This document shows positions 1 to 45,938 of a DNA stretch of 45,938 nt, piece by piece. Position numbers and translations under genes: made by a program. How positions within the stretch are numbered: the first letter of the stretch is position 1; each line of letters starts with the position of its first letter. Origin of the DNA: Candidatus Fervidifonticultor sextus (GTDB taxonomy: Bacteria; Sysuimicrobiota; Sysuimicrobiia; Sysuimicrobiales; Humicultoraceae). The notes below the pieces were generated by a model. The model searched no databases. It was given only the letters and a program-made list of their open reading frames with translations, and was not told where the DNA came from. The DNA is taken from assembly GCA_031459875.1 (NCBI GenBank), contig JAVKHQ010000022.1, forward strand, positions 1 to 45,938, in the 5' to 3' direction.

Positions 1-24
1 GATCGTTGACACACGCGGTGGCAT
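1..24 (-). CDS. 5' end of a gene running off the window (MPPRVSTI...), product unknown
   Basis: AGGAGG RBS (35-40) 10 nt before ATG at 24; TAGGAT -10 at 54-59 and regulon box at 81-98 upstream. Confidence 0.4.
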
Positions 25-53
25 CGTCGTTCATCCTCCTCTGCATCCACTCT

Positions 54-98
54 ATCCTACGGACCGCAGACGGGGCGCGCAACGGATGAGCGCCCGAT
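54..98 (-). promoter_or_regulatory. Regulon promoter: box ATCGGG-CGCTCA-TCCGTT (98-81) plus -10 TAGGAT (59-54)
   Basis: Same architecture as seven other promoters here; spacer 21 nt instead of 22. Confidence 0.5.
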
Positions 99-128
99 GT
101 GGAGGTTCCGCCGGCGGGATGGCGGCGT

Positions 129-956
129 CTAGATCGGATCGCGGCCTTCGAAGAAAGCCAGTGCAACGGCCAGCGGGCCCACGATCCACGCGGCGAGCGC
201 GCCGAGCAGCAATCCTGCGGCGCCGGCGGCGCCCAGACGCGCCGTCAGGAAGCCGCCGACCGGACCGAGCACCTCCAGGGCGGGGTCCAGCAGCAGCAGC
301 GCGAGGATGCGGCCGACCTCCACGGGGTTGAGCAGCACGGCCGCCGCCAGCACCGGTGCGCCGGCGCCGGCGGCGGCACCGGCGGCGATCAGCACGAGGT
401 CGAAGGCCACCACGCTGCCGAACCAGACGGCCAGCGCCCACGCCAGGCCCTGCACCCGGCTGCGCACGGCGGCGGCGATGGCCACCCCGATCGACAGGTA
501 GACCGCGGCCACAGCCAGCGCGATCCCCAGGAAGGCCAGGTACTGCCCCCCGCCGCCCGCGCCCGTCGCGAGCCCGATCAGCACACCGGCCAGTCCAAAC
601 CCCAGCAGCGTCGCCAGGCCGATGGCGGCCAGGGCGCCGGCGAAGCGCGCCAGCAGCAGTTCGCTGCGACCGACGGGCTGCGCCAGAAAGCACTCCAGCA
701 GCCCGACCTCGCGGTCGCCGGCCAGGCCCGTAGCACCCAGCAGCAGCGCGATCAACGGCACCAGACCCAGACAGAGGTTAAGCAGGCTGGCCGTGGTCCG
801 CCCGTAGCCCTCCAGGCCCACGGCGCCGGCCAGGCGGAGGCCGAGCAGCGACAGCCCCAGGGCCAGGACCGCGAAGATGCCACCGTAGGCGAGCAGCCAG
901 CGGTGGCGCATGGCCTCGGCGAGTTCGTGGGCGACCAGCGCCCGCATGGGGCTCAT
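129..956 (-). CDS. nosY: NosY ABC transporter permease (copper-site maturation of NosZ)
   Basis: About 6 TM helices, 'DREVGLLECFLAQPVGRSELLLARFAG' and 'LLNPVEVGR' motifs; ATGA-coupled to nosF. Confidence 0.9.
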   Translation of the reverse strand: MSPMRALVAHELAEAMRHRWLLAYGGIFAVLALGLSLLGLRLAGAVGLEGYGRTTASLLNLCLGLVPLIALLLGATGLAGDREVGLLECFLAQPVGRSELLLARFAGALAAIGLATLLGFGLAGVLIGLATGAGGGGQYLAFLGIALAVAAVYLSIGVAIAAAVRSRVQGLAWALAVWFGSVVAFDLVLIAAGAAAGAGAPVLAAAVLLNPVEVGRILALLLLDPALEVLGPVGGFLTARLGAAGAAGLLLGALAAWIVGPLAVALAFFEGRDPI

Positions 957-1846
957 CGGGGCGTCACCGTGCCGGCCAGGACCTCGGGATCCACCGTGGG
1001 TTCCTCCACATGCACCTCCACCGGCCGGACACCGGCGGCGGCGACCGCCGCGAGGACCTCGAACGCGCCGCCGGCGCGGGTGGTCGCCGTGATGGAACCG
1101 GGCGTCTGTGCGATCCGCACGCCGGGCAGCGCGGTCAGGACGGACGTCAGCTCGGCACGTCCGACGCCGTTCACCCCGAACACGACCCGCTGCTGGACGG
1201 CTCCCCCAAGCCCTTCAGGCGGCCCGTCGTAGACGACCCGGCCGCGGTGGAGGACGAGCGCCCGTGTGGCGATCTGCAGCGGTTCGGCCGCCAGATGTGT
1301 GGCCAGCAGAACGGTCCGTCCCTTCCCGGCCGCCTCTTCGAGGTCCCGGTGTAGGGCCCGGCGGGCTGCCACATCCAGACTGGTCGCGGGTTCGTCGAAC
1401 AGCAGGACCGCAGGATCGGCCTGCAGAGCCACGGCCAGGGCCAGCCGCTGCCGCATGCCGCCCGACAGCGTCCTCACCGGCGCGCGGGCCGCCTCCTCCA
1501 GACCGACGCGGCCCAGCACCGCACCATCCCCACGGGTGCGGCCGCGCAGGCGCGCGAAAAGGTCCAGGACCTCGGTGCACGTCAGGTCGGCCGGCAGCGC
1601 CGGGCGCTGCGGGACGTAGCCGAGCAGGGCGCGGGCCCGCCGGCCGTCGCGGGCCACGTCGTGGCCGCCCACCGTGATCGTCCCGTCGAACCGCAGCAGT
1701 CCCAGGATGCAGCGCAACAGCGTGGTCTTGCCCGCGCCGTTGGAGCCCAGCAGCAGCACGAACGCCCCCTGGGGGACCTCAGCCGTGATCCCATCGAGCG
1801 CGGCCACCGAGCCGAAGCGCTTGCGCACATCGCGGAGGGCGATCAC
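953..1846 (-). CDS. nosF: NosF ABC transporter ATP-binding protein
   Basis: Walker A GSNGAGKT, signature LSGGMRQR, Walker B LLFDEP; lies between nosD and nosY. Confidence 0.9.
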   Translation of the reverse strand: MIALRDVRKRFGSVAALDGITAEVPQGAFVLLLGSNGAGKTTLLRCILGLLRFDGTITVGGHDVARDGRRARALLGYVPQRPALPADLTCTEVLDLFARLRGRTRGDGAVLGRVGLEEAARAPVRTLSGGMRQRLALAVALQADPAVLLFDEPATSLDVAARRALHRDLEEAAGKGRTVLLATHLAAEPLQIATRALVLHRGRVVYDGPPEGLGGAVQQRVVFGVNGVGRAELTSVLTALPGVRIAQTPGSITATTRAGGAFEVLAAVAAAGVRPVEVHVEEPTVDPEVLAGTVTPR

Positions 1847-3864
1847 GTCCGCCGCCTCCTAGCCAGCGCCGCGGCGGCCGCGCCGGAGGGGAGCCCCAGG
1901 GCGAGCCCCACCGCCAGCAGACCGGGCTGCGATCGGACCGGCGCGTCCGACCCCGGGACCGCCGGACCCCGTGCGTCGGCGGCCGGGATGCCCGAGGGCG
2001 GCCGCACCAGCGGGGCCGGATCTTCCACCGCCGGGTCGGTGCGCACCAGGGGCAGGATCCGCCCGGCCGCCTCCAGCGCCAGGTGGGCCGGGGTGAACAG
2101 GAACGCCCGCAGTGCCGGCGCGCGGCGTTCCAGGCCTTCCAGCAGGTCGGACCGCCGGTAGGGCACGTCACCGATCCCGTCGCCGTCGGCGTCGAAGCCG
2201 GTGTAGTCGCTCCAGTAGTTGCCGCGGCCGTCTGGCGCCCACCGGTTGGCGTCCGCCCGCACGGCGCCCCGCGCCTGCACCGGCTGGAGGTTCTCGACGA
2301 TCGCGTTCTCCGTGGCCTCAATCGCCGCGGTGCTCATCAGGCTGAAGGCGACCTCGTTGAACGCGATCAGGTTGCGCTCCACGCGAGCCCACCCGTCCAG
2401 CGTCGCGGGCGTGGCGTCGAACTCCAGCGCGATGCGGTTGCGCACGATGCGGTTCCCGCGCACCAGCAGCCGGTCCGCGTCCTTGAAGATCAGGCCGGCG
2501 CCGGCCGCGGCGGAGCGGCTGCCCTCGAAGGTGTTGTCCAGGAGGACGACGTCGCTGGAGTACATCACGGCCGCGCCCACGATGTTCTCCCGGAAGGTGT
2601 TGGCCCGGAAGGTGTTCCGGCGCGAGTACATGTAGTGGATCCCGTATCGGGAGCCGGTGACCGTGTTGCCCTCGACCAGGTTGTCGTCAGAGAACGAGAT
2701 GTAGATGCCGTCCTTGGCCCGCAGGACCCGGTTGGCCTGCAGGCGGGCGCGCTGGGCCTGCCACAGGTAGAGACCGTGGCCGCGTCGCTCCACGGGCAGG
2801 TCGGCGGTGGCAATGGTGTTCCCCTCGATGAGGGCGTCGCGGGCCCCAGCCAGGTAGATGCCGAAGAGGACCTCCCGGATGTCGTTGTGGCGCACCACGG
2901 CGCGGGCACCGCGCACCACCACGCCGGCGGCCTCTCGGCTGTACGCCAGGGCGCTGCCGCGGATGACGAACCCTTCCAGGCGGACATCGTCGCCGGCGAT
3001 CACGACGACGTCGCCGCGGCCGCCGCCGTCAATGGTGGGGCGGCCGATGCCGCGGAGCGTCACCGGCCTGGAGAGCACGAGCGGCCCCGGGTAGCGGCCG
3101 GGCGGCACCTCGATGGTCACCCCCGGCGGCGCCAGGGCGACGACCGCGGCCAGGTCGCCCGCACGGGCGGCGCGGGCCAGCGCATCTGCGCGTGCGGCCC
3201 CGCCCGGGCCGGCCAGGACGGGGAACGTGCCGACGAGCCCGAGCAGCAGCACCCCCGCCGTCACGGCGGCCGCGATCGGGAGACGGCGCGCGGCGGCCCA
3301 CGCGGAGGAACGGCGGACGCCCACCGTGAATGCCAGCGCGCTGAGGACCAACAGCACGAGCCCGGCCCCGGGCAGGGCCGTCACGTTGAAGTTCATCACC
3401 ACGGTCGGGCCGATCACCCGGGGGGTGAACGCCGGCAGCCGGAAGGCGGCCAGCGGGTCCAGGCTGTGCCCGAACTGGTACAGCCGCCACTGCAGGACGG
3501 CCAGACACATCGCCGGCAGCGCCCAGAGCCCCAGCAGGACCAGGGCCCACAGCCAGCGCCACGGGACCACAGCGGACAGCACCAGCCCCACGACCAGCAG
3601 CACCACCGCCGGGTAGAACAGGCGACCCTCGGGGAATTTGCTCGCGTCGATGGCAGCCATGCCGATGTAGTGGTTGAGCGCATTGAGTTCGTCCACATCG
3701 CCAGTGATCCCGCGGCCGTCAATCACCAGCCGCAGGCCGTTAGGGTACTGGGGCGCGTGGAGGGTCATCTTCCACAACGGGAGCGACGCCCCGAGCACCA
3801 GCAGCGCGGAGGCCAGCCCGATCGCGGCCAGCGCCCGGGTCCGCTCCGGGATCCGGGCGCTCAC
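1843..3864 (-). CDS. nosD: NosB-NosD fusion protein (membrane NosB domain + NosD beta-helix + C-terminal TM anchor)
   Basis: N-terminal 'PLWKMTLHAPQYPNGL...GDVDELNALNHYIGM' typical of clade II NosB; 'SRYGIHYMYS' and 'GNYWSDYTGFDADGDGIGDVPY' of NosD; GTG at 3864 overlaps the nosL stop (GTGA). Confidence 0.85.
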   Translation of the reverse strand: MSARIPERTRALAAIGLASALLVLGASLPLWKMTLHAPQYPNGLRLVIDGRGITGDVDELNALNHYIGMAAIDASKFPEGRLFYPAVVLLVVGLVLSAVVPWRWLWALVLLGLWALPAMCLAVLQWRLYQFGHSLDPLAAFRLPAFTPRVIGPTVVMNFNVTALPGAGLVLLVLSALAFTVGVRRSSAWAAARRLPIAAAVTAGVLLLGLVGTFPVLAGPGGAARADALARAARAGDLAAVVALAPPGVTIEVPPGRYPGPLVLSRPVTLRGIGRPTIDGGGRGDVVVIAGDDVRLEGFVIRGSALAYSREAAGVVVRGARAVVRHNDIREVLFGIYLAGARDALIEGNTIATADLPVERRGHGLYLWQAQRARLQANRVLRAKDGIYISFSDDNLVEGNTVTGSRYGIHYMYSRRNTFRANTFRENIVGAAVMYSSDVVLLDNTFEGSRSAAAGAGLIFKDADRLLVRGNRIVRNRIALEFDATPATLDGWARVERNLIAFNEVAFSLMSTAAIEATENAIVENLQPVQARGAVRADANRWAPDGRGNYWSDYTGFDADGDGIGDVPYRRSDLLEGLERRAPALRAFLFTPAHLALEAAGRILPLVRTDPAVEDPAPLVRPPSGIPAADARGPAVPGSDAPVRSQPGLLAVGLALGLPSGAAAAALARRRRT

Positions 3865-4337
3865 GGGTGCGTCTCCGGCATCGCCAGCAGCGCGGCCCAG
3901 CCGACTACCGGGGCCCCGGGGAAGGCCGCGCGGGCCGCCCCGGTGCTGGCGAAGGCCGCCAGCCCCGTGTTCATGGGCGTCCGGATCGCCTGGGACCGGA
4001 CGTAGATCGCGGCGGATGCCTCCAGCCACTGCTCCGTGGCCATGTCATGGACATAGCCGACGGCCGCCTGCGCCGCGAGCGCCCTGGCGGCGTGCGCGAC
4101 CATGCACCCGATGTCGTCGTAGCGGAACACCGTCTGGCCCTGGCGCGTGGCGGCCGCAAACCGCGGGTCGCTGATGAGCATGCCGCAGTGGTCGCAGCGG
4201 TCGCGGTCGTAGCGAATCGCCGGCGGCCCGCCCGCCGCGGGCGCCCGGCCCAGCAGCGCCCAGGCGGCGGGCGCCACCGCCGCGCCGCCCGCGGCCAGCG
4301 CCGCCAGGTGCAGGAACCTCCTCCGCGTCAACGTCAT
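3861..4337 (-). CDS. nosL: NosL copper chaperone with Tat-like leader
   Basis: CDHCGM, 'YDDIGCM' and 'TPMNTGL' NosL motifs; leader TRRRFLH; GGAGG RBS before ATG 4337. Confidence 0.88.
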   Translation of the reverse strand: MTLTRRRFLHLAALAAGGAAVAPAAWALLGRAPAAGGPPAIRYDRDRCDHCGMLISDPRFAAATRQGQTVFRYDDIGCMVAHAARALAAQAAVGYVHDMATEQWLEASAAIYVRSQAIRTPMNTGLAAFASTGAARAAFPGAPVVGWAALLAMPETHP

Positions 4338-4348
4338 GGGCGTCCTCC

Positions 4349-4373
4349 GGGGAGGGGCGGATGGCCCCTCCCC
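4349..4373 (-). terminator. 10-bp GC hairpin between nosZ and nosL (mRNA stabiliser or partial terminator)
   Basis: GGGGAGGGGC-GGATG-GCCCCTCCCC perfect inverted repeat; no U-tract. Confidence 0.5.
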
Positions 4374-4386
4374 TCCCATCCTCTAC

Positions 4387-6369
4387 CTAGGGCTCCACCA
4401 GCAGCCACCCCTGCATCTCCAGGTGCAGCGCCGAGCAGAACTCGGTGCAGTAGAAACTGAATGCCCCGGCCTTGGTGGCCACGAACTTCACGGTGACCGT
4501 CTCGCCGGGATCGATGCTCATCTGGACGTTGTACTCGGGGATCGCGAAGCCGTGCGTCGCGTCCCGGGTCTTCTCGGTGTTGGTGATGTGCAGGACGACG
4601 GTATCCCCCTTCTTCACGCGGATGATGTCGGGACGGAAGTTGCTGCGGGCCGCCGTCATCCACACCGTGACCACGTTGCCCGTGCGCTCGACCCGCTCCT
4701 TGGTGCGTTCAACCGCATGGGGGCTGCGCTGCATCGTGAGGATATCGGTGCCGGCAGGGTACACCTGCCAGGCCTTGATCTTATCGGCCTTGATGATCTG
4801 GGCGTAGTGGGGCTCGGCGTTGGGGACGGGCATGTCGTAGACCACCCGCATCTTGGACGCGGTCAGGTCGACCAGCTGGAAGTTCTGCGGGTGCAGCGGC
4901 CCCAGCACGGGATACCGGTCCACCGACCACTTGTTCAGCGCCACCAGGTAGCGGCCGTCGGGGCTCACGGTGTCGCCCTCCGCCGTGGCCAGGTGCCCGA
5001 TGTTGTAGTGCACCGACACCTTGTCCACCAGCTTCCAGGCCGCCTCGCCCTTGAAATAGGGCTCACCCAGCGTCCACTTGGCCACCGCGCTGTCTACGAA
5101 CAGACTGGTGTAGGCATAGCCCCGCTCGTCGAACTGGGTGTGCAGCGGCCCGTTCCCCACCGGCACGCGGGCGGCGATCACGGCGTCGAACTTCAGAATC
5201 GGCACGCCGAAGGGATCGGTCCCCTCGAAGTTCCTGGCGGCGATGGCGGCCTTGATCCTGTCGATGTCGTAGACGGTGGTGTGCGGATCCAGTTTCCCCG
5301 AGACGACGATGTACTTCCCGTTGGGCGCCACATCCACCCCGTGGGGGCTGCGCGGCTCCGGCGCGAAGTAGAGCAGCCCTTCCGCGATGGCCGTCTTGAG
5401 GGGGATGACCCGGATCCCGTTCCTCATCTCGAACTTCCCGGCCCGGACGACCTCCTCGGCCTTCTTCCAGTTGATGATGTGGAGGAAGTCGAAGTCCCTG
5501 GCGGAGGCGCCGGCCTCAATGGCCGGCCTGCCCTCCATGTTGCCGCCCGTGGCCATCTCGGTGTTGTAGGAGTTGATGAAGCCCCAGCCGTCGCTGGCGA
5601 GTTTCCCGGCGTCGGCCAGGTCCTGGTTGTAGGGCGGCAACTCGATCTGGAACGACCGGGCTAGGTCGATGCGCCCGGTCTGTTTGTCGACGGCCAGCCA
5701 GGCCGAGACGCCCCGGTAGCGCTCCTTGTACTGCTCCAGCGGCGCGTATCCCCCGCCCCAGACCATCGGGATCTTGCTGGAGACGTGCACGTAGTCGGTG
5801 TTGGGCGTGGCGAAGACCCCGCCGTGGTTGGTCTGCATGTTGGGGATCTTGAGGATCTGCTTGACGCGGAAGTCCCGCAGGTCAATCATGGCGATCCGGC
5901 CGTTGGCGCGGTCGTTGATGTACAACCAGCGGCCGTCGTACTCGCCACCGGTCTCCGACAAGGCGGGATGGTGGGTGTCGCCCCAGGAGAGCGGCACGCC
6001 GTTCCCGTTGGCCCCTTCCTCCAGGACCTTCTCCGACCAGTCCGCGCCGTAGCCGAAGCCCTGCCACGGCTCGGTGGTGAAGGTCGCGATGACCTTGAGG
6101 AGGCGCATGGACGGCAGGCCGATCACCAGCACCTGGCCGCCGTGGCCGCCGGACGAGAACATCAGGTACTCGTCCTGCCGGCCCGGCGGGACGAAACTCT
6201 GGACGGCGAAGGTCACCTCGTCCGGCTTGAGGCCGCGGGCCCCGGCGGCCCGCGCGGCCTCCTGCAGTCCGGCCAGGCCGGAGGCGGACCGGGCGCCGAC
6301 CAGGTAGGCGCCGGCGACCAGCACCGCGGCCAGGACCACCGCCACGACGGTGAGCGTCAAACGGGTCAT
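4387..6369 (-). CDS. nosZ: Clade II (Sec-pathway exported) nitrous oxide reductase, 660 aa
   Basis: WGDTHHP, SPHGVDV, GPLHTQF, NIGHL, EPHY CuZ motifs; CuA 'THGF...CTEFCSALHLEM'; hydrophobic leader without twin Arg; GGAGG RBS and ATGA overlap with the rrf2 stop. Confidence 0.96.
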   Translation of the reverse strand: MTRLTLTVVAVVLAAVLVAGAYLVGARSASGLAGLQEAARAAGARGLKPDEVTFAVQSFVPPGRQDEYLMFSSGGHGGQVLVIGLPSMRLLKVIATFTTEPWQGFGYGADWSEKVLEEGANGNGVPLSWGDTHHPALSETGGEYDGRWLYINDRANGRIAMIDLRDFRVKQILKIPNMQTNHGGVFATPNTDYVHVSSKIPMVWGGGYAPLEQYKERYRGVSAWLAVDKQTGRIDLARSFQIELPPYNQDLADAGKLASDGWGFINSYNTEMATGGNMEGRPAIEAGASARDFDFLHIINWKKAEEVVRAGKFEMRNGIRVIPLKTAIAEGLLYFAPEPRSPHGVDVAPNGKYIVVSGKLDPHTTVYDIDRIKAAIAARNFEGTDPFGVPILKFDAVIAARVPVGNGPLHTQFDERGYAYTSLFVDSAVAKWTLGEPYFKGEAAWKLVDKVSVHYNIGHLATAEGDTVSPDGRYLVALNKWSVDRYPVLGPLHPQNFQLVDLTASKMRVVYDMPVPNAEPHYAQIIKADKIKAWQVYPAGTDILTMQRSPHAVERTKERVERTGNVVTVWMTAARSNFRPDIIRVKKGDTVVLHITNTEKTRDATHGFAIPEYNVQMSIDPGETVTVKFVATKAGAFSFYCTEFCSALHLEMQGWLLVEP

Positions 6370-6824
6370 GCGGATTCCTCCCTTCGGGTGGATGTGGGAT
6401 CTGCCACAGTGACGGTGCGCCTCGGCAACCGCCGGACGCCCGCCGACAGGTCTGCAACGGTCACGCTGTCCAGGAGCCGTTCGATCTCGCGCTGGATCGT
6501 GCCCAGCGCCGCCCTGACCGGGCAGGGCTGGGCGCAGGGGCAGTCGTCGTACACGATGCACCGCGAGATGGCCAGCGGGCCCTCGATGGCGTCGATGACC
6601 TGGCGCAGGGTGATCTGCGCCGCGGGCCTGGCCAGGCGCACCCCGCCGCGGGCGCCGCGGGTCGTCCGCACGATTCCCCCGCGCACCAACTGCTGCACGA
6701 TCTTGCCGGCCTGCGCTGGCGGGATGCTGCGGCGCGCGGCCAGGGCCCCGGTCTGGGTCGGCCCCTCCACCGCCAGGTCCAGGACGGCCCGCAGCGCCAG
6801 CTGGGCCGCGCGGCTCAGTTCCAT
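6366..6824 (-). CDS. Rrf2-family (NsrR/IscR-like) Fe-S transcriptional regulator
   Basis: 'RGARGGVRLARPAAQITLRQVIDAIEG' wing motif; C-x5-C-x5-C cluster ligands (CIVYDDCPCAQPC). Confidence 0.9.
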   Translation of the reverse strand: MELSRAAQLALRAVLDLAVEGPTQTGALAARRSIPPAQAGKIVQQLVRGGIVRTTRGARGGVRLARPAAQITLRQVIDAIEGPLAISRCIVYDDCPCAQPCPVRAALGTIQREIERLLDSVTVADLSAGVRRLPRRTVTVADPTSTRREESA

Positions 6825-6826
6825 GA

Positions 6827-6850
6827 AAACCGGAGAATCCCCATAGGTTT
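6827..6850. promoter_or_regulatory. Putative Rrf2 operator (24-bp imperfect dyad AAACCGGAGAATCCCCATAGGTTT)
   Basis: AT-rich dyad between the predicted TSS and the rrf2 start; resembles the dyad at 17603-17626. Confidence 0.45.
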
Positions 6851-6860
6851 GTCGCCTTTG

Positions 6861-6930
6861 ACCGTAGGGGATGGCGCGCGGGCAGACCATCGGGAGGTGA
6901 CCTGATTTCGCATCGGGGAGACACCCGATG
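6861..6930 (-). promoter_or_regulatory. nos operon promoter: -10 TACGGT (6866-6861), box ATCAGG-TCACCT-CCCGAT (6906-6889), second box CATCGGG-N6-CCCGATG (6911-6930)
   Basis: Two tandem inverted repeats, the second perfect; 22-nt spacer to the -10. Confidence 0.7.
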
Positions 6931-6955
6931 CCGGCCTGGACGGGCTGAACGGGAA

Positions 6956-6977
6956 GGGGCGGGGTCTCCCCCGCCCC
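6956..6977 (-). terminator. GC hairpin after the cupredoxin gene
   Basis: GGGGCGGGG-TCTC-CCCCGCCCC, 9-bp stem, only a short U-tract. Confidence 0.4.
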
Positions 6978-7001
6978 CTGGGCTCGGACCCTGCGGGCGT
7001 C

Positions 7002-7421
7002 CTACGGCTCGACTTTGAGCTCGCCCACCATCTCGGGGTGGTAGGTGCAGACCATCTTGTAGGTCCCCGGCTTGTCGATCTTCACCTTGAACTTGCTCTC
7101 CTGGCCGGCGTTGACGGCGATGTCGGAGGCGAAGTCCTGCCCGACCTGGTCCTTGGCCTGGATGATGAGATTGTGGACGGTCGTGCCCTCGTTGTCGAAT
7201 TCGAACTCGTACTCCCGACCGGCCTTGATGGTGATGGTCGCGGGCTCATAGAGGTTGTCTTTCCCGACGATCTTGATCTCCGTGGTCCCCGCCGGGGATG
7301 CGGGAGCCGCACCGGTCGGCTGCTCGGGCTGCGGTTGAGGTGGCTGGGCCGACCGGCCGCCGCACCCGGCGGCGAGCACCGCGACCAGCAAGACGGCGAC
7401 GAGCCACACTGCGCTGCGCAT
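7002..7421 (-). CDS. Cupredoxin (type 1 copper) lipoprotein
   Basis: Lipobox LAAG-C, Pro-rich linker, 'VHNL...CTYHPEM' T1 Cu ligands; AGGAGG RBS. Confidence 0.85.
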   Translation of the reverse strand: MRSAVWLVAVLLVAVLAAGCGGRSAQPPQPQPEQPTGAAPASPAGTTEIKIVGKDNLYEPATITIKAGREYEFEFDNEGTTVHNLIIQAKDQVGQDFASDIAVNAGQESKFKVKIDKPGTYKMVCTYHPEMVGELKVEP

Positions 7422-7549
7422 TCGAATGCTTCCTCCTCCTCGTGTGGTGTAACCCCTCTCCGGCGGGTTACCCAGGCAAGGGTAGCGCGACATCCCTCAC
7501 GTGGCAAGTGGGAAAATCGGCGGGTGCATCGGGCGGGTGCGGTGCGGCC

Positions 7550-8776
7550 CTACGCCGGGCGCGGCTGCAGCACGACTTTGACGGCACGGTGCCGGCGCTT
7601 GTCCCCGGCAACGTCCATGGCCCTGCGGTACTCGGCGAGCGGAAACCGGTGGGTCACGAGCGGCCGCAGGTCCACCTGGCCGGAGGCCAGCAGTTCCATG
7701 GCCAGGTCGATGGCACGGACCGTCCGGCCGTCGACGCGCTCCCGGGCATAGGAAAACGTGCCGCGCACCGACACCTCGCGCAGCCAGATCGGCGTCCAGT
7801 CCACGCCCTGCGGGACCGCGGCCAATCCGACGAGCACGACCGTGCCGCCGGCGCGGGTCAGGCGCAGCGCGTCGTCGATGCTTTGCGCCTTCCCGACACA
7901 CTCCAGGGCGACATCCACGCCGCCGGTGAGCACCGGCGGCCCGAGCAGCGGCCGCAGCACCCTGGCGCCGGTCAGCCGCGCGATCTCCTGGTAGTGGGCG
8001 CCGCGGTCGGGCGCGACCACGGCGGCCGCGCCCAGGCGCCGGGCCAGGTCGGCCTGGTGGGGATGCCGGGCGAGCACGACGGCCTGCGATGCGGGCCGCA
8101 GGGCGCGCAGCGCGGCCACCGCCGCCAACCCGATGGTACCGGCTCCGGCGACCAGCACGATCGAGGTCTCTGGGGCCACGAACCGCAACACGGCGTGCAC
8201 GGCCACCGCCAGCGGTTCGACCATGACGGCCTGTTCGTCGGACATCTGCGGCGGGACCGGCACGAGCTGCGACCGGTGGGCCACCAGCACCTCGCCCCAG
8301 GACCCGCCGACGTCGCGGCAGGCGCCGTGGCCGAGCCCGGGCGCCAGGGCGCCTTCGGCGAAGCGGCTGCACAGGTTGTAGTCACCCCGGGCGCACGCCC
8401 CGCAGGGGTCGGCAAACCCCCGGGTGGCGCACGGCAGCAGCGGTTCCACCACGACCCGGCTCCCGACGACGGCGCCGGCATCGGCGCCGGCTTCCACCAC
8501 GGTGCCGACGTTCTCGTGCCCGACCACAAACGGCATCGAGGCGTAGACGGAGGCCGCCAGGCTGGTCTCCAGGTGGACGAGGCTCAGGTCGCTCCCGCAG
8601 ATTCCGGCCAGGTCCACGCGCACCCGCAGCCACTCGGATCCCGGGAGGCGCGGTTCGGGAATCTCCCTGAGTTGCACCGGGCTGACCTGGCTCAGGTAGG
8701 CTCCTGGCCAGAGCCGACCGAGCGCTCGCGCAGCGAGGTAGCGCGGGATGGTGGCGTGGGCGACGACGGCCTTCAT
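7550..8776 (-). CDS. Zinc-dependent medium-chain dehydrogenase/reductase
   Basis: GICGSD, GHENVG, structural Zn Cys cluster (CATRG...CGAC...NLC), GAGTIG Rossmann motif. Confidence 0.88.
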   Translation of the reverse strand: MKAVVAHATIPRYLAARALGRLWPGAYLSQVSPVQLREIPEPRLPGSEWLRVRVDLAGICGSDLSLVHLETSLAASVYASMPFVVGHENVGTVVEAGADAGAVVGSRVVVEPLLPCATRGFADPCGACARGDYNLCSRFAEGALAPGLGHGACRDVGGSWGEVLVAHRSQLVPVPPQMSDEQAVMVEPLAVAVHAVLRFVAPETSIVLVAGAGTIGLAAVAALRALRPASQAVVLARHPHQADLARRLGAAAVVAPDRGAHYQEIARLTGARVLRPLLGPPVLTGGVDVALECVGKAQSIDDALRLTRAGGTVVLVGLAAVPQGVDWTPIWLREVSVRGTFSYARERVDGRTVRAIDLAMELLASGQVDLRPLVTHRFPLAEYRRAMDVAGDKRRHRAVKVVLQPRPA

Positions 8777-8827
8777 GGGACCACGGTTCCGGGCAGGGTC
8801 GGGGTCCCCCTGCCGGGACCGCACCGG

Positions 8828-9313
8828 TCAGCGCGGCTGGTCCAGCACGACCAGGTACCCCACCTGCGTCTCGTGGTCGGGCGAGCAGTCCCCCGTGGCC
8901 GGATTGTAGGGGACGTTGCAGTGGTAGCGGAACATCCCCACCTTGTCCGCGACAAAGGTCAGGGTCTCCTGCCCCTTGGGACCGCCGGGCAGCGGACGGG
9001 TCCGGACACCGTAGCCTTCGATCTCGAAGCCGTGGGTGGAAAAGGTCAGGTTCATCACCCGCAGCCGCACCGTGTCGCCGCGCCGGACGGTGATCATCGA
9101 CGGGTTGAAGAAGTGGTGTTCTGCAGCGCCCAGGGCGCCGACACCGGTGATGATGACCGAGAGGTCTACCGTGGTCGGCCCGGCGGGGGCGGGCGCGGCG
9201 GGCGGGGCGGGCCGGGCCGCCGATAGCGCGGTGAGCAGGATCGCCACGAGGGAGATCAGGATGGCCGCCAGGGCCGAAGAGGCAGAGCCTGTCCGCATCG
9301 CCGACGGGCTCAC
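8828..9313 (-). CDS. Exported cupredoxin with atypical CuA-like loop (C-x10-C-x3-H-x2-Q)
   Basis: N-terminal TM/signal, 'THGFEIEGY', 'CNVPYNPATGDCSPDHETQ'; GTGA overlap with the upstream paralog. Confidence 0.78.
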   Translation of the reverse strand: MSPSAMRTGSASSALAAILISLVAILLTALSAARPAPPAAPAPAGPTTVDLSVIITGVGALGAAEHHFFNPSMITVRRGDTVRLRVMNLTFSTHGFEIEGYGVRTRPLPGGPKGQETLTFVADKVGMFRYHCNVPYNPATGDCSPDHETQVGYLVVLDQPR

Positions 9314-9774
9314 TTGGTCACGATGAGGTAGCCGCGCATCTCGTCGTGGTCGGGGGTGCAGTGTTTCTTGCCGGGATCGTAGGGGAGCGCGCAGCGGTAC
9401 TCGAAGACGCCGACCTTGTCGGCGACAAAGGTCACCCGTTCGCTCTCACCGGCGTTGAGAATTTTGGTCTTGATCCCGTAGCCCGGCAACTCGAACTGAT
9501 GCGCGAACTCATCGGGGTTGGCGATCACCAGGTCCACGGTATCGCCCTCGCGCACCACCATCATCGTGGGATACCAGCGGTGGGCGAAGACGCCCTGGCC
9601 GGAGAAGGTGGCGACGACCATCGAGAGGGCCACCCGGGACGGCGCCGGACGCGCCGTCCCGGCCTCCGGGCCCGCTGCCGGCTGCCGGGAGGTGTAGACA
9701 ACCAGGCTGACGGCCAGCGCCACCACCGAGACGGCCAGCGCCATGTAGCCAAGCCCGTTGCCCCGACGGGTCAT
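9310..9774 (-). CDS. Exported cupredoxin with atypical CuA-like loop (C-x10-C-x3-H-x2-M)
   Basis: N-terminal TM, 'AHQFELPGY', 'CALPYDPGKKHCTPDHDEM'; GGAGG RBS. Confidence 0.8.
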   Translation of the reverse strand: MTRRGNGLGYMALAVSVVALAVSLVVYTSRQPAAGPEAGTARPAPSRVALSMVVATFSGQGVFAHRWYPTMMVVREGDTVDLVIANPDEFAHQFELPGYGIKTKILNAGESERVTFVADKVGVFEYRCALPYDPGKKHCTPDHDEMRGYLIVTK

Positions 9775-9893
9775 GAGTCAGGTGCCTCCTCCGAACCCGC
9801 GAATCAGCCCAGACCCTCCGTGCGTCTGGTTCTTCGCGACCGACCATCGGCCCTCCTCAAACCGATTACCGCCGCTGTGGTACCTTGGGAGGG

Positions 9894-10772
9894 TCAGCGG
9901 GCGGGGCCAAACTGCAGCGGCCACCAGGTCAGCGTGATGCTCTTCTGACCGTTGCGCTGGCGCTCGCGGCCGTCCCAGACGGCGAAGTTGACGAGCGTGC
10001 GCTCCCCGGGTCTGAACTGGACGTCAGCCTCATCCGGCGTGGCCAGCGGCCGCGCCATCACGACGGTCCACCGGCCGGCCCGCCAGGCCCCGAAGCCGAC
10101 CACGTCCTGGCGGGGTTGCGAGGTGACGGTGCCAAACCCCCAGGCCGCAAGGTCTTCGACCGCGCTCGACCGCCTGGGCCTGGAGAGCAGGTTGCCGGCC
10201 GCCGTGCCGGCGTTGAAGCCCTCGCGGTCCTTCGCCGACTTCGCCAGGTGGACGTCATAGTAGTAGTCCACGAACATGTGGGGGTACGCGACCCGCAGGT
10301 CGCGGCCGCGCGTGACCTCGGCCTGCCAGGCAGCCTTCCACTGCCAGATGTTGACCGGCCGGGTGCGGTCTCCCATCAGGGGGCTCGCCAGCGGGGGCGA
10401 GGTACTCAATGGGAACTGCAGGGCCACCGCGTCGGTGAACTCGGTCTGGCGCAGGGGGAGCCGGTCGGGCGTGGGATCGGTCCAGGTGAGCTCGAAGTAG
10501 GCCATCTTGCCGTCGTGCAGCGCCCGGATGCGGATCTCCTTCACGGTCCCGCCGCCGAAGGGCTTGATGAGCGTCTGGGCCACCAGCGGGATCGTGCGGG
10601 CCTCAGCCGACCGGAAGACCGCCTCAGCGGCAGTCGGGTCGAGCGGCACCTTCGCCCTTGTGAAGGTCACCACGATCGGCGGTTGCTGCATCTGACCCAC
10701 CGCGGGGAGCACGGCCGCCGCGAGCGCCAGCACCGCGGTCAGGCACCCCACCGGGAGCCGGCCAATCCTCAT
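9894..10772 (-). CDS. nxrC: Heme b gamma subunit (ethylbenzene dehydrogenase EbdC-like), NxrC candidate
   Basis: Signal peptide; 'DAVALQFP...LMGD...VNIWQWKA...GFGT...FAVWDG...RNGQK' carrying the Met/Lys heme ligands; ATGA-coupled in the nxr operon. Confidence 0.85.
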   Translation of the reverse strand: MRIGRLPVGCLTAVLALAAAVLPAVGQMQQPPIVVTFTRAKVPLDPTAAEAVFRSAEARTIPLVAQTLIKPFGGGTVKEIRIRALHDGKMAYFELTWTDPTPDRLPLRQTEFTDAVALQFPLSTSPPLASPLMGDRTRPVNIWQWKAAWQAEVTRGRDLRVAYPHMFVDYYYDVHLAKSAKDREGFNAGTAAGNLLSRPRRSSAVEDLAAWGFGTVTSQPRQDVVGFGAWRAGRWTVVMARPLATPDEADVQFRPGERTLVNFAVWDGRERQRNGQKSITLTWWPLQFGPAR

Positions 10773-11722
10773 AGGAGCCCTCCTGCGTCCGTCATCACCG
10801 CGTACCCTTCCACGCACCGCTCACACGCACCCGACTCGGGCGACCAGTCGGGGAAGTCGGCGGCAATGCACGCTACAACCGCCTCCGGGACCACCCCGGC
10901 CCACGCGAACGTCGGGAAGCCGCACAGGGGACAGGGCGCGCCCAGGATCGGCTCAGGCGCGCGGTCCGCAGCAGCAGAGCCCGAGGGGCTCTCCAACGCT
11001 GCCACAGCGCCCGCCCAGGCAGCCAGCAAGGCAGGGTCGTCCGCGAACTGGAGGAGATCCGTATAGGTCGGCCGCGCCCCATCCCAGAGGCGGTCCACCA
11101 CGATCCCGGCGGCCTGGCGGCCAAACCGGGGAAACAGGCGCAGGAAGGCCGCCAGGCGTTCCTCCCGGGTGGCCAGGGGCTCCAGCCCCGCGCGGGCCGT
11201 GCGACCGTCGACCGCGCAGTCCCACAGGAGAGCGAAGCGGTCGCTGTGCAGGCGACGCGCCGCCCGGGCGGAAGCCTCGGTGGCGCCGTACGCGAAAGCC
11301 GGATCCAGCACGTCGAGCACGTGGCCGAGTTCATGGTGGAGGACCCGAATCAGGTCCGGCGTGCCGAACCGCTCGGGAAGCAGCCGCAGCCCCAGGGTCC
11401 TGCGGTCTGGGCTGAGGTCCGCCGCTTCCTCGGCGTGGCTCCACGCACGCGCTACCAGGATCGCCTCGACGGCCAGCCCGACCCGCTCCACGGCCTGGCG
11501 GATCGGCTGCGCGAAGCCCAGGTCCTCGAACAGGCGCGCATGCAGCGCACAGAACGCGGCATGCCGGGATGCGGCATCCGCACAGCGGGCATAGATGGCG
11601 TCGGCCGCCTTCCGGTAGCGCTCGGCGAGCGTGCCGTCGCCCTCGCGCCGGCGCCGGTCGATCTCCCGCCCGACGACCGCGTCCAGCAGGTCGGGGGCAC
11701 AGCGCACGGACGGCGTCGTCAT
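10769..11722 (-). CDS. Hypothetical protein with HExxH motif and C-terminal CxxC...CxxC
   Basis: 'HHELGHVLD', 'CPLCGFPT...ACERC'; ATGA overlaps with both neighbours. Confidence 0.75.
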   Translation of the reverse strand: MTTPSVRCAPDLLDAVVGREIDRRRREGDGTLAERYRKAADAIYARCADAASRHAAFCALHARLFEDLGFAQPIRQAVERVGLAVEAILVARAWSHAEEAADLSPDRRTLGLRLLPERFGTPDLIRVLHHELGHVLDVLDPAFAYGATEASARAARRLHSDRFALLWDCAVDGRTARAGLEPLATREERLAAFLRLFPRFGRQAAGIVVDRLWDGARPTYTDLLQFADDPALLAAWAGAVAALESPSGSAAADRAPEPILGAPCPLCGFPTFAWAGVVPEAVVACIAADFPDWSPESGACERCVEGYAVMTDAGGLL

Positions 11723-12471
11723 GGCGGCTCCAGCAGGCAGCCTCCCGCCCCGCAGGGCAGGGGCGCCGCGTCGGGTGCCTCTCCCCCACCCGACGGTGCG
11801 AGGTCGACCTCAGGGACGGGCCCGGCGCCCAGGGCCTCTGCCTCCGCCGTGACCCAGGCGGCCAGGGCCGAGGCCAGACTCCGGTACGGGCCGCCCGCCC
11901 GCTGCGCCACCAGACGGGCAAACGACGGCACCCAACGCGCCAGGTGGTCCCGCAGGAACGCCCGCTGGGCGTCCTGCAGCAGCGCGACCTCGCCCGGCCC
12001 GTGATGGACGCGCGCGTAGGCTTCCCGGTAGGCCAGCACGTGCATGAACTCCAGTTCCAGGCTCACGTGATCGGGCCGCTCGCGGGCCCCCTCGTCCACC
12101 TCGACGCCAAAGGCCCGGTAGAACCCGGCCACATCGGCCAGGCACTGCGCCTGCGGGAAGATCCCGCCTGGGATATACTGCGCCTCGTAGAGCGGACAGG
12201 TCATGCCCACCTGGTGCCCGAAGGTCCGCTGGTAGTCGTCGGATAGCGCGGACGGATCCGCGCGCTGGCAGGCGTCCATCGCCGCCTCAAGCGCCGCCGC
12301 CGCTCCCCCGGCCACCGTCCGGACCGCCTCCAGGGATGCCTGCCACCGGGCGGGATCCACCGCCGCCAGGACCTCCTCCGGCGGACGGAGGGCGACCGAG
12401 AGGAAACGGTAGACGAGGCTGCGGGCCATCGCCCGCTCGGTCGCGTCCGCCTCCGCCCGCACCACCGGCAT
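11719..12471 (-). CDS. TorD/DmsD-family molybdoenzyme chaperone
   Basis: 'CPLYEAQY...DVAGFYRAFG...ERPDHVSLELEFM...FLRDHLARW'. Confidence 0.9.
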   Translation of the reverse strand: MPVVRAEADATERAMARSLVYRFLSVALRPPEEVLAAVDPARWQASLEAVRTVAGGAAAALEAAMDACQRADPSALSDDYQRTFGHQVGMTCPLYEAQYIPGGIFPQAQCLADVAGFYRAFGVEVDEGARERPDHVSLELEFMHVLAYREAYARVHHGPGEVALLQDAQRAFLRDHLARWVPSFARLVAQRAGGPYRSLASALAAWVTAEAEALGAGPVPEVDLAPSGGGEAPDAAPLPCGAGGCLLEPP

Positions 12472-12484
12472 CGGGGGTCCCGGC

Positions 12485-13730
<1,246 letters not shown>

Positions 13731-13738
<8 letters not shown>

Positions 13739-14033
13739 CGCCCTCGCCTCCCCCGCGGGGGCCGCCCCCGGTCACCCTCCACACTCCCCAGGTCGCCGCC
13801 ACCTCCGCGATCAGCCCCCGGACGGCCTCCTCCCCGCGGTCCCGGTAGATGGCGTAAAGCGCCCGATAGAAGGGGGTGCGGAAGAGCCGGAGCAGCCCTT
13901 CCTCGTCCCAGCCCACGCGCAGGTACTCTTCCACCAGGCAGCGCGCCATCTCGTCGGCGGCCGGGTCGCCCGCGTCCACGATCACCCCGACCAGGGCCAT
14001 AGGGTCGTCGGGCTCGAAGGCCTTCTCCGTCAC
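13731..14033 (-). CDS. Small acidic hypothetical protein between nxrA and nxrB
   Basis: 100 aa, protein-like composition, fills the gap exactly and overlaps the nxrB start; 'EPDDPMALVGV...FRTPFY'. Confidence 0.75.
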
Positions 14034-14037
14034 CGCG

Positions 14038-17000
14038 TTAGCCTCTCGTGATCCTGACCAGCGCTCCGGCGAGATAGCGCCTCATGAACTCCCGCTCCCG
14101 GCCGGGCGTGTTGCCCGTACGGGCCGGCTCCCACAGGCCCCGGCCCCCGATGCCGCCGTCCTCGGCCTTGGTGATCTTCACCAGGGTCTCCTTGGGCACG
14201 GTGTTGACGGCGTGGTTGTCGGCCTCACCGCCGAAGATGAAGGCCATCGCGCCCTTGGCCTTGTGGAACAGCGTGTCGGTCTGGTGCATCGGCATGTGCC
14301 AGTTGCGGGTGACCGACTGCTGGCTCCCGTAGCGGAAGTTGGCCTGGTAGCCGGTGTCCGCCGACTGGGCCAGGCCGTCGCGCCGCGTCTGGTGCGCCCT
14401 CACCGACTTCTCGGTGGCGATGGCCGGCGCGTGCTTCATCATCACCACGTTGTAGGGATAGGCGGGATTGTACCGGGCACGCACCATGCACCGGGCGACG
14501 CGGTAGAAGGGGTCGTTGGGCTTCCAGCCCAGGTACGGCCGGTCCGCCGCGTAGGCGTCCACGTACACGTAGTCGCCGTCGTTGATGCCCAGGTCCCGCG
14601 CAGCCTGCGGGTTGATGTGGAGCTGGTGCTCGCCGACCCCGGGAGCGCGTTTGTCCAGTCGATAGGGGTCGCCGAAGTTGGAATCCCAGATCAGGTTCCA
14701 GTCGGTGCTGCTCCACGACGAGTGCACGCGGTGCCGGGTTTTGGGGGTCAGGCAGTAGAACCGGTAGCCCCGCTCCCACAGCGGGTTCGTCGTGGTCTTC
14801 ACCTGCGTCCAGGGCCGCTTGACGTTGCGCACCGTGCGCTGGTCCCAGTGAAGGGCATCCGGAGGGATGCCGTAGTCCTCGGGCCGGATCAGCGGGTTGC
14901 GGCTGACGATGACGTTGGGCAGGTATGGCGTGGCCTCCGGGCCTTCCCGGTGGACGACGAAGTTCTCGCCGTACTCGATGGCCTCGGGGATGTCGCAGTA
15001 GGCGTTGAGCCGGCCGGTGTCAGTATAGAACGGCTCGCTGTCGTGGATCTGCTCGTAGAACGGCACCCGGGGATAGGTGCGGAAGAGCATCAGCGCGGCC
15101 CCGGGCTCGCCGTACGTGCCCTTGACGATGTCCTCGAAGCGGTACCCCACGGTCGACGTCGAACTGTCCAGAATCCGCTGAATGTAGACCTCGGGCCGGC
15201 CTTCGAGGACAAACCTGTAGTAGTCGCGGAACCGGGGGTCGCCGGTCTTCACCGAGAGCTTGGCCGCGACCTCGGCGATGATCGTGGCGTCGTCCTTCGT
15301 GTCGAACAGCGGCCGGATCCCGCCCTTCCAGATCTGCAGGAAGGGGTTGCTGCACGACGCCGTGAGTTCCCAGTTCTCGAACTCCACCCAGGTGTTGGCC
15401 GGAAGGATGATGTCCGAGTACTCCGCGGTGGCCGTCATCTCCACATCCTGGTTGATGATCAGCTCGATCCGGGGCCCCACGTTCTTGATGACCCCGTAGG
15501 CCCACTTGGCGTTGTTGATGAGGTTGACGTTGTTGAACCACATGACCTTGGTGGGGGTGGGCATGTGGGTCGCTCCGGTGAAGACCTTGCGGCCCCGCTT
15601 GGGAGTGTTCACGATCAGCGGGAGATCACCGTGATCCCAGTAGGCGGGCTCCTCGTCCTTCAGGTACTTCCTGACCTTGATGGTTTTCCCGTGGGCGGCG
15701 GGATCCAGCGCCGGGTTGAAGGGGTCCTCAAAAAGCCACCCCGTGATCCCCGGGCCGGTCCAGGGCGAGCCCTGGAAGACGCCGGCCTTGTAGTTGCCGG
15801 CCCACGTGTGACAGCCGGCGCCGGGCTTCCCGATGTTGCCGGTCAGCATCAGGGGCAGGTAGAAGGCGCGGTTGGCCAGGGTCGCGTGGAACCAGTGGTT
15901 GATCCCCTCGCCGATGTGGATGGCCACCGGTTTGATGGTGGCGATGTCGCGGGCCAGCCGCCGGATCATCGCCTTGGGGACCTGGGTGATCTCCGTGACG
16001 GTGTCCAGGTCGTAGTCCCGGAGGTGGTCGCGATACGCTTCCCACAGGGTCAGGCAGGCGACCTCGGTCCCGTCCACCAGGCGCACCTTCCCGCGCCAGC
16101 CCAGGGCGGGGGTGATCCCTTTCTGCACCAGGCGCGCCCCTACGTCGTCGCGCGTGACCGCGCGCAGGCGGTTCGTCGTCTGGTCGAACACCACGAAGTC
16201 GCCCAACCGGGCGTACTGGTCGGGCGTGAGGTTCTGGCGGGTGAAGGACGGACCGTCGGGGGCCAGCCCCGGCGTGTAGTTGGGGAAGACCTCGGAAGCC
16301 CGCAGGCGCTTCAGCGTGTCTGTCCTGATGATGAGGGGGAAGTCGGTGAACTGCCGGACGAACGTCTCGTCGTACCACCCCCGGTCCATCATCAGCCGCG
16401 TGATCCCCAAAAACAGCGCCGCATCGGTCTGCGGCCGGATGGGCATCCAGTAGTCGGCCTTGACGGCGGGCGGGCTGTACTCGGGGGTGACGACGGCGAT
16501 TTTCGCCCCCCGCTCCATCAGTTCGTTAAAGAAGTGGCTCTCTGGCATCTTGTTCTCGATGAGGTTCTTGCCGACCTGGATGTGCAGCTTGGCATGGCGC
16601 AGTTCATTGAAGTCCACGTCCGAGGTCTGCAGGCCGTGCACGAAGGGCATCCCGGGCGCCTGGTCGCCGTGCCAGGTGTAGTTGCTCCACTTGCGCGCGC
16701 CCAGGGCCTGGTCGGGCCCCACACCCCGGATGTGGGCGTCCAGCAGCGCCATCATGTTGGCGGCGCGCCACAGCCCGTACTTCCCGATGACGCCCAGCAA
16801 CCCCATGCCGCCGCGGAACTTGAACGTCCGCACGCCGGCCCCGTGCATCGCCTCGACCATCTCGGGCGGATAGCCCTGGTCGAGCAGGCGCCTGGCGCCA
16901 TCCGGTCCGCTGTATCGGCGGGCGATCGCCATGAAGGCCGACGCGATGTACGAGTAGACTTCGTCCCAGGGAACGCGGACGAACGTGTCCTGGCCCCGGC

Positions 17001-17553
17001 TGTCGAACCGGTACCTGGCGCGCAACTCGTCGGTCAGCTCCGGGTAGCCGTCGTCCGCCCACTGCTTCCAACCCCGGCGGACCATGGGGTACTTCAGACG
17101 GTACGGCCCGTAGACGCGCCGGTGGAAGGTGTACCCTTTGAGGCAGCCCCGTGGATTCCAGGCGTGCGTGGCCCGGTTGCCGTACAGATCGGCGTAGCGG
17201 TCCGCATCGTAGTTCTGCTCGATGCGCATGATCACGCCGTTGCGCACGAACGCCCGCATCCGGCAGTGGTGGGTGTCGTTGGGAGAGCACACGAAGGTGA
17301 AGCTGCGGTCGTAGCGGTACTGGTCCCGGTAGACCTTCTCCCATCCGCGGTCCGGATAGGCCTCAAGCGGATTGTCGACGACCGAGAGCGGGCGGAGCAG
17401 GTTGAGGGGCAGTGCCTGGGAGAGCCACGCGCCGCCGACGAGCGTGCCGGAGACCCGCAGGAACTCGCGACGGCGCACAGCCGCGGGGGACGGAGAGTCC
17501 GGTCTGGCTGGGGTGGGGCAGAGGCCGGCGGCGGCGTTCCCGTGCTCGTCCAC
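14038..17553 (-). CDS. nxrA: Periplasmic nitrite oxidoreductase/nitrate reductase alpha subunit (type II DMSO reductase family), about 1171 aa
   Basis: Tat motif RRREFL; 'CSPNDTHHCR...WNPRGCLKG' FS0 motif with Asp; 'WSNYTWHGDQAPG' Mo-ligand Asp; 'TPKTRHRVHS'; GGAGGT RBS before GTG 17553. Confidence 0.93.
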   Translation of the reverse strand: MDEHGNAAAGLCPTPARPDSPSPAAVRRREFLRVSGTLVGGAWLSQALPLNLLRPLSVVDNPLEAYPDRGWEKVYRDQYRYDRSFTFVCSPNDTHHCRMRAFVRNGVIMRIEQNYDADRYADLYGNRATHAWNPRGCLKGYTFHRRVYGPYRLKYPMVRRGWKQWADDGYPELTDELRARYRFDSRGQDTFVRVPWDEVYSYIASAFMAIARRYSGPDGARRLLDQGYPPEMVEAMHGAGVRTFKFRGGMGLLGVIGKYGLWRAANMMALLDAHIRGVGPDQALGARKWSNYTWHGDQAPGMPFVHGLQTSDVDFNELRHAKLHIQVGKNLIENKMPESHFFNELMERGAKIAVVTPEYSPPAVKADYWMPIRPQTDAALFLGITRLMMDRGWYDETFVRQFTDFPLIIRTDTLKRLRASEVFPNYTPGLAPDGPSFTRQNLTPDQYARLGDFVVFDQTTNRLRAVTRDDVGARLVQKGITPALGWRGKVRLVDGTEVACLTLWEAYRDHLRDYDLDTVTEITQVPKAMIRRLARDIATIKPVAIHIGEGINHWFHATLANRAFYLPLMLTGNIGKPGAGCHTWAGNYKAGVFQGSPWTGPGITGWLFEDPFNPALDPAAHGKTIKVRKYLKDEEPAYWDHGDLPLIVNTPKRGRKVFTGATHMPTPTKVMWFNNVNLINNAKWAYGVIKNVGPRIELIINQDVEMTATAEYSDIILPANTWVEFENWELTASCSNPFLQIWKGGIRPLFDTKDDATIIAEVAAKLSVKTGDPRFRDYYRFVLEGRPEVYIQRILDSSTSTVGYRFEDIVKGTYGEPGAALMLFRTYPRVPFYEQIHDSEPFYTDTGRLNAYCDIPEAIEYGENFVVHREGPEATPYLPNVIVSRNPLIRPEDYGIPPDALHWDQRTVRNVKRPWTQVKTTTNPLWERGYRFYCLTPKTRHRVHSSWSSTDWNLIWDSNFGDPYRLDKRAPGVGEHQLHINPQAARDLGINDGDYVYVDAYAADRPYLGWKPNDPFYRVARCMVRARYNPAYPYNVVMMKHAPAIATEKSVRAHQTRRDGLAQSADTGYQANFRYGSQQSVTRNWHMPMHQTDTLFHKAKGAMAFIFGGEADNHAVNTVPKETLVKITKAEDGGIGGRGLWEPARTGNTPGREREFMRRYLAGALVRITRG

Positions 17554-17602
17554 GGTGACCTCCCGAAACCGGTCGGGGCCGGCTACATCACCATGCCTCA
17601 CC

Positions 17603-17626
17603 AATTCGGATATTTTCGTCCGAATA
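17603..17626. promoter_or_regulatory. Putative repressor operator (ATTCGGA-N8-TCCGAAT) in the nxrA leader
   Basis: Perfect 7-bp inverted repeat (17604-17625) in an AT-rich patch downstream of the -10. Confidence 0.55.
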
Positions 17627-17643
17627 GTCCGAAGGTTTATCCC

Positions 17644-17689
17644 ATCCTACCGGGGGATGGGCCCCTCGGCAATCGGTTCGCTACCTGAT
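17644..17689 (-). promoter_or_regulatory. nxr promoter: box ATCAGG-TAGCGA-ACCGAT (17689-17672) plus -10 TAGGAT (17649-17644)
   Basis: 22-nt spacer, identical to the nos promoter; both boxes begin AAATCAGGT. Confidence 0.7.
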
Positions 17690-18274
17690 TTTGCCGGAGG
17701 CGCGATGCTGGTGAGGTGTGTTGATGTTGGCGAGCGTCCGGAGGTGCGGGTCGGCCGCCCGCAGGTCGTCGGCGGTGACCGCCCGGACCCGCAGCCCCTC
17801 CAGCGCCTCGTGCAGGCGCCGCACACCGGCGGCCAGCCGGCCTTCCAGCGCCGGCGCGGCGGCCGCCGCGTAGACCGCGTGGAGCGGGTGCCAGCGGCCG
17901 TCCACATGGGGGACGGCCGCATCGAACCCGACGGCGAAATGGCTCAGCAGTCGGACAGTACGCGCAGACAGAAACGGCAGGTCGCAGGCCGCCGCGAACG
18001 CCCACGGCGTGGTCACCGCCGCCAGCCCGCTGCAGAGGCCGACCAGCGGCAACTGCTGCGGGCTGGCATCCACCACGACGCGGGTGCCCAGCCCCTCATA
18101 GCGGGCGCGGTCCTTGGCGACGATGACCACCTCCGCGCAGCAGGTGCGCAGCGCCTCCACGACGCGCTGGATCATCGGTACACCGTCGATGGGGACAAAG
18201 GCTTTGTCAGTTCCCATGCGCCGGCTCTGCCCGCCAGCCAGAACGATGCCCGTGAGCTCCGCAAGGACGGTCAT
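17681..18274 (-). CDS. mobA: Molybdenum cofactor guanylyltransferase
   Basis: 'GIVLAGGQSRRMGTDKA', 'ACDLPF', 'HPLHAVY', 'NINTP'; ATGA overlap with the moeA stop. Confidence 0.92.
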   Translation of the reverse strand: MTVLAELTGIVLAGGQSRRMGTDKAFVPIDGVPMIQRVVEALRTCCAEVVIVAKDRARYEGLGTRVVVDASPQQLPLVGLCSGLAAVTTPWAFAAACDLPFLSARTVRLLSHFAVGFDAAVPHVDGRWHPLHAVYAAAAAPALEGRLAAGVRRLHEALEGLRVRAVTADDLRAADPHLRTLANINTPHQHRASGKIR

Positions 18275-20082
18275 GGGGGCGCAAGCCAGCCACACGCCAG
18301 TTGTCGGGCGATGAACTCCGCCAGGGCTCCGACGGCGTTCCAGTCGAACCTGACCGGGACGTCCCTCCCGGCCTCGGCCGTGGGAGCGTCCTGCCCGTCG
18401 TCGTCCTGGGGGTCACAGACCACGGCGACCACCGGTCCGGCCGGCGCAGGCCGGTCGGCGGGCACGCCGCGCCGCTGCACCAGGATCTTGAGTAGCGCGG
18501 ACTGGCTGTAGCCTTCCACGAGCACGAGATCGGCAGGCCCGGCCATCGCCAGGACCTCCTCCGGTGGAGGCTCCTCGCCGCCTCCCCGCCGGCGCACGAC
18601 GCCGGCAGGACCGGCCAGGACGACGGTCGCGGCGCCGGCGCGGGCGAACCGGGCGGTGTCGGTGCCCTCCGTGTCGGCGTTGTCGGGATCGAGGTGCGCA
18701 TGGTGCTTCACTGCGGCCACCGTGATGCCGAGCCGATGCAGTTCGGGGATCAGCCGCTCGATCAGCGTGGTCTTGCCGGCATCCCGCGCGCCGACGACTG
18801 CCAGCGCCGGCCGTCCCGATCTCGGCAGCGTCGGGAGGCTGTCGGCGACCAGCAGGCGCACCGTCACGGGCGCGCCGGCCGGCAGATCGGCATTCTGCGG
18901 CTGGACCTCGATGAGGGCATTGGCCTCGCTGGCCGAGCGGAGCGTGGCGGTCCCCTGGCCCGCGAGCGGGGCGACCCACACCCCGGAGGCATCGAGCGTC
19001 GCGCGGGCCCAGAGGAAGCGCCGCCGGCCCGCCGCCAGCGCCAGCGCCCGCGCGAGCCTGGCGCGGACGGCCGGCCGGTGCAGGCGGCGGTGCCCCATGA
19101 TCGCGCACAGCGCCGGGCGGACCAGCAGCTCGAACGCCATGCGCGCCGCACCCGGCGTGCCGGGCAGCGCGAAGACCGGGCGGCCTCCGGCCAGTCCGAA
19201 GGCCACCGGCGCGCCGGGCTTCATCGCCACGCCGACGAACTGCAGCGCGACCCCCGCGCGCACCAGGGCGTCCCGCACGAGGTCCCGATCCCCCACCGAG
19301 GCGCCCCCGCACACGATGAGCACATCGGCCTGCAGGCCTTCCCGGATCTGCTGGACCAGGTCTGCCGCATCGTCGCGGGCGATGCCCAGTAACCTTGGGG
19401 TCGCGCCCACCCCCGCCACCTCGCCGGCCAAGTGGTACGAGTTGCTCTCGCGGACCTGGCCGGGCCGCGGCGCCCTGGTGGGCGGGATGAGTTCGTCGCC
19501 GGTGGCAAGGATGGCGACCGTGGCGCGGCGGACGACGCGCACCACCCCCACGCCCAGGGAGGCCAGCAGGCCCAACTGCCCGCCCCCGAGCACCGTCCCG
19601 GCCTCGAGCACCACCTCGCCGGCACGCGCGTCCTCGCCGGCGGGAAAGATGTGGCGGCCGGAGGCCACGGGCGCTGACACCAGCACGCGGTCCCCCGCCT
19701 CCACCAGGAGTTCCCTGGGGATGACCGCATCGGCCCCAGACGGGACGGGCGCGCCCGTGGCGATGCGGACCGCAGTACCGGGCTGAAGCGCCACCGGCCA
19801 GACCCGGCCGGAGGGGACCGCGCCGACCACCCGCAACGCGACCGGCGCCTCGGCCGAGGCCGCGGCGACATCGGCGGCGCGCACCGCGATCCCGTCCATG
19901 GCGGCCCGCGGGAAGGGCCACAGGTCCCCGGCGGCGACCACAGGCTCGGCCAGAATCCGGCCGGCCGCCTCGGCCAGGGCGACCTCCTCGACGGGGCCGC
20001 GCGACACCGAGCGGAGGATGATCGCCTGGGCCTCCTCCACGGTGGTGGTACTCGCTGCAGGCCGGACCGGATCCGCGCGCAT
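18271..20082 (-). CDS. moeA: Molybdopterin molybdotransferase MoeA fused to MobB
   Basis: 'RAAMDGIAVR', 'ATGDEL', 'MKPGAP', 'LPGTP'; C-terminal MobB 'GARDAGKTTLIERL...VKH...VEGY'; GAGGTG RBS. Confidence 0.9.
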   Translation of the reverse strand: MRADPVRPAASTTTVEEAQAIILRSVSRGPVEEVALAEAAGRILAEPVVAAGDLWPFPRAAMDGIAVRAADVAAASAEAPVALRVVGAVPSGRVWPVALQPGTAVRIATGAPVPSGADAVIPRELLVEAGDRVLVSAPVASGRHIFPAGEDARAGEVVLEAGTVLGGGQLGLLASLGVGVVRVVRRATVAILATGDELIPPTRAPRPGQVRESNSYHLAGEVAGVGATPRLLGIARDDAADLVQQIREGLQADVLIVCGGASVGDRDLVRDALVRAGVALQFVGVAMKPGAPVAFGLAGGRPVFALPGTPGAARMAFELLVRPALCAIMGHRRLHRPAVRARLARALALAAGRRRFLWARATLDASGVWVAPLAGQGTATLRSASEANALIEVQPQNADLPAGAPVTVRLLVADSLPTLPRSGRPALAVVGARDAGKTTLIERLIPELHRLGITVAAVKHHAHLDPDNADTEGTDTARFARAGAATVVLAGPAGVVRRRGGGEEPPPEEVLAMAGPADLVLVEGYSQSALLKILVQRRGVPADRPAPAGPVVAVVCDPQDDDGQDAPTAEAGRDVPVRFDWNAVGALAEFIARQLACGWLAPP

Positions 20083-20134
20083 CCCGCACCTCTGCCGCAC
20101 CCCGCGCAGCCGCCGGAGTGCTGCGCTGTTCCCT

Positions 20135-20180
20135 ACGGTACCGGGCGGCCCCGCCCCTGCCCATCGGGCGAGGAATCGAG
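20135..20180 (-). promoter_or_regulatory. moeA-mobA promoter: proximal half-site CCCGAT (20168-20163) plus -10 TACCGT (20140-20135)
   Basis: 22-nt spacer as in the other regulon promoters; distal half-site degenerate. Confidence 0.55.
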
Positions 20181-20255
20181 CCGCCCGTCAGGGCCGAATG
20201 CCCTCCACCCACCCGTAGGGAATGCGGGTGCGGAAGGCGTGCCGGGCGAAGAGCG

Positions 20256-20387
20256 CTACCATGAGGACCGGGGGCGGCGGTCAGCGGAACCGCGCTCATT
20301 CATGGTGAGGAGGGCGTACAGCGGCCAGGCCATGAAGACCACGCCCGGGATGTGCGCGAAGCGGAGAAACGCCAGCACCATCTCCAC
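20256..20387 (-). pseudogene. 43-codon ORF: small membrane protein or truncated membrane-protein remnant
   Basis: GAGGAGGG RBS 8 nt before GTG; MEMVLAFLRFAHIPGVVFMAWPLYALLTMNER... one hydrophobic helix; below the ORF-track cutoff. Confidence 0.4.
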
Positions 20388-21921
20388 GGCATGATCCCTC
20401 CTCGTGGCGTGTCATCGTGCCGATGGCCGCATCGAGTCGGCAGCGGGGGCAGACATCGGGGCTGCGCCACCTCGACGTGCCACCGCCCAGGGCAGCCATT
20501 CTGGCCTCCACCGCGCCTGCAAGTCGGCTCGGCGCCATCGCCTCTTTGCACACCCGGCAGCGGAGCACCATGTCCTGCGCCAGGTGGGTCCGGCCGGCCA
20601 GCAGCGCCGGGTTGATCCCCGGCCTGACGCGGAGGGCTCGTTCGGGGCATGCGTCCTCGCATCGCCGACAGGCCACGCAGAGGGCGTGGTCGAAGAGCAG
20701 GGTCGTCCGGGCCAGGGTCTGGCGGCACTGCAGCGCACCGGTCGGACAGATGGTCGCGCACACCCCGCAGACGGTGCAGCGCTGACGGTCACATTCCACC
20801 AGTCCCAGGGGCGCGCGCGCATCCTCGACCGGGGACCCCGGCCCTCGGATCTCAAGCAGCGCCGCCACCCTGGACTTCAGCGTCCCCGCGCCCACCGGGC
20901 GGCGGGGGCGATCCGCCTCTGACACAGGAGACTGCATCGCATCCGTGATCCCGGCAAACGAGCAGAGCGCGTCCAGGGAGTCGACCACGGTCACCCGGCC
21001 CGGATCGATGCCGACAGCGCAAAGCAGGGTCTGCCAGGCGGCGTGGCGGCGCTCCAGCGATGCGCGCGAATGTTGACACGCACCTCGTCCGGATCCGAGG
21101 ACGACTGCCACGCCGTCAGCCCCATGCAGGAAAGCGCTCAGCAGGTGCGCTGCCGACACCGCCACCGCACACCGCAGGGGAATCTCCACGTACGGTGCTG
21201 GCAGCGGCATCCGGCTGTCCTGACAGCGAAAGGCGACCAGGCGCGGCCGGGGGAGCCGCTGGAAGAGCGAGTGAAGTTCGACCTCGATCGCGGCAGGGTC
21301 GGTCGGGGGGTGCATCATCGCCTCGACCGGGCAGGCTCCGACACATCCGCCACAGCCCGTACATCGATCCCCCTGGACCGCCGGTCTGCCGTCCTGGAAC
21401 TGGATGGCGCCGTGGGGGCACGCGTCCGCACACAGACGGCAGCCAAAGACCGCTCGACAGCGCCCCGCCTCGATGCGCGGGGCGACCTCGCGGTCCAGCC
21501 ACGTCCAGCGGGCGAACAGCCCGCGGCGGGTGGAGATCGGCCTGTGCATCCCGTACCGGACGATGATGGAGTCCTGCGACACCTCCGGCGCGGCGTCCAG
21601 CCGCCGCGCGCGGGCGATCAGACGCGTCGCCGTCCTCTCGGGAGGCTCGATCGTGTCGGCAGGGGGCAGGACCAGACTGAACGCCCACGGTGGGATCCCG
21701 CTGCGCTCGGCGGCTTCTTCCACCAGCGAGGCGCAGTGCGGGTCCGAGCAGCAGGCCACGACGAGCGGGCCGGGGGCGCGCCGTCGCAGACGGGCTCCCA
21801 GGGATGGGTCGGTGCAGCACACCCCCTCGACAACCAACGCGCCGTCCTGGCCGAGCCGGGCCGTCACCCGGTCAGCGCCCGGGTGGCGGCTGCAGATGCC
21901 GACTGCCGAGGTGAGCCCCAT
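20296..21921 (-). CDS. Polyferredoxin with MvhD/FlpD-like central domain
   Basis: Four 4Fe-4S-type motifs (e.g. CTGCGGCVGACP, CTVCGVCATICP, CVACRRCEDACP), 'AFLHGADGV', C-terminal CxxC...CPRC. Confidence 0.75.
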   Translation of the reverse strand: MGLTSAVGICSRHPGADRVTARLGQDGALVVEGVCCTDPSLGARLRRRAPGPLVVACCSDPHCASLVEEAAERSGIPPWAFSLVLPPADTIEPPERTATRLIARARRLDAAPEVSQDSIIVRYGMHRPISTRRGLFARWTWLDREVAPRIEAGRCRAVFGCRLCADACPHGAIQFQDGRPAVQGDRCTGCGGCVGACPVEAMMHPPTDPAAIEVELHSLFQRLPRPRLVAFRCQDSRMPLPAPYVEIPLRCAVAVSAAHLLSAFLHGADGVAVVLGSGRGACQHSRASLERRHAAWQTLLCAVGIDPGRVTVVDSLDALCSFAGITDAMQSPVSEADRPRRPVGAGTLKSRVAALLEIRGPGSPVEDARAPLGLVECDRQRCTVCGVCATICPTGALQCRQTLARTTLLFDHALCVACRRCEDACPERALRVRPGINPALLAGRTHLAQDMVLRCRVCKEAMAPSRLAGAVEARMAALGGGTSRWRSPDVCPRCRLDAAIGTMTRHEEGSCRGDGAGVSPLRAHPGRGLHGLAAVRPPHHE

Positions 21922-21968
21922 GCCCCCTCACCGACGCCGCGCGCTCTCCCCGAGGCCCAGGGCGCCCA

Positions 21969-23456
21969 TCAGGACTTCGGCCCATGCGCTTCAGCAGGAC
22001 CATCATCGGCCTCGAGGGGGACGATGGGCAGGATCTTGGCGAGGGTGAGAAACGACAGGCCGCCCAGCGCGTACACTCCCGCCGTGATCAGCCATTCGGT
22101 CGGCGTGGGCGTGTAGGCGCCGGATGGAAAGGGGAGCAGCCGGTGGAATTGCGAGGGGACGACGATAAGCGTCCGCTCGGCGAACACCCCCATCACGACG
22201 AGCCCCGCGGCGACGCCGATCGCTGCCGTCCGGGTGGGCATCAGCGACGGGAGGAGCGCGAGCGCGGCGATCACCGCAGCGGCCATCGCCCATGCGCGGA
22301 GCGCCGCAGCGGGCAGTTCCACGGCGGCCTGGGGAGCCCGAACGGTCATCCACAGGGCCCCGAGCAGCAGGACCACGGCGGCCGCGGCCGCCGCAGGCCG
22401 GAGGGCCGGTGATGGCAGCCGGATGACCCACCGCGCAGGCAGCCCGGGGAACCACAGGATGCCCAGCGGCACGACGATCCCCAGCACGAGATCGAACCAG
22501 AACAGCGGGGCCAGCCGACCTTGCATGATGTCGTAGAAGATGGCCGCCGGGGCAGTCTCCCGCGCGTAGGTCACGGTGAGCAGTTCGGCAAAGAGGAAGT
22601 ACCCCAGCACCGGGAGGACCAGCGCGAGCACCCGGCCCAGCGAGTAGATGACTTCCTCGGCCACGGGGACGCGGAGCAGCGCCCGCGCCACCACCGTCGA
22701 GAGGATCACCAGGGCCAGGCCTGAGGCCACCGCAGACGCCACGAACAGCGGCGCGATGAGGGCGGAGTGCCAGCCCGGCTGCGCCTTGAGCAGCCCGAGG
22801 ATCCATGCGGTGACGGAGTGCAGGGCGACGGCCATTGGAATGGAGACCACGGCGAGCGCCCTGAGAATCCCTTGATCCCGGTGCACGGCTGCATCGGACA
22901 GATCCAGCCTCCCCAGCGCCAGCCACCGGTACAGCCTCTTCCGGTGCGGCAGCAACGCCATCAGTTTGACGACGTCGCGTCTGGCACTGAAGTAGCCCAG
23001 CGCCAGTGCGGTCAGCAGATACAGGATGATCACGATCACGTCCCATGTCAGGGGAGACCCAGGCCGCCCGTAGATCAGCAGGTGCCAGAGCCGTTCAGGG
23101 CGTCCCAGATCCAGCGTGATGAAGATCGTCGCGAGGACCAGACAGCTGATGGCGCCCAGTTCGGCGATCCGGCCCACCGGTTCGAGGCGGCGCACGCCCG
23201 CGGCGTGCGCCAGGGCGGCGACGATGATGCCTCCCGCCGACAGCCCGATGAAGTAGACGAAGTTCACGATGTAGAGGCCCCAGGTGACCTGCGTGTTCAG
23301 CCCGGTCACGCCCAGGCCGAAGGCGAGTTGCCGGGTGATGTAGGCATAGCCGGCCGCCAGGACCACGGTGGCCAGGGCGGCGACGGCGACCCAGTAGGCC
23401 GGCCCGGCCGTGGTCAGGACACGCAGGAGCGGATGTTCCCCACGGACCCTGGCCAT
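21969..23456 (-). CDS. NrfD/PsrC/DsrP-family membrane anchor
   Basis: 'VTWGLYIVNFVYFIGLSAGG', 'DLGRPER', 'SPLTWD', 'LHSVTAWI'; GGAGG RBS. Confidence 0.9.
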   Translation of the reverse strand: MARVRGEHPLLRVLTTAGPAYWVAVAALATVVLAAGYAYITRQLAFGLGVTGLNTQVTWGLYIVNFVYFIGLSAGGIIVAALAHAAGVRRLEPVGRIAELGAISCLVLATIFITLDLGRPERLWHLLIYGRPGSPLTWDVIVIILYLLTALALGYFSARRDVVKLMALLPHRKRLYRWLALGRLDLSDAAVHRDQGILRALAVVSIPMAVALHSVTAWILGLLKAQPGWHSALIAPLFVASAVASGLALVILSTVVARALLRVPVAEEVIYSLGRVLALVLPVLGYFLFAELLTVTYARETAPAAIFYDIMQGRLAPLFWFDLVLGIVVPLGILWFPGLPARWVIRLPSPALRPAAAAAAVVLLLGALWMTVRAPQAAVELPAAALRAWAMAAAVIAALALLPSLMPTRTAAIGVAAGLVVMGVFAERTLIVVPSQFHRLLPFPSGAYTPTPTEWLITAGVYALGGLSFLTLAKILPIVPLEADDGPAEAHGPKS

Positions 23457-23461
23457 CGTCC

Positions 23462-24181
23462 TTAACCTCCCGTCAGGTAGTAGACGCGAGGGCGCGTGCC
23501 CAACTCCTCCAGCAGCCGGATGGCCCGGCGGCTGTGAGCCAGCCGGTGCACCTCGCTGGTCGGATCGTCCAGGTCGCCGAAGGCGATGGCCTTCGCGGGA
23601 CACGTCTGCGTGCAGGCGGTGACGTAGTCCCCGTCCCTGAGTTGGCGCCCCTCGGCTTCGACCCTCCGGCGGGCCTGCTCCAACCGGTGGATACAGAACG
23701 TGCACTTCTCCACCACGCCCCTGAACCGGACCTCGGGGCCCTGCCGGCCCCCGGTCCGCGGGCGCCGCGGACCGGTGTCCGGGTTCAGGGCACGGGCCAT
23801 CGGCGTCGGCCACCGGGGGGCCAGCCAGTTGAAGTGCCTAGCCCCATACGGGCAGGCCACCATGCAGTACCGACAGCCGATGCACCGATCGTAGTCCTGG
23901 ATCACCAGCCCGTCCTCGCGCTTGTAGGTGGCGCCGACCGGGCAGACCTGCACGCAGGGCGGCTCGTCGCAGTGCATGCAGGGCCGGGGGACGAACTGGG
24001 CCCGCACGTTGGGGTAGTCGCCGTCGAGGTGGGTCAGCAATTCCATCCAGAAGATCGCCCGCCCCCGTTCGGCTTCCTCCGGACCCGCGAACGGCACGTT
24101 GTTCTCCGCCCGACAGGCCGCCACGCACGCCTGGCAGGCCGTGCACTTGTCCAGGTCGATCACCATGCCCCAGCGCGGCAT
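23462..24181 (-). CDS. NrfC/PsrB-type four-cluster Fe-S protein
   Basis: CTACQAC...C, CMHCDEPPC...CP, CIGCRYC...CPY, EKCTFC...ACTQTCP. Confidence 0.92.
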   Translation of the reverse strand: MPRWGMVIDLDKCTACQACVAACRAENNVPFAGPEEAERGRAIFWMELLTHLDGDYPNVRAQFVPRPCMHCDEPPCVQVCPVGATYKREDGLVIQDYDRCIGCRYCMVACPYGARHFNWLAPRWPTPMARALNPDTGPRRPRTGGRQGPEVRFRGVVEKCTFCIHRLEQARRRVEAEGRQLRDGDYVTACTQTCPAKAIAFGDLDDPTSEVHRLAHSRRAIRLLEELGTRPRVYYLTGG

Positions 24182-24190
24182 CGATCTCTC

Positions 24191-26593
24191 CTATGCCCGG
24201 GCGATCCTGACCCGGGTGCTGAACCAGGCGGCATTGCCCCCCAGGTAGTCGTACTCGTTGGCGGTGATCTCGTTGGGATTGGCGCCGCGGCCCGCCGCCC
24301 ATCGGCCGTAGGCCCGGTGGCCCAGTTCAAACGGCATGGCAATCACGTCGGGCCTGGCGCCGGGGAAAAGCCTGGCGCGCGTCTTGAGGCGGCCGATGGG
24401 GGACTCGATCCAGATCCAGTCCCCTTCGCGGATCCCGAGGGAGGCAGCGACCGTGGGGTTGACCTCGGCCCAGCCTCGCCACCGCTCCCGGAGGTGCGGG
24501 CCCAGCATCTCCTGGAGGTTGGGAACGTTGGCTCCCCGGCCTTCGGCGTGGGCCATCAACTTGTAGGTCACGAGGACGAAGGGATAGGCCTTGGGGTCGC
24601 CGACGTGTCGGATGGGTTCGTAGTGGGGCAGGTAGACGAGGTCGCCCCGGGCCCCGATCTTGAGGCCCCTGAGGATGTCCTCCAGGGCCTGCTCGGGGGT
24701 CACACCTCTGCGCTCGGCGTCGCTTCTGGCCAGTTCGTCCAACTTGTGCTGGAGCGTCTGGGAGAAGAATTCGAACTTCCCGCTGGGCGTCTTGAGCACG
24801 CGTTCCCACTCCCCGAAGCGATAGGGGGGATCGGCCCAGACGCCGCGGCGCGTGAACTCCTTCCACCAGCCGTCGAAATCCGCCGCGCGGAACGACCCCC
24901 TCCCGGACTCCCAGATCCCCCTGGCCCTGAACTGAATGACCTCCAGAAAGGTCCTCCAGGGGAAGCTCCGTGCGACCGAGCCCCCCAGCCTGCGGGCGAT
25001 CTCCAGGAGCACGTCGCCCGCGTTCCTCGTGTCATGCAGCGGCTCCACCACCGGCTGGCGGATCGCCCAGACGGGGTACCCCAGACTGGGGTAGATTGTG
25101 TCGTCGTGCCACCGCTCCAGATAGGTGTGGTCGGGCAGCACCAGATCCGCCTGGGCGGTCGTCTCGTCCATGAACGGCGAGAAGGTGACGATGAAGGGGA
25201 CCTGCCTGAAGGCCTCGTAGTACCGCGCCACGTTCGGTGACGAGAAGAGCGGGTTGGTGTAGTAGAGGATCACCGTGTCGACCGGGTAGGGGTCCCGTGC
25301 CAGGAGCGCCTCGGGGAGGTGGGCGTAGACGTTGGCGGCGAGCGGAAAGCGCGCGGTGCCCGCGTGGTCGATCCGTGGCCGCTTCCCGCCGGCTTCGGCC
25401 ACGTCGTCCTTGACGATGTCCGGCCACTTCGTGAAGGGAGGATCGTTCTGCACCAGGATCCCGCCGGGGGCATCCACGCTGCCGACCAGCGCATTGAGGG
25501 CGTGGATCGCCATGCGGGCGTAGATGCCGTTGGTCTGCATGCTGCTGCCGCGCTCGCCGGCGGCGATGGCGGGACGGGTGGTCGCGAACTCCCGCGCCAC
25601 GCGGACGATGACGTCTGCCGGCACCCCGGTGATGCTCGAGACCCGTTCCGGTGGATACTCCTCCAGGACCAGCCGCTTGAAGCCGCGGTGGAGGCGTTTC
25701 TGCTCGTCCTCCCAATCCTCGAACCCGAAGGTGCGTTCGGCGAGGAAGGCGTGGTCGTACAGCCCGTCCCGCACGATGACGTGGGCGATGCCCAGCGCCA
25801 GCGCGCCGTCAGTTCCGGGCCTGATGGGAATCCACTCGTCAGCCTTGGCCGCGGTGATCGAGAACCGCGCGTCCACCTGGACCAGCTTTCCGCGGACCGG
25901 CCGGCCCCGGCGCATGTGCCCGTAGGCCCGGAGTAGCCGGGTGGTGGGCCGCCACGCCTCCAGGAAGGCGCCGCCGAAGCAGAGGAGGTAGTTGGTGTGG
26001 TCCCAGTCGTAGCCCGCGTAGTGCTTGAAGCCCTGGGTGAGGTAGTGGCCGAGTTTGCTCCCGTCGGCGCAGATGCTGGAGTGGCCGACATGGTTGGGAG
26101 AGCCGTAGGCGGCGAGGAACCGGTCCCACAGAGCCCCCATCTGACCCCGGTTGCGGCCGCTCATGACGACCAGCCGGTGCGGCTCGCCGCGCTGGCGGAG
26201 GAGGCGGAGCCGGTCCACCAGCATCCCGATGGCCTCGTCCCACGAGATGGACTGCCACCGCCCGCTCCCCCGCTCCCCGACCCGGCGCAGGGGGCCGGTG
26301 ACCCGATCCGGGTCGTAGAGGATCTGGAGGCCGATCTGCCCCTTGGGGCACAGGCGCCCTTCGTTGATGGGATGCAGGGGGTTGCCCTCGATCTTCACCG
26401 CGCGGCCGCCGACGACGCGGACCAGGAGCCCGCACCCGGCAGGGCACTGCAGGCACACGCTGGGGACCCACCGTTCGTCCGGGCCCGGCCCGGACGGGCC
26501 GGCGGCTAGACGCCGGCTCAGGCCCGGTCCGGTGGTGCTGGCCACCCCGACCGCGGCGGAGATCTTGAGGAGCATCCGGCGGGTCAGCCGCAT
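24191..26593 (-). CDS. Tat-exported Mo-bisPGD oxidoreductase related to ArxA/ArrA/PsrA
   Basis: TRRMLLK leader; CLQCPAGC...LCPKG 4Fe-4S; 'YGSPNHVGHSSICADGSK' Mo-ligand Cys; 'YDWDHTNYLLCFGGAFLEAWRP'. Confidence 0.88.
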   Translation of the reverse strand: MRLTRRMLLKISAAVGVASTTGPGLSRRLAAGPSGPGPDERWVPSVCLQCPAGCGLLVRVVGGRAVKIEGNPLHPINEGRLCPKGQIGLQILYDPDRVTGPLRRVGERGSGRWQSISWDEAIGMLVDRLRLLRQRGEPHRLVVMSGRNRGQMGALWDRFLAAYGSPNHVGHSSICADGSKLGHYLTQGFKHYAGYDWDHTNYLLCFGGAFLEAWRPTTRLLRAYGHMRRGRPVRGKLVQVDARFSITAAKADEWIPIRPGTDGALALGIAHVIVRDGLYDHAFLAERTFGFEDWEDEQKRLHRGFKRLVLEEYPPERVSSITGVPADVIVRVAREFATTRPAIAAGERGSSMQTNGIYARMAIHALNALVGSVDAPGGILVQNDPPFTKWPDIVKDDVAEAGGKRPRIDHAGTARFPLAANVYAHLPEALLARDPYPVDTVILYYTNPLFSSPNVARYYEAFRQVPFIVTFSPFMDETTAQADLVLPDHTYLERWHDDTIYPSLGYPVWAIRQPVVEPLHDTRNAGDVLLEIARRLGGSVARSFPWRTFLEVIQFRARGIWESGRGSFRAADFDGWWKEFTRRGVWADPPYRFGEWERVLKTPSGKFEFFSQTLQHKLDELARSDAERRGVTPEQALEDILRGLKIGARGDLVYLPHYEPIRHVGDPKAYPFVLVTYKLMAHAEGRGANVPNLQEMLGPHLRERWRGWAEVNPTVAASLGIREGDWIWIESPIGRLKTRARLFPGARPDVIAMPFELGHRAYGRWAAGRGANPNEITANEYDYLGGNAAWFSTRVRIARA

Positions 26594-26665
26594 CCGTCAC
26601 CCTCCATCTCTAGCCCGAACGGCGAGGTGGCATAGCACGAAAGAACTATATCCAAAATCGCTACC

Positions 26666-26711
26666 AGGGTATCGACCCTCGGTCGCGGGCACAATCGGGT
26701 CGCGACCGTAG
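26666..26711 (-). promoter_or_regulatory. Molybdoenzyme operon promoter: box CTACGG-TCGCGA-CCCGAT (26711-26694) plus -10 TACCCT (26671-26666)
   Basis: 22-nt spacer. Confidence 0.6.
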
Positions 26712-26739
26712 GGGCGCCACGGGCGCGGCCGTCACGACG

Positions 26740-27330
26740 TCATCTGCACCGAACAGGCCTGGCAGGTGACCGTCTCAAGGCCGACGACCTCGCCAGGAGG
26801 ATCCCCTTCGCAGCCGGCCACAGGCAGTCCCCCAGCCACGGCTGGAGCAGGTGGATATCCGCGGTGACAGCCCAGTAGTCGGGCACCGGTCCACCCGGCG
26901 GGTGGATGAGCACCGCGGTGCGAACCGCAAGGGCCCCGGCGTCCGTGACGATCCCGACGGCCCAGGCCAGGGACTCGCCGGTGCGGGCGGTCTCGTCGAA
27001 CACCAGCACGCGCCGGTCGCGCACCCGGTCCCGCAGCGACGCGGTGACCGACCGCTCGGTCTGACCCGAGCCGCGCTCACGCGCCGGCGGCACCACAAGC
27101 GTCAGCAGGTCGCAGCGCAGCAGCGACGCCAGGATGGCACCCGGGACGTAGCCGGCCCGGGCGAGCGCCACCACCACCTCGGGCCGGCCGTCAGCCTGGC
27201 ACTGCTCAGCCAGCCGACGGCACAGGCGCGCCAGATCCGCCCAGGAGACCCGGATCCACCCGCAGGGCCGGGCCTCCCGGGCGCCCGGCACCCACTCCGC
27301 GCCGTTGTGTTCCTGACCGGTGAACGCCAC
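26740..27330 (-). CDS. Type I phosphoribosyltransferase-domain protein
   Basis: 'EVVVALARAGYVPGAIL', PRPP loop 'VLVFDETARTGESL'; AAGGAG RBS before GTG. Confidence 0.75.
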   Translation of the reverse strand: MAFTGQEHNGAEWVPGAREARPCGWIRVSWADLARLCRRLAEQCQADGRPEVVVALARAGYVPGAILASLLRCDLLTLVVPPARERGSGQTERSVTASLRDRVRDRRVLVFDETARTGESLAWAVGIVTDAGALAVRTAVLIHPPGGPVPDYWAVTADIHLLQPWLGDCLWPAAKGILLARSSALRRSPARPVRCR

Positions 27331-27347
27331 GGCGCTCCTTCGGCAGG

Positions 27348-27845
27348 CTACCGCCGCGGGAGGACGACGAGGTAGCCCACCATGCTGGGCAGGTGGCTCG
27401 AGCAGACGATGCGGTAGAATCCCGGCCGCGATGCCCGGAAGTTCACCGTCGTGACCTGCCCGCGCTTGACGGTGAACGCCGGCACATTGATGCCCTCGAT
27501 GAAGGAGGTGTGCTCGGCGCCGTTGATCCCGATGATCTCCAGCGTGACGTCGTCGCCCTCGCCGGCGAGGATGAAGCTCGGCTGCCACTGGTAGGTTGAG
27601 ACCTCCCAGCGTCCGGTCCCGTCGGGCGCCTTCAGCACGTAGCCCGGCCCTGCGGTCAGCGCCGGGGAGTTGGCCGGGTACGGCTCGCTGGAGACCGTGG
27701 TGCCGCCTTTGGGCTCCACGGCCGCCATGTAGATCGTGCGCTTCGCCGGCGCCGACTGCCCGGCGCCTGAGCGCGGCAGCGCCAACGCCACCGCCAGCAC
27801 GATGACCCCCAACCCGAGCATCAATCCCACGCGTGTCGTGTTCAT
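27348..27845 (-). CDS. Exported cupredoxin (type 1 copper)
   Basis: Signal peptide, 'GINGAEH...CSSHLPSM'; GGAGGT RBS. Confidence 0.82.
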   Translation of the reverse strand: MNTTRVGLMLGLGVIVLAVALALPRSGAGQSAPAKRTIYMAAVEPKGGTTVSSEPYPANSPALTAGPGYVLKAPDGTGRWEVSTYQWQPSFILAGEGDDVTLEIIGINGAEHTSFIEGINVPAFTVKRGQVTTVNFRASRPGFYRIVCSSHLPSMVGYLVVLPRR

Positions 27846-27918
27846 GTCCGTCACCTCCCTGGTGCTCATCCTGATTCAGGGGTGACGGCGGGGGTAGAGA
27901 CGTTGGGAGGCCGGCGAT

Positions 27919-27932
27919 GGACCAGAAGTCCC
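27919..27932 (-). promoter_or_regulatory. DevR/DosR-like box GGGAC-TTCT-GGTCC upstream of the cupredoxin
   Basis: Similar to the GGGAC-N4-GTCCC DosR core; lies next to a DevR-like regulator gene. Confidence 0.35.
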
Positions 27933-27984
27933 GGGACCCTGGAACCGAAAGCCGCCTCCGGCGTGGGAGGTCGGCCTGCGGGCG

Positions 27985-28635
27985 CTAGGGCCGGATCCCC
28001 CGGCGCGCCGCATAGGCGGCCGCCTCGGTCCGCCGCCGGAGCTGGAGTTTGGCCAGGAGGGTCGTCACGTAGTTCTTGACGGTCTTCTCGCTGATGTGGA
28101 GGGTCTCGCCGATCTCTCGATTCGTGCGTCCTTCGGCGATCAGCGCCAGGACGCGGCGCTCCTGGGGGGTCAGGGGGTCGGGGGCGGATTCGTCGCCGGA
28201 CGCCAGGCGCCGGAAGCGGTCGAGCAGCGTGGCGGTGACCGCGGGGTCGAGCACCGAGCCGCCCGCAGCCGCCACCCGGATGGCGTGGATCAGGTCTGAG
28301 GCGGCGCTGCCTTTGAGTACGTATCCCGCCGCGCCGGCGACCACCGAAGCCTCCACCGCCTCTTCGTCTGCATACGAGGTCAGCATCACCACCTGCGTCT
28401 GTGGCCTGGCGGCCTTGATCTCCCGGCAGGCTTCGACGCCGGTCCCGTCCGGCAGTCGGACGTCCATGATCACCACGTCGGGATGAGCGCGTCCCGCTGC
28501 CGCGATCGCCTGGGCGACCGTCGTCGCCTCTCCGACGATCTCGAACTCGGGCCGGCTGCCAAGCAGCGCGCGGAGCCCGAGCCGGACCACCTCGTGGTCA
28601 TCCACGATGAGCAGTCGCACTCGGTCGGTCGCCAC
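27985..28635 (-). CDS. DevR/DosR-like NarL-family response regulator
   Basis: 'VDDHEVVRLGL', 'DVRLPDGTG', 'TNREIGETLHISEKTVKNYVTTLLAKL...RRTEAA'; start 28635 or 28644. Confidence 0.9.
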   Translation of the reverse strand: MATDRVRLLIVDDHEVVRLGLRALLGSRPEFEIVGEATTVAQAIAAAGRAHPDVVIMDVRLPDGTGVEACREIKAARPQTQVVMLTSYADEEAVEASVVAGAAGYVLKGSAASDLIHAIRVAAAGGSVLDPAVTATLLDRFRRLASGDESAPDPLTPQERRVLALIAEGRTNREIGETLHISEKTVKNYVTTLLAKLQLRRRTEAAAYAARRGIRP

Positions 28636-30781
28636 GTCCTCCACTTCCCCCACCACTGCGGGGCACCTCGACGGCCACGGTCGTCCCTCGGCCAGGCGCA
28701 CTGCGGACGGCCAGGCGGCCACCGATCCAGGCCGCGCGCGCCTGCATGTTCCCCAGTCCCTCGCCGCCCGCGCGCGGGGCGTCCGGGTCGAAACCGCACC
28801 CGTCATCGCGCACCTCCAGGCGGAGGTGCGCCCCGTCACCCTCCAGGCGCACCTCGGCCTGGCTCGCCCGGCTGTGCCTGACGGCGTTCGCCAGGGCCTC
28901 GCGCACGATCATGAGCACCTGCGCGCGGTCGCCCTCGGGCAGGTCGACCGTCCGGTCCTGCGCCTGGATGCGGACGATGAACGGCGCGGTGGCGCTCACC
29001 TCGCCGACCAGGGCCTCCAGGGCCTCGATCAGGGGACGGTCGGTCTCCTTGCGCCGATGGAGACCCCGGACGAACGCCCGGATCTCGTCCGTCACCTTTG
29101 CCATGGCCGCCAGGCATTGCCCCATGCGTTCGGATGCTGCCGCAGGGTCTGCCAGGACGGCCGACCGGGCCGCCTCCAGCGCCAGCGCGATGCCGTAGAG
29201 GGACTGCAGGGTGCTGTCGTGCAGGTCCCGCCCGATCCGTTCGCGCTCTTCGAGTACCGCCAGGTGATGAAGCTGCTCGTGGAGGTCGGCGCTGCGCATC
29301 GCGATGGCCGCCAGGTTGGCCAGGCCTGCCAGCAGGCTGCCGGCGCGGGCATCGAGCCCGACCTGCCCGCGCGAGCCGACGCACAGCGCGCCCTGGACCA
29401 CGCCGTCGAGGACCAGGGGCGCCACCGCGTGCGACCGCTGGTAGGCCGGGCGCAGCACCGGACATCCGCCCCCTGCGGTCCTGGGCAACCGCAGCCTGTT
29501 CGGCCCGGCACACAGCGGGGCCGCGCCGGGGATGACGGCGTCTGCGGCGCCGCTGACGGCCGCCGCCGTCCCGCGCCACCGCTCGCCGGCCAGACACACC
29601 ACGGCCACCTCTGCACCAAGCAGCCGGCGCGCGTGGTCGGCGACCGCCTGGAGCACGCCGCCGAGGTCCGGACGGGCCAGCACCTCCCGGCTGACCTCGT
29701 AGAGGGCGTGCGCCTCGGCCTCGCGTCGGGTGAGATCGTCCAGCAGCGCCCGCAGCCGCTCGCGCATGGCGTCGAAACTCTCCGCCAGCTCACCGATCTC
29801 GTCGCGGCGTTCGACCGGGACGGTGCCCTCCAGGTCCCCTGCCGCGATCCGGCGCGTCTGCGTCGCCAGACACCGCAGCGGCCGGATGACCATCCCGGTG
29901 TCCCACCAGGCGAAGGCCAGCGCGACCAGCAAGGCGACGATCCCGAAGCCGACCATGCGCGTGCGCATCCGGGCCACCGGGGCCAGCGTCTCGGCTTCGG
30001 TCTCACCGAAGCTCACACCCCAGGGGGCGACGCGCGAGGGCGCAAACGCCATGATGTGCTGCTCGATGGGGACGTGGTTCCTGTAGTACGCTGCCGGCCC
30101 CACCCTCGCCTCGCGGCGGGCGATCAGGGCAGCGTGGAAGTCGGGGTGCTCGTCGGCGCCGAAGCGGTCGTCGGCATCGGTGGACGCCAGGATCATCCCC
30201 CGGGCGTCGACGATGACCGCGTGGCCGGTCCGGCCGAGCTGGACCCCGCCGATGTAACGGTCAAGCGGCAGCCGGGACAGGTCTGCGGCCGCACACAGGG
30301 CCCCGGGGTCCGCCGCCACGCACACCAGGACGATCGGCACCGCTGTCCGGGGTGCCGCCACCAGGTCCGAGATGGCCATCCGGCTCCCTGCCAGGACCTT
30401 CCGGACGGCTTCCACGTCTGCCAGGGAGACCCCACGGTCGGACTGCCGCCGGCGGCCGGCCTGCACGACGGTGCCCCGGGCGTCGAGCAGGTAGAGGCTG
30501 TAGGAGGCCAGGGGTTCCTGCGCGGCCAAGCCGTCCCATCGCGCCGCGGCGCCGGGGTCGGAGAGCCGGTGCAGGTCGAGGGACGCCGCCATGCCGGCCA
30601 GGTGCTGCACCGTACGCAGCAGGGCATCATCCAGCCGCTCGGCTAGGGCGCGCGCCGTGATCAGGCGCTCCTCGAGCAGGCGCTGTTTGCTCTCCTGGAG
30701 CATCTGGACGCCGGAGAAGCCGAGGACCACCATAACGGCGGTGAGACCGACGGCCACGGCCGCCAGGATCCGGAGCCGCAA
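28598..30781 (-). CDS. Membrane sensor kinase (Cache-like periplasmic domain, HAMP, GAF, HisKA_3, HATPase)
   Basis: Two TMs, 'RRDEIGELAESFDAMR', 'ERERIGRDLHDSTLQ', 'DDGCGFD...GLGNM'; start codon uncertain (TTG 30781 chosen, no clear RBS). Confidence 0.85.
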   Translation of the reverse strand: MRLRILAAVAVGLTAVMVVLGFSGVQMLQESKQRLLEERLITARALAERLDDALLRTVQHLAGMAASLDLHRLSDPGAAARWDGLAAQEPLASYSLYLLDARGTVVQAGRRRQSDRGVSLADVEAVRKVLAGSRMAISDLVAAPRTAVPIVLVCVAADPGALCAAADLSRLPLDRYIGGVQLGRTGHAVIVDARGMILASTDADDRFGADEHPDFHAALIARREARVGPAAYYRNHVPIEQHIMAFAPSRVAPWGVSFGETEAETLAPVARMRTRMVGFGIVALLVALAFAWWDTGMVIRPLRCLATQTRRIAAGDLEGTVPVERRDEIGELAESFDAMRERLRALLDDLTRREAEAHALYEVSREVLARPDLGGVLQAVADHARRLLGAEVAVVCLAGERWRGTAAAVSGAADAVIPGAAPLCAGPNRLRLPRTAGGGCPVLRPAYQRSHAVAPLVLDGVVQGALCVGSRGQVGLDARAGSLLAGLANLAAIAMRSADLHEQLHHLAVLEERERIGRDLHDSTLQSLYGIALALEAARSAVLADPAAASERMGQCLAAMAKVTDEIRAFVRGLHRRKETDRPLIEALEALVGEVSATAPFIVRIQAQDRTVDLPEGDRAQVLMIVREALANAVRHSRASQAEVRLEGDGAHLRLEVRDDGCGFDPDAPRAGGEGLGNMQARAAWIGGRLAVRSAPGRGTTVAVEVPRSGGGSGGRGDRPSATAHRG

Positions 30782-30871
30782 ACTGAAACGCCTGTGCGTC
30801 GGCGTCCCCCCTGCCGGGACAGGCCTCCGGCCGCTCCACCACCACTGCCGGAGCCTGTGGCGTGTGCCGTC

Positions 30872-30917
30872 AGCGTATCGGGGTTTCCCCTCGGGGTCTA
30901 TCGGGCGACGGACGGAT
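30872..30917 (-). promoter_or_regulatory. Sensor kinase promoter: box ATCCGT-CCGTCG-CCCGAT (30917-30900) plus -10 TACGCT (30877-30872)
   Basis: 22-nt spacer. Confidence 0.6.
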
Positions 30918-30923
30918 GCGGGC

Positions 30924-30957
30924 GGCGCCCGCGGGCCCGGAGAGGCTCGCGGGCGCC
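30924..30957 (-). terminator. 14-bp hairpin after the rhodanese gene
   Basis: GGCGCCCGCGGGCC-N6-GGCTCGCGGGCGCC with one mismatch; no U-tract. Confidence 0.5.
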
Positions 30958-30981
30958 TGCTTGTGCAAGGATCAGTGTACG

Positions 30982-31419
30982 TTACTTCACTACCGGGAAG
31001 TTCTGGGCCGTCCACTCCCGCATGCCCAGCGCCATGGTCTTCGCGTTGGTGTAGCCCAGCAGCCGCAGCGTCATGGTCACGTAGCTCGCCCGCAGGCCCG
31101 AGACGCAGATCACAACGATCTCGGCGTTCTTGTCGGCCGGCAGCCTGTCCAGATTCCTGGGCAGGGTCCGGATCGGGACGTTCACGGCGCCCTGGATGCG
31201 GCCGGCCTCGAACTCCGCCGCCTCCCGCACGTCGAGCAGGAACGGCCTCTCGCCGGCATCCAGCCGGGCCTTGAGCGCCGGGGGCATGATGCTGTGGTAG
31301 TCGGCGGGCAGGTTCGCGAGGAACCCGAACAGCGCTTCCTGAACCGGTGAGGTCTGCGCCACCGCGGTCGGGGCGGCCGCGAGCGCGACCAGCAGGGCGA
31401 CGGTCAACAACCTTTTCAT
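30982..31419 (-). CDS. Exported single-domain rhodanese (sulfurtransferase)
   Basis: Signal peptide ending AVA-Q; 'LDVREAAEFEAGRIQGA'; active-site loop CVSGLR; GGAGG RBS. Confidence 0.9.
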   Translation of the reverse strand: MKRLLTVALLVALAAAPTAVAQTSPVQEALFGFLANLPADYHSIMPPALKARLDAGERPFLLDVREAAEFEAGRIQGAVNVPIRTLPRNLDRLPADKNAEIVVICVSGLRASYVTMTLRLLGYTNAKTMALGMREWTAQNFPVVK

Positions 31420-31437
31420 CGCGTCATTCCTCCTCCC

Positions 31438-32751
31438 TCATCGTGGTGGAATCGGTCTGGGCGGCGCGGTGACCACCTGACCGTTGGCCTGCGAGTCCCC
31501 GGGATTGAGGTCCTGGAGCCGCAGGAACAGGTTCGGGTTGTTGTGACAGGCGTCGCACGTCCGGCTGCGCGCCGTGACCCGCTGGATGTTGTGGGGCGTG
31601 GCGGGTTTCCACGTGGGGATCCTGTCGAAGTTGGCCAGCGTGTTGGGCAGCCGGGTCAGCCGGTCGATCATGTCCGGCGTGGTCGGCACGTGGCGCAGCA
31701 GCATGTAGACATAGGGCAGGTCGCGACTCGTGTTGCGGCCGATCTTGAGGGTCGGCCGCGAGGTCGAGCCTTCCCCCGCATGGCAGCCGTCGCAGCTCTT
31801 GATGATCCCGCCGTGGCAGACCGCGCAGTGCAACTTGCCGCCGTGGACGTTGTGGGCCTGCAGCCGGCTCTTCCCGGGCGCCGCCGTGGGATGGCAGTCG
31901 GTGCACGCCGGCTTGGCCCTCACGGCGCGGCGGGTGGGCGGTGCGCTGCCGTCCCCGTGCAGTTGCGTGGCGCTGTGGCAGGAGGTGCAGGTCATCTTCG
32001 CCTTGGAGAAGTGCACGTCGGCGGGGAAGCCTTCGTAGGTCCCGGTGAACTCGGCGGCCACCCGGCCCGAGTGGCAGCCGTGGCACGTCTGTTCCACCGG
32101 CGGCGATTTCACGAACTCGTGCCCTTTCAAGAGCCCGCCCAGGATGGCAGGCGGCGCCGGCTGATAGGGCGGCCGGCTGACGTGGCAGTCCCCGCAGGTC
32201 GCGTGGCAGCTCTGGCACGACCGCCGATAGACGGGTCTGGCTGCCGTCCAGCGCACGGTTCCCACCAACGCGCGCAGCCCGTTCTCCAATCCCCGCGTCG
32301 TGAAGTGCAGGCTCTTCGCAAACCGGCTCGCGATCTCGGCGTGGCACCCCCCACAGGTCTGCACCGGGTTCGCCGACGGCCGGCGGATCAGCCCGCTGTG
32401 CGCGCTCTTGATATCGAGGGTCTGGGGCTGCCCGGCGTGGCAGGTGGTGCAGCCGAGCTGACCGTGGGTGGAGTTCAAGAACGCCGGTGAGACCAGTTTG
32501 CGTTCGACGGGCGCCCCCGACGGGGGCAGGGGGGCCGCTCACCCTTCACCCTCGGCTGGCGGCGGCGGCAGGGGCGGGACCAGCGGCTCCAACCGCGCCC
32601 GGTCCGTGTGGCAGGCCACGCACCCGTTGCGAGCCTGGCCCGACGGCGCCGGCGGTGCGGCAGCCCCCAGCAGCAGGGCCACGACGGCCACCGTGGCGGC
32701 CAGGGGGGTCAGCCAGCCGATCCGCGCAGTTCGCGTCGGCGTCGGGCGCAT
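31438..32751 (-). CDS. Predicted selenocysteine-containing 11-heme cytochrome c (437 aa, Sec71 at UGA 32541-32539)
   Basis: Signal peptide + CVACH ORF ends AEGEG-TGA and continues in frame without stops (AAPLPPSGAPVERKLVSPAFLNSTHG) into ten more CxxCH motifs; SECIS-like hairpin follows the UGA. Confidence 0.8.
32513..32527 (-). ncRNA. Bacterial SECIS-like hairpin GCCCCC-GUC-GGGGGC
   Basis: Starts 11 nt after the in-frame UGA; apical loop begins with GU. Confidence 0.65.
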
Positions 32752-33170
32752 CACGCCACCTGCCTCCGGATTTGCGCCTCGCGTTCCTTGGCGCGGTGCA
32801 TCACACACAGGATCGCCTGCAGCCACTCGGGATCGATGCGGTCGCGCGGCACGCAGGCACACGCCCCCGCCTGCCAGGCGGCCGCCCGGTACTCGCGGCT
32901 GGACTCCGGCAGCAGCACCAGCAGGCGCAGGCCCGGGTGCTCGACCGCTAGCCCCTCCAGCGCGCCCAGCAATCCGGAGGGGACCAGATGCCAGTCCAGC
33001 AGCAGGACATCGGGCGACCAGGCGGCGAGCCGGTCGCGCGCCTGGGCCAGGGTTGCGGCGTCTTCGACTTCGATCGGGACGGGCAGCAGGGCGCGGGTCG
33101 CCTCAGCCAGGTCTCTGAGCGCACTGCGGAATCCTGGGTCGGCTGCCGCCACCAACACCCGAAACGCCAT
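32751..33170 (-). CDS. Stand-alone atypical receiver-domain protein
   Basis: REC pattern 'RVLVAAAD...PDVLLLDW...AGACACVPR'; TGATG-coupled to the cytochrome. Confidence 0.75.
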   Translation of the reverse strand: MAFRVLVAAADPGFRSALRDLAEATRALLPVPIEVEDAATLAQARDRLAAWSPDVLLLDWHLVPSGLLGALEGLAVEHPGLRLLVLLPESSREYRAAAWQAGACACVPRDRIDPEWLQAILCVMHRAKEREAQIRRQVA

Positions 33171-33188
33171 GCGGCCGTCACCACGTCC

Positions 33189-33256
33189 ATCGTGGCGCGG
33201 CGGCGCCGGGAGCGGAATCGGGAGGTCTCTGAGACCTTCGGGAGGAATTCCCCGAC
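33189..33256 (-). promoter_or_regulatory. Promoter of the receiver-cytochrome-rhodanese operon: -10 CACGAT (33194-33189), box ending ACCTCCCGAT (33234-33217), second box 33239-33256
   Basis: 22-nt spacer; 10 bp identical to the nos box; tandem box 22 bp upstream (23 bp at nos). Confidence 0.55.
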
Positions 33257-33304
33257 AGGGCCTCGGGTCGGCAACCGAACCGGGATGGACCGGGGCGGGC
33301 CGGG

Positions 33305-33967
33305 CTACACGTCCTCGCTCAGCAGCCCCCGGCGCAGCGCGTAGCGCACCAGGTCGGCCCGCGTGGACAGTTCCAGCTTCTCCATGATGCGGGCGCGGTA
33401 GGTCTCGACGCTCTTGGGGCTGAGGCTGAGCTGCGCGGCGATTTCGCGTGCGGTGTAGCCCGAGGCCACCAGCCTCAGCACCTCGCGTTCGCGCTCGCTC
33501 AGCCGATCATAGCCGTCCTGCTCCTCGCCGGACTGGACGCGCGCGACGAAGTCTTCGAGCAGGCGGCGGGCGGCCCCCGGTTGCAGGAACGCACCCCCTG
33601 AGGCTACCGTGCGCACGGCTTCCACCAGTTCGGTATCGGCGGCGGTCTTGTTGAGGTAACCGGCGGCTCCGGCCTTGAGGACCGGGAACAGGTAGCGCTC
33701 CTGGGCATGGACGGTGAGGATGAGGACCTGGGAGGGCAGATCCAGCCTGCGGATCTGCCGCGTGGCCTCCAGGCCGTCCTGGCCGGGCATGCTGATGTCC
33801 ATGATGATCACGTCCGGCCGCAGGCGCTGCGCCAGAGCCACGGCCTCGCGCCCGTCCCCGGCCTCGCCGACTACGCTCATGTCGGGCTCCTGCTCCAGCA
33901 GGGCCCGCAGGCCGGTCCGCAGGACCGGGTGGTCGTCGGCCAGCAGCACGCGGATGCGCTTGGTCAT
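33305..33967 (-). CDS. NarL/NreC-family response regulator
   Basis: 'LADDHPVLRTGL', 'MDISMPG', 'LSEREREVL...SPKSVETYRARIMEKL'. Confidence 0.92.
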   Translation of the reverse strand: MTKRIRVLLADDHPVLRTGLRALLEQEPDMSVVGEAGDGREAVALAQRLRPDVIIMDISMPGQDGLEATRQIRRLDLPSQVLILTVHAQERYLFPVLKAGAAGYLNKTAADTELVEAVRTVASGGAFLQPGAARRLLEDFVARVQSGEEQDGYDRLSEREREVLRLVASGYTAREIAAQLSLSPKSVETYRARIMEKLELSTRADLVRYALRRGLLSEDV

Positions 33968-35055
33968 GTCGTCTGCCCCTCGCCGGCAAGATCGACCTGC
34001 GCGACGATCGTGGTGCCCCCTCCCGGGGCCGACCGCACGTCCAGACGTCCGCCGACCAGCGCTATGCGCTCGCGCATCCCGGCCAGGCCCAGTCCGCCGG
34101 TGCCGCTTCGCGCCCGGGCGGGATCGAAGCCGCTCCCGTCGTCTTCCACCTCCAGAACCACGCGCGATCCGGCTCGATGCAGCCGGACCCAGGCCTGCCG
34201 GGCTCCGGCGTGACGGCGCACGTTGGTCAGGGCCTCCTGGGCGACGCGGTAGAGGGCAAGTTCCACCTCGCGGGGCAGACGGCCGTCCAGACCGTCGACC
34301 GTGAGCGTCATCCGCGTGGGCCCCGCGGCGGTGAGGCTGTCGACGTGGGCGTGCAGGGCATCGACCAGCCCCAGGTCGTCGAGCATCGACGGGCGGAGTT
34401 CCAGGGCAATCCGCCGCACGTCCTCCAGCGCGCGCGCCGTCAGGTCGCGGAGTTCGGCCAGCCGCTGCCGCACCTCATCCGGACCGTGGGCCTGCTCCAG
34501 CAGCCGCAACCGGACCAGCAGCGAGGTGATGGACTGCGCGGCCTCATCGTGCAGTTCGCGGGCGATCCGCCGGCGCTCCTCCTCCTGCGCGCGCAGGATC
34601 TGGCCGGGCAGGCGCCGCAGCCGCTCGGTGTGATCTTCCAGGGCGGCGAGCATCTGGTTGAAGGTGTCGGCCAGGTGGTCGAAACGCTCGTCCGAGGGGC
34701 CCGTCCGGGCGACCCGCACTCCCCTCTGGCCGGCCCGCACCGCATCCACGGCCCGCTGCAGGTGGTCCAGCGGCCTCAGGACGGCCCGCAGCACGAGGAA
34801 GTTCGCCACCAGACTGACGGCCACGCCGGCGAGCGCGAACATCGCCATGAGGTCGTAGTGCGGGGCCTCGGGATGCCGCGCGCCGTGGCCGACGGCGATC
34901 GCCGTCCCCGCCACGGCTCCCAGGGCCACGACGAGCGCGTTGGCGCCGAGGATCTTGTACAGCAGTGGGACGCGCGCCAGCCACCGGAGCACCCCGGTGA
35001 GCGTGCCGCCAGGAGCGCTCGCATCCGCTCGGGTGCCGACGACCTCTCGTTCCAT
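33964..35055 (-). CDS. Two-TM HAMP HisKA_3 sensor kinase with very short extracytoplasmic loop
   Basis: 'RRIARELHDEAAQSIT', 'LRPSMLDDLG', 'QEALTNVRRHA', 'DDGSGFD'. Confidence 0.9.
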   Translation of the reverse strand: MEREVVGTRADASAPGGTLTGVLRWLARVPLLYKILGANALVVALGAVAGTAIAVGHGARHPEAPHYDLMAMFALAGVAVSLVANFLVLRAVLRPLDHLQRAVDAVRAGQRGVRVARTGPSDERFDHLADTFNQMLAALEDHTERLRRLPGQILRAQEEERRRIARELHDEAAQSITSLLVRLRLLEQAHGPDEVRQRLAELRDLTARALEDVRRIALELRPSMLDDLGLVDALHAHVDSLTAAGPTRMTLTVDGLDGRLPREVELALYRVAQEALTNVRRHAGARQAWVRLHRAGSRVVLEVEDDGSGFDPARARSGTGGLGLAGMRERIALVGGRLDVRSAPGGGTTIVAQVDLAGEGQTT

Positions 35056-35063
35056 CCGATTTC

Positions 35064-35109
35064 ACCCTACCGGCCGGGTGGCACGGCGGCCATCGGGCGG
35101 GGGACGTAT
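35064..35109 (-). promoter_or_regulatory. Two-component operon promoter: box ATACGT-CCCCCG-CCCGAT (35109-35092) plus -10 TAGGGT (35069-35064), probably near-leaderless
   Basis: 22-nt spacer; ATG lies 8 nt after the -10 with no RBS. Confidence 0.6.
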
Positions 35110-35136
35110 GGGTGCGGCGGCTGCCGGAGCCCCTGC

Positions 35137-37263
35137 CTAGGCGGAAGGCGGCGCGATCCGAATCCTCACGTCGGCCACCGCCCCGCCCTGGCCCTGCGGG
35201 TAGACGAACATGGGGTTGATGTCGAGTTCGGCGATCTCAGGGCACTCGACGGCCATCTGCGAGAGGCGCAGCAGGCAGGTCGTGATCGTCTCGATGTCCG
35301 ACGGCGGCTCGCCCCGCGCGCCCCTGAGGATGGCCGCGGTCTTGGTCTCCTCGACCATGCGCAGCGCGCTGTACTCGCGGATCGGTGCCAGGCGGAACGT
35401 CACATCCTTGAGCACCTCCACGTAGATGCCGCCCAGCCCAAACAGCAGCACGGGCCCGAACTGCGGATCGTGGGTGAGGCCCAGGATCACCTCGTGCCCG
35501 CGGCGGGCCATGGCCTGGACGAGGAAGCCCTGGAGCCGGGCGTCCGGGCGGTGGCGGCGGACGGAGTCGAGCATCGCCTCGCACGCGGCGACGACCTCCG
35601 CCTGTGAGGTCAGGTTGAGGCGCACGCCGTCCACATCTACCTTGTGGATGATCTCCGGAGCGACGATCTTCACCGCCACCGGAAACCCGATGGCGGCCGC
35701 CCGCTCCGCCGCCTCGCAGGGGTTCGAGGCCGTCGCCCACGGCAGGAGCGGCAGGCGGTAGGCCTCCAGCAGTTCCATCGCCAGCGACTCGACGAGGAAT
35801 CCCGGCACCGCGCCGGCGATGATGGCCCGTGCGCGAGCGCGATCCACATCGTCGAACGTCCGGTAGCCCGTGCGCGGCCGGGTGATCCACCGCCGGTAGC
35901 GGGCCATGGCCGCCAGCGTCCGCGCGATGGCCTCGGGGAAGGGGTAGTGCGGGATCCCACCTTCCTCCAGGCGCGCCACCCCGGCCTCCACCGCCAGGGC
36001 ACCCACGAAGGAGGCCAGGACCGGCTTCCCGGCCTCGCGGGCGCGGCGGACCACGGCCTGGGCGGTAGCCTCGACATCGATGGTCGCCTGGCGCGTGACC
36101 AGCACGATCACTGCGTCGACTGCGGGGTCGGCCAGGACAGCCTGCAGGACCGCGTCGTAGCGCCGGTCGTCGGCGTCGCCGATGATGTCCACGGGATTCG
36201 CCAGACTCGCCTCGGGCGTGGTGGCGCGGCGCAGGGCGGCCGTCGTCTCATCGGCGAACCTGGCGAGCTCCAGCCCTTCCCGGATGCAGGCATCGGTGGC
36301 CAGGATGCCCGGCCCGCCCGCGTTGGTCACGATGGCGACCCGCCGCTCGCTCGGGATCGGCTGGCGCGAGAACGCCGCCGCGTAGTCGAAGAGTTCTTCG
36401 ACGCTCTGGACGCGCAGCACGCCGCCCTGCGCGAAGATGGCGTCGTAGACCTCGTCGGCGCCGGCCAGCGACCCCGTGTGGCTGGAGACCGCCCGCGCGC
36501 CCGCCGGCGTGCGGCCGGCCTTCAGCACCAGGATGGGCTTGGGCGGGTGCTGTTCGCTGATCTCGCGCGCCGCCTCAAGGAAGCGGCGACCCTCCGAGAG
36601 CTGCTCGACGTAGAGCAGGATGACCCCGGTGTCCGGATCGGCCGCCAGGAGGTCGAGGAGTTCCAGTTCGGTGACGTCGGCCTTGTTCCCCAGGTTGAAG
36701 ACCTTGGAGAACCCGATGCGCTTGGTCCACGCGTAGTCCAACGCGGCGGCCGTCAGCGCCCCCGACTGCGAGATGAAGCCGATGTTGCCGGCGTACGGGA
36801 TCTGGGCCGCGAAGGTCGCGTTGAGCCGGACGTCTGGTGCGGTGTTGATCACGCCCAGGCAGTTGGGACCGATGAGCGCAAACCCCCAGCGGGCGACGCG
36901 CTCGCGCACCTCGGCCTCGCGCCGGCGTCCCTCCTCCCCCACCTCGCGGAAGCCGCCCGAGACGACCACCACGCCCCGTACCCCGCGCTGCCCGCACTCG
37001 TCCAGGACCCCGGGGACGAGCCGGGCCGGGGTGATCACGACCGCCAGGTCCACGGGGTCGGGGACCTCCAGCACCGACGGATAGGCTCGGACTCCGCCGA
37101 CGGCTCGCGCCGCGGGATTCACCGGGTGGACCGCCCCCTGGAACCCGCCGGCGAGGAGGTTGCGGAAGATGGCGTGCCCGACCTTGGACGGGTCACGGGA
37201 CGCGCCGATGACGGCGATGGTCGATGGGCGGACGAAGGGCGAAAGATCGCGGGTAGACGACAT
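35137..37263 (-). CDS. ADP-forming acetate/acyl-CoA ligase, fused alpha-beta
   Basis: 'VIGASRDPSKVG', 'GPNCLG', 'SQSGA', phospho-His 'SHTGSLAG', ATP-grasp 'HKVDVDGV...ELDINP'. Confidence 0.9.
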   Translation of the reverse strand: MSSTRDLSPFVRPSTIAVIGASRDPSKVGHAIFRNLLAGGFQGAVHPVNPAARAVGGVRAYPSVLEVPDPVDLAVVITPARLVPGVLDECGQRGVRGVVVVSGGFREVGEEGRRREAEVRERVARWGFALIGPNCLGVINTAPDVRLNATFAAQIPYAGNIGFISQSGALTAAALDYAWTKRIGFSKVFNLGNKADVTELELLDLLAADPDTGVILLYVEQLSEGRRFLEAAREISEQHPPKPILVLKAGRTPAGARAVSSHTGSLAGADEVYDAIFAQGGVLRVQSVEELFDYAAAFSRQPIPSERRVAIVTNAGGPGILATDACIREGLELARFADETTAALRRATTPEASLANPVDIIGDADDRRYDAVLQAVLADPAVDAVIVLVTRQATIDVEATAQAVVRRAREAGKPVLASFVGALAVEAGVARLEEGGIPHYPFPEAIARTLAAMARYRRWITRPRTGYRTFDDVDRARARAIIAGAVPGFLVESLAMELLEAYRLPLLPWATASNPCEAAERAAAIGFPVAVKIVAPEIIHKVDVDGVRLNLTSQAEVVAACEAMLDSVRRHRPDARLQGFLVQAMARRGHEVILGLTHDPQFGPVLLFGLGGIYVEVLKDVTFRLAPIREYSALRMVEETKTAAILRGARGEPPSDIETITTCLLRLSQMAVECPEIAELDINPMFVYPQGQGGAVADVRIRIAPPSA

Positions 37264-37375
37264 GAGACCATGAGGGAACTTCGACGGGCCGCGGCGGTGC
37301 CCCTGGTGCAGCAGGGCGGTCCGAGGCGCCCGCCGGCATGTGCTATGCTGTCCCTGGGGGGCAGAGGCGAGTGCG

Positions 37376-37927
37376 GTGTTGCTGCGCGAGTTCAAGTACC
37401 AGCTCTTCGCTCCCGAGTGCCATCCGGGCGCGGAGACGCTCAACTGCCTGGCCGCCTTCTCCGACGATGTGTCGGCGGCGTTCCCGTACCTCAACGCCGT
37501 TCTGAAGGGCGCCGTCTACCGACCGGACGCCGGCATCCTGAGTTTTCGCCGCGAGGGGAAGTTCATCACGCTCTTCCCCCGCCGGGCCGCCATCACGAAG
37601 GTCATCGACGATGCCGATGCCCGGCGCACCCTGGCGTGGCTGCGTGACTTCATCAACCAGACCTACGAGGCTCGGGACACGATCACCCCCAGTTACAAGA
37701 GTTGCGACGCGCTCAAGCCGCTGGACGTCTACAAACTCCTGCCGGGTACCAACTGCGGGGAGTGCGGCGAGGCCACCTGCCTGGCGTTTGCGCTGAAGGT
37801 CGTGGCGCAGGCGGTCGAGGTCAGTGCCTGTCGGCCGCTGTTCTCGGGGCAGTACGAGTCCAAGCGCGTCCGGCTGGTGGAAGGCCTCCTGGGCGCCGGC
37901 TACGAAGTCCCCGCGAGCCTTATGTGA
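37376..37927 (+). CDS. Fe-S cluster domain protein (C-terminal LPxxNCxxCGxxxC domain)
   Basis: 'ECHPG...PYLNA...LLPGTNCGECGEATCLAFA...C'; extended -10 TGCTATGCT at 37341-37349. Confidence 0.82.
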   Translation: MLLREFKYQLFAPECHPGAETLNCLAAFSDDVSAAFPYLNAVLKGAVYRPDAGILSFRREGKFITLFPRRAAITKVIDDADARRTLAWLRDFINQTYEARDTITPSYKSCDALKPLDVYKLLPGTNCGECGEATCLAFALKVVAQAVEVSACRPLFSGQYESKRVRLVEGLLGAGYEVPASLM

Positions 37928-38086
37928 GCCCCCTCACATTGGTATTCCGACCACGGAATATGGGCGATGAGTCCGCCGCGAAAACGACGATGCGCCGATC
38001 GGGCCCAGACCGGATAGGCAGAGTTCCTGCCAGGACCTACAGTCAAGATGGATGCGGGAACCTGCATGCGGAGCCGTTTTGGGCAC

Positions 38087-38461
38087 ATGAGACTGCCCTT
38101 CACACAGGAAGCGCGTCTGCTTCGCATCCTGGCCCATCCCGCGTGGCTGGCGATCCTGGAGATCCTCCGTCACCGTCCCGCCTGCGTCTGCCATCTCACG
38201 GCGGCGCTTGAACACCGACAGGCCTACGTCTCGCAGCAACTGGCGATCCTCCGGAAGGCCGGCCTGATCGTCAACCGTCGGGACGGCGCATACACCTACT
38301 ACGCGCTGCGGGACCACGGCGTCCTGGGCCTGGTGGACCTTGCCCGCAGGATTCACGGACGTCGGCCGGTCCCCGCCCTCTCCGCGACCGGTCGGCTCGC
38401 GGGCTGTGCGTGCCCTCAGTGCAGCCAGGAGGGCCGATTGGTCAGGGGAGCCGGTCGGTGA
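38087..38461 (+). CDS. ArsR/SmtB-family metalloregulator
   Basis: 'LAHPAWLAIL...ACVCHL...VSQQLAILRKAGLI...YYAL'; C-terminal CACPQC. Confidence 0.88.
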   Translation: MRLPFTQEARLLRILAHPAWLAILEILRHRPACVCHLTAALEHRQAYVSQQLAILRKAGLIVNRRDGAYTYYALRDHGVLGLVDLARRIHGRRPVPALSATGRLAGCACPQCSQEGRLVRGAGR

Positions 38462-39507
38462 TCGCCACCCTGCTGCTCGCGGGGTTCCAGGCCGTGAGGG
38501 AGTACATCGCCCTGCACGTCGTGACCTGCCTCGCCCCCGCCTTCCTGCTGGCCGGGGCCATCGTCACCTTCGTCTCCAAAGAAGCCGTCGTGCAGCGCCT
38601 GGGCCAAGCGGCGTCCAGGACCGCCAGCTTCTCGACCGCCGCGGGGGCCAGCTTCTTCCTCGCGGCCTGCTCGTGCACCGTGATCCCGGTCTCCAGCGGC
38701 CTCTACTACGGGGGGGCTGGCATCGGACCCGCGTTCATCCTGCTGTGGGTCGCCCCGGCGTCCAACCTGCTCTCCTTGATCTACACGGCGAGCATCTTGG
38801 GCGTCGAGATGGCCTGGGTGCGGGTCCTGACGGCCCTGGCCATGGCCTTCGTGGTGGGATGGGTGATGACCCTGGCGTTCAGCCGCGAAGAAATGCAGCG
38901 GATGAGCGCCTTCTCCAACGGCCCCACATCGCGCATCCTGAGCCCCACCGACCTGACCCTCATGGGCCTGCTGGTCGTCTCGCTGCTGGCGCCCAACTAC
39001 CTGGTCCGCGGCGGTCCCTACAGCCAGAAGGTGCTGGTCTGGGCCGCCGCGATGGTCCTGGTCGTGGCCTATGCGCGGTGGAGGAAGACTGACCGAGAGA
39101 TCCGCCGCTGGCTCCAGGAAACCTGGTGGTTCGTCCGGATCATCTTCCCTCTGCTCCTGCTGGGCGTCTTCCTCGTGGGAGTGATCGGGGCGGCCGTGCC
39201 CCGGGCCTGGATCGAGGCCTACCTCGGGGGCTCAGGGCTGCTGGCTTCGTTCTTCGCCACCGTGCTGGGGGCCGTCAGCTACTTTGCCACCATGACCGAG
39301 GCCCCGTTCGTCCACACGCTGCTGGGGCTCGGCATGGGCAAGGGGCCGGCGCTGGCGCTCCTGCTCACCGGGCCCGGGCTGAGCCTGCCCAACTGGCTGG
39401 CCATCGGGCGGGTGTTTGGCGCCAAGAAAGCCGCAGTCTACGTCGGCACGATCATCATCCTGGGCACCATCGGCGGCTGGTTCGCCGGGACATTTATCTT
39501 TACGTAA
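38458..39507 (+). CDS. ArsP/DUF318-family permease
   Basis: 'HVVTCLAPAF', 'AACSCTVIP', 'YFATMTEAP', 'GPALALLLTGPGLSLP'; GTGA-coupled to arsR. Confidence 0.87.
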   Translation: MIATLLLAGFQAVREYIALHVVTCLAPAFLLAGAIVTFVSKEAVVQRLGQAASRTASFSTAAGASFFLAACSCTVIPVSSGLYYGGAGIGPAFILLWVAPASNLLSLIYTASILGVEMAWVRVLTALAMAFVVGWVMTLAFSREEMQRMSAFSNGPTSRILSPTDLTLMGLLVVSLLAPNYLVRGGPYSQKVLVWAAAMVLVVAYARWRKTDREIRRWLQETWWFVRIIFPLLLLGVFLVGVIGAAVPRAWIEAYLGGSGLLASFFATVLGAVSYFATMTEAPFVHTLLGLGMGKGPALALLLTGPGLSLPNWLAIGRVFGAKKAAVYVGTIIILGTIGGWFAGTFIFT

Positions 39508-39521
39508 GGGAGGCGATTCGC

Positions 39522-39782
39522 ATGATCACCATCGAGGTGTTCGGTCCGGGATGCCACCGGTGCGAGGCGACCCTGGCGGCAGTCCGTCAAGCCGTGCGGA
39601 TGCTCGACATCGAGGCGACCGTGACCCACGTCGGCGACCCCACGGAGATGGCCAGGCACCGGGTGCTTCTCACGCCGGCCGTCCGCATCAATGGCGAGCT
39701 CAAGTGCACCGGCCGCGTCCCCGAGGTCCGGGAGGTGACCGCCTGGCTGGCGACGGCCGCGGCAGCGGCCAAGGGGGCATAG
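39522..39782 (+). CDS. Small redox-active disulfide protein (MTH895-like thioredoxin)
   Basis: 'IEVFGPGCHRC...TPAVRINGELKCTGRVP'; GGAGG RBS. Confidence 0.88.
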   Translation: MITIEVFGPGCHRCEATLAAVRQAVRMLDIEATVTHVGDPTEMARHRVLLTPAVRINGELKCTGRVPEVREVTAWLATAAAAAKGA

Positions 39783-40021
39783 GAGATCGCGATCAGCACC
39801 GGGAGGCGGCAGGCGCCTCCTCTCGGGCGGCGACCCTAGGGGCGGCAACCGACCGGGCCTGAACCGTTCGTGCAGGCCGGATCAGTATTTCCTCCACGGG
39901 GAGAATCGTCCGCCAACCGGATTACCAATTCCGCCCGCGCGGCCTGAAATGGGGATGAGGGGGTCTCCGTAGGGGCGCGGGGACACCCGTGCAACGGGAC
40001 GCTCTCGGGGAGGCGCGCGCC

Positions 40022-41251
40022 ATGGAGACCGGCGACCTGCGTGGTGCCGCGTCAGCAGCCCAGGTACATCCTGCACTCTTGTTCGACCCCCACGAAGACT
40101 GGCGGCGCGCGTTTGACCCCTGCATCCAGTGCGGGCTGTGCGGCGGCGCCTGTCCGCTGGCCCATGCGATGGACTACACCCCGCGCCGCGCCATCCACCT
40201 GGCCAGAGAAGGCCTGCTGGACAGGGTCCTCCAAAGCAACACGCTGTGGCTGTGCGTCTCCTGCTACACCTGCACGGCGCGCTGCCCCACCGGCCTGAAG
40301 ATCACCGACGTCCTGTTCCCGGCCCTGCGGGATGCGGCCATCAACGCCGGGCTGCAGCTCCCCGGAGAGTTCAAGAGGGCGCTGGACAACACGTACCGCT
40401 ACGGGAACTCCCTGGGCGAAGGGCCCCGCAAGCGCCTGGAGTGGACCAAAGGCGCAGGCGTCCCCGTCCCGGTCATCTCGCAGGTGCGCCGGCGGGTCGA
40501 GGTCCTGTGGCTGGTGGAATGCTATCCCTCCTACCACCTCCGCAACCAGGTGCAGGCCCAGGCCATGGCGCGGCTGCTCCACGCCATGGGCGTGGACTTC
40601 GCCATCCTGGGACCGGAGGAGCACTGCGTCGGGGACTGCGAGCGCCTGGCCGGCGAGCGAGGGCTGTTCGAGAGTCTGGTCGAGTACAACACCTCGTTGC
40701 TCGACAAGTACGAGTACGACGTCCTCGTCACGGGGGACCCCCACGCCTACAATGCCCTGACCCGGATCTATCCGACGATCACCGGGCGAACCTACCCGAT
40801 CCGCCACTACGTTGAGTTCTTTGCCAGGCGACTCGACGCGCTGAAGCCCCTGTTGACTCACCGGATCGACGCCCGCGTGACCTACCACGACAACTGCTGC
40901 CTGGGGCGCATGTGCGGGCTCTACGACGCGCCGCGGGCGCTGCTGCGGGCGATCCCGGGCGTCAGCCTGGTAGAGATGGCCTTCAGCCGGGAGAACGCCC
41001 TGTGCTGCGGCGGCGGAGGCGGGGGCATGTGGCTGGACGGCGTGATCTGGCAGGCGGCTGGCGAACGGCTCTCCGACCGGCGCATCGGCCATGCCCTGGC
41101 CACCGGCGCGGACATCCTGGCGGTCTCCTGCCCCTTCGAGACCTCGCGCTTCGAAGACAGCCTGAAGTCCACCGGCCACGAGGGTCGGATGGTCGTCCGG
41201 GACATCCTGGAGTTGCTGGACCGGTCGATGCAAGGAGGCACTCCGGCATGA
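40022..41251 (+). CDS. HdrD-like Fe-S protein (two 4Fe-4S + CCG domains)
   Basis: CIQCGLCGGACP, CVSCYTCTARCP, 'TYHDNCCLGR', 'CCGGGGG', 'SCPF'. Confidence 0.87.
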   Translation: METGDLRGAASAAQVHPALLFDPHEDWRRAFDPCIQCGLCGGACPLAHAMDYTPRRAIHLAREGLLDRVLQSNTLWLCVSCYTCTARCPTGLKITDVLFPALRDAAINAGLQLPGEFKRALDNTYRYGNSLGEGPRKRLEWTKGAGVPVPVISQVRRRVEVLWLVECYPSYHLRNQVQAQAMARLLHAMGVDFAILGPEEHCVGDCERLAGERGLFESLVEYNTSLLDKYEYDVLVTGDPHAYNALTRIYPTITGRTYPIRHYVEFFARRLDALKPLLTHRIDARVTYHDNCCLGRMCGLYDAPRALLRAIPGVSLVEMAFSRENALCCGGGGGGMWLDGVIWQAAGERLSDRRIGHALATGADILAVSCPFETSRFEDSLKSTGHEGRMVVRDILELLDRSMQGGTPA

Positions 41252-42009
41252 ACATTGCCGTGCTGCTGAATATGGTCCCCGACCTGGTCGAAGACCTGGA
41301 GATCGACGCTTCGGGGACGGCGCTGGACACCCAGTGGATGCGCTACGTCCTCAGCGAGAGTGACGAGCACGCCCTGGAGCAAGCGCTGCTGCTCAAAGGC
41401 CGCCTCGGTGCCCGCGTCACGGTGCTGGCACTGGAGTCGGGCGATGCGGAAGAGGCGCTCTTCTCGTCGCTCGCCAAGGGGGCCGATGAGGCGGTCAAGA
41501 TCACCGGGGTGTCCCCCGGTCACAGCAAGCGCGCGCTCGCGGCCACGTTCAAGGAAGCCCTGAAGAATATGCCGTCCGATCTCATCCTGACCGGGGTCTA
41601 TGCCATCGACGATCTGGATGGCCACGTGGCAGGCCTGCTGGCAGGCATGATGGGTCTCCCGTTCGTGGGCGTCACCCGGTCGGTGGAGCCGGCCGACGGC
41701 CACGTGGTGGTGCAGAAGGAGTTGCCCGGCGGTGCCGCCGTCGAGATCGAAGTCGGACTCCCGGCAGTGCTGGGCGTGCTCTCTGCTCCGCAGCCGCCGC
41801 GCTACGTGCCGGTCGCCAAGATCCGCGAGACGCGCAAGTCCCGCGCGTTGGTCGAGCGCGTGACCGCTCCCGTCCAACCCGACGGCGTGACGATCCGGAG
41901 GCTGTTCAAGCCCGAGCCCGCCGAGCGCGCCACCATGCTCGAGGGCTCGCCCGAGGAGGTCGCCAGACAGATCGCCGCGCTTCTGCGGCAGCGGGGGCTG
42001 GTGCGATGA
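41248..42009 (+). CDS. etfB: Electron transfer flavoprotein beta subunit
   Basis: 'VPD...DEHALEQAL...AKGAD...DLILTG...PRY'; ATGA-coupled on both sides. Confidence 0.88.
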   Translation: MNIAVLLNMVPDLVEDLEIDASGTALDTQWMRYVLSESDEHALEQALLLKGRLGARVTVLALESGDAEEALFSSLAKGADEAVKITGVSPGHSKRALAATFKEALKNMPSDLILTGVYAIDDLDGHVAGLLAGMMGLPFVGVTRSVEPADGHVVVQKELPGGAAVEIEVGLPAVLGVLSAPQPPRYVPVAKIRETRKSRALVERVTAPVQPDGVTIRRLFKPEPAERATMLEGSPEEVARQIAALLRQRGLVR

Positions 42010-42998
42010 GCGCAACGAGCAGGGACGTCTGGATCTACGTCGAGCACCTGCGCGGCACCGTGGCCGCGCACACCTACGAGTTGCTTGGCAAGGGGCGCGA
42101 AATCGCGGCGGGCCTTGGCGGCCGGGTCGTTGCGGTCGTGCTCGGCGAAGGCGCCCGGCCGCTGGTGGCCACCCTGGGCGCCGCCGACAGCGTCCTGTGT
42201 GTGGATGCCCCCGCCTTCAACCCGGCCGTTCCCGAGGCCGGCGTAGCGGTCCTGCGGGCGCTCGCCGAGGCCCGCGCCCCGCGCCTGGTGGCCTTCGGCG
42301 CGACATCCGTGGGCATGGATCTGGCCACGCTGCTCTCCGCGCGGCTTGGGCTCCCACTGGTGGTCAACTGCAAGGACGTCCGGCTCGAAGACGGCCGCGT
42401 GGTGGCCATCAGTCAGATGTGCGGAGGCAAGCTCCTGGCCGAGGTTGAGATCGGGGGTGCGGCGATTCTCACCGTCCTTGCTGGCGCCTTCCCCGTGCAA
42501 CCCGGCATGTCTGACCGGACGCCGCCGGTCGAGGCGATCCCCCTCCCCACACCGCTGGAGGGCATGAGCTCGAAGATGCGCCGCCTGCTGGAACCCGAAC
42601 CGGGCGACGTCGACATCACCAAGGCCGAGGTCCTCGTGGGCGTCGGCCGCGGGATCCAGCGCAAGGAGAACCTGGCCCTGGCCGAGGAACTCGCCGGGCT
42701 GCTGGGCGGAACGGTGTGTGCCTCGCGGCCCGTCATCGACCAGGGGTGGCTGCCTCTGAACCGACAGGTCGGGAAGTCGGGGATGGTCGTGCGGCCCAAG
42801 CTGTACGTGGCCCTGGGGATCAGCGGCGCGCCCGAGCATGTCGAAGGCATGAAAGACTCGGATCTGATCATCGCCATCAATACCGACGCGAAGGCTCCCA
42901 TCTTCGACGTGGCGGACTACGGGGCCGAAGCCGACCTGCTCGAAGTGGTTCCCGCCCTGGTGGAAGAGCTCAAGGCAGGATGCGCATCCGCCGCCTAG
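42006..42998 (+). CDS. etfA: Electron transfer flavoprotein alpha subunit
   Basis: 'VGVGRGI', 'ASRPVID', 'QVGKSG', 'GISGAPEHVEGM', 'INTDAKAPIF'. Confidence 0.93.
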   Translation: MSATSRDVWIYVEHLRGTVAAHTYELLGKGREIAAGLGGRVVAVVLGEGARPLVATLGAADSVLCVDAPAFNPAVPEAGVAVLRALAEARAPRLVAFGATSVGMDLATLLSARLGLPLVVNCKDVRLEDGRVVAISQMCGGKLLAEVEIGGAAILTVLAGAFPVQPGMSDRTPPVEAIPLPTPLEGMSSKMRRLLEPEPGDVDITKAEVLVGVGRGIQRKENLALAEELAGLLGGTVCASRPVIDQGWLPLNRQVGKSGMVVRPKLYVALGISGAPEHVEGMKDSDLIIAINTDAKAPIFDVADYGAEADLLEVVPALVEELKAGCASAA

Positions 42999-43008
42999 GA
43001 GGACGAGC

Positions 43009-45024
43009 GTGAACCCGGCCCTCCTCGAGTACGCCTCGGTCCCGGGGTACGTCTTCCTGTGGATTGGCGTTGTGGTGGCCAGCGGGCTGTTCGCCGCCCG
43101 TGTGGGGTATCTGCTGCGGCTGCTGCGGCTCGGGAAGCCCGAGCACAGGCTGGGGGACATCGGGAGGAGGCTGGGCTATGTGGTGGCCGAGGTCCTGGCC
43201 CAGCGCCGCCTGCTGCGCGAGCCATTCGGCGTGGCCCACCTGGCAATCTTCTGGGGCTTCGTGGTGTATGCCGCCAGCTTCGGCTTCACGGTCCTCAAGG
43301 GCCTGCTCCCATTCCTCCCCTATCCGATGCCCGAGGAGATCGGACCCGTCAGGCTCGCGATGGAGGCGTTCGGAGTCATCGTGATCGGGGCGGTGTTGGT
43401 GGCGGCCTACCGGCGCTACGTGCTGCGCCCCCCACGCCTGGAGCAGAGCCGCGACGCCGCCATCATCCTCACGCTGATCGGCAGCCTGATGGTGACCACC
43501 CTGGTGGGAGCCGCGGCGCGCGCCGTGGCCGAGGGGGGCAGGCAGACGTCCTGGAGCCCCATCGGGACCCTGCTGGGCGGAGGGTTTGCCGCCCTCGGCC
43601 TCGACAAGGTCGGCGGGCACACTCTGGCCCTGGCGATGTGGTGGGCGCACGTCGGGCTGGTCCTCGGATTCCTGGCATACCTCCCCCACTCCAAGCACAT
43701 ACACCTGCTCGCGTCGCCGTTCAGCGTGTTCCTGACGCACGTGGGCCCCCGGGGGCGGCTGCGCCCGGCCGACGCCTCGGGCAACGGTTCGGCGACCCTC
43801 GACGCGCGAGGCTTCACCTGGCGGGAGTTGCTGAATCCCTTCGCCTGTGCCGAGTGCGGGCGCTGCGATCGAGTCTGCCCCGCGCACCTCAGCGGCTTCG
43901 CCCTGTCGCCGCAGACGATGGTACGCCACATCAAGGAACACCTCTTCGAGGCGGGCTCCTTTCTCCTCAAGGGTCTTCCGCAGAACGGGCACTACCGCGA
44001 CCTGATCGGTGGCGTCGTCTCGCCGGACGAGCTGTGGGCGTGCACAACGTGCTATGCGTGCATGGAGCGGTGCCCGGTGATGAACGAGCACATTCCGCTC
44101 ATCGTGCGGATGCGCCGCGCCCTGGTGGCAAAGGGCGAAGTGAGCACGCGGCTCCAGGACGCCCTGACGGGGCTTTCACGCTACGGCAACGGCTTCGGGC
44201 AGTCGCCAAAGGCACGGGGGCGCTGGACGCAGAGCCTGGAGGTCCCGGTCAAGGACATCCGGAAGGAGCCCGCTGAGTACCTCTGGTTCGTCGGCGACTA
44301 CGCCTCGTTCGACCCCGCAGCACGGGAGGCCACACGGGCCACCGCGCGCCTGCTGCACCGGGCTGGGGTGGACTTCGGTATCCTCTACGACGCCGAGCAG
44401 AACAGCGGGAACGATGTGCGCCGCGTCGGTGAGGAAGGCCTGTTTGAGATGCTGGTCGAGAAGAATCTGGCGGCCATGCGCAGGTGCCGGTTCAGGGCGA
44501 TCCTGACCACCGACCCGCATACCTACAACACGCTCAAGAACGAGTACCCGCAGTTCGGTGGGACGTGGCCGGTGGTGCATCATGCGGAGCTTTTGAACGA
44601 CTTACTGCGAACCGGCCGCCTGCGTCCGGCCAGATCCCTGGCCGCGCGCGTCACCTATCATGACCCGTGCTACCTGGGTCGCTACAACGGGATCTACGAT
44701 GCGCCGCGCCGGGTGCTGCAGGCGCTCGGCGCAGACTTGGTCGAAATGCCGCGCACGCGGAAGGCCGCCTTCTGCTGCGGCGCCGGGGGCGGGCGGATCT
44801 GGATGGAGGATGCCCCGGGCGTCCACGAGCGGCCGGCCGAGAGCCGCGTCCGCGAGGCGGCCGGCCTGACCGGCGTCGCGACCCTGGTCGTGGCGTGCCC
44901 CAAGGAGTTCTCGATGTTCCGCGACGCGATCAAGACCAGCGGGCTGGAAGGCCGTCTGGAGGTCAGAGATTTGGCCGAGCTGGTGGAAGCGACGATGACC
45001 ATGGAGGTGTCCGCGCATGCCTGA
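43009..45024 (+). CDS. Membrane Fe-S oxidoreductase (HdrF/FadF-like; NarI-type heme b domain + 4Fe-4S + CCG), probable ETF:quinone oxidoreductase
   Basis: N-terminal TMs with His ('AHLAIFWGF', 'WWAH...SKHIH'), CAECGRCDRVCP, CTTCYACMERCP, 'TYHDPCYLGR', 'CCGAGGG'. Confidence 0.87.
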   Translation: MNPALLEYASVPGYVFLWIGVVVASGLFAARVGYLLRLLRLGKPEHRLGDIGRRLGYVVAEVLAQRRLLREPFGVAHLAIFWGFVVYAASFGFTVLKGLLPFLPYPMPEEIGPVRLAMEAFGVIVIGAVLVAAYRRYVLRPPRLEQSRDAAIILTLIGSLMVTTLVGAAARAVAEGGRQTSWSPIGTLLGGGFAALGLDKVGGHTLALAMWWAHVGLVLGFLAYLPHSKHIHLLASPFSVFLTHVGPRGRLRPADASGNGSATLDARGFTWRELLNPFACAECGRCDRVCPAHLSGFALSPQTMVRHIKEHLFEAGSFLLKGLPQNGHYRDLIGGVVSPDELWACTTCYACMERCPVMNEHIPLIVRMRRALVAKGEVSTRLQDALTGLSRYGNGFGQSPKARGRWTQSLEVPVKDIRKEPAEYLWFVGDYASFDPAAREATRATARLLHRAGVDFGILYDAEQNSGNDVRRVGEEGLFEMLVEKNLAAMRRCRFRAILTTDPHTYNTLKNEYPQFGGTWPVVHHAELLNDLLRTGRLRPARSLAARVTYHDPCYLGRYNGIYDAPRRVLQALGADLVEMPRTRKAAFCCGAGGGRIWMEDAPGVHERPAESRVREAAGLTGVATLVVACPKEFSMFRDAIKTSGLEGRLEVRDLAELVEATMTMEVSAHA

Positions 45025-45938
45025 CGCTTGTGCCCCCAACGGCGGACCGCATGTCGGCGTGTACGTGTGCCACTGCGGCACCAACATCGCTGGGATGGTG
45101 GACGTCAAGCGCGTGACGGCATACGCGGCCAGACTAGCCCATGTGGTTATCGCCCGGGACTACAAGTACATGTGCTCCGATCCCGGGCAGGAGCTGATCA
45201 AGAAGGACATCGCAGAACACCGGCTCACCCGGATCGTGGTCGCGGCCTGCTCGCCGCTGCTGCACGAGCACACGTTCCGGGCGGCTGCGGCCGCAGGCGG
45301 CCTGAATCCCTTCTACGTCCAGATGGTCAGCGTGCGCGAACTCGACTCGTGGGTCCACGACGACCCCGAGGCGGCCACGCGCAAGGCGCAGGACCTGGTC
45401 CGGGCGGCCGTGCAGCGGGTGCTGTTCCACGAGCCGCTGGAGCGACGCCGCGTGCCCATCAACCCCAACGTGCTGGTGGTCGGCGGGGGCATCGCCGGCA
45501 TCCACGCCGCGCTCACCCTGGCCAACGCCGGCAGGCACGTCTACCTCGTCGAGCGCGAGCCCACCATCGGCGGGCACATGGCCAAGTTCGACAAGACCTT
45601 CCCGACCCTCGACTGCGCCGCCTGCATCCTGACGCCCAAGATGACGGCGGTCAAAGCCCACCCCAACATCACGCTGTGGACCTACTCCGAGGTCGAGAAG
45701 GTGGACGGGTTCGTGGGCAACTACACGGTCACGGTCAGGCGCCGGCCCCGCTACGTGGACGAAGATCTCTGCGTGGGCTGCCTCGAGTGCATCCAGGCCT
45801 GCGTCTACAAGGAGGCCAGGGTGCCCGACGAGTTCAACCTGGGCCTGGGGAGGCGGAAGCCCATCTACATCCCCTTCCCCCAGGCCGTACCCCAGGTGGT
45901 CGTCATCGACCCCGAGACCTGCATCGAGTTCAAGTCGG
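45017..45938 (+). CDS. hdrA: Heterodisulfide reductase subunit A-like flavoprotein (3' truncated by window)
   Basis: Manual translation from ATG 45017: 'VGVYVCHCGTNI...YMCSDPGQ...VVAACSP...VVGGGIAG...DKTFPTLDCAACILTPKM...CVGCLEC'; absent from the ORF track because there is no stop in the window. Confidence 0.92.
   Translation, partial: MPDACAPNGGPHVGVYVCHCGTNIAGMVDVKRVTAYAARLAHVVIARDYKYMCSDPGQELIKKDIAEHRLTRIVVAACSPLLHEHTFRAAAAAGGLNPFYVQMVSVRELDSWVHDDPEAATRKAQDLVRAAVQRVLFHEPLERRRVPINPNVLVVGGGIAGIHAALTLANAGRHVYLVEREPTIGGHMAKFDKTFPTLDCAACILTPKMTAVKAHPNITLWTYSEVEKVDGFVGNYTVTVRRRPRYVDEDLCVGCLECIQACVYKEARVPDEFNLGLGRRKPIYIPFPQAVPQVVVIDPETCIEFKS

Follow-up and report, generated by a model that had tools for sequence, protein, structure and literature searches.

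The window, i.e. the whole stretch of 45,938 nucleotides analysed from Candidatus Fervidifonticultor sextus, carries a nos operon, a periplasmic-type nxrA operon, molybdenum cofactor (Moco) genes, an Arr/Arx-like molybdoenzyme operon, an ArsR-permease operon and two kinase-regulator pairs (Table 1). The initial annotation had described eight promoters of one architecture, in which a NarL/LuxR-family dimer site adjoins the -35 region, and this architecture is supported. At all eight positions, on the minus strand, a CCCGAT-like proximal half-site lies 22 nt (21 nt at position 81) before the hexamer assigned to it.

Table 1. Boxes, operator and regulatory genes. Distances run from the box or operator to the hexamer; mismatches are to the 18-bp box.
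Feature	Position	Strand	Hexamer (distance)	Score (bits)	Context
18-bp box, 2 mismatches	81..98	-	TAGGAT, 54-59 (21 nt)	16.4	gene from 34, running off the contig
Perfect 18-bp box	6889..6906	-	TACGGT, 6861-6866 (22 nt)	29	rrf2-nosZ-nosL-nosD-nosF-permease operon; box kept in G004
Second perfect box	6912..6929	-			23 bp upstream of the 6889 box
18-bp box, 1 mismatch	17672..17689	-	TAGGAT, 17644-17649 (22 nt)	28.5	periplasmic-type nxrA operon; NxrA matches 7b04 at 1802 bits
Weaker box, 3 distal mismatches	20163..20180	-	TACCGT, 20135-20140 (22 nt)	19.3	moeA-mobB fusion and mobA
Weak box, 3 distal mismatches	26694..26711	-	TACCCT, 26666-26671 (22 nt)	13.5	Arr/Arx-like molybdoenzyme operon
DevR-like regulator	27985-28656				helix KTVKNYV
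Box, 2 mismatches	30900..30917	-	TACGCT, 30872-30877 (22 nt)	27.8	Cache-HAMP-GAF kinase and DevR-like regulator; box kept in G004
40-bp tandem operator (predicted)	33217..33256	-	CACGAT, 33189-33194 (22 nt)		two 6-5-6 units, 23-bp period, strong outer half-sites; receiver-only gene and cytochrome operon
NarL-family response regulator (window regulator)	33305..33967	-			helix KSVETYRAR
Membrane HAMP-HisKA_3 kinase (window kinase)	33964..35055	-			partner of the window regulator
Weaker box, 3 distal mismatches	35092..35109	-	TAGGGT, 35064-35069 (22 nt)	19.1	promoter of the kinase-regulator pair 33305-35055
Box, 1 mismatch	37998..38015	+	TACAGT, 38038-38043 (22 nt)	22.9	ArsR-permease operon
Weak candidate box	39905..39922	+	poor -10	11	HdrD-like/ETF operon
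Kinase neighbouring the C4 regulator	C4:32771-34540				GAF domain with Cys-x-Cys-x17-Cys

The box and the tandem operator

The box is an 18-bp dyad, ATCRGG-N6-CCYGAT, whose distance to the TAnnnT hexamer is constant at 21-23 nt in phylum-wide pattern counts. Within the window, CCGAT-N22-TAnnnT occurs six times, as against four times summed over 16 other spacings between 14 and 30. Site counts were taken from a model trained elsewhere; a first model iterated within the genome (43 sites) was partly circular. The matrix built from 39 sites of other genomes gives seven of the eight sites 13.5-29 bits and has no match in the coding regions of the same window. With this foreign-trained matrix, 32 of 1466 upstream regions reach at least 12 bits, compared with 0.7 in shuffled sequences (mean of 20). 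It also adds three window sites overlooked by the initial annotation, at 6912-6929, 37998-38015 and 39905-39922. The first of these is likely a tandem upstream site, and a box like the second also precedes arsR in three related loci. G004 has a similar weak box at a place comparable to that at 26694. Counterparts of the box at 35092 were seen in G004 and G030 and in none of seven other orthologous loci.

The set of eight stands only in part: the site at 33217 has no such box (box score -16.7). It falls outside the sites with at most three mismatches, its distal half deviating at five of six positions. It is instead the proximal end of a tandem operator that is unique in the genome and was overlooked by a simple count of dyads. 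The tandem operator is conserved in 17 of 46 orthologous loci of the window regulator, compared with none of 31 distant ones, and because it is conserved behind that regulator it is probably the regulator's own operator. A loose pattern for it is noisy, with matches in 34 of the 94 genomes of the phylum; by eye, the eight matches with an AT-rich spacer all lie in carriers of the window regulator. As predicted from sequence, the window regulator most likely binds this element only.

Distribution of the box

Contrary to the initial annotation, the box is not confined to the island: 20 of the 28 genomic sites of at least 13 bits lie on other contigs. The remaining eight nevertheless make the window a hot spot, as it covers 1.5% of the genome. 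Across 94 genomes of CSP1-3/Sysuimicrobiota, the strict pattern gave 552 matches at 21-23 nt versus 28 at a control spacing of 26-28 nt, with a match in 82 genomes. A reversed-pattern control gave none in all 94 genomes and was judged too lenient, so the spacing control was used. The richest genomes are G067, with 39 sites, and G066, with 26. Targets include NosZ, NXR, a FrdA/SdhA-type flavoprotein, PFOR, HypC/HypF, haemerythrin, and Usp and CBS proteins, while a part of them, such as citrate synthase and transporters, are no anaerobic markers. The proposal that the nos, nxr and Moco operons are controlled jointly with further redox operons is supported, and the gene labels were correct. A literature search for this motif, or for any regulon described from the phylum, with subscription journals and RegPrecise outside its coverage, returned nothing matching.

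Candidate regulators

We consider it probable (roughly 0.7) that the dyad before TAnnnT is the activation site, at predicted promoters, of a NarL-family regulator with the helix KTVQTHRAH, encoded on a different contig of this genome at G000:C4:34537-35193 (the C4 regulator), and not of the window regulator. The C4 pair comprises a regulator with a receiver and a LuxR/GerE helix-turn-helix, together with a HisKA_3 kinase, which fits the NarL/FixJ response-regulator class. A second protein, at C29:5893-6531, may perhaps bind the box as well. In genomes at least 90% complete, at least three sites were found in 35 of 48 carriers of the KTVQTHRAH group and in none of 12 non-carriers, and the eight genera holding both carriers and non-carriers all point in the same direction, although these co-occurrences are counted among kin and a co-inherited factor would look alike. 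In line with self-regulation, a box lies just upstream of 10 of 16 group members that do not directly follow a kinase, compared with none of eight kinase-adjacent ones, in loci chosen partly for a nearby box. Three genomes of 59-86% completeness have 3-17 sites and no regulator hit (G017, G022 and G068, the last of which retains the sensor), and eight g12 genomes have the regulator and just 0-2 strict sites.

A held-out test was made on the 30 best regulator loci of 121 Chloroflexota genomes, several of the positives being close kin. Genomes with at least three sites account for 10 of 18 loci with a THRxH helix, versus none of the 12 others, and a box lies inside the locus in 8 of the 18, again versus none. 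In a quick tree, the box-linked THRxH regulators form three separate groups, one of which is sister to the window-regulator group, and these three meet at an unresolved fork. As they are separate groups, the box follows the helix. Some of the THRxH regulators adjoining Chloroflexota boxes are paired with DosS-type haem kinases; the one partner kinase examined matches DosT/DevS haem-GAF structures (E 5e-37).

Control might be shared, with the C4 regulator as the main binder and either the window kinase phosphorylating it or the window regulator binding similar half-sites weakly. The half-sites are indeed nearly alike, being GTCRGG in the tandem operator and ATCRGG in the box, and both elements show a 23-bp tandem spacing (6889/6912 and 33217-33256). 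Moreover, Chloroflexota kinases 42% identical to the window kinase are paired with THRTH-helix regulators beside the 18-bp box. However, the spacer is 5 bp in the tandem operator and 6 bp in the box, and no strict site was found in five genomes from outside the phylum that have the window-type regulator alone. We regard shared control as unlikely.

The initial annotation had the window regulator bind all eight sites, control its own operon and run the island. It sits among the sites and shows 54% identity with the C4 regulator, and the share of sites inside the window favours an island model. Its own operon promoter carries the global box, at 35092, and this makes it a target and not the master. 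Of the 94 genomes, 13 carry an orthologue, and 38 of the 46 genomes with at least five sites lack it, including the site-richest G067 and G066. Its presence is unrelated to site number, at least three sites being found in 5 of 9 carriers and 30 of 51 non-carriers, and five carriers have 0-1 sites. A half-site match precedes just 1 of 47 orthologous kinase genes, and its helix differs (TYRAR), as does its conserved operator. Distribution, upstream regions and the site-free carriers outside the phylum largely refute this role, which we consider very unlikely.

Presence and absence are blind to co-inherited genes, and only five candidate regulators were profiled; some other regulator that comes and goes with the C4-type pair might bind the box. 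This is nevertheless highly improbable, as boxes stand directly before stand-alone THRxH regulators in differing gene contexts and, in another phylum, beside THRxH regulators with unrelated sensors. A CRP/FNR-family activator of altered specificity, binding the box, which has a CRP-like 6-bp spacer, is rejected as scarcely credible: position and target set resemble an FNR regulon and G000 has three CRP-family genes, but the box is not of the TTGAT-N4-ATCAA type, all three proteins retain the Arg-Glu helix pair, and none is co-distributed with the sites (close homologues in 5, 12 and 41 of the 94 genomes; site-rich genomes lack them, and two of the three are present in site-free ones). The Arg-Glu helix pair of the CRP family reads TGA-type half-sites.

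Known systems and proposed mechanism

The kinase beside the C4 regulator has three cysteines in its GAF domain, and all nine kinases in the alignment share them. The signature Cys-x-Cys-x17-19-Cys is present in all 118 homologues, and G000 has a single such protein. The homologues extend to Bacillota and Deinococcota, none being named AirS or YhcY, and a DevS/DosT GAF match sought for a CSP1-3 sensor was not obtained. We infer from the sequence that this domain may bind an AirS-like iron-sulfur cluster and read oxygen or redox state.

AirSR (YhcSR) of Staphylococcus aureus likewise has a HisKA_3-type kinase beside a NarL-family regulator and a global redox role (PMC4601167, PMC8774646, PMC4029521). 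The Cys-x-Cys-x17-Cys found here equals the spacing of the last three ligand cysteines of AirS (PMC4601167). AirS has Cys-X7-Cys-X-Cys-X17-Cys, whereas the first cysteine is missing in 9 of 9 kinases here and an invariant histidine follows instead; the N terminus of the G000 kinase is also longer by about 210 hydrophobic residues. The motif proposed for AirR, AAATNNAAAATNNNNTT, is AT-rich and unrelated to the GC-rich dyad, and the targets differ. A search for AirR/YhcZ sites, with the same coverage as above, gave nothing matching the box.

The NreC site is TAGGGA-N4-TCCCTA, the geometry of which would equal that of the box. Staphylococcal NreBC likewise couples an Fe-S oxygen-sensing kinase to a NarL-family regulator, replaces FNR and acts at a GC-rich palindrome in nitrate-respiration promoters (PMC8139620, PMC5694512, PMC4601167). 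In contrast, NreB has a PAS domain with CX2CX11CX2C, while the sensor here has a GAF domain with a different cysteine spacing and serves a broader regulon. The hypoxia regulons of DosR/DevR and OsdR share clustered and scattered boxes, Usp/CBS and nitrate-type enzyme targets and self-regulation, but the OsdR box AGGGCCGATCGGCCCT and helix differ from those described here (PMC5069765). Haem GAF kinases like DosS/DosT do serve some Chloroflexota members, whereas the CSP1-3 sensor has a cysteine GAF domain. At yeaR of Escherichia coli, NarL, also of the NarL/FixJ type, occupies as a single dimer a dyad centred on -43.5, immediately before -35, and activates anaerobic respiration genes; it differs in its 7-2-7 site (6-6-6 of another sequence here) and in receiving nitrate through NarX and not through a Cys-GAF kinase (PMC10853779).

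Oxygen or redox state would be read by the cysteine-GAF kinase, which would phosphorylate the C4 regulator. The phosphorylated dimer would bind at about -43.5, assuming that the hexamer spans -12 to -7, and, in the manner of NarL at yeaR, would recruit RNA polymerase to promoters that are weak. Its targets make it probable that low oxygen turns the regulon on; AirS is reportedly active with an oxidised cluster (PMC8774646), which counts against our explanation as regards signal direction. The regulon may also drive secondary regulators, namely Rrf2, ArsR and two kinase-regulator pairs, among which the window regulator would use its own tandem operator. It is apparently an undescribed regulon of the DosR/NreC-like global redox type, with a familiar mechanism.

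It is possible, though we lean somewhat against the whole being right, that the Cys-GAF Fe-S kinase and the THRxH regulator take the place of FNR throughout an uncultured phylum. NXR of the Nitrospira/anammox type, N2O reductase and fermentative genes would then be on at low oxygen, with NXR acting as a respiratory nitrate reductase and not in nitrite oxidation. The helix-box code would have been coupled anew to three or more unrelated sensors in two phyla, and two helix changes, from THRAH to TYRAR, would accompany the tandem operator with its 5-bp spacer.

For the widespread but uncultured phylum CSP1-3/Sysuimicrobiota, these results are a first map of regulation. By term search, the phylum's genome paper (PMC11604079) nowhere mentions regulation or promoters in its main text, and it suggests that the periplasmic NXR performs nitrite oxidation. 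As the box of NXR also marks nosZ, PFOR and genes for hydrogenase maturation, the direction of this enzyme becomes testable through transcript data. The window illustrates that an island's nearest regulator may be a target and not the master, and offers a natural helix/operator pair for studying NarL-family specificity. In about 70 genomes, the box could serve to predict redox genes, among them genes as yet unknown.

Distribution of the box in the genome and the phylum

The eight promoter sites of the initial annotation, each described there as an 18-bp dyad of the type ATCRGG-N6-CCYGAT ending 22 nt (21 nt at 81) before a TAnnnT-like hexamer, were confirmed at their positions in the sequence (minus strand; 81, 6889, 17672, 20163, 26694, 30900, 33217, and 35092). 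Seven of them exhibit the box with 0-3 mismatches, the proximal half-site being the best kept, and 33217 exhibits the proximal half only. A matrix trained on 39 sites of other genomes recovered seven of the eight, revealed three additional boxes (Table), and gave no match in coding regions within the window. The labels of the nos, nxr, Moco, Arx-like, and kinase operons are borne out by domain or homology matches. The nos operon comprises a Sec-dependent NosZ with Rrf2, NosL, NosD, and an ABC transporter, while the nxr operon is of the DMSO-reductase type II, its large subunit scoring 1802 bits against anammox NXR (7b04). Other boxed genes of the window encode MoeA-MobB and MobA, an Arr-like molybdoenzyme, and two kinase-regulator pairs. 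Inverted repeats separate from the box lie directly downstream of the nos and nxr -10 hexamers and are candidate repressor sites (of Rrf2 for nos).

Contrary to the initial proposal, the regulon is not limited to the island: only 8 of the 28 genomic sites scoring at least 13 bits lie in the window. Among 1466 upstream regions, defined by genes called with a purpose-built codon model, 32 reach at least 12 bits with the 39-site matrix versus 0.7 in shuffled sequences. A first matrix, derived from the eight sites of the window, gave 20 matches upstream of genes on other contigs (spacings 12-32 nt scanned), 12 of them at 21-23 nt. The genes following outside sites, drawn from a looser list than the 28-site set, encode an FrdA/SdhA-type flavoprotein, PFOR, malic enzyme, HypC, haemerythrin, a CooC-like ATPase, PfpI, and an Rrf2-copper-oxidase ORF. 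The strict pattern of box and spacing is present in 82 of 94 phylum genomes, with 552 matches at 21-23 nt versus 28 at the control spacing of 26-28 nt. In three further genomes, where 47 of 60 downstream ORFs were scanned, the predicted targets include Usp, CBS, HypF, PFOR, AprB, multihaem cytochromes, a molybdoenzyme, MobA, transporters, and citrate synthase.

Features noted in the window and at other loci (G000, genome of the window; C4, C29, C67, its other contigs; L, loci; plain coordinates, window)
Feature	Location	Remark
Additional box	6912-6929	39-site matrix
Additional box	37998-38015	39-site matrix
Additional box, weak	39905-39922	39-site matrix
Inverted repeat, nos	6827-6850	
Inverted repeat, nxr	17604-17625	
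NosD	1843-3864 (-)	hydrophobic N-terminal extension, ~240 residues, without Pfam match
MoeA-MobB fusion, then MobA	18271-20100 (-)	
Rrf2 regulator and copper-oxidase (NirK-like) domains, single ORF	G000:C67:83280-84866 (L134:5280-6866)	strong box upstream
KTVQTHRAH-group regulator	G000:C4:34537-35193	
Divergent THRTH paralogue	G000:C29:5893-6531	last gene of boxed operon
Receiver-only gene	32751-33170 (-)	
Receiver-only gene	G000:C4:40735-41085	
Receiver-only gene	L093:7387-7779	
Receiver-only gene	L104:6719-7105	

Candidate regulators of the box

Judging from comparative sequence data, the box regulator is likely a NarL-family group with the recognition helix KTVQTHRAH, not the window regulator. 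In site-poor genomes, the leftover sites adjoin this group, which occurs in 69 of the 94 phylum genomes. When only genomes of 90% or greater completeness are counted, at least three sites occur in 35 of the 48 carriers and in 0 of the 12 non-carriers, and all eight genera holding both agree with this association. Two sets depart from it: three incomplete genomes having sites and no regulator match, and one genus in which eight carriers have 0-2 sites. The 19 genomes without regulator and sensor contain 14 sites in all, 7 of which come from two incomplete assemblies. At loci picked partly for nearby boxes, a box lies directly upstream of 10 of 16 group members not immediately behind a kinase versus 0 of 8 kinase-adjacent ones.

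Of 121 held-out Chloroflexota genomes, 79 are site-free and 13 contain 3-29 sites; the best 30 regulator loci span 10 of these 13. At 18 of these loci the regulator has a THRxH helix; 10 of the 18 belong to genomes in which at least three sites occur and 8 contain a box, several of the positives being close kin. The other 12 loci (helix unparsed in two) show neither. A quick tree (76 regulators) places the box-linked THRxH proteins in three groups, so the box follows the helix and not ancestry; the window regulator belongs to a TYRxR group, to which one of the three is sister.

The regulator at 33305-33967 (minus strand), initially proposed as the master, is present without relation to site number across the 94 genomes. 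Its orthologues (at least 72% identity) occur in 13 of them, five carriers have just 0-1 sites, and 38 of the 46 genomes with at least five sites have no orthologue. Five Chloroflexota/Rokubacteria genomes carrying one contain no strict sites, and its closest named relatives are from Ca. Sysuimicrobiota (CSP1-3). Three CRP-family proteins of the genome also fail the presence/absence comparison as box binders.

The eighth site and a proposed second tier

Alignment of ten regions behind window-type regulators revealed a conserved element longer than the box, comprising two units of 6-5-6 layout that repeat at a 23-bp period, with a distance of 28 nt between the strong outer half-sites. This 28-nt spacing is found at 17 of 46 orthologous loci (CSP1-3, Chloroflexota, Rokubacteria) versus 0 of 31 distant loci. 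A matrix of the tandem element gives one site in the genome, 33217-33256 (31.5 bits; next best, 11.5). In the simplest reading, this site is a putative operator of the window regulator itself and would drive the receiver-only gene and the cytochrome operon. The global box at 35092 would then place the window pair in a second tier of the network.

Receiver-only genes recur directly behind such regulators, each preceded by an operator or a box, and may be feedback phosphate sinks. The multihaem cytochrome at 31438-32751 (minus strand) exhibits an in-frame TGA at 32539-32541, immediately followed by a strong hairpin, and the parts on both sides are conserved in relatives, which is consistent with the selenocysteine label given initially. 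The second pair, at 27985-30781 (minus strand), comprises a Cache-HAMP-GAF kinase and a regulator with the helix KTVKNYV, which we take to be DevR-like.

Putative sensor, mechanism, and signal

The kinase gene overlapping the C4 regulator encodes a hydrophobic N-terminus, a GAF domain, HisKA_3, and HATPase. Cys278, Cys280, Cys298, and His311 are invariant in nine aligned kinases, and Cys-x-Cys-x17-19-Cys is conserved in all 118 homologues, this kinase being the sole protein of the genome with this GAF pattern. As a review gives the [2Fe-2S] motif of AirS as Cys-X7-Cys-X-Cys-X17-Cys (PMC4601167), three of the four ligands are matched, and the GAF domain may carry an iron-sulfur cluster. In Chloroflexota, four KTVQTHR-type regulators follow GAF kinases of similar type; a single one of these kinases was tested, and it matches the haem GAF domains of DosT/DevS. 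Four further regulators lie behind kinases resembling the window's own. Some Chloroflexota exhibit a large same-box regulon with DosS-type GAF kinases beside the regulator (G114, 29 sites; G172, G163, G145).

The motif, its spacing and spread, the co-occurrence, and the sensor cysteines are observed in the sequences; binding of the regulator to the box and activation of transcription are inferred, as are the cluster and the signal. If the hexamer spans -12 to -7, the 22-nt gap would centre the box at -43.5; NarL occupies this position at yeaR and recruits polymerase there through the alpha C-terminal domain (PMC10853779). The regulon would function in the manner of NreBC or DosR, with an AirS-like sensor, and differs in defining features from each of AirSR, NreBC, DosR, and FNR. 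Among the openly accessible papers listed by literature searches, none matched this motif or described a regulon in CSP1-3; supplements, subscription journals, and the primary NreC papers could hold a related site. The terms 'regulat', 'promoter', and 'two-component' are absent from the main text of the phylum genome paper (PMC11604079, term search).

The global regulon, apparently undescribed so far, is real, well supported, and of a known mechanistic kind. Because two independent oxygen/redox-type sensors converge on one box, and because of the targets, induction at low oxygen is favoured, at an estimated 65:35 and no higher since AirS is reported to be active in the oxidised state (PMC8774646).

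What the first reader, a model, noticed from the sequence alone, without database searches (positions are those of the whole stretch)
129..17689. Periplasmic Nitrospira/anammox-type NXR co-located and apparently co-regulated with clade II N2O reductase
Seen: complete nxrABC with chaperone and a complete nos operon lie on one strand, separated only by three cupredoxins and a dehydrogenase, with matching promoters. No nirK/nirS/nor, nosR, nosGH or nos-linked cytochrome c genes occur in the window. Known: the N2O/N2 couple is far more positive than NO3-/NO2-, and this enzyme family is reversible. Inference: either nitrate and N2O respiration by a truncated denitrifier, or nitrite oxidation coupled to N2O reduction through copper carriers, a metabolism I do not know to be described.
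Basis: partly seen in the sequence, partly recalled or inferred. Interest (0 to 1): 0.85.

Follow-up and report, generated by a model that had tools for sequence, protein, structure and literature searches.

The report
Co-regulated nitrate and N2O respiration island
A bacterium of an uncultured phylum keeps a nitrite/nitrate-converting enzyme and a nitrous-oxide-destroying enzyme side by side under shared control sites, but the rest of its genome suggests it uses them to breathe nitrate (on to ammonium) and N2O, not to run a new nitrite-to-N2O metabolism.

Summary
An intact Kuenenia/Nitrospira-type nxr operon and a clade II nos operon lie on one strand. The promoters do match, in two elements. 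One is a genome-wide box that also precedes CODH/ACS, hydrogenase and Sdh/Frd operons. The other, modelled only on relatives' nos promoters, scores best genome-wide at nxrA.

The bold reading is poorly supported. The genome (Sysuimicrobiota, 96% complete) encodes NrfAH, the Wood-Ljungdahl pathway, hydrogenases and Rieske/cytochrome b complexes. It has no other nitrate reductase and no NirK/NirS/Nor. Both enzymes face outward, so direct nitrite-to-N2O electron flow would move no net charge. The cupredoxins travel without nxr, and two relatives with linked nxr-nos lack the cup1/cup2 pair.

Most likely (0.75) this is nitrate ammonification plus N2O respiration under low oxygen, as in Thermogutta (NXR-clade enzyme plus NrfAH). 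Nitrospira-like NxrA and nosZ in this phylum are already published. The scan noted similar nxr-nos islands on other DNA (e1-3330569, e1-7000829). Not found in my searches: the shared putative Rrf2 operator and a nos cluster without NosR, NosGH or cytochrome c.

The parts
17672..17689 (-). Promoter element 1 upstream of nxrA (ATCRGG-N7-CCGAT inverted repeat, 22 nt before a TAGGAT -10-like hexamer); putative activator box, regulator unidentified
17602..17627 (-). Promoter element 2 upstream of nxrA, downstream of the -10-like hexamer; putative Rrf2 operator (inference)
   Evidence: best genome-wide hit (23.5 bits) of a matrix built from 9 relatives' rrf2-nos promoters; alignment
14038..17553 (-). 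nxrA, Mo-bis-PGD catalytic subunit with twin-arginine signal; FS0 motif CSPNDTHHC and WHGD motif. Start GTG at 17553 chosen from the GGAGG site and the equivalent ATG in G003
13731..14033 (-). 100-aa hypothetical protein, recurrent in NXR-type clusters
   Evidence: no family hit
12485..13738 (-). nxrB, Fe-S subunit
11719..12471 (-). TorD/NarJ-type chaperone
10769..11722 (-). 317-aa hypothetical protein with HExxH and two C-terminal CxxC; recurrent in NXR-type clusters, including anammox ones
9894..10772 (-). nxrC, haem b (EB_dh) subunit with N-terminal signal
9310..9774 (-). cup1, membrane-anchored cupredoxin, H...C-x10-C-x3-H-x2-M (CuA-like ligand set, stretched loop)
8828..9298 (-). cup2, paralogue of cup1 with Gln in place of the Met
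7550..8776 (-). Zn-dependent medium-chain dehydrogenase, substrate unknown
7002..7421 (-). cup3, cupredoxin with lipoprotein-like signal (LAAGC) and type-1-like H...C-x2-H-x2-M
6889..6929 (-). Two copies of promoter element 1 upstream of rrf2-nos (6889-6906, 6912-6929)
6826..6851 (-). Promoter element 2 directly before the rrf2 start codon
   Evidence: (5th genome-wide, 17.6 bits)
6366..6824 (-).
4387..6369 (-). nosZ, clade II (Sec), CuZ His motifs and CuA motif present, no C-terminal haem c
3861..4337 (-). nosL
1843..3864 (-). nosD with an N-terminal membrane domain that I read as NosB (label recalled, no model hit; the two parts are separate genes in G007, G040 and G058)
953..1846 (-). nosF, ABC ATPase
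129..956 (-). nosY, ABC permease
17681..20040 (-). moeA-mobB fusion and mobA, molybdenum cofactor synthesis; mobA abuts cup1 in congeners that lack nxr here
21969..26593 (-). Second Mo enzyme (Arr/Psr-like, TAT) with Fe-S and NrfD subunits, upstream part of the same island

Best explanation
This is a low-oxygen terminal-reductase island of a facultatively anaerobic Sysuimicrobiota bacterium. Under low O2, an unidentified activator (element 1) switches on donor genes (hydrogenase, CODH/ACS) and acceptor genes together (inferred). The nos-encoded Rrf2 protein probably adds a second control shared by the nxr and nos promoters (inferred). Electrons from H2, CO, formate or organic substrates reach the quinone pool. 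They then pass through a Rieske/cytochrome b or Fe-S/NrfD complex to outward-facing copper carriers, which feed NXR working as a nitrate reductase and NosZ in parallel (inferred). Energy is conserved upstream of both enzymes. Nitrite is reduced to ammonium by NrfAH encoded on another contig. N2O comes from outside or as a by-product, since no NirK/NirS/Nor was found. Shown: the genes, their families, the promoter elements and the gene inventory. Not shown: enzyme direction, carrier partners and regulator identity.
For: NrfA has CxxCK plus 4 CxxCH, scores 469 bits on PF02335, matches solved NrfA at 1e-77, and has NrfH next to it. nrfA and nosZ are in 6 of 6 genomes of the genus. The six Molybdopterin-family proteins found are NXR, an Arr/Psr-like enzyme, a Ttr-like enzyme, two Fdh-type proteins and NuoG, so NXR is the only nitrate-reductase candidate. 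The genome has a Wood-Ljungdahl cluster, group 3b/3c-type hydrogenases, CoxL, two Rieske/cyt b loci and complex I, and no RuBisCO. Element 1 also precedes cooC-CODH/ACS, sdh/frd and genes of the hydrogenase region. In G012, G020 and G026 a hydrogenase small/large pair follows nos within about 9 kb, and Ttr- or Psr-like Mo enzymes precede nxr (G012 hydrogenase and G012/G026 Mo enzymes scanned). G020 and G026 have NirK, and G012 has qNor with a fragment in G020. Precedent: Thermogutta terrifontis has an NXR-clade enzyme (PMC10732223, PMC12758564 passages) plus NrfAH and a bc complex (PMC5673643 passage). Kuenenia NXR works in both directions (PMC8387239 passages). nrfA plus nosZ is a known pairing (PMC10653820 abstract).
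Against: The nrfAH promoter carries no element 1 hit among the 46 listed, and nrfAH is unlinked. No quinol dehydrogenase, Rieske protein or cytochrome is encoded inside the nxr operon, so the electron path into NxrC is inferred. The three linked relatives in genus g8 lack nrfA, and G012 (97% complete) shows neither NirK over the cut-off nor NirS (the NirS control rang nowhere at that threshold), so ammonification does not generalise. An A-type oxidase with CuA is present and could accept nitrite-derived electrons. The phylum paper reads these enzymes as possible nitrite oxidases (PMC11604079).
Confidence: 0.75

Rival explanations
1. Aerobic or microaerobic nitrite oxidation as an auxiliary energy source: NXR passes electrons through cupredoxins to the CuA-containing aa3-type oxidase, while nos serves separately under anoxia. 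The enzyme may also switch direction with oxygen.
For: NXR clade and FS0 Cys/Asp motif. One A-type oxidase with CuA and no fused cytochrome c. cup1/cup2 pairs lie near cox genes in 4 of 15 loci. Suggested for this family in PMC11604079.
Against: The nxr promoter shares element 1 with CODH/ACS and hydrogenase-region genes and element 2 with nos. There is no RuBisCO, and the carbon-fixation route found is the low-potential Wood-Ljungdahl pathway. No bd oxidase proper (only a 53-bit partial hit) and no second haem-copper oxidase were found.
Confidence: 0.14
2. One reading: nitrite oxidation coupled to N2O reduction through the encoded copper carriers as an energy metabolism.
For: Strongly exergonic, about -180 kJ per 2 electrons (with +0.42 V from PMC8387239 and +1.35 V from PMC13685413). 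nxr and nos are adjacent in 4 of the 7 phylum genomes that hold both. Both promoter elements are shared. No NapH/NosH/NosR-type domain was found in the genome. cup1 folds like nitrosocyanin and the NosZ CuA domain.
Against: Both enzymes are exported (TAT and Sec signals). The two protons released by NXR are consumed by NosZ on the same side, and nitrite-level electrons cannot reduce menaquinone, so no coupling site lies between them (inference from standard bioenergetics). cup1/cup2 occur in 21 of 94 genomes and were not found in G003, G012 and G020, which hold both nxr and nos. G012 and G020 have no cupredoxin between nxrC and rrf2. The cup-adh-cup-rrf2-nos block exists without nxr in G001, G004 and G005. 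21 of 28 nosZ genomes lack this nxr type, and 5 of 12 nxr genomes (68-91% complete) show no nosZ. NrfAH would compete for nitrite.
Confidence: 0.04
3. The adjacency is only clustering of Mo/Cu anaerobic-respiration modules at a rearrangement hot spot. The enzymes share no special regulation, or NXR acts on another oxyanion such as chlorate or selenate.
For: The slot after mobA holds this nxr in G000, a 42%-identical paralogous enzyme in G002, and nothing in G001, G004 and G005. The genes are apart in G003, G007 and G058. Only 1 of 77 NxrA loci (36 with at least 8 kb downstream) shows nosZ.
Against: G003 keeps both promoter elements at nxrA although nos is unlinked. Element 2 ranks first at nxrA genome-wide. 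Catalytic-region motifs match Kuenenia NXR.
Confidence: 0.07

Closest known systems
Kuenenia stuttgartiensis NXR-ABC (PDB 7b04; PMC8387239) and the periplasmic NXR of Nitrospira/Nitrospina
   Same: A, B, C subunits and chaperone; twin-arginine export; Cys/Asp FS0 motif; about 65% NxrA identity to Brocadia loci; the 317-aa accessory gene is also in anammox clusters.
   Different: No haem-c protein (NXR-T-like) in the cluster. The host has NrfAH, NosZ and the Wood-Ljungdahl pathway, and no NO-forming nitrite reductase was found.
Thermogutta terrifontis nitrate respiration (NXR-clade enzyme + bc complex + NrfAH; PMC5673643, PMC10732223)
   Same: NXR-clade molybdoenzyme, NrfAH, Rieske/cyt b complex and aa3 oxidase in one facultative anaerobe.
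   Different: There the bc genes flank the reductase. Here they are unlinked, and a nos operon and cupredoxins are the neighbours. I did not compare the Thermogutta sequence directly.
Non-denitrifying clade II N2O reducers with NrfA (Bacillus sp. DNRA2, PMC10653820; Wolinella, cited in PMC13685413)
   Same: Sec-type NosZ with nosLDFY, nrfA present, no nirK/nirS/nor found.
   Different: No nosGH or nos-linked cytochrome c, which PMC13685413 gives as typical of clade II. Rrf2 heads the operon, cupredoxins lie upstream, and the nitrate reductase is NXR-type.
Sysuimicrobiota NxrA/NarG and nosZ as reported in PMC11604079
   Same: Same phylum, probably Humicultoraceae (CODH/ACS is reported only there); Nitrospira/anammox-related NxrA and nosZ already noted.
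   Different: The passages I read do not mention adjacency, shared promoters or nrfA (0 occurrences in the main text), and they lean towards nitrite oxidation.

Membership tests
Periplasmic NXR clade (Nitrospira/Nitrospina/anammox type) | Alpha subunit far closer to anammox NXR-A than to NarG, Pcr or Ebd | tested here: met
   1802 bits to 7b04 vs 188 (4ydd) and 132 (NarG). In a tree of 74 sequences it nests among the 62-72% relatives that include Brocadia, away from the 42% paralogues. No Nitrospira sequence was in the tree.
Periplasmic NXR clade (Nitrospira/Nitrospina/anammox type) | Twin-arginine export, FS0 Cys/Asp motif, soluble haem b NxrC, TorD-type chaperone | tested here: met
   RRREFL, CSPNDTHHC and NPRGC; NxrC E 3e-57 to 7b04_C; chaperone
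Periplasmic NXR clade (Nitrospira/Nitrospina/anammox type) | Oxidises nitrite in vivo | not testable with these tools
   The enzyme is bidirectional (PMC8387239); direction was not assignable from sequence in PMC10732223
Clade II NosZ | Sec-type NosZ above the curated cut-off, CuA and CuZ ligands, nosDFYL | tested here: met
Clade II NosZ | nosGH and c-type cytochromes in the cluster (typical, per PMC13685413) | tested here: not met
   None in the window; PF12801 not found in the genome, control rang in 6 of 14; the genome is 96% complete
Nitrate ammonifier (DNRA) with N2O reductase | NrfA with CxxCK haem 1 and NrfH | tested here: met
   below the two NCBIfam equivalog cut-offs (369 vs 595, 285 vs 692) but 469 bits on Pfam
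Nitrate ammonifier (DNRA) with N2O reductase | Growth with nitrate to ammonium and with N2O | not testable with these tools
   no culture data
Complete denitrifier | NirK or NirS, and Nor | tested here: not met
   Best NirK-model hits 79 and 61 bits vs cut-off 296, both two-domain multicopper-like with HxH motifs; cd1 search gave one weak beta-propeller-type hit, E 1e-4; one haem-copper enzyme, A-type
Chemolithoautotrophic nitrite oxidiser | CBB or rTCA carbon fixation | tested here: inconclusive
   RuBisCO not found; Wood-Ljungdahl present; rTCA citrate cleavage and the glycine route not tested
CuA proteins (cup1/cup2) | Binuclear Cu bridged by two Cys in C-x3-C-x3-H-x2-M | tested here: inconclusive
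   H92, C128, C139, H143 and an extra H65 are invariant in 40 of 40 sequences, but the spacing is C-x10-C. The model (pLDDT 90) matches nitrosocyanin and the NosZ CuA domain. Metal content and Cys geometry were not tested.

The most novel reading that the evidence does not exclude
NXR and NosZ drain one extracytoplasmic copper-carrier pool, so the organism oxidises nitrite to nitrate with N2O as oxidant in anoxia. This could be a growth-supporting metabolism, if a coupling step exists (for example in the NosB-like membrane domain), or a non-conserving side reaction. The shared putative Rrf2 operator would coordinate the two enzymes. My searches found no paper describing this. Probability is about 0.04 as an energy metabolism and about 0.12 as measurable turnover without energy gain.
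Probability: 0.05. Interest if true: 0.9.

Novelty: new variant of a known kind. Interest (0 to 1): 0.38.

Why it matters
If the best reading holds, a Nitrospira-like nxrA here marks nitrate respiration in an H2/CO-using, nitrogen-retaining N2O sink. That would reverse the published suggestion for this phylum and is a caution against using nxrA as a nitrification marker. The island offers a tractable test of how direction is set in NXR-type enzymes. It also points to an undescribed regulon (two promoter elements, an Rrf2 protein) and a copper-based electron supply to clade II NosZ. If the novel reading held, it would supply an oxygen-free oxidant for nitrite oxidation, an open question in low-oxygen waters (PMC8114937 passages discuss iodate and internal O2, not N2O).

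Tried and rejected
Direct-repeat search of 1-28000 did not list the promoter match among its 20 largest families. Plain local alignment of the two upstream regions was not above background. The sigma-70 consensus scan found neither promoter, and no terminator-like site between nxrC and cup3 except one at 7774-7758 inside the dehydrogenase gene. The first element-2 matrix was built on one sequence through an offset error and was redone with nine. The idea that contig C67 continues the window was dropped: relatives continue after nosY with genes matching contig C29. The two NirK-like hits were rejected as NirK. The weak COX1 hit on C67 (E 3e-4) was rejected as Nor. The C13 molybdoenzyme proved to be FdhF/YdeP-type. 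Complex prediction for cup1 with cup2, without alignments, gave no answer. Sequencing runs: no RNA holder listed, so no reads were laid. The first tree script failed at rooting. In the repeat, the outgroup was 2 sequences, and loci without a full-length frame were left out (74 rows). The order of events (nxr inserted or lost at the mobA-cup1 slot) was not polarised. The supplement of PMC11604079 (Fig. S19, Table S7 with transcripts) could not be read and may bear on adjacency, nrfA and expression.


Full report
What is there. The window is a whole contig (C15) of a 3.05-Mb genome, 96% complete with 0.2% contamination. On the minus strand it reads: an Arr/Psr-like Mo enzyme with Fe-S and NrfD subunits, a ferredoxin-like ORF, moeA-mobB, mobA, nxrA, a 100-aa ORF, nxrB, chaperone, a 317-aa ORF, nxrC, cup1, cup2, Zn-dehydrogenase, cup3, rrf2, nosZ, nosL, nosB-like/nosD fusion, nosF, nosY. 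NxrA aligns end to end with Kuenenia NXR-A (1802 bits; next structure 188), and NxrC with NXR-C. NosZ is clade II with its Cu ligands. The best NxrA relatives are 82-88% identical; the one named to genus is Ca. Fervidifonticultor. Together with CODH/ACS, reported only in Humicultoraceae (PMC11604079), this places the genome in Sysuimicrobiota, probably that family (inference).

Promoters. Fifteen upstream regions (11 rrf2-nos, 4 nxrA) align on an inverted repeat ATCRGG-N7-CCGAT, then a TA-starting hexamer about 22 nt later, then a second AT-rich element ending TCCGnTT. A matrix for element 1 was built from 13 sites of 9 relatives' rrf2 promoters. It finds 46 hits in the genome, mostly intergenic at the top. 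These lie upstream of a second rrf2 with a multicopper protein, sdh/frd, a haem-synthesis operon, cooC-CODH/ACS, nxrA (8th), hydrogenase-region genes, rrf2-nos (10th) and pntA. This looks like a global low-oxygen regulon (inference; the regulator is unidentified). A matrix for element 2 from the same 9 promoters ranks nxrA first of 75 hits and rrf2 fifth. An rrf2 homologue lies within 6.5 kb upstream of nxrA in 15 of the 77 NxrA loci from other genomes, so an Rrf2 operator is the natural guess. G003 keeps both elements at nxrA although its nos is unlinked. Co-regulation is therefore well supported. It does not tell direction.

The rest of the genome. NrfA (CxxCK plus four CxxCH) and NrfH are on contig C9. 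No NirK reaches the cut-off, the cd1 search gave one weak hit, and the only haem-copper enzyme is an A-type oxidase with CuA. The six Molybdopterin-family proteins include no NarG or NapA, so NXR is the only candidate to supply NrfAH from nitrate. The genome has CooS, AcsBCDE, AcsV, Fhs, FolD and MetF, group 3b/3c-type hydrogenases, formate dehydrogenases, CoxL above cut-off, complex I and two Rieske/cyt b loci. It shows no RuBisCO and no NapH/NosH-type domain. Against my reading, the nrfAH promoter has no element 1 hit.

Relatives. Among 94 phylum genomes, nxrB of this type (at least 76% identical) is in 12, nosZ in 28, and both in 7 (nine more genomes carry a 57-60% paralogue and were not counted as this type). 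The two operons are adjacent in G000, G012, G026 and G020 (contigs split inside rrf2). They are apart in G003, G007 and G058 (the G007 nxr contig ends inside the operon). The named locus L001 shows the same order and is not counted separately. Kin are not independent and several genomes are incomplete. In the window's genus, nosZ and nrfA are in 6 of 6 genomes and this nxr in 2 of 6. In G001, G004 and G005, mobA is followed directly by cup1-cup2, then adh, cup3, rrf2 and nos. G012 and G020 link nxrC to rrf2-nos through a radical SAM gene with no cupredoxin. In genus g8 a hydrogenase follows nos, nrfA and ACS were not found, G020 and G026 have NirK, and G012 has qNor with a fragment in G020. 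The cup1/cup2 pair occurs in 21 of 94 genomes. In 15 further loci read, it sat near Fe-S/NrfD genes in 9 and cox genes in 4, with no nxr or full nosZ in the stretch. The copper proteins thus look like general carriers, not an NXR-NosZ wire. The NxrA tree groups the phylum's sequences (support 1.0) among relatives from many phyla. Whether the linkage was gained or lost was not polarised.

Mechanism. Nitrite to N2O is worth about -180 kJ per two electrons. But NXR releases two protons outside and NosZ consumes two outside. Electrons at +0.42 V cannot enter a menaquinone-level complex (-0.07 V, recalled), so a direct copper wire crosses no coupling site. The CuA entry site of NosZ is near +0.26 V (recalled), an uphill but not prohibitive step, so turnover without energy gain stays possible. 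The economical reading puts both enzymes as parallel sinks downstream of the quinone pool, with H2, CO, formate or organics as donors and NrfAH finishing nitrate reduction (0.75). Aerobic nitrite oxidation through the aa3-type oxidase is the main rival (0.14).

What is known. PMC11604079 (passages and section 12; supplement not readable) already reports Nitrospira/anammox-related NxrA and nosZ in this family, suggests nitrite oxidation, and concludes from transcripts that hydrogen and sulfide are the donors. PMC11962464 (passages) reports nrfAH, nirK/S and nosZ in the phylum. PMC8387239 (passages) shows NXR is bidirectional. PMC10732223 and PMC12758564 (passages) place Thermogutta near or in the NXR clade, and PMC5673643 (passage) gives it NrfAH and a bc complex. 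PMC10653820 (abstract) covers nrfA plus nosZ. PMC13685413 (passages) gives potentials and the usual clade II gene set. PMC8114937, PMC9828761, PMC9950131 and PMC13608581 (passages) mention no N2O-coupled nitrite oxidation in what I saw. Searches for that coupling or for nxr-nos adjacency returned 0, 9, 1 and 1 papers. I opened 3 of these 11 and saw the rest only as listings. The library lacks most subscription papers. Earlier scan notes describe similar islands in two other phyla with the same verdict (unchecked AI notes, seen after my reading was recorded).

Verdict. It is most likely a known physiology (nitrate ammonification or partial denitrification plus N2O respiration) in a variant layout. 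Interest 0.38; the novel case has probability 0.05 and would merit 0.9.

Noticed in passing
window 8828-9774: cup1/cup2 are a tandem pair in nearly all matches, with a CuA-like ligand set, a C-x10-C loop and an extra invariant His; cup2 of this genus has Gln for the axial Met. They lie near Fe-S/NrfD modules in 9 of 15 loci.
   Followed up: partly
window 10769-11722 and 13731-14033: Two uncharacterised genes recur in NXR-type clusters across phyla, including anammox; the larger has HExxH and a C-terminal four-Cys motif and no Pfam family.
   Followed up: partly
genome-wide; window 30900-30917 and 37998-38015: The ATCRG-N8-CYGAT box marks a probable global low-oxygen regulon, with further window sites before a sensor kinase and an ArsR-like gene; the regulator is unidentified.
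   Followed up: partly
window 21969-26593: TAT-exported Arr/Psr-like molybdoenzyme with Fe-S and NrfD subunits, below all curated cut-offs (best ArrA 439 of 1600 bits); substrate unknown.
   Followed up: no
window 30982-32751: Rhodanese next to a 10-haem cytochrome ORF; G001 shows a further one-haem ORF just upstream, in line with the earlier scan note on a UGA read-through.
   Followed up: no
L142:821-5683 (G000:C4:26821-31683): Cytochrome c, Rieske protein and two different cytochromes b, the second with an Fe-S domain, followed by an MvhD-like gene; a candidate donor complex for the copper carriers.
   Followed up: no
L152:280-1866 (G000:C67:83280-84866): A second Rrf2 is in frame with a two-domain multicopper protein and carries the top-scoring element 1 site; in G012, G020 and G026 the multicopper homologue lies a few kb after nosY.
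   Followed up: partly
L139:4471-10698 and L138:7526-13808: Congeners G002 and G004 carry a divergent (42%) NXR-like enzyme preceded by a cupredoxin; in G002 it follows moeA-mobA, as nxr does in the window.
   Followed up: partly
L149:10785-13694 (G000:C49): The formate dehydrogenase alpha frame has one in-frame TGA, possibly selenocysteine.
   Followed up: no
window 27348-27869: A fourth cupredoxin-like ORF lies downstream of a NarL-type response regulator and sensor kinase pair.
   Followed up: no
window 40079-45938: HdrC/D-like, ETF alpha/beta and HdrA-like genes on the plus strand, possibly an electron-bifurcating module.
   Followed up: no

Follow-up and report, generated by a model that had tools for sequence, protein, structure and literature searches.

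The region 31438-32751 on the minus strand of the window, i.e., of the whole analyzed stretch of 45,938 nucleotides, very probably represents a single gene for a c-type cytochrome that is exported, comprises 437 residues, and carries eleven covalently bound hemes together with one selenocysteine, U71, which would be inserted at an in-frame UGA. The preferred explanation for the whole locus, i.e., a gene for an eleven-heme selenocysteine cytochrome that acts as a rhodanese-partnered periplasmic reductase, was assigned a probability of about 85%.

One reading frame on both sides of an apparent stop codon

On the minus strand, the reading frame that starts at the ATG 32751-32749 runs to the residues PAEGEG and then meets a TGA at 32541-32539. 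This triplet is followed by exactly 20 sense codons (32538-32479, translated AAPLPPSGAPVERKLVSPAF) and a TTG at 32478, from which an ORF of 346 amino acids is called that terminates at the TGA 31440-31438. The initial annotation had placed an ORF of 70 codons and a ten-heme ORF in one frame with 20 open codons between them, and the respective coordinates were confirmed. After read-through the product comprises 437 residues with 11 CxxCH motifs, which start at C44, C101, C133, C179, C186, C223, C255, C283, C309, C320, and C399. The protein query used for the analyses had 438 letters including the terminal TGA, and its letters 71 and 438 are C standing for TGA.

A putative export signal was recognized by eye at about residues 1-38 (32638-32751, minus strand), which form a basic and hydrophobic N-terminus (MRPTPTRTARIGWLTPLAATVAVVALLLGAAA), and equivalent hydrophobic or lipoprotein-like N-termini were seen in the family. 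A Tat signal was rejected, because the twin-arginine motif is absent (also judged by eye). The first heme motif, C44-V-A-C-H48 (32608-32622, minus strand), is likewise located upstream of the UGA, and its residues C44, C47, and H48 are invariant in the alignments. It was verified that the upstream part supplies a putative signal peptide and one CxxCH (CVACH) and that the downstream part is devoid of a leader: the piece started at the TTG opens with MNSTHGQLGC and has no hydrophobic leader. Heme motifs 2-11 (C101 to H403; 31543-32451, minus strand) fall into a multiheme core that, from about residue 93 on, resembles octaheme tetrathionate reductase (OTR). The cytochrome was matched by the Pfam families Cytochrome_C7 (PF14522, 49.4 bits) and c3, all 11 CxxCH motifs are invariant in the family alignment, and two PF01578 genes for cytochrome c maturation are present on contig C4 of the same genome. 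The protein would thus consist of an N-terminal extension, containing heme 1, a GEG-U-[GA]-G loop, and heme 2, that is joined to the OTR-like core.

Gene callers halt at the UGA and therefore report a 70-aa fragment and a leaderless 346-aa “10-heme” protein. That standard pipelines split the gene had been foreseen, and the relatives are indeed mostly called as pieces of about 340-365 aa. The gene-caller annotation matches the alternative that the gene is broken by a nonsense mutation, or that a monoheme peptide of 70 aa and a ten-heme protein started at TTG 32478 are made separately. Most of the database relatives have about 340-365 aa and cover only 74-83% of the query, and 42 of the best 150 library representatives begin only a few residues past the site. 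Nevertheless, a broken or split gene is extremely improbable, because the TGA is kept across many phyla in 75 or more genomes at the species level, and purifying selection is visible on both sides of it, the 20 “intergenic” codons included. In addition, the export signal needed for heme attachment is missing from the downstream piece, and full-length forms with Cys exist.

Conservation of the UGA and of position 71

A search within the phylum Sysuimicrobiota yielded 14 matches in 12 of 94 genomes. Eight matches, including the cytochrome itself, are full-length and two are N-terminal fragments, and each of these has exactly one TGA, which is located at PAEGEG-*-A.P. The TGA is thus kept in all ten matches that cover codon 71 (identity 64-91%); the other four are C-terminal fragments ending short of this codon. 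In species-representative genomes of other lineages at least 587 loci were found. The TGA lies within a GEG-U-[GA]-G motif in 75 of the best 80 of these loci, which come from many phyla, and the remaining five of the best 80 have Cys (L039 and L046), neither Sec nor Cys (L071), or are cut before the site (two loci).

The proposed comparison of homologs at position 71 revealed a conserved TGA or Cys, and in some annotated homologs, which are a minority, Trp, His, Tyr, or nothing. Cys is present at the aligned column in 10 of 15 annotated homologs that had been chosen for covering the N-terminus; the other five have Trp (three) or His-Trp (two). By reading, Cys was recognized in the motif of 14 of 45 library representatives that reach the N-terminus; in the others the site is occupied by Trp, His, or Tyr, or the motif is not recognizable. 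The Trp, His, and Tyr come from annotated proteins and may in part reflect a TGA that a gene caller translated with code 4. The existence of branches without Sec or Cys indicates that the selenol is not essential to every branch.

In the family alignment G68 and G70 are present in at least 90% of the rows, and position 71 is invariant. The initial annotation had placed Sec71 on a Pro-rich flexible linker, a description that falls short of the strong conservation of the motif around this residue (...PAEGEG-U-AAPLPPSGAPVER); in the AlphaFold model the Sec loop has low confidence (pLDDT about 62).

Codon 71 (32539-32541, minus strand), which is part of the PAEGEG-U-AAP motif, has a TGA at the aligned site in relatives. 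The following 20 codons encode amino acids that are conserved in these relatives as well, and most of the changes are synonymous. In the relative L012 the ratio of synonymous to non-synonymous changes is 12:3 upstream and 7:2 downstream of the TGA, and in L013 the respective ratios are 13:6 and 11:1. Two runs, X2 and X3, which stem from different samples taken in the same study, cover the TGA, and a third run, X4, does not reach it. The contigs of X2 and X3 contain the same TGA together with two and three differences nearby, respectively, and in X3 all three differences within 32479-32538 are at third positions and synonymous (codon positions assigned by hand). A sequencing or assembly error at 32539-32541 has a vanishingly small probability, because not only these two contigs retain the TGA, but also the independent assemblies of nine other genomes of the phylum.

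A covarying hairpin downstream of the UGA

SECIS elements of the E. coli fdhF type are hairpins in the coding sequence that follow the UGA after an 11-nt spacer and whose loop begins with a G, usually as part of GU. A candidate element of this kind is present at 32513-32538 (minus strand). It is composed of an 11-nt spacer (32538-32528, GCGGCCCCCCU) and the hairpin GCCCCC-GUC-GGGGGC (32527-32513), which lies within the coding sequence and has a G/C stem of 6 bp (32527-32522 with 32518-32513) and a GUC loop (32521-32519). The location in the coding sequence, the spacer length, and the G with which the apical loop begins are shared with the fdhF type. In contrast, the stem is shorter with 6-7 bp, the loop has only 3 nt, no bulged U is visible, and one subgroup of the cytochromes has a 6-nt loop and a register shifted by 3 nt. 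An Rfam scan of 32300-32800 gave no match at E up to 10.

The hairpin 11 nt past the UGA had been noticed before, and its role as a SECIS is backed by covariation and not by energy. The folding energy is unexceptional in G+C-rich sequence (z = 0.85; 163 of 200 shuffles fold as well), and thus it is the comparison across relatives that raises the hairpin beyond chance. It was found at the same distance from the UGA in 75 folded sequences. In an alignment with 80 gap-free rows, 85.0% of the cells in the stem are paired, compared with 43.6-52.5% when the partner is slid, and double-sided changes occur in 78 cells, compared with 13-29 after sliding. The covariation score of the stem is 0.391 versus 0.065-0.199 for the slid versions, and it was reached by none of 500 shuffles. 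About 11 of the 80 rows (L073, L081-L086, L095, L096, L099, and L101) have the shifted register with a 6-nt loop and were scored as unpaired in this test. Two further loci, L074 and L092, were omitted from the alignment on account of a 3-nt insertion, and the hairpin is present in both. At least 90% of the 80 rows have a G where the loop starts (column 21), and the apical loop, GUC in the cytochrome gene, is GUU in most relatives.

The SECIS overlies conserved codons, and thus a part of its conservation reflects constraint on the protein. In the loci L035, L048, and L058 the encoded residues are swapped from VAPLEP to VEPLAP while the stem is preserved; this A/E swap, which keeps the stem, would represent a case of dual coding in which the SECIS visibly constrains the protein sequence. 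Taken together, the comparative data support the interpretation of the covarying hairpin as the SECIS of the cytochrome UGA. SelB with Sec-tRNA(Sec) would then decode the UGA 32541-32539, directed to it by the short G/C hairpin that begins 11 nt downstream and whose loop opens with G.

The selenocysteine machinery and other ways to decode the UGA

The initial annotation had proposed a search for selA, selB, selC, and selD, and all four genes were found in the genome, which is 96% complete. SelA was detected with 455.6 bits, the wing domain of SelB with 65 bits, and SelD, which has an in-frame TGA of its own, with 370 bits; the gene for tRNA-Sec(TCA) is located at C1:21555-21650, beside selB and selA. 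Among the 12 genomes of the phylum that contain the cytochrome, SelA was not found in two, G004 (84% complete) and G032 (73% complete). SelA is present in 77 of the 94 genomes of the phylum, and thus its presence discriminates little.

It is very unlikely that the UGA is decoded in another way, i.e., by near-cognate read-through as Trp, Cys, or Arg, or by a locally altered code. Trp indeed occurs exactly at the site, as GEGWAG, in the annotated homologs P0077 and P0143, and TGG is one step from TGA. However, TGA ends 17 of the 34 ORFs in the window, among them the cytochrome gene and its upstream neighbor, and a reassigned genetic code was rejected on the basis of this common use as a stop. 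In addition, the pairing of Sec and Cys is a classic signature of selenoproteins, simple read-through would have no use for a hairpin that covaries at the distance of a SECIS, and the genome has the full Sec machinery. From the sequence comparisons, the apparent stop codon almost certainly encodes selenocysteine. The prediction of an exported selenocytochrome of 437 aa with 11 hemes, which had been made from the window alone, is supported by the conservation of the UGA, the covariation of the SECIS, and the Sec machinery.

Distribution of the family and its visibility in annotation

With the family profile, matches at E up to 1e-30 were obtained to about 227 clusters (50% identity). According to the labels of the depositors, the family is present in Desulfobacterota, Chloroflexota, Nitrospinota, Rokubacteria, Planctomycetota, Calditrichota, Spirochaetota, Bacillota, and Sysuimicrobiota. 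In the databases the fragments are named “hypothetical protein” or, wrongly, “thiosulfate/3-mercaptopyruvate sulfurtransferase”. Automated annotation systematically misses selenoproteins, and for the undecaheme family the loss is large: gene callers cut at the UGA, and thus the undecaheme Sec family is invisible in annotation.

No model covering the undecaheme Sec family was found in NCBIfam, and no published description of the family was found in the literature searched. Literature that pairs octaheme cytochromes, or rhodanese and multiheme cytochromes, with selenocysteine contained nothing on the undecaheme family, a statement that for the octaheme papers refers to the titles and abstracts of those listed. 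In the passages covered of a selenoproteome review from 2026, the cytochrome-type selenoproteins include ExtKL, the octaheme TIGR04315 family, and the GSU2204 family, and no family with 11 hemes is among them (PMC13188914). The paper describing the Sysuimicrobiota does not mention selenocysteine, multiheme, cytochrome c, rhodanese, or polysulfide. The cytochrome would add an exported selenoenzyme to this phylum.

A core resembling octaheme tetrathionate reductase

An AlphaFold model of the cytochrome had a pLDDT of 86.5 and a pTM of 0.81. In a VIA-align comparison the best match was 1sp3_A, the OTR of Shewanella oneidensis, with Z 9.7, an rmsd of 4.3, and 252 aligned residues within 93-438 of the model, and the next entry followed at Z 5.2. 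This closest fold spans the whole OTR chain. When the family profile was compared with the PDB, 1sp3 was again the best match (E = 5.8e-8), and a search with the single sequence revealed only cytochrome c7 fragments. Foldseek against the PDB gave nothing at E up to 0.001, and its top row was 1sp3 with E = 0.045.

OTR is a multiheme protein of the periplasm that reduces a sulfur compound. Unlike the undecaheme cytochrome, it has 8 hemes and no N-terminal module; residue 4 of OTR aligns to profile position 112. The active-site heme of OTR has Lys56 as a ligand and Cys64 nearby, and in the segment aligned to these residues the family has no conserved Lys or Cys (profile alignment, by eye). The OTR model TIGR04315 scored 19.2 bits for the cytochrome versus a cut-off of 375, and it matched 5 of 58 family members weakly (best E = 5e-8). 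GenBank-annotated Sec forms are listed within TIGR04315 in passages of the 2026 review (PMC13188914). The comparisons, which are based on the model and the profile, support a distant relationship of the core to OTR and not membership in TIGR04315.

Comparison with MccSep

MccSep is the sole multiheme selenoenzyme characterized so far. As described in the passages covered of its 2026 publication, MccSep of Geobacter sulfurreducens (ExtKL, GSU2937-2936) has five hemes, like all members of its family, and a Sec at residue 325 in the context ...PDGUPTP..., together with the heme-ligating Cys239 (PMC13510729). It reduces polysulfide and selenite, with the Sec as nucleophile and the hemes as suppliers of electrons, and it explained a gap in sulfur respiration that had existed for 50 years (PMC13510729). 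The gene cluster contains a rhodanese-like gene, extH (passages of PMC13510729 and PMC5877670).

The undecaheme cytochrome shares several traits with MccSep: it is a predicted periplasmic multiheme cytochrome with one UGA-encoded Sec, a SECIS-like hairpin is located just downstream of the UGA, the gene is misannotated as two genes, and a rhodanese gene is found in the cluster. In contrast, Sec71 is part of GEG-U-[GA]-G and precedes heme 2, and there is no significant sequence relationship. The MccSep model NF040886 did not match the cytochrome at E up to 0.01 and matched none of 58 family members at E up to 1e-5, and the MccSep chains 9wt8/9wt9 reached only E = 0.19 with the family profile. 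Membership in the MccSep/ExtKL family was rejected, as this family has five hemes and a C-terminal Sec, versus 11 CxxCH motifs and Sec71 in the cytochrome. The initial annotation had cited ExtKL as a precedent, which is appropriate as an analogy between multiheme selenoproteins and inappropriate as an assignment to that family. The term “MHSEP”, which it had used for the Geobacter ExtKL, was not found in the literature searched, including the ExtI paper (PMC5877670). MccSep is the best functional analogy for the undecaheme cytochrome, and the best explanation of the sequence differences would be that Sec was recruited independently in the two families.

A rhodanese partner and the possible function of the pair

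Downstream of the cytochrome gene an exported single-domain rhodanese is encoded at 30982-31419 (minus strand; PF00581, E = 9.7e-19, 68.1 bits), with the predicted catalytic Cys105 in a CVSGLR loop. The gene starts 18 nt past the cytochrome stop, behind the ribosome-binding site GGGAGGAGG, and of the 67 loci tested, 45 likewise have a rhodanese as the next ORF. In 24 aligned rhodanese partners C105, G108, and R110 are invariant, and all 24 have hydrophobic leaders. A periplasmic sulfur carrier of the rhodanese type also exists in Wolinella succinogenes, where Sud feeds sulfane sulfur to the respiratory reductase PsrABC. The logic of a rhodanese plus a reductase proposed for the cytochrome-rhodanese pair is the same as in Sud/PsrABC, but Psr is a molybdopterin enzyme and the proposed catalyst of the pair is a heme/selenium protein.

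Together with the exported rhodanese, the cytochrome could function as a periplasmic terminal reductase of sulfane sulfur or of selenium oxyanions, and for this role, including the presumed substrate, direction, and electron donor, the odds were judged to be even. Candidate substrates would be polysulfide or the persulfide of the rhodanese, possibly tetrathionate or thiosulfate, or else selenium oxyanions. The selenolate would attack the chalcogen-chalcogen bond, and the resulting Se-S(Se) adduct would be resolved by electrons delivered through the heme chain, a principle that has been shown for the unrelated five-heme MccSep.

The same selenoprotein could also have a different job, a possibility that is clearly below even odds and yet far from negligible. 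It might be oxidative and act on sulfide, thiosulfate, or persulfide with His/Cys hemes of the TsdA/SoxAX type, it might act on selenite, tellurite, or arsenic species, or Sec71 might serve as an axial heme ligand that tunes a wire for electron transfer, instead of being a catalytic nucleophile. The family alignment has only 9 invariant non-motif His for 11 hemes, and thus the Sec could be a heme ligand. An SQR/FCSD-like flavoprotein adjoins the cytochrome-rhodanese pair in the relative L027, and many distant branches without Sec or Cys still keep the heme core. A different job is also compatible with passages on the phylum, for which sulfide or hydrogen are described as the electron donors (PMC11604079), and on MccSep, which turns over selenite in addition (PMC13510729). 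In contrast, the rhodanese partnership in the majority of the loci tested points to the handling of sulfane sulfur, and the closest fold, OTR, is a reductase. Furthermore, Sec is usually selected at positions of catalytic nucleophiles, which also speaks against such a different job.

If the pair is indeed a reductase, it might represent a second, independently evolved and far more widespread class of heme-selenium enzymes, characterized by an OTR-like undecaheme core, a catalytic GEG-U-GG loop, and a dedicated rhodanese, that would be a molybdenum-free respiratory reductase of sulfane sulfur or selenium. This proposal is tentative and has slightly less than even odds. If it is true, this second, unrelated and wider type of Sec-containing multiheme protein with a rhodanese could be considered for the respiration of sulfur, polysulfide, or selenium in many anaerobes that have not been cultured and in hot-spring bacteria. 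Metabolic reconstructions would then change if they have so far taken only Psr, Sre, Phs, or Ttr genes into account.

Genes in the neighborhood

Apart from the rhodanese, the neighbors of the cytochrome gene differ between lineages, and a quinol dehydrogenase adjoining the cytochrome-rhodanese pair was not found within the window. A molybdoenzyme cluster resembling Psr/Phs/Arr is present about 5 kb away (24191-26593). Upstream of the cytochrome gene lies a receiver-like ORF of 139 aa (32751-33170, minus strand), the stop of which overlaps the cytochrome start; its match to Response_reg is weak (E = 0.0035) and below the cut-off. The ORF is part of a cluster of two-component regulators, which also contains a NarL-type regulator (33305-33967) and histidine kinases (33964-35055 and 28598-31015).

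The UGA Codon Lies Within a Single Conserved Reading Frame

The cytochrome gene (31438-32751, minus strand) starts with an ATG at 32751-32749 and encodes a leader that is basic and hydrophobic. Upstream of the UGA, this is followed by the first heme motif (C44VACH) and by a proline-rich stretch that ends with PAEGEG directly before the in-frame TGA at 32541-32539. Twenty sense codons separate this TGA from the TTG at 32478, which had been called as the start of a 346-aa ORF in the ORF listing, and the final stop is a TGA at 31440-31438. Translation across the UGA yielded a product of 437 residues with 11 CxxCH motifs. The initial annotation had described the shared frame, the 20 open codons and a GCCCCC-GUC-GGGGGC hairpin 11 nt past the UGA (32527-32513, minus strand), and upon re-reading all of these statements were correct.

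When 94 same-phylum genomes were searched in six frames, matches to the cytochrome were found in 12 of them. Exactly one TGA was present at the identical place in eight full-length matches (the source genome included; 64-100% identity) and in two N-terminal fragments, and it was preceded by PAEGEG and followed by A-x-P-L/V-P. The other four matches were C-terminal fragments that ended short of the site. The closest named relative, 91% identical over the protein, was a 'Candidatus Fervidifonticultor' MAG (Sysuimicrobiota). Upstream and downstream of the TGA alike, and within the 20 "intergenic" codons as well, most differences from the window were synonymous. The ratios of synonymous to non-synonymous differences were 12:3 upstream and 7:2 downstream of the TGA for one related locus (L012), and 13:6 and 11:1 for another (L013). 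Contigs of two sequencing runs from other samples of the same study (X2 and X3) spanned the site with two and three nearby differences, respectively, none of them at the TGA; according to positions worked out by hand, all three X3 differences were at third codon positions within the 20 open codons.

Species-representative genomes were then scanned with the family alignment, which yielded at least 587 related stretches, and the best 80 were read at the UGA site. A TGA within G-E-G-U-[GA]-G between heme motifs 1 and 2 was found in 75 of these 80 loci and a Cys in two (L039, L046); two loci ended ahead of the site (L042, L078) and one had neither Sec nor Cys. The latter (L071, about 3890-5290, from a MAG labelled Nitrosomonadaceae), with 12 CxxCH motifs, reads ...SEGEGDNPGESMEGEMIPL... 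between its first two heme motifs. According to the depositors' titles, the matching genomes include members of Thermodesulfobacteriota/'Deltaproteobacteria', Chloroflexota, Nitrospinota, Rokubacteria, Phycisphaerae, Calditrichota, Spirochaetes, Actinomycetota, an Eisenbacteria MAG, and the isolates Desulfosarcina widdelii, Desulfonema magnum and Anoxynatronum buryatiense.

The same-phylum, cross-phylum, protein-database and independent-assembly comparisons all indicate that the UGA is a real, conserved codon. Its conservation, the selection visible on both sides and the agreement of independent assemblies exclude in practice that the TGA is a sequencing error, a recent nonsense mutation or the true boundary between two genes.

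A Covarying Hairpin Follows the UGA

The fold energy of the window hairpin was unremarkable in this G+C-rich DNA (z = 0.85; 163 of 200 shuffles folded equally well), and no Rfam model matched the hairpin region. A hairpin 3' of the UGA at equal distance was present in all 75 Sec-type loci. Covariation was analyzed for a 7-bp helix (columns 14-20 with 24-30) in a gap-free alignment of 80 sequences, comprising the window, 73 Sec-type loci and six same-phylum relatives; L074 and L092 were omitted due to a 3-nt insertion. Standard pairs made up 85.0% of the cells, compared to 43.6-52.5% when the partner was slid by one to three columns. The latter controls also had much fewer cells changed on both sides (13-29 versus 78) and lower covariation scores (0.065-0.199 versus 0.391), and the observed score was reached by none of 500 column shuffles. 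Pair 16-28 alternated between C-G (39 rows) and G-C (29), and pair 18-26 between U-A (44), C-G (19) and G-C (8).

The first loop base was G in at least 90% of the 80 rows. In the SECIS of E. coli fdhF the spacing is 11 nt and the loop carries G(U), with which the hairpin of the window family agrees. The majority of members encode V-A-P-L-E-P by GGCUCC GUU GGAGCC, while three loci (L035, L048, L058) encode V-E-P-L-A-P by GGAGCC GUU GGCUCC. This Ala/Glu swap preserves the stem, and the RNA constraint is thereby visible at the level of the protein. The paired fraction was lowered because about 11 rows (L073, L081-L086, L095, L096, L099, L101) use a register that is shifted by three bases and has a 6-nt loop. 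These loci encode U-A-G-x-P-P-P/S-V, and their 7-bp stems are of the CUCCGCC/GGCGGAG type with the loop GGUCAG or GGUUCG. The titles in this subgroup are Spirochaetes, Desulfuromonadales, Syntrophorhabdaceae, Pelobacter, Syntrophus, Desulfonema and Desulfatirhabdium.

The Source Genome Encodes the Selenocysteine Machinery

The source genome, which is 96% complete, encodes SelA, SelB and SelD as well as a 96-nt tRNA-Sec(TCA) (contig C1, 21555-21650) that adjoins selB and selA, so that all four components of the Sec machinery are present. The selD gene (L004; contig C7, 11684-12604, minus strand) contains one in-frame TGA, and thus the selenophosphate synthetase of this organism is probably a selenoprotein, too. 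Otherwise TGA is a normal stop, which terminates 17 of the 34 ORFs of the window, including the cytochrome and its upstream neighbor. Of the 94 same-phylum genomes, 77 had a SelA match, as did 10 of the 12 that encode the cytochrome; the two of these without detected SelA are 84% and 73% complete. This distribution is consistent with Sec usage and discriminates little. Taken together, comparative sequence analysis could hardly give stronger support to the gene structure and the Sec recoding, and the initial view of an exported multiheme selenocytochrome was essentially right.

The source genome also contains two cytochrome c assembly genes (PF01578). One of the PF01578 matches (L104; contig C4, 22100-22651, plus strand) lies inside a 597-aa open frame with one TGA, which may represent two adjacent genes read through or a further recoding candidate.

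The Family Combines an N-terminal Module With an OTR-like Core

MccSep/ExtKL of Geobacter is the only multiheme selenoenzyme to have been characterized. It carries five hemes, its Sec325 lies in ...PDGUPTP..., and Cys239 ligates a heme (PMC13510729). In contrast, the window family has 11 CxxCH motifs and the Sec at position 71. The respective model (NF040886) matched neither the window protein nor any of 58 family members, and the chains 9wt8 and 9wt9 reached only E = 0.19 against the family profile, so that the window protein does not belong to ExtKL, which had been cited as a precedent. No NCBIfam model reached its cut-off for the 58 members; the best were ExtM, ExtN and DmsE-type models, with E about 1e-12 to 1e-14. 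A literature search in the main texts of mostly open-access papers found no description of this family. Multiheme cytochrome selenoproteins are already known, and the window family is distinct from the one characterized family. It is clearly of interest to those who annotate selenoproteomes or study the respiration of sulfur and selenium, although the MccSep precedent (2026) tempers that interest.

An AlphaFold2 model was generated from the 58 full-length members (pLDDT 86.5, pTM 0.81; only about 62 for residues 61-80). The closest fold was the octaheme tetrathionate reductase OTR (1sp3_A, TIGR04315; Z 9.7, rmsd 4.3 over 252 residues, model residues 93-438), and the next entry had a Z of 5.2. 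OTR was also retrieved by Foldseek (E = 0.045) and by profile comparison (E = 5.8e-8). In the profile alignment OTR starts at family position 112, and therefore the architecture is an OTR-like core behind an added N-terminal module, in which the Sec loop lies between hemes 1 and 2. The family has an extra heme motif, which is fused to motif 4 (CxxCHxxCGxCH).

The 11 heme motifs and position 71 are invariant across the 58 members. Only nine further His are invariant, while H354 and M253 are each present in 50, and therefore at least one of the 11 hemes lacks an obligatory His partner. Sec71 may ligate or flank such a heme.

The family profile matched 227 library clusters at E <= 1e-30 and 851 at E <= 1e-10, the latter expected to include other multiheme families. 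Longer Sec cytochromes were also observed, with 13 CxxCH motifs in L033, L038, L054 and L068 (543-578 aa) and in L066 (603 aa), and 18 in L097 (751 aa).

Most database relatives are proteins of about 340-365 aa that cover 74-83% of the read-through query, and of the 150 library representatives that matched best, 42 by our own count start within a few residues past the UGA site. Among 15 annotated homologs covering the N-terminus, the aligned column contained Cys in ten, Trp in three and His-Trp in two. Of 45 library representatives matching as far as the N-terminus, 14 had Cys in the motif by reading, and the others had Trp, His, Tyr or no motif. Therefore, the Sec/Cys site defines a large clade, not the entire superfamily. 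Several homologous proteins have Trp, His or Tyr exactly at this position, e.g., GEGWAG versus GEGUAG (P0063, P0070, P0077, P0103, P0105, P0131, P0132, P0135, P0143, P0147, P0158). These could be true TGG/CAC codons in lineages that abandoned Sec, or the result of a gene caller having translated TGA with code 4. One source names many truncated members "thiosulfate/3-mercaptopyruvate sulfurtransferase"; they contain only cytochrome domains, and the name was probably carried over from rhodanese-fused or neighboring genes.

A Rhodanese Is the Most Frequent Partner

In the window, a gene for a 145-aa rhodanese with a leader and the catalytic loop CVSGLR starts 18 nt past the cytochrome stop, behind GGGAGGAGG. 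A downstream ORF was picked at 67 of the 80 loci; the other 13 had a contig end or no nearby ORF of at least 70 aa. It encoded a rhodanese with one to six domains in 45 cases, a cytochrome b561 in five, a 4Fe-4S protein in three, and ResB and CGGC in one each, and 12 had no Pfam match. The catalytic Cys was invariant in 24 aligned rhodanese partners. A similar arrangement is found in the ext cluster of Geobacter, where the rhodanese-like extH accompanies the Sec cytochrome (PMC5877670).

For the function of the cytochrome, we hypothesize on the basis of analogy and gene linkage that a periplasmic reductase using rhodanese-delivered sulfane sulfur is the best-supported mechanism. The rhodanese would present the sulfane sulfur, the selenolate of U71 would attack it, and the eleven-heme chain would deliver electrons, so that sulfide would be released. 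Alternatively, the cytochrome may reduce selenite or tellurite or work in the oxidative direction, or its Sec may be no more than a heme ligand.

Neighbors other than the rhodanese differ among the loci. NrfD and an FeS protein are encoded upstream of the cytochrome in L024. In L033, L038, L054 and L068 the next gene encodes cytochrome b561, a possible quinol-oxidizing partner in the membrane. In L027, from the Calidihabitans relative, genes for an SQR/FCSD-like flavoprotein and for a thioredoxin-fold protein flank the pair (6005-7120, minus strand; 8018-8719, plus strand), which hints at a sulfide/sulfur context in the phylum.

In the window, the pair sits among two-component regulators, i.e., a receiver-like ORF (32751-33170), a NarL-type regulator (33305-33967) and kinases (33964-35055 and 28598-31015). 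The Response_reg match of the receiver-like ORF (17.9 bits) is under the Pfam cut-off of 30.2. Its stop overlaps with the cytochrome start in GTGATG (32749-32753), which suggests translational coupling of the cytochrome to this regulator-like protein.

About 5 kb from the pair are the genes for a Psr/Phs/Arr-like molybdoenzyme, along with those for NrfD and FeS subunits and for the molybdenum cofactor (20296-26593, minus strand, with 17681-20100 and 14038-17604). For its molybdopterin oxidoreductase (24191-26593) no NCBIfam cut-off was reached, the best scores being 438.9 bits for ArrA (cut-off 1600) and 349 for PhsA (cut-off 694). Its partners are an NrfD-type membrane subunit that is unusually long at 614 aa and a poly-ferredoxin/FlpD-like protein of 541 aa, followed by MobA, a MoeA-MobB fusion and a 1188-aa enzyme of the type II DMSO-reductase family. 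Additional redox or thiol-disulfide genes close to the locus, in the region 38410-45024 (plus strand), encode an ArsP-type permease (38410-39507) and two HdrD-like CCG/4Fe-4S proteins (39989-41251 and 43009-45024).
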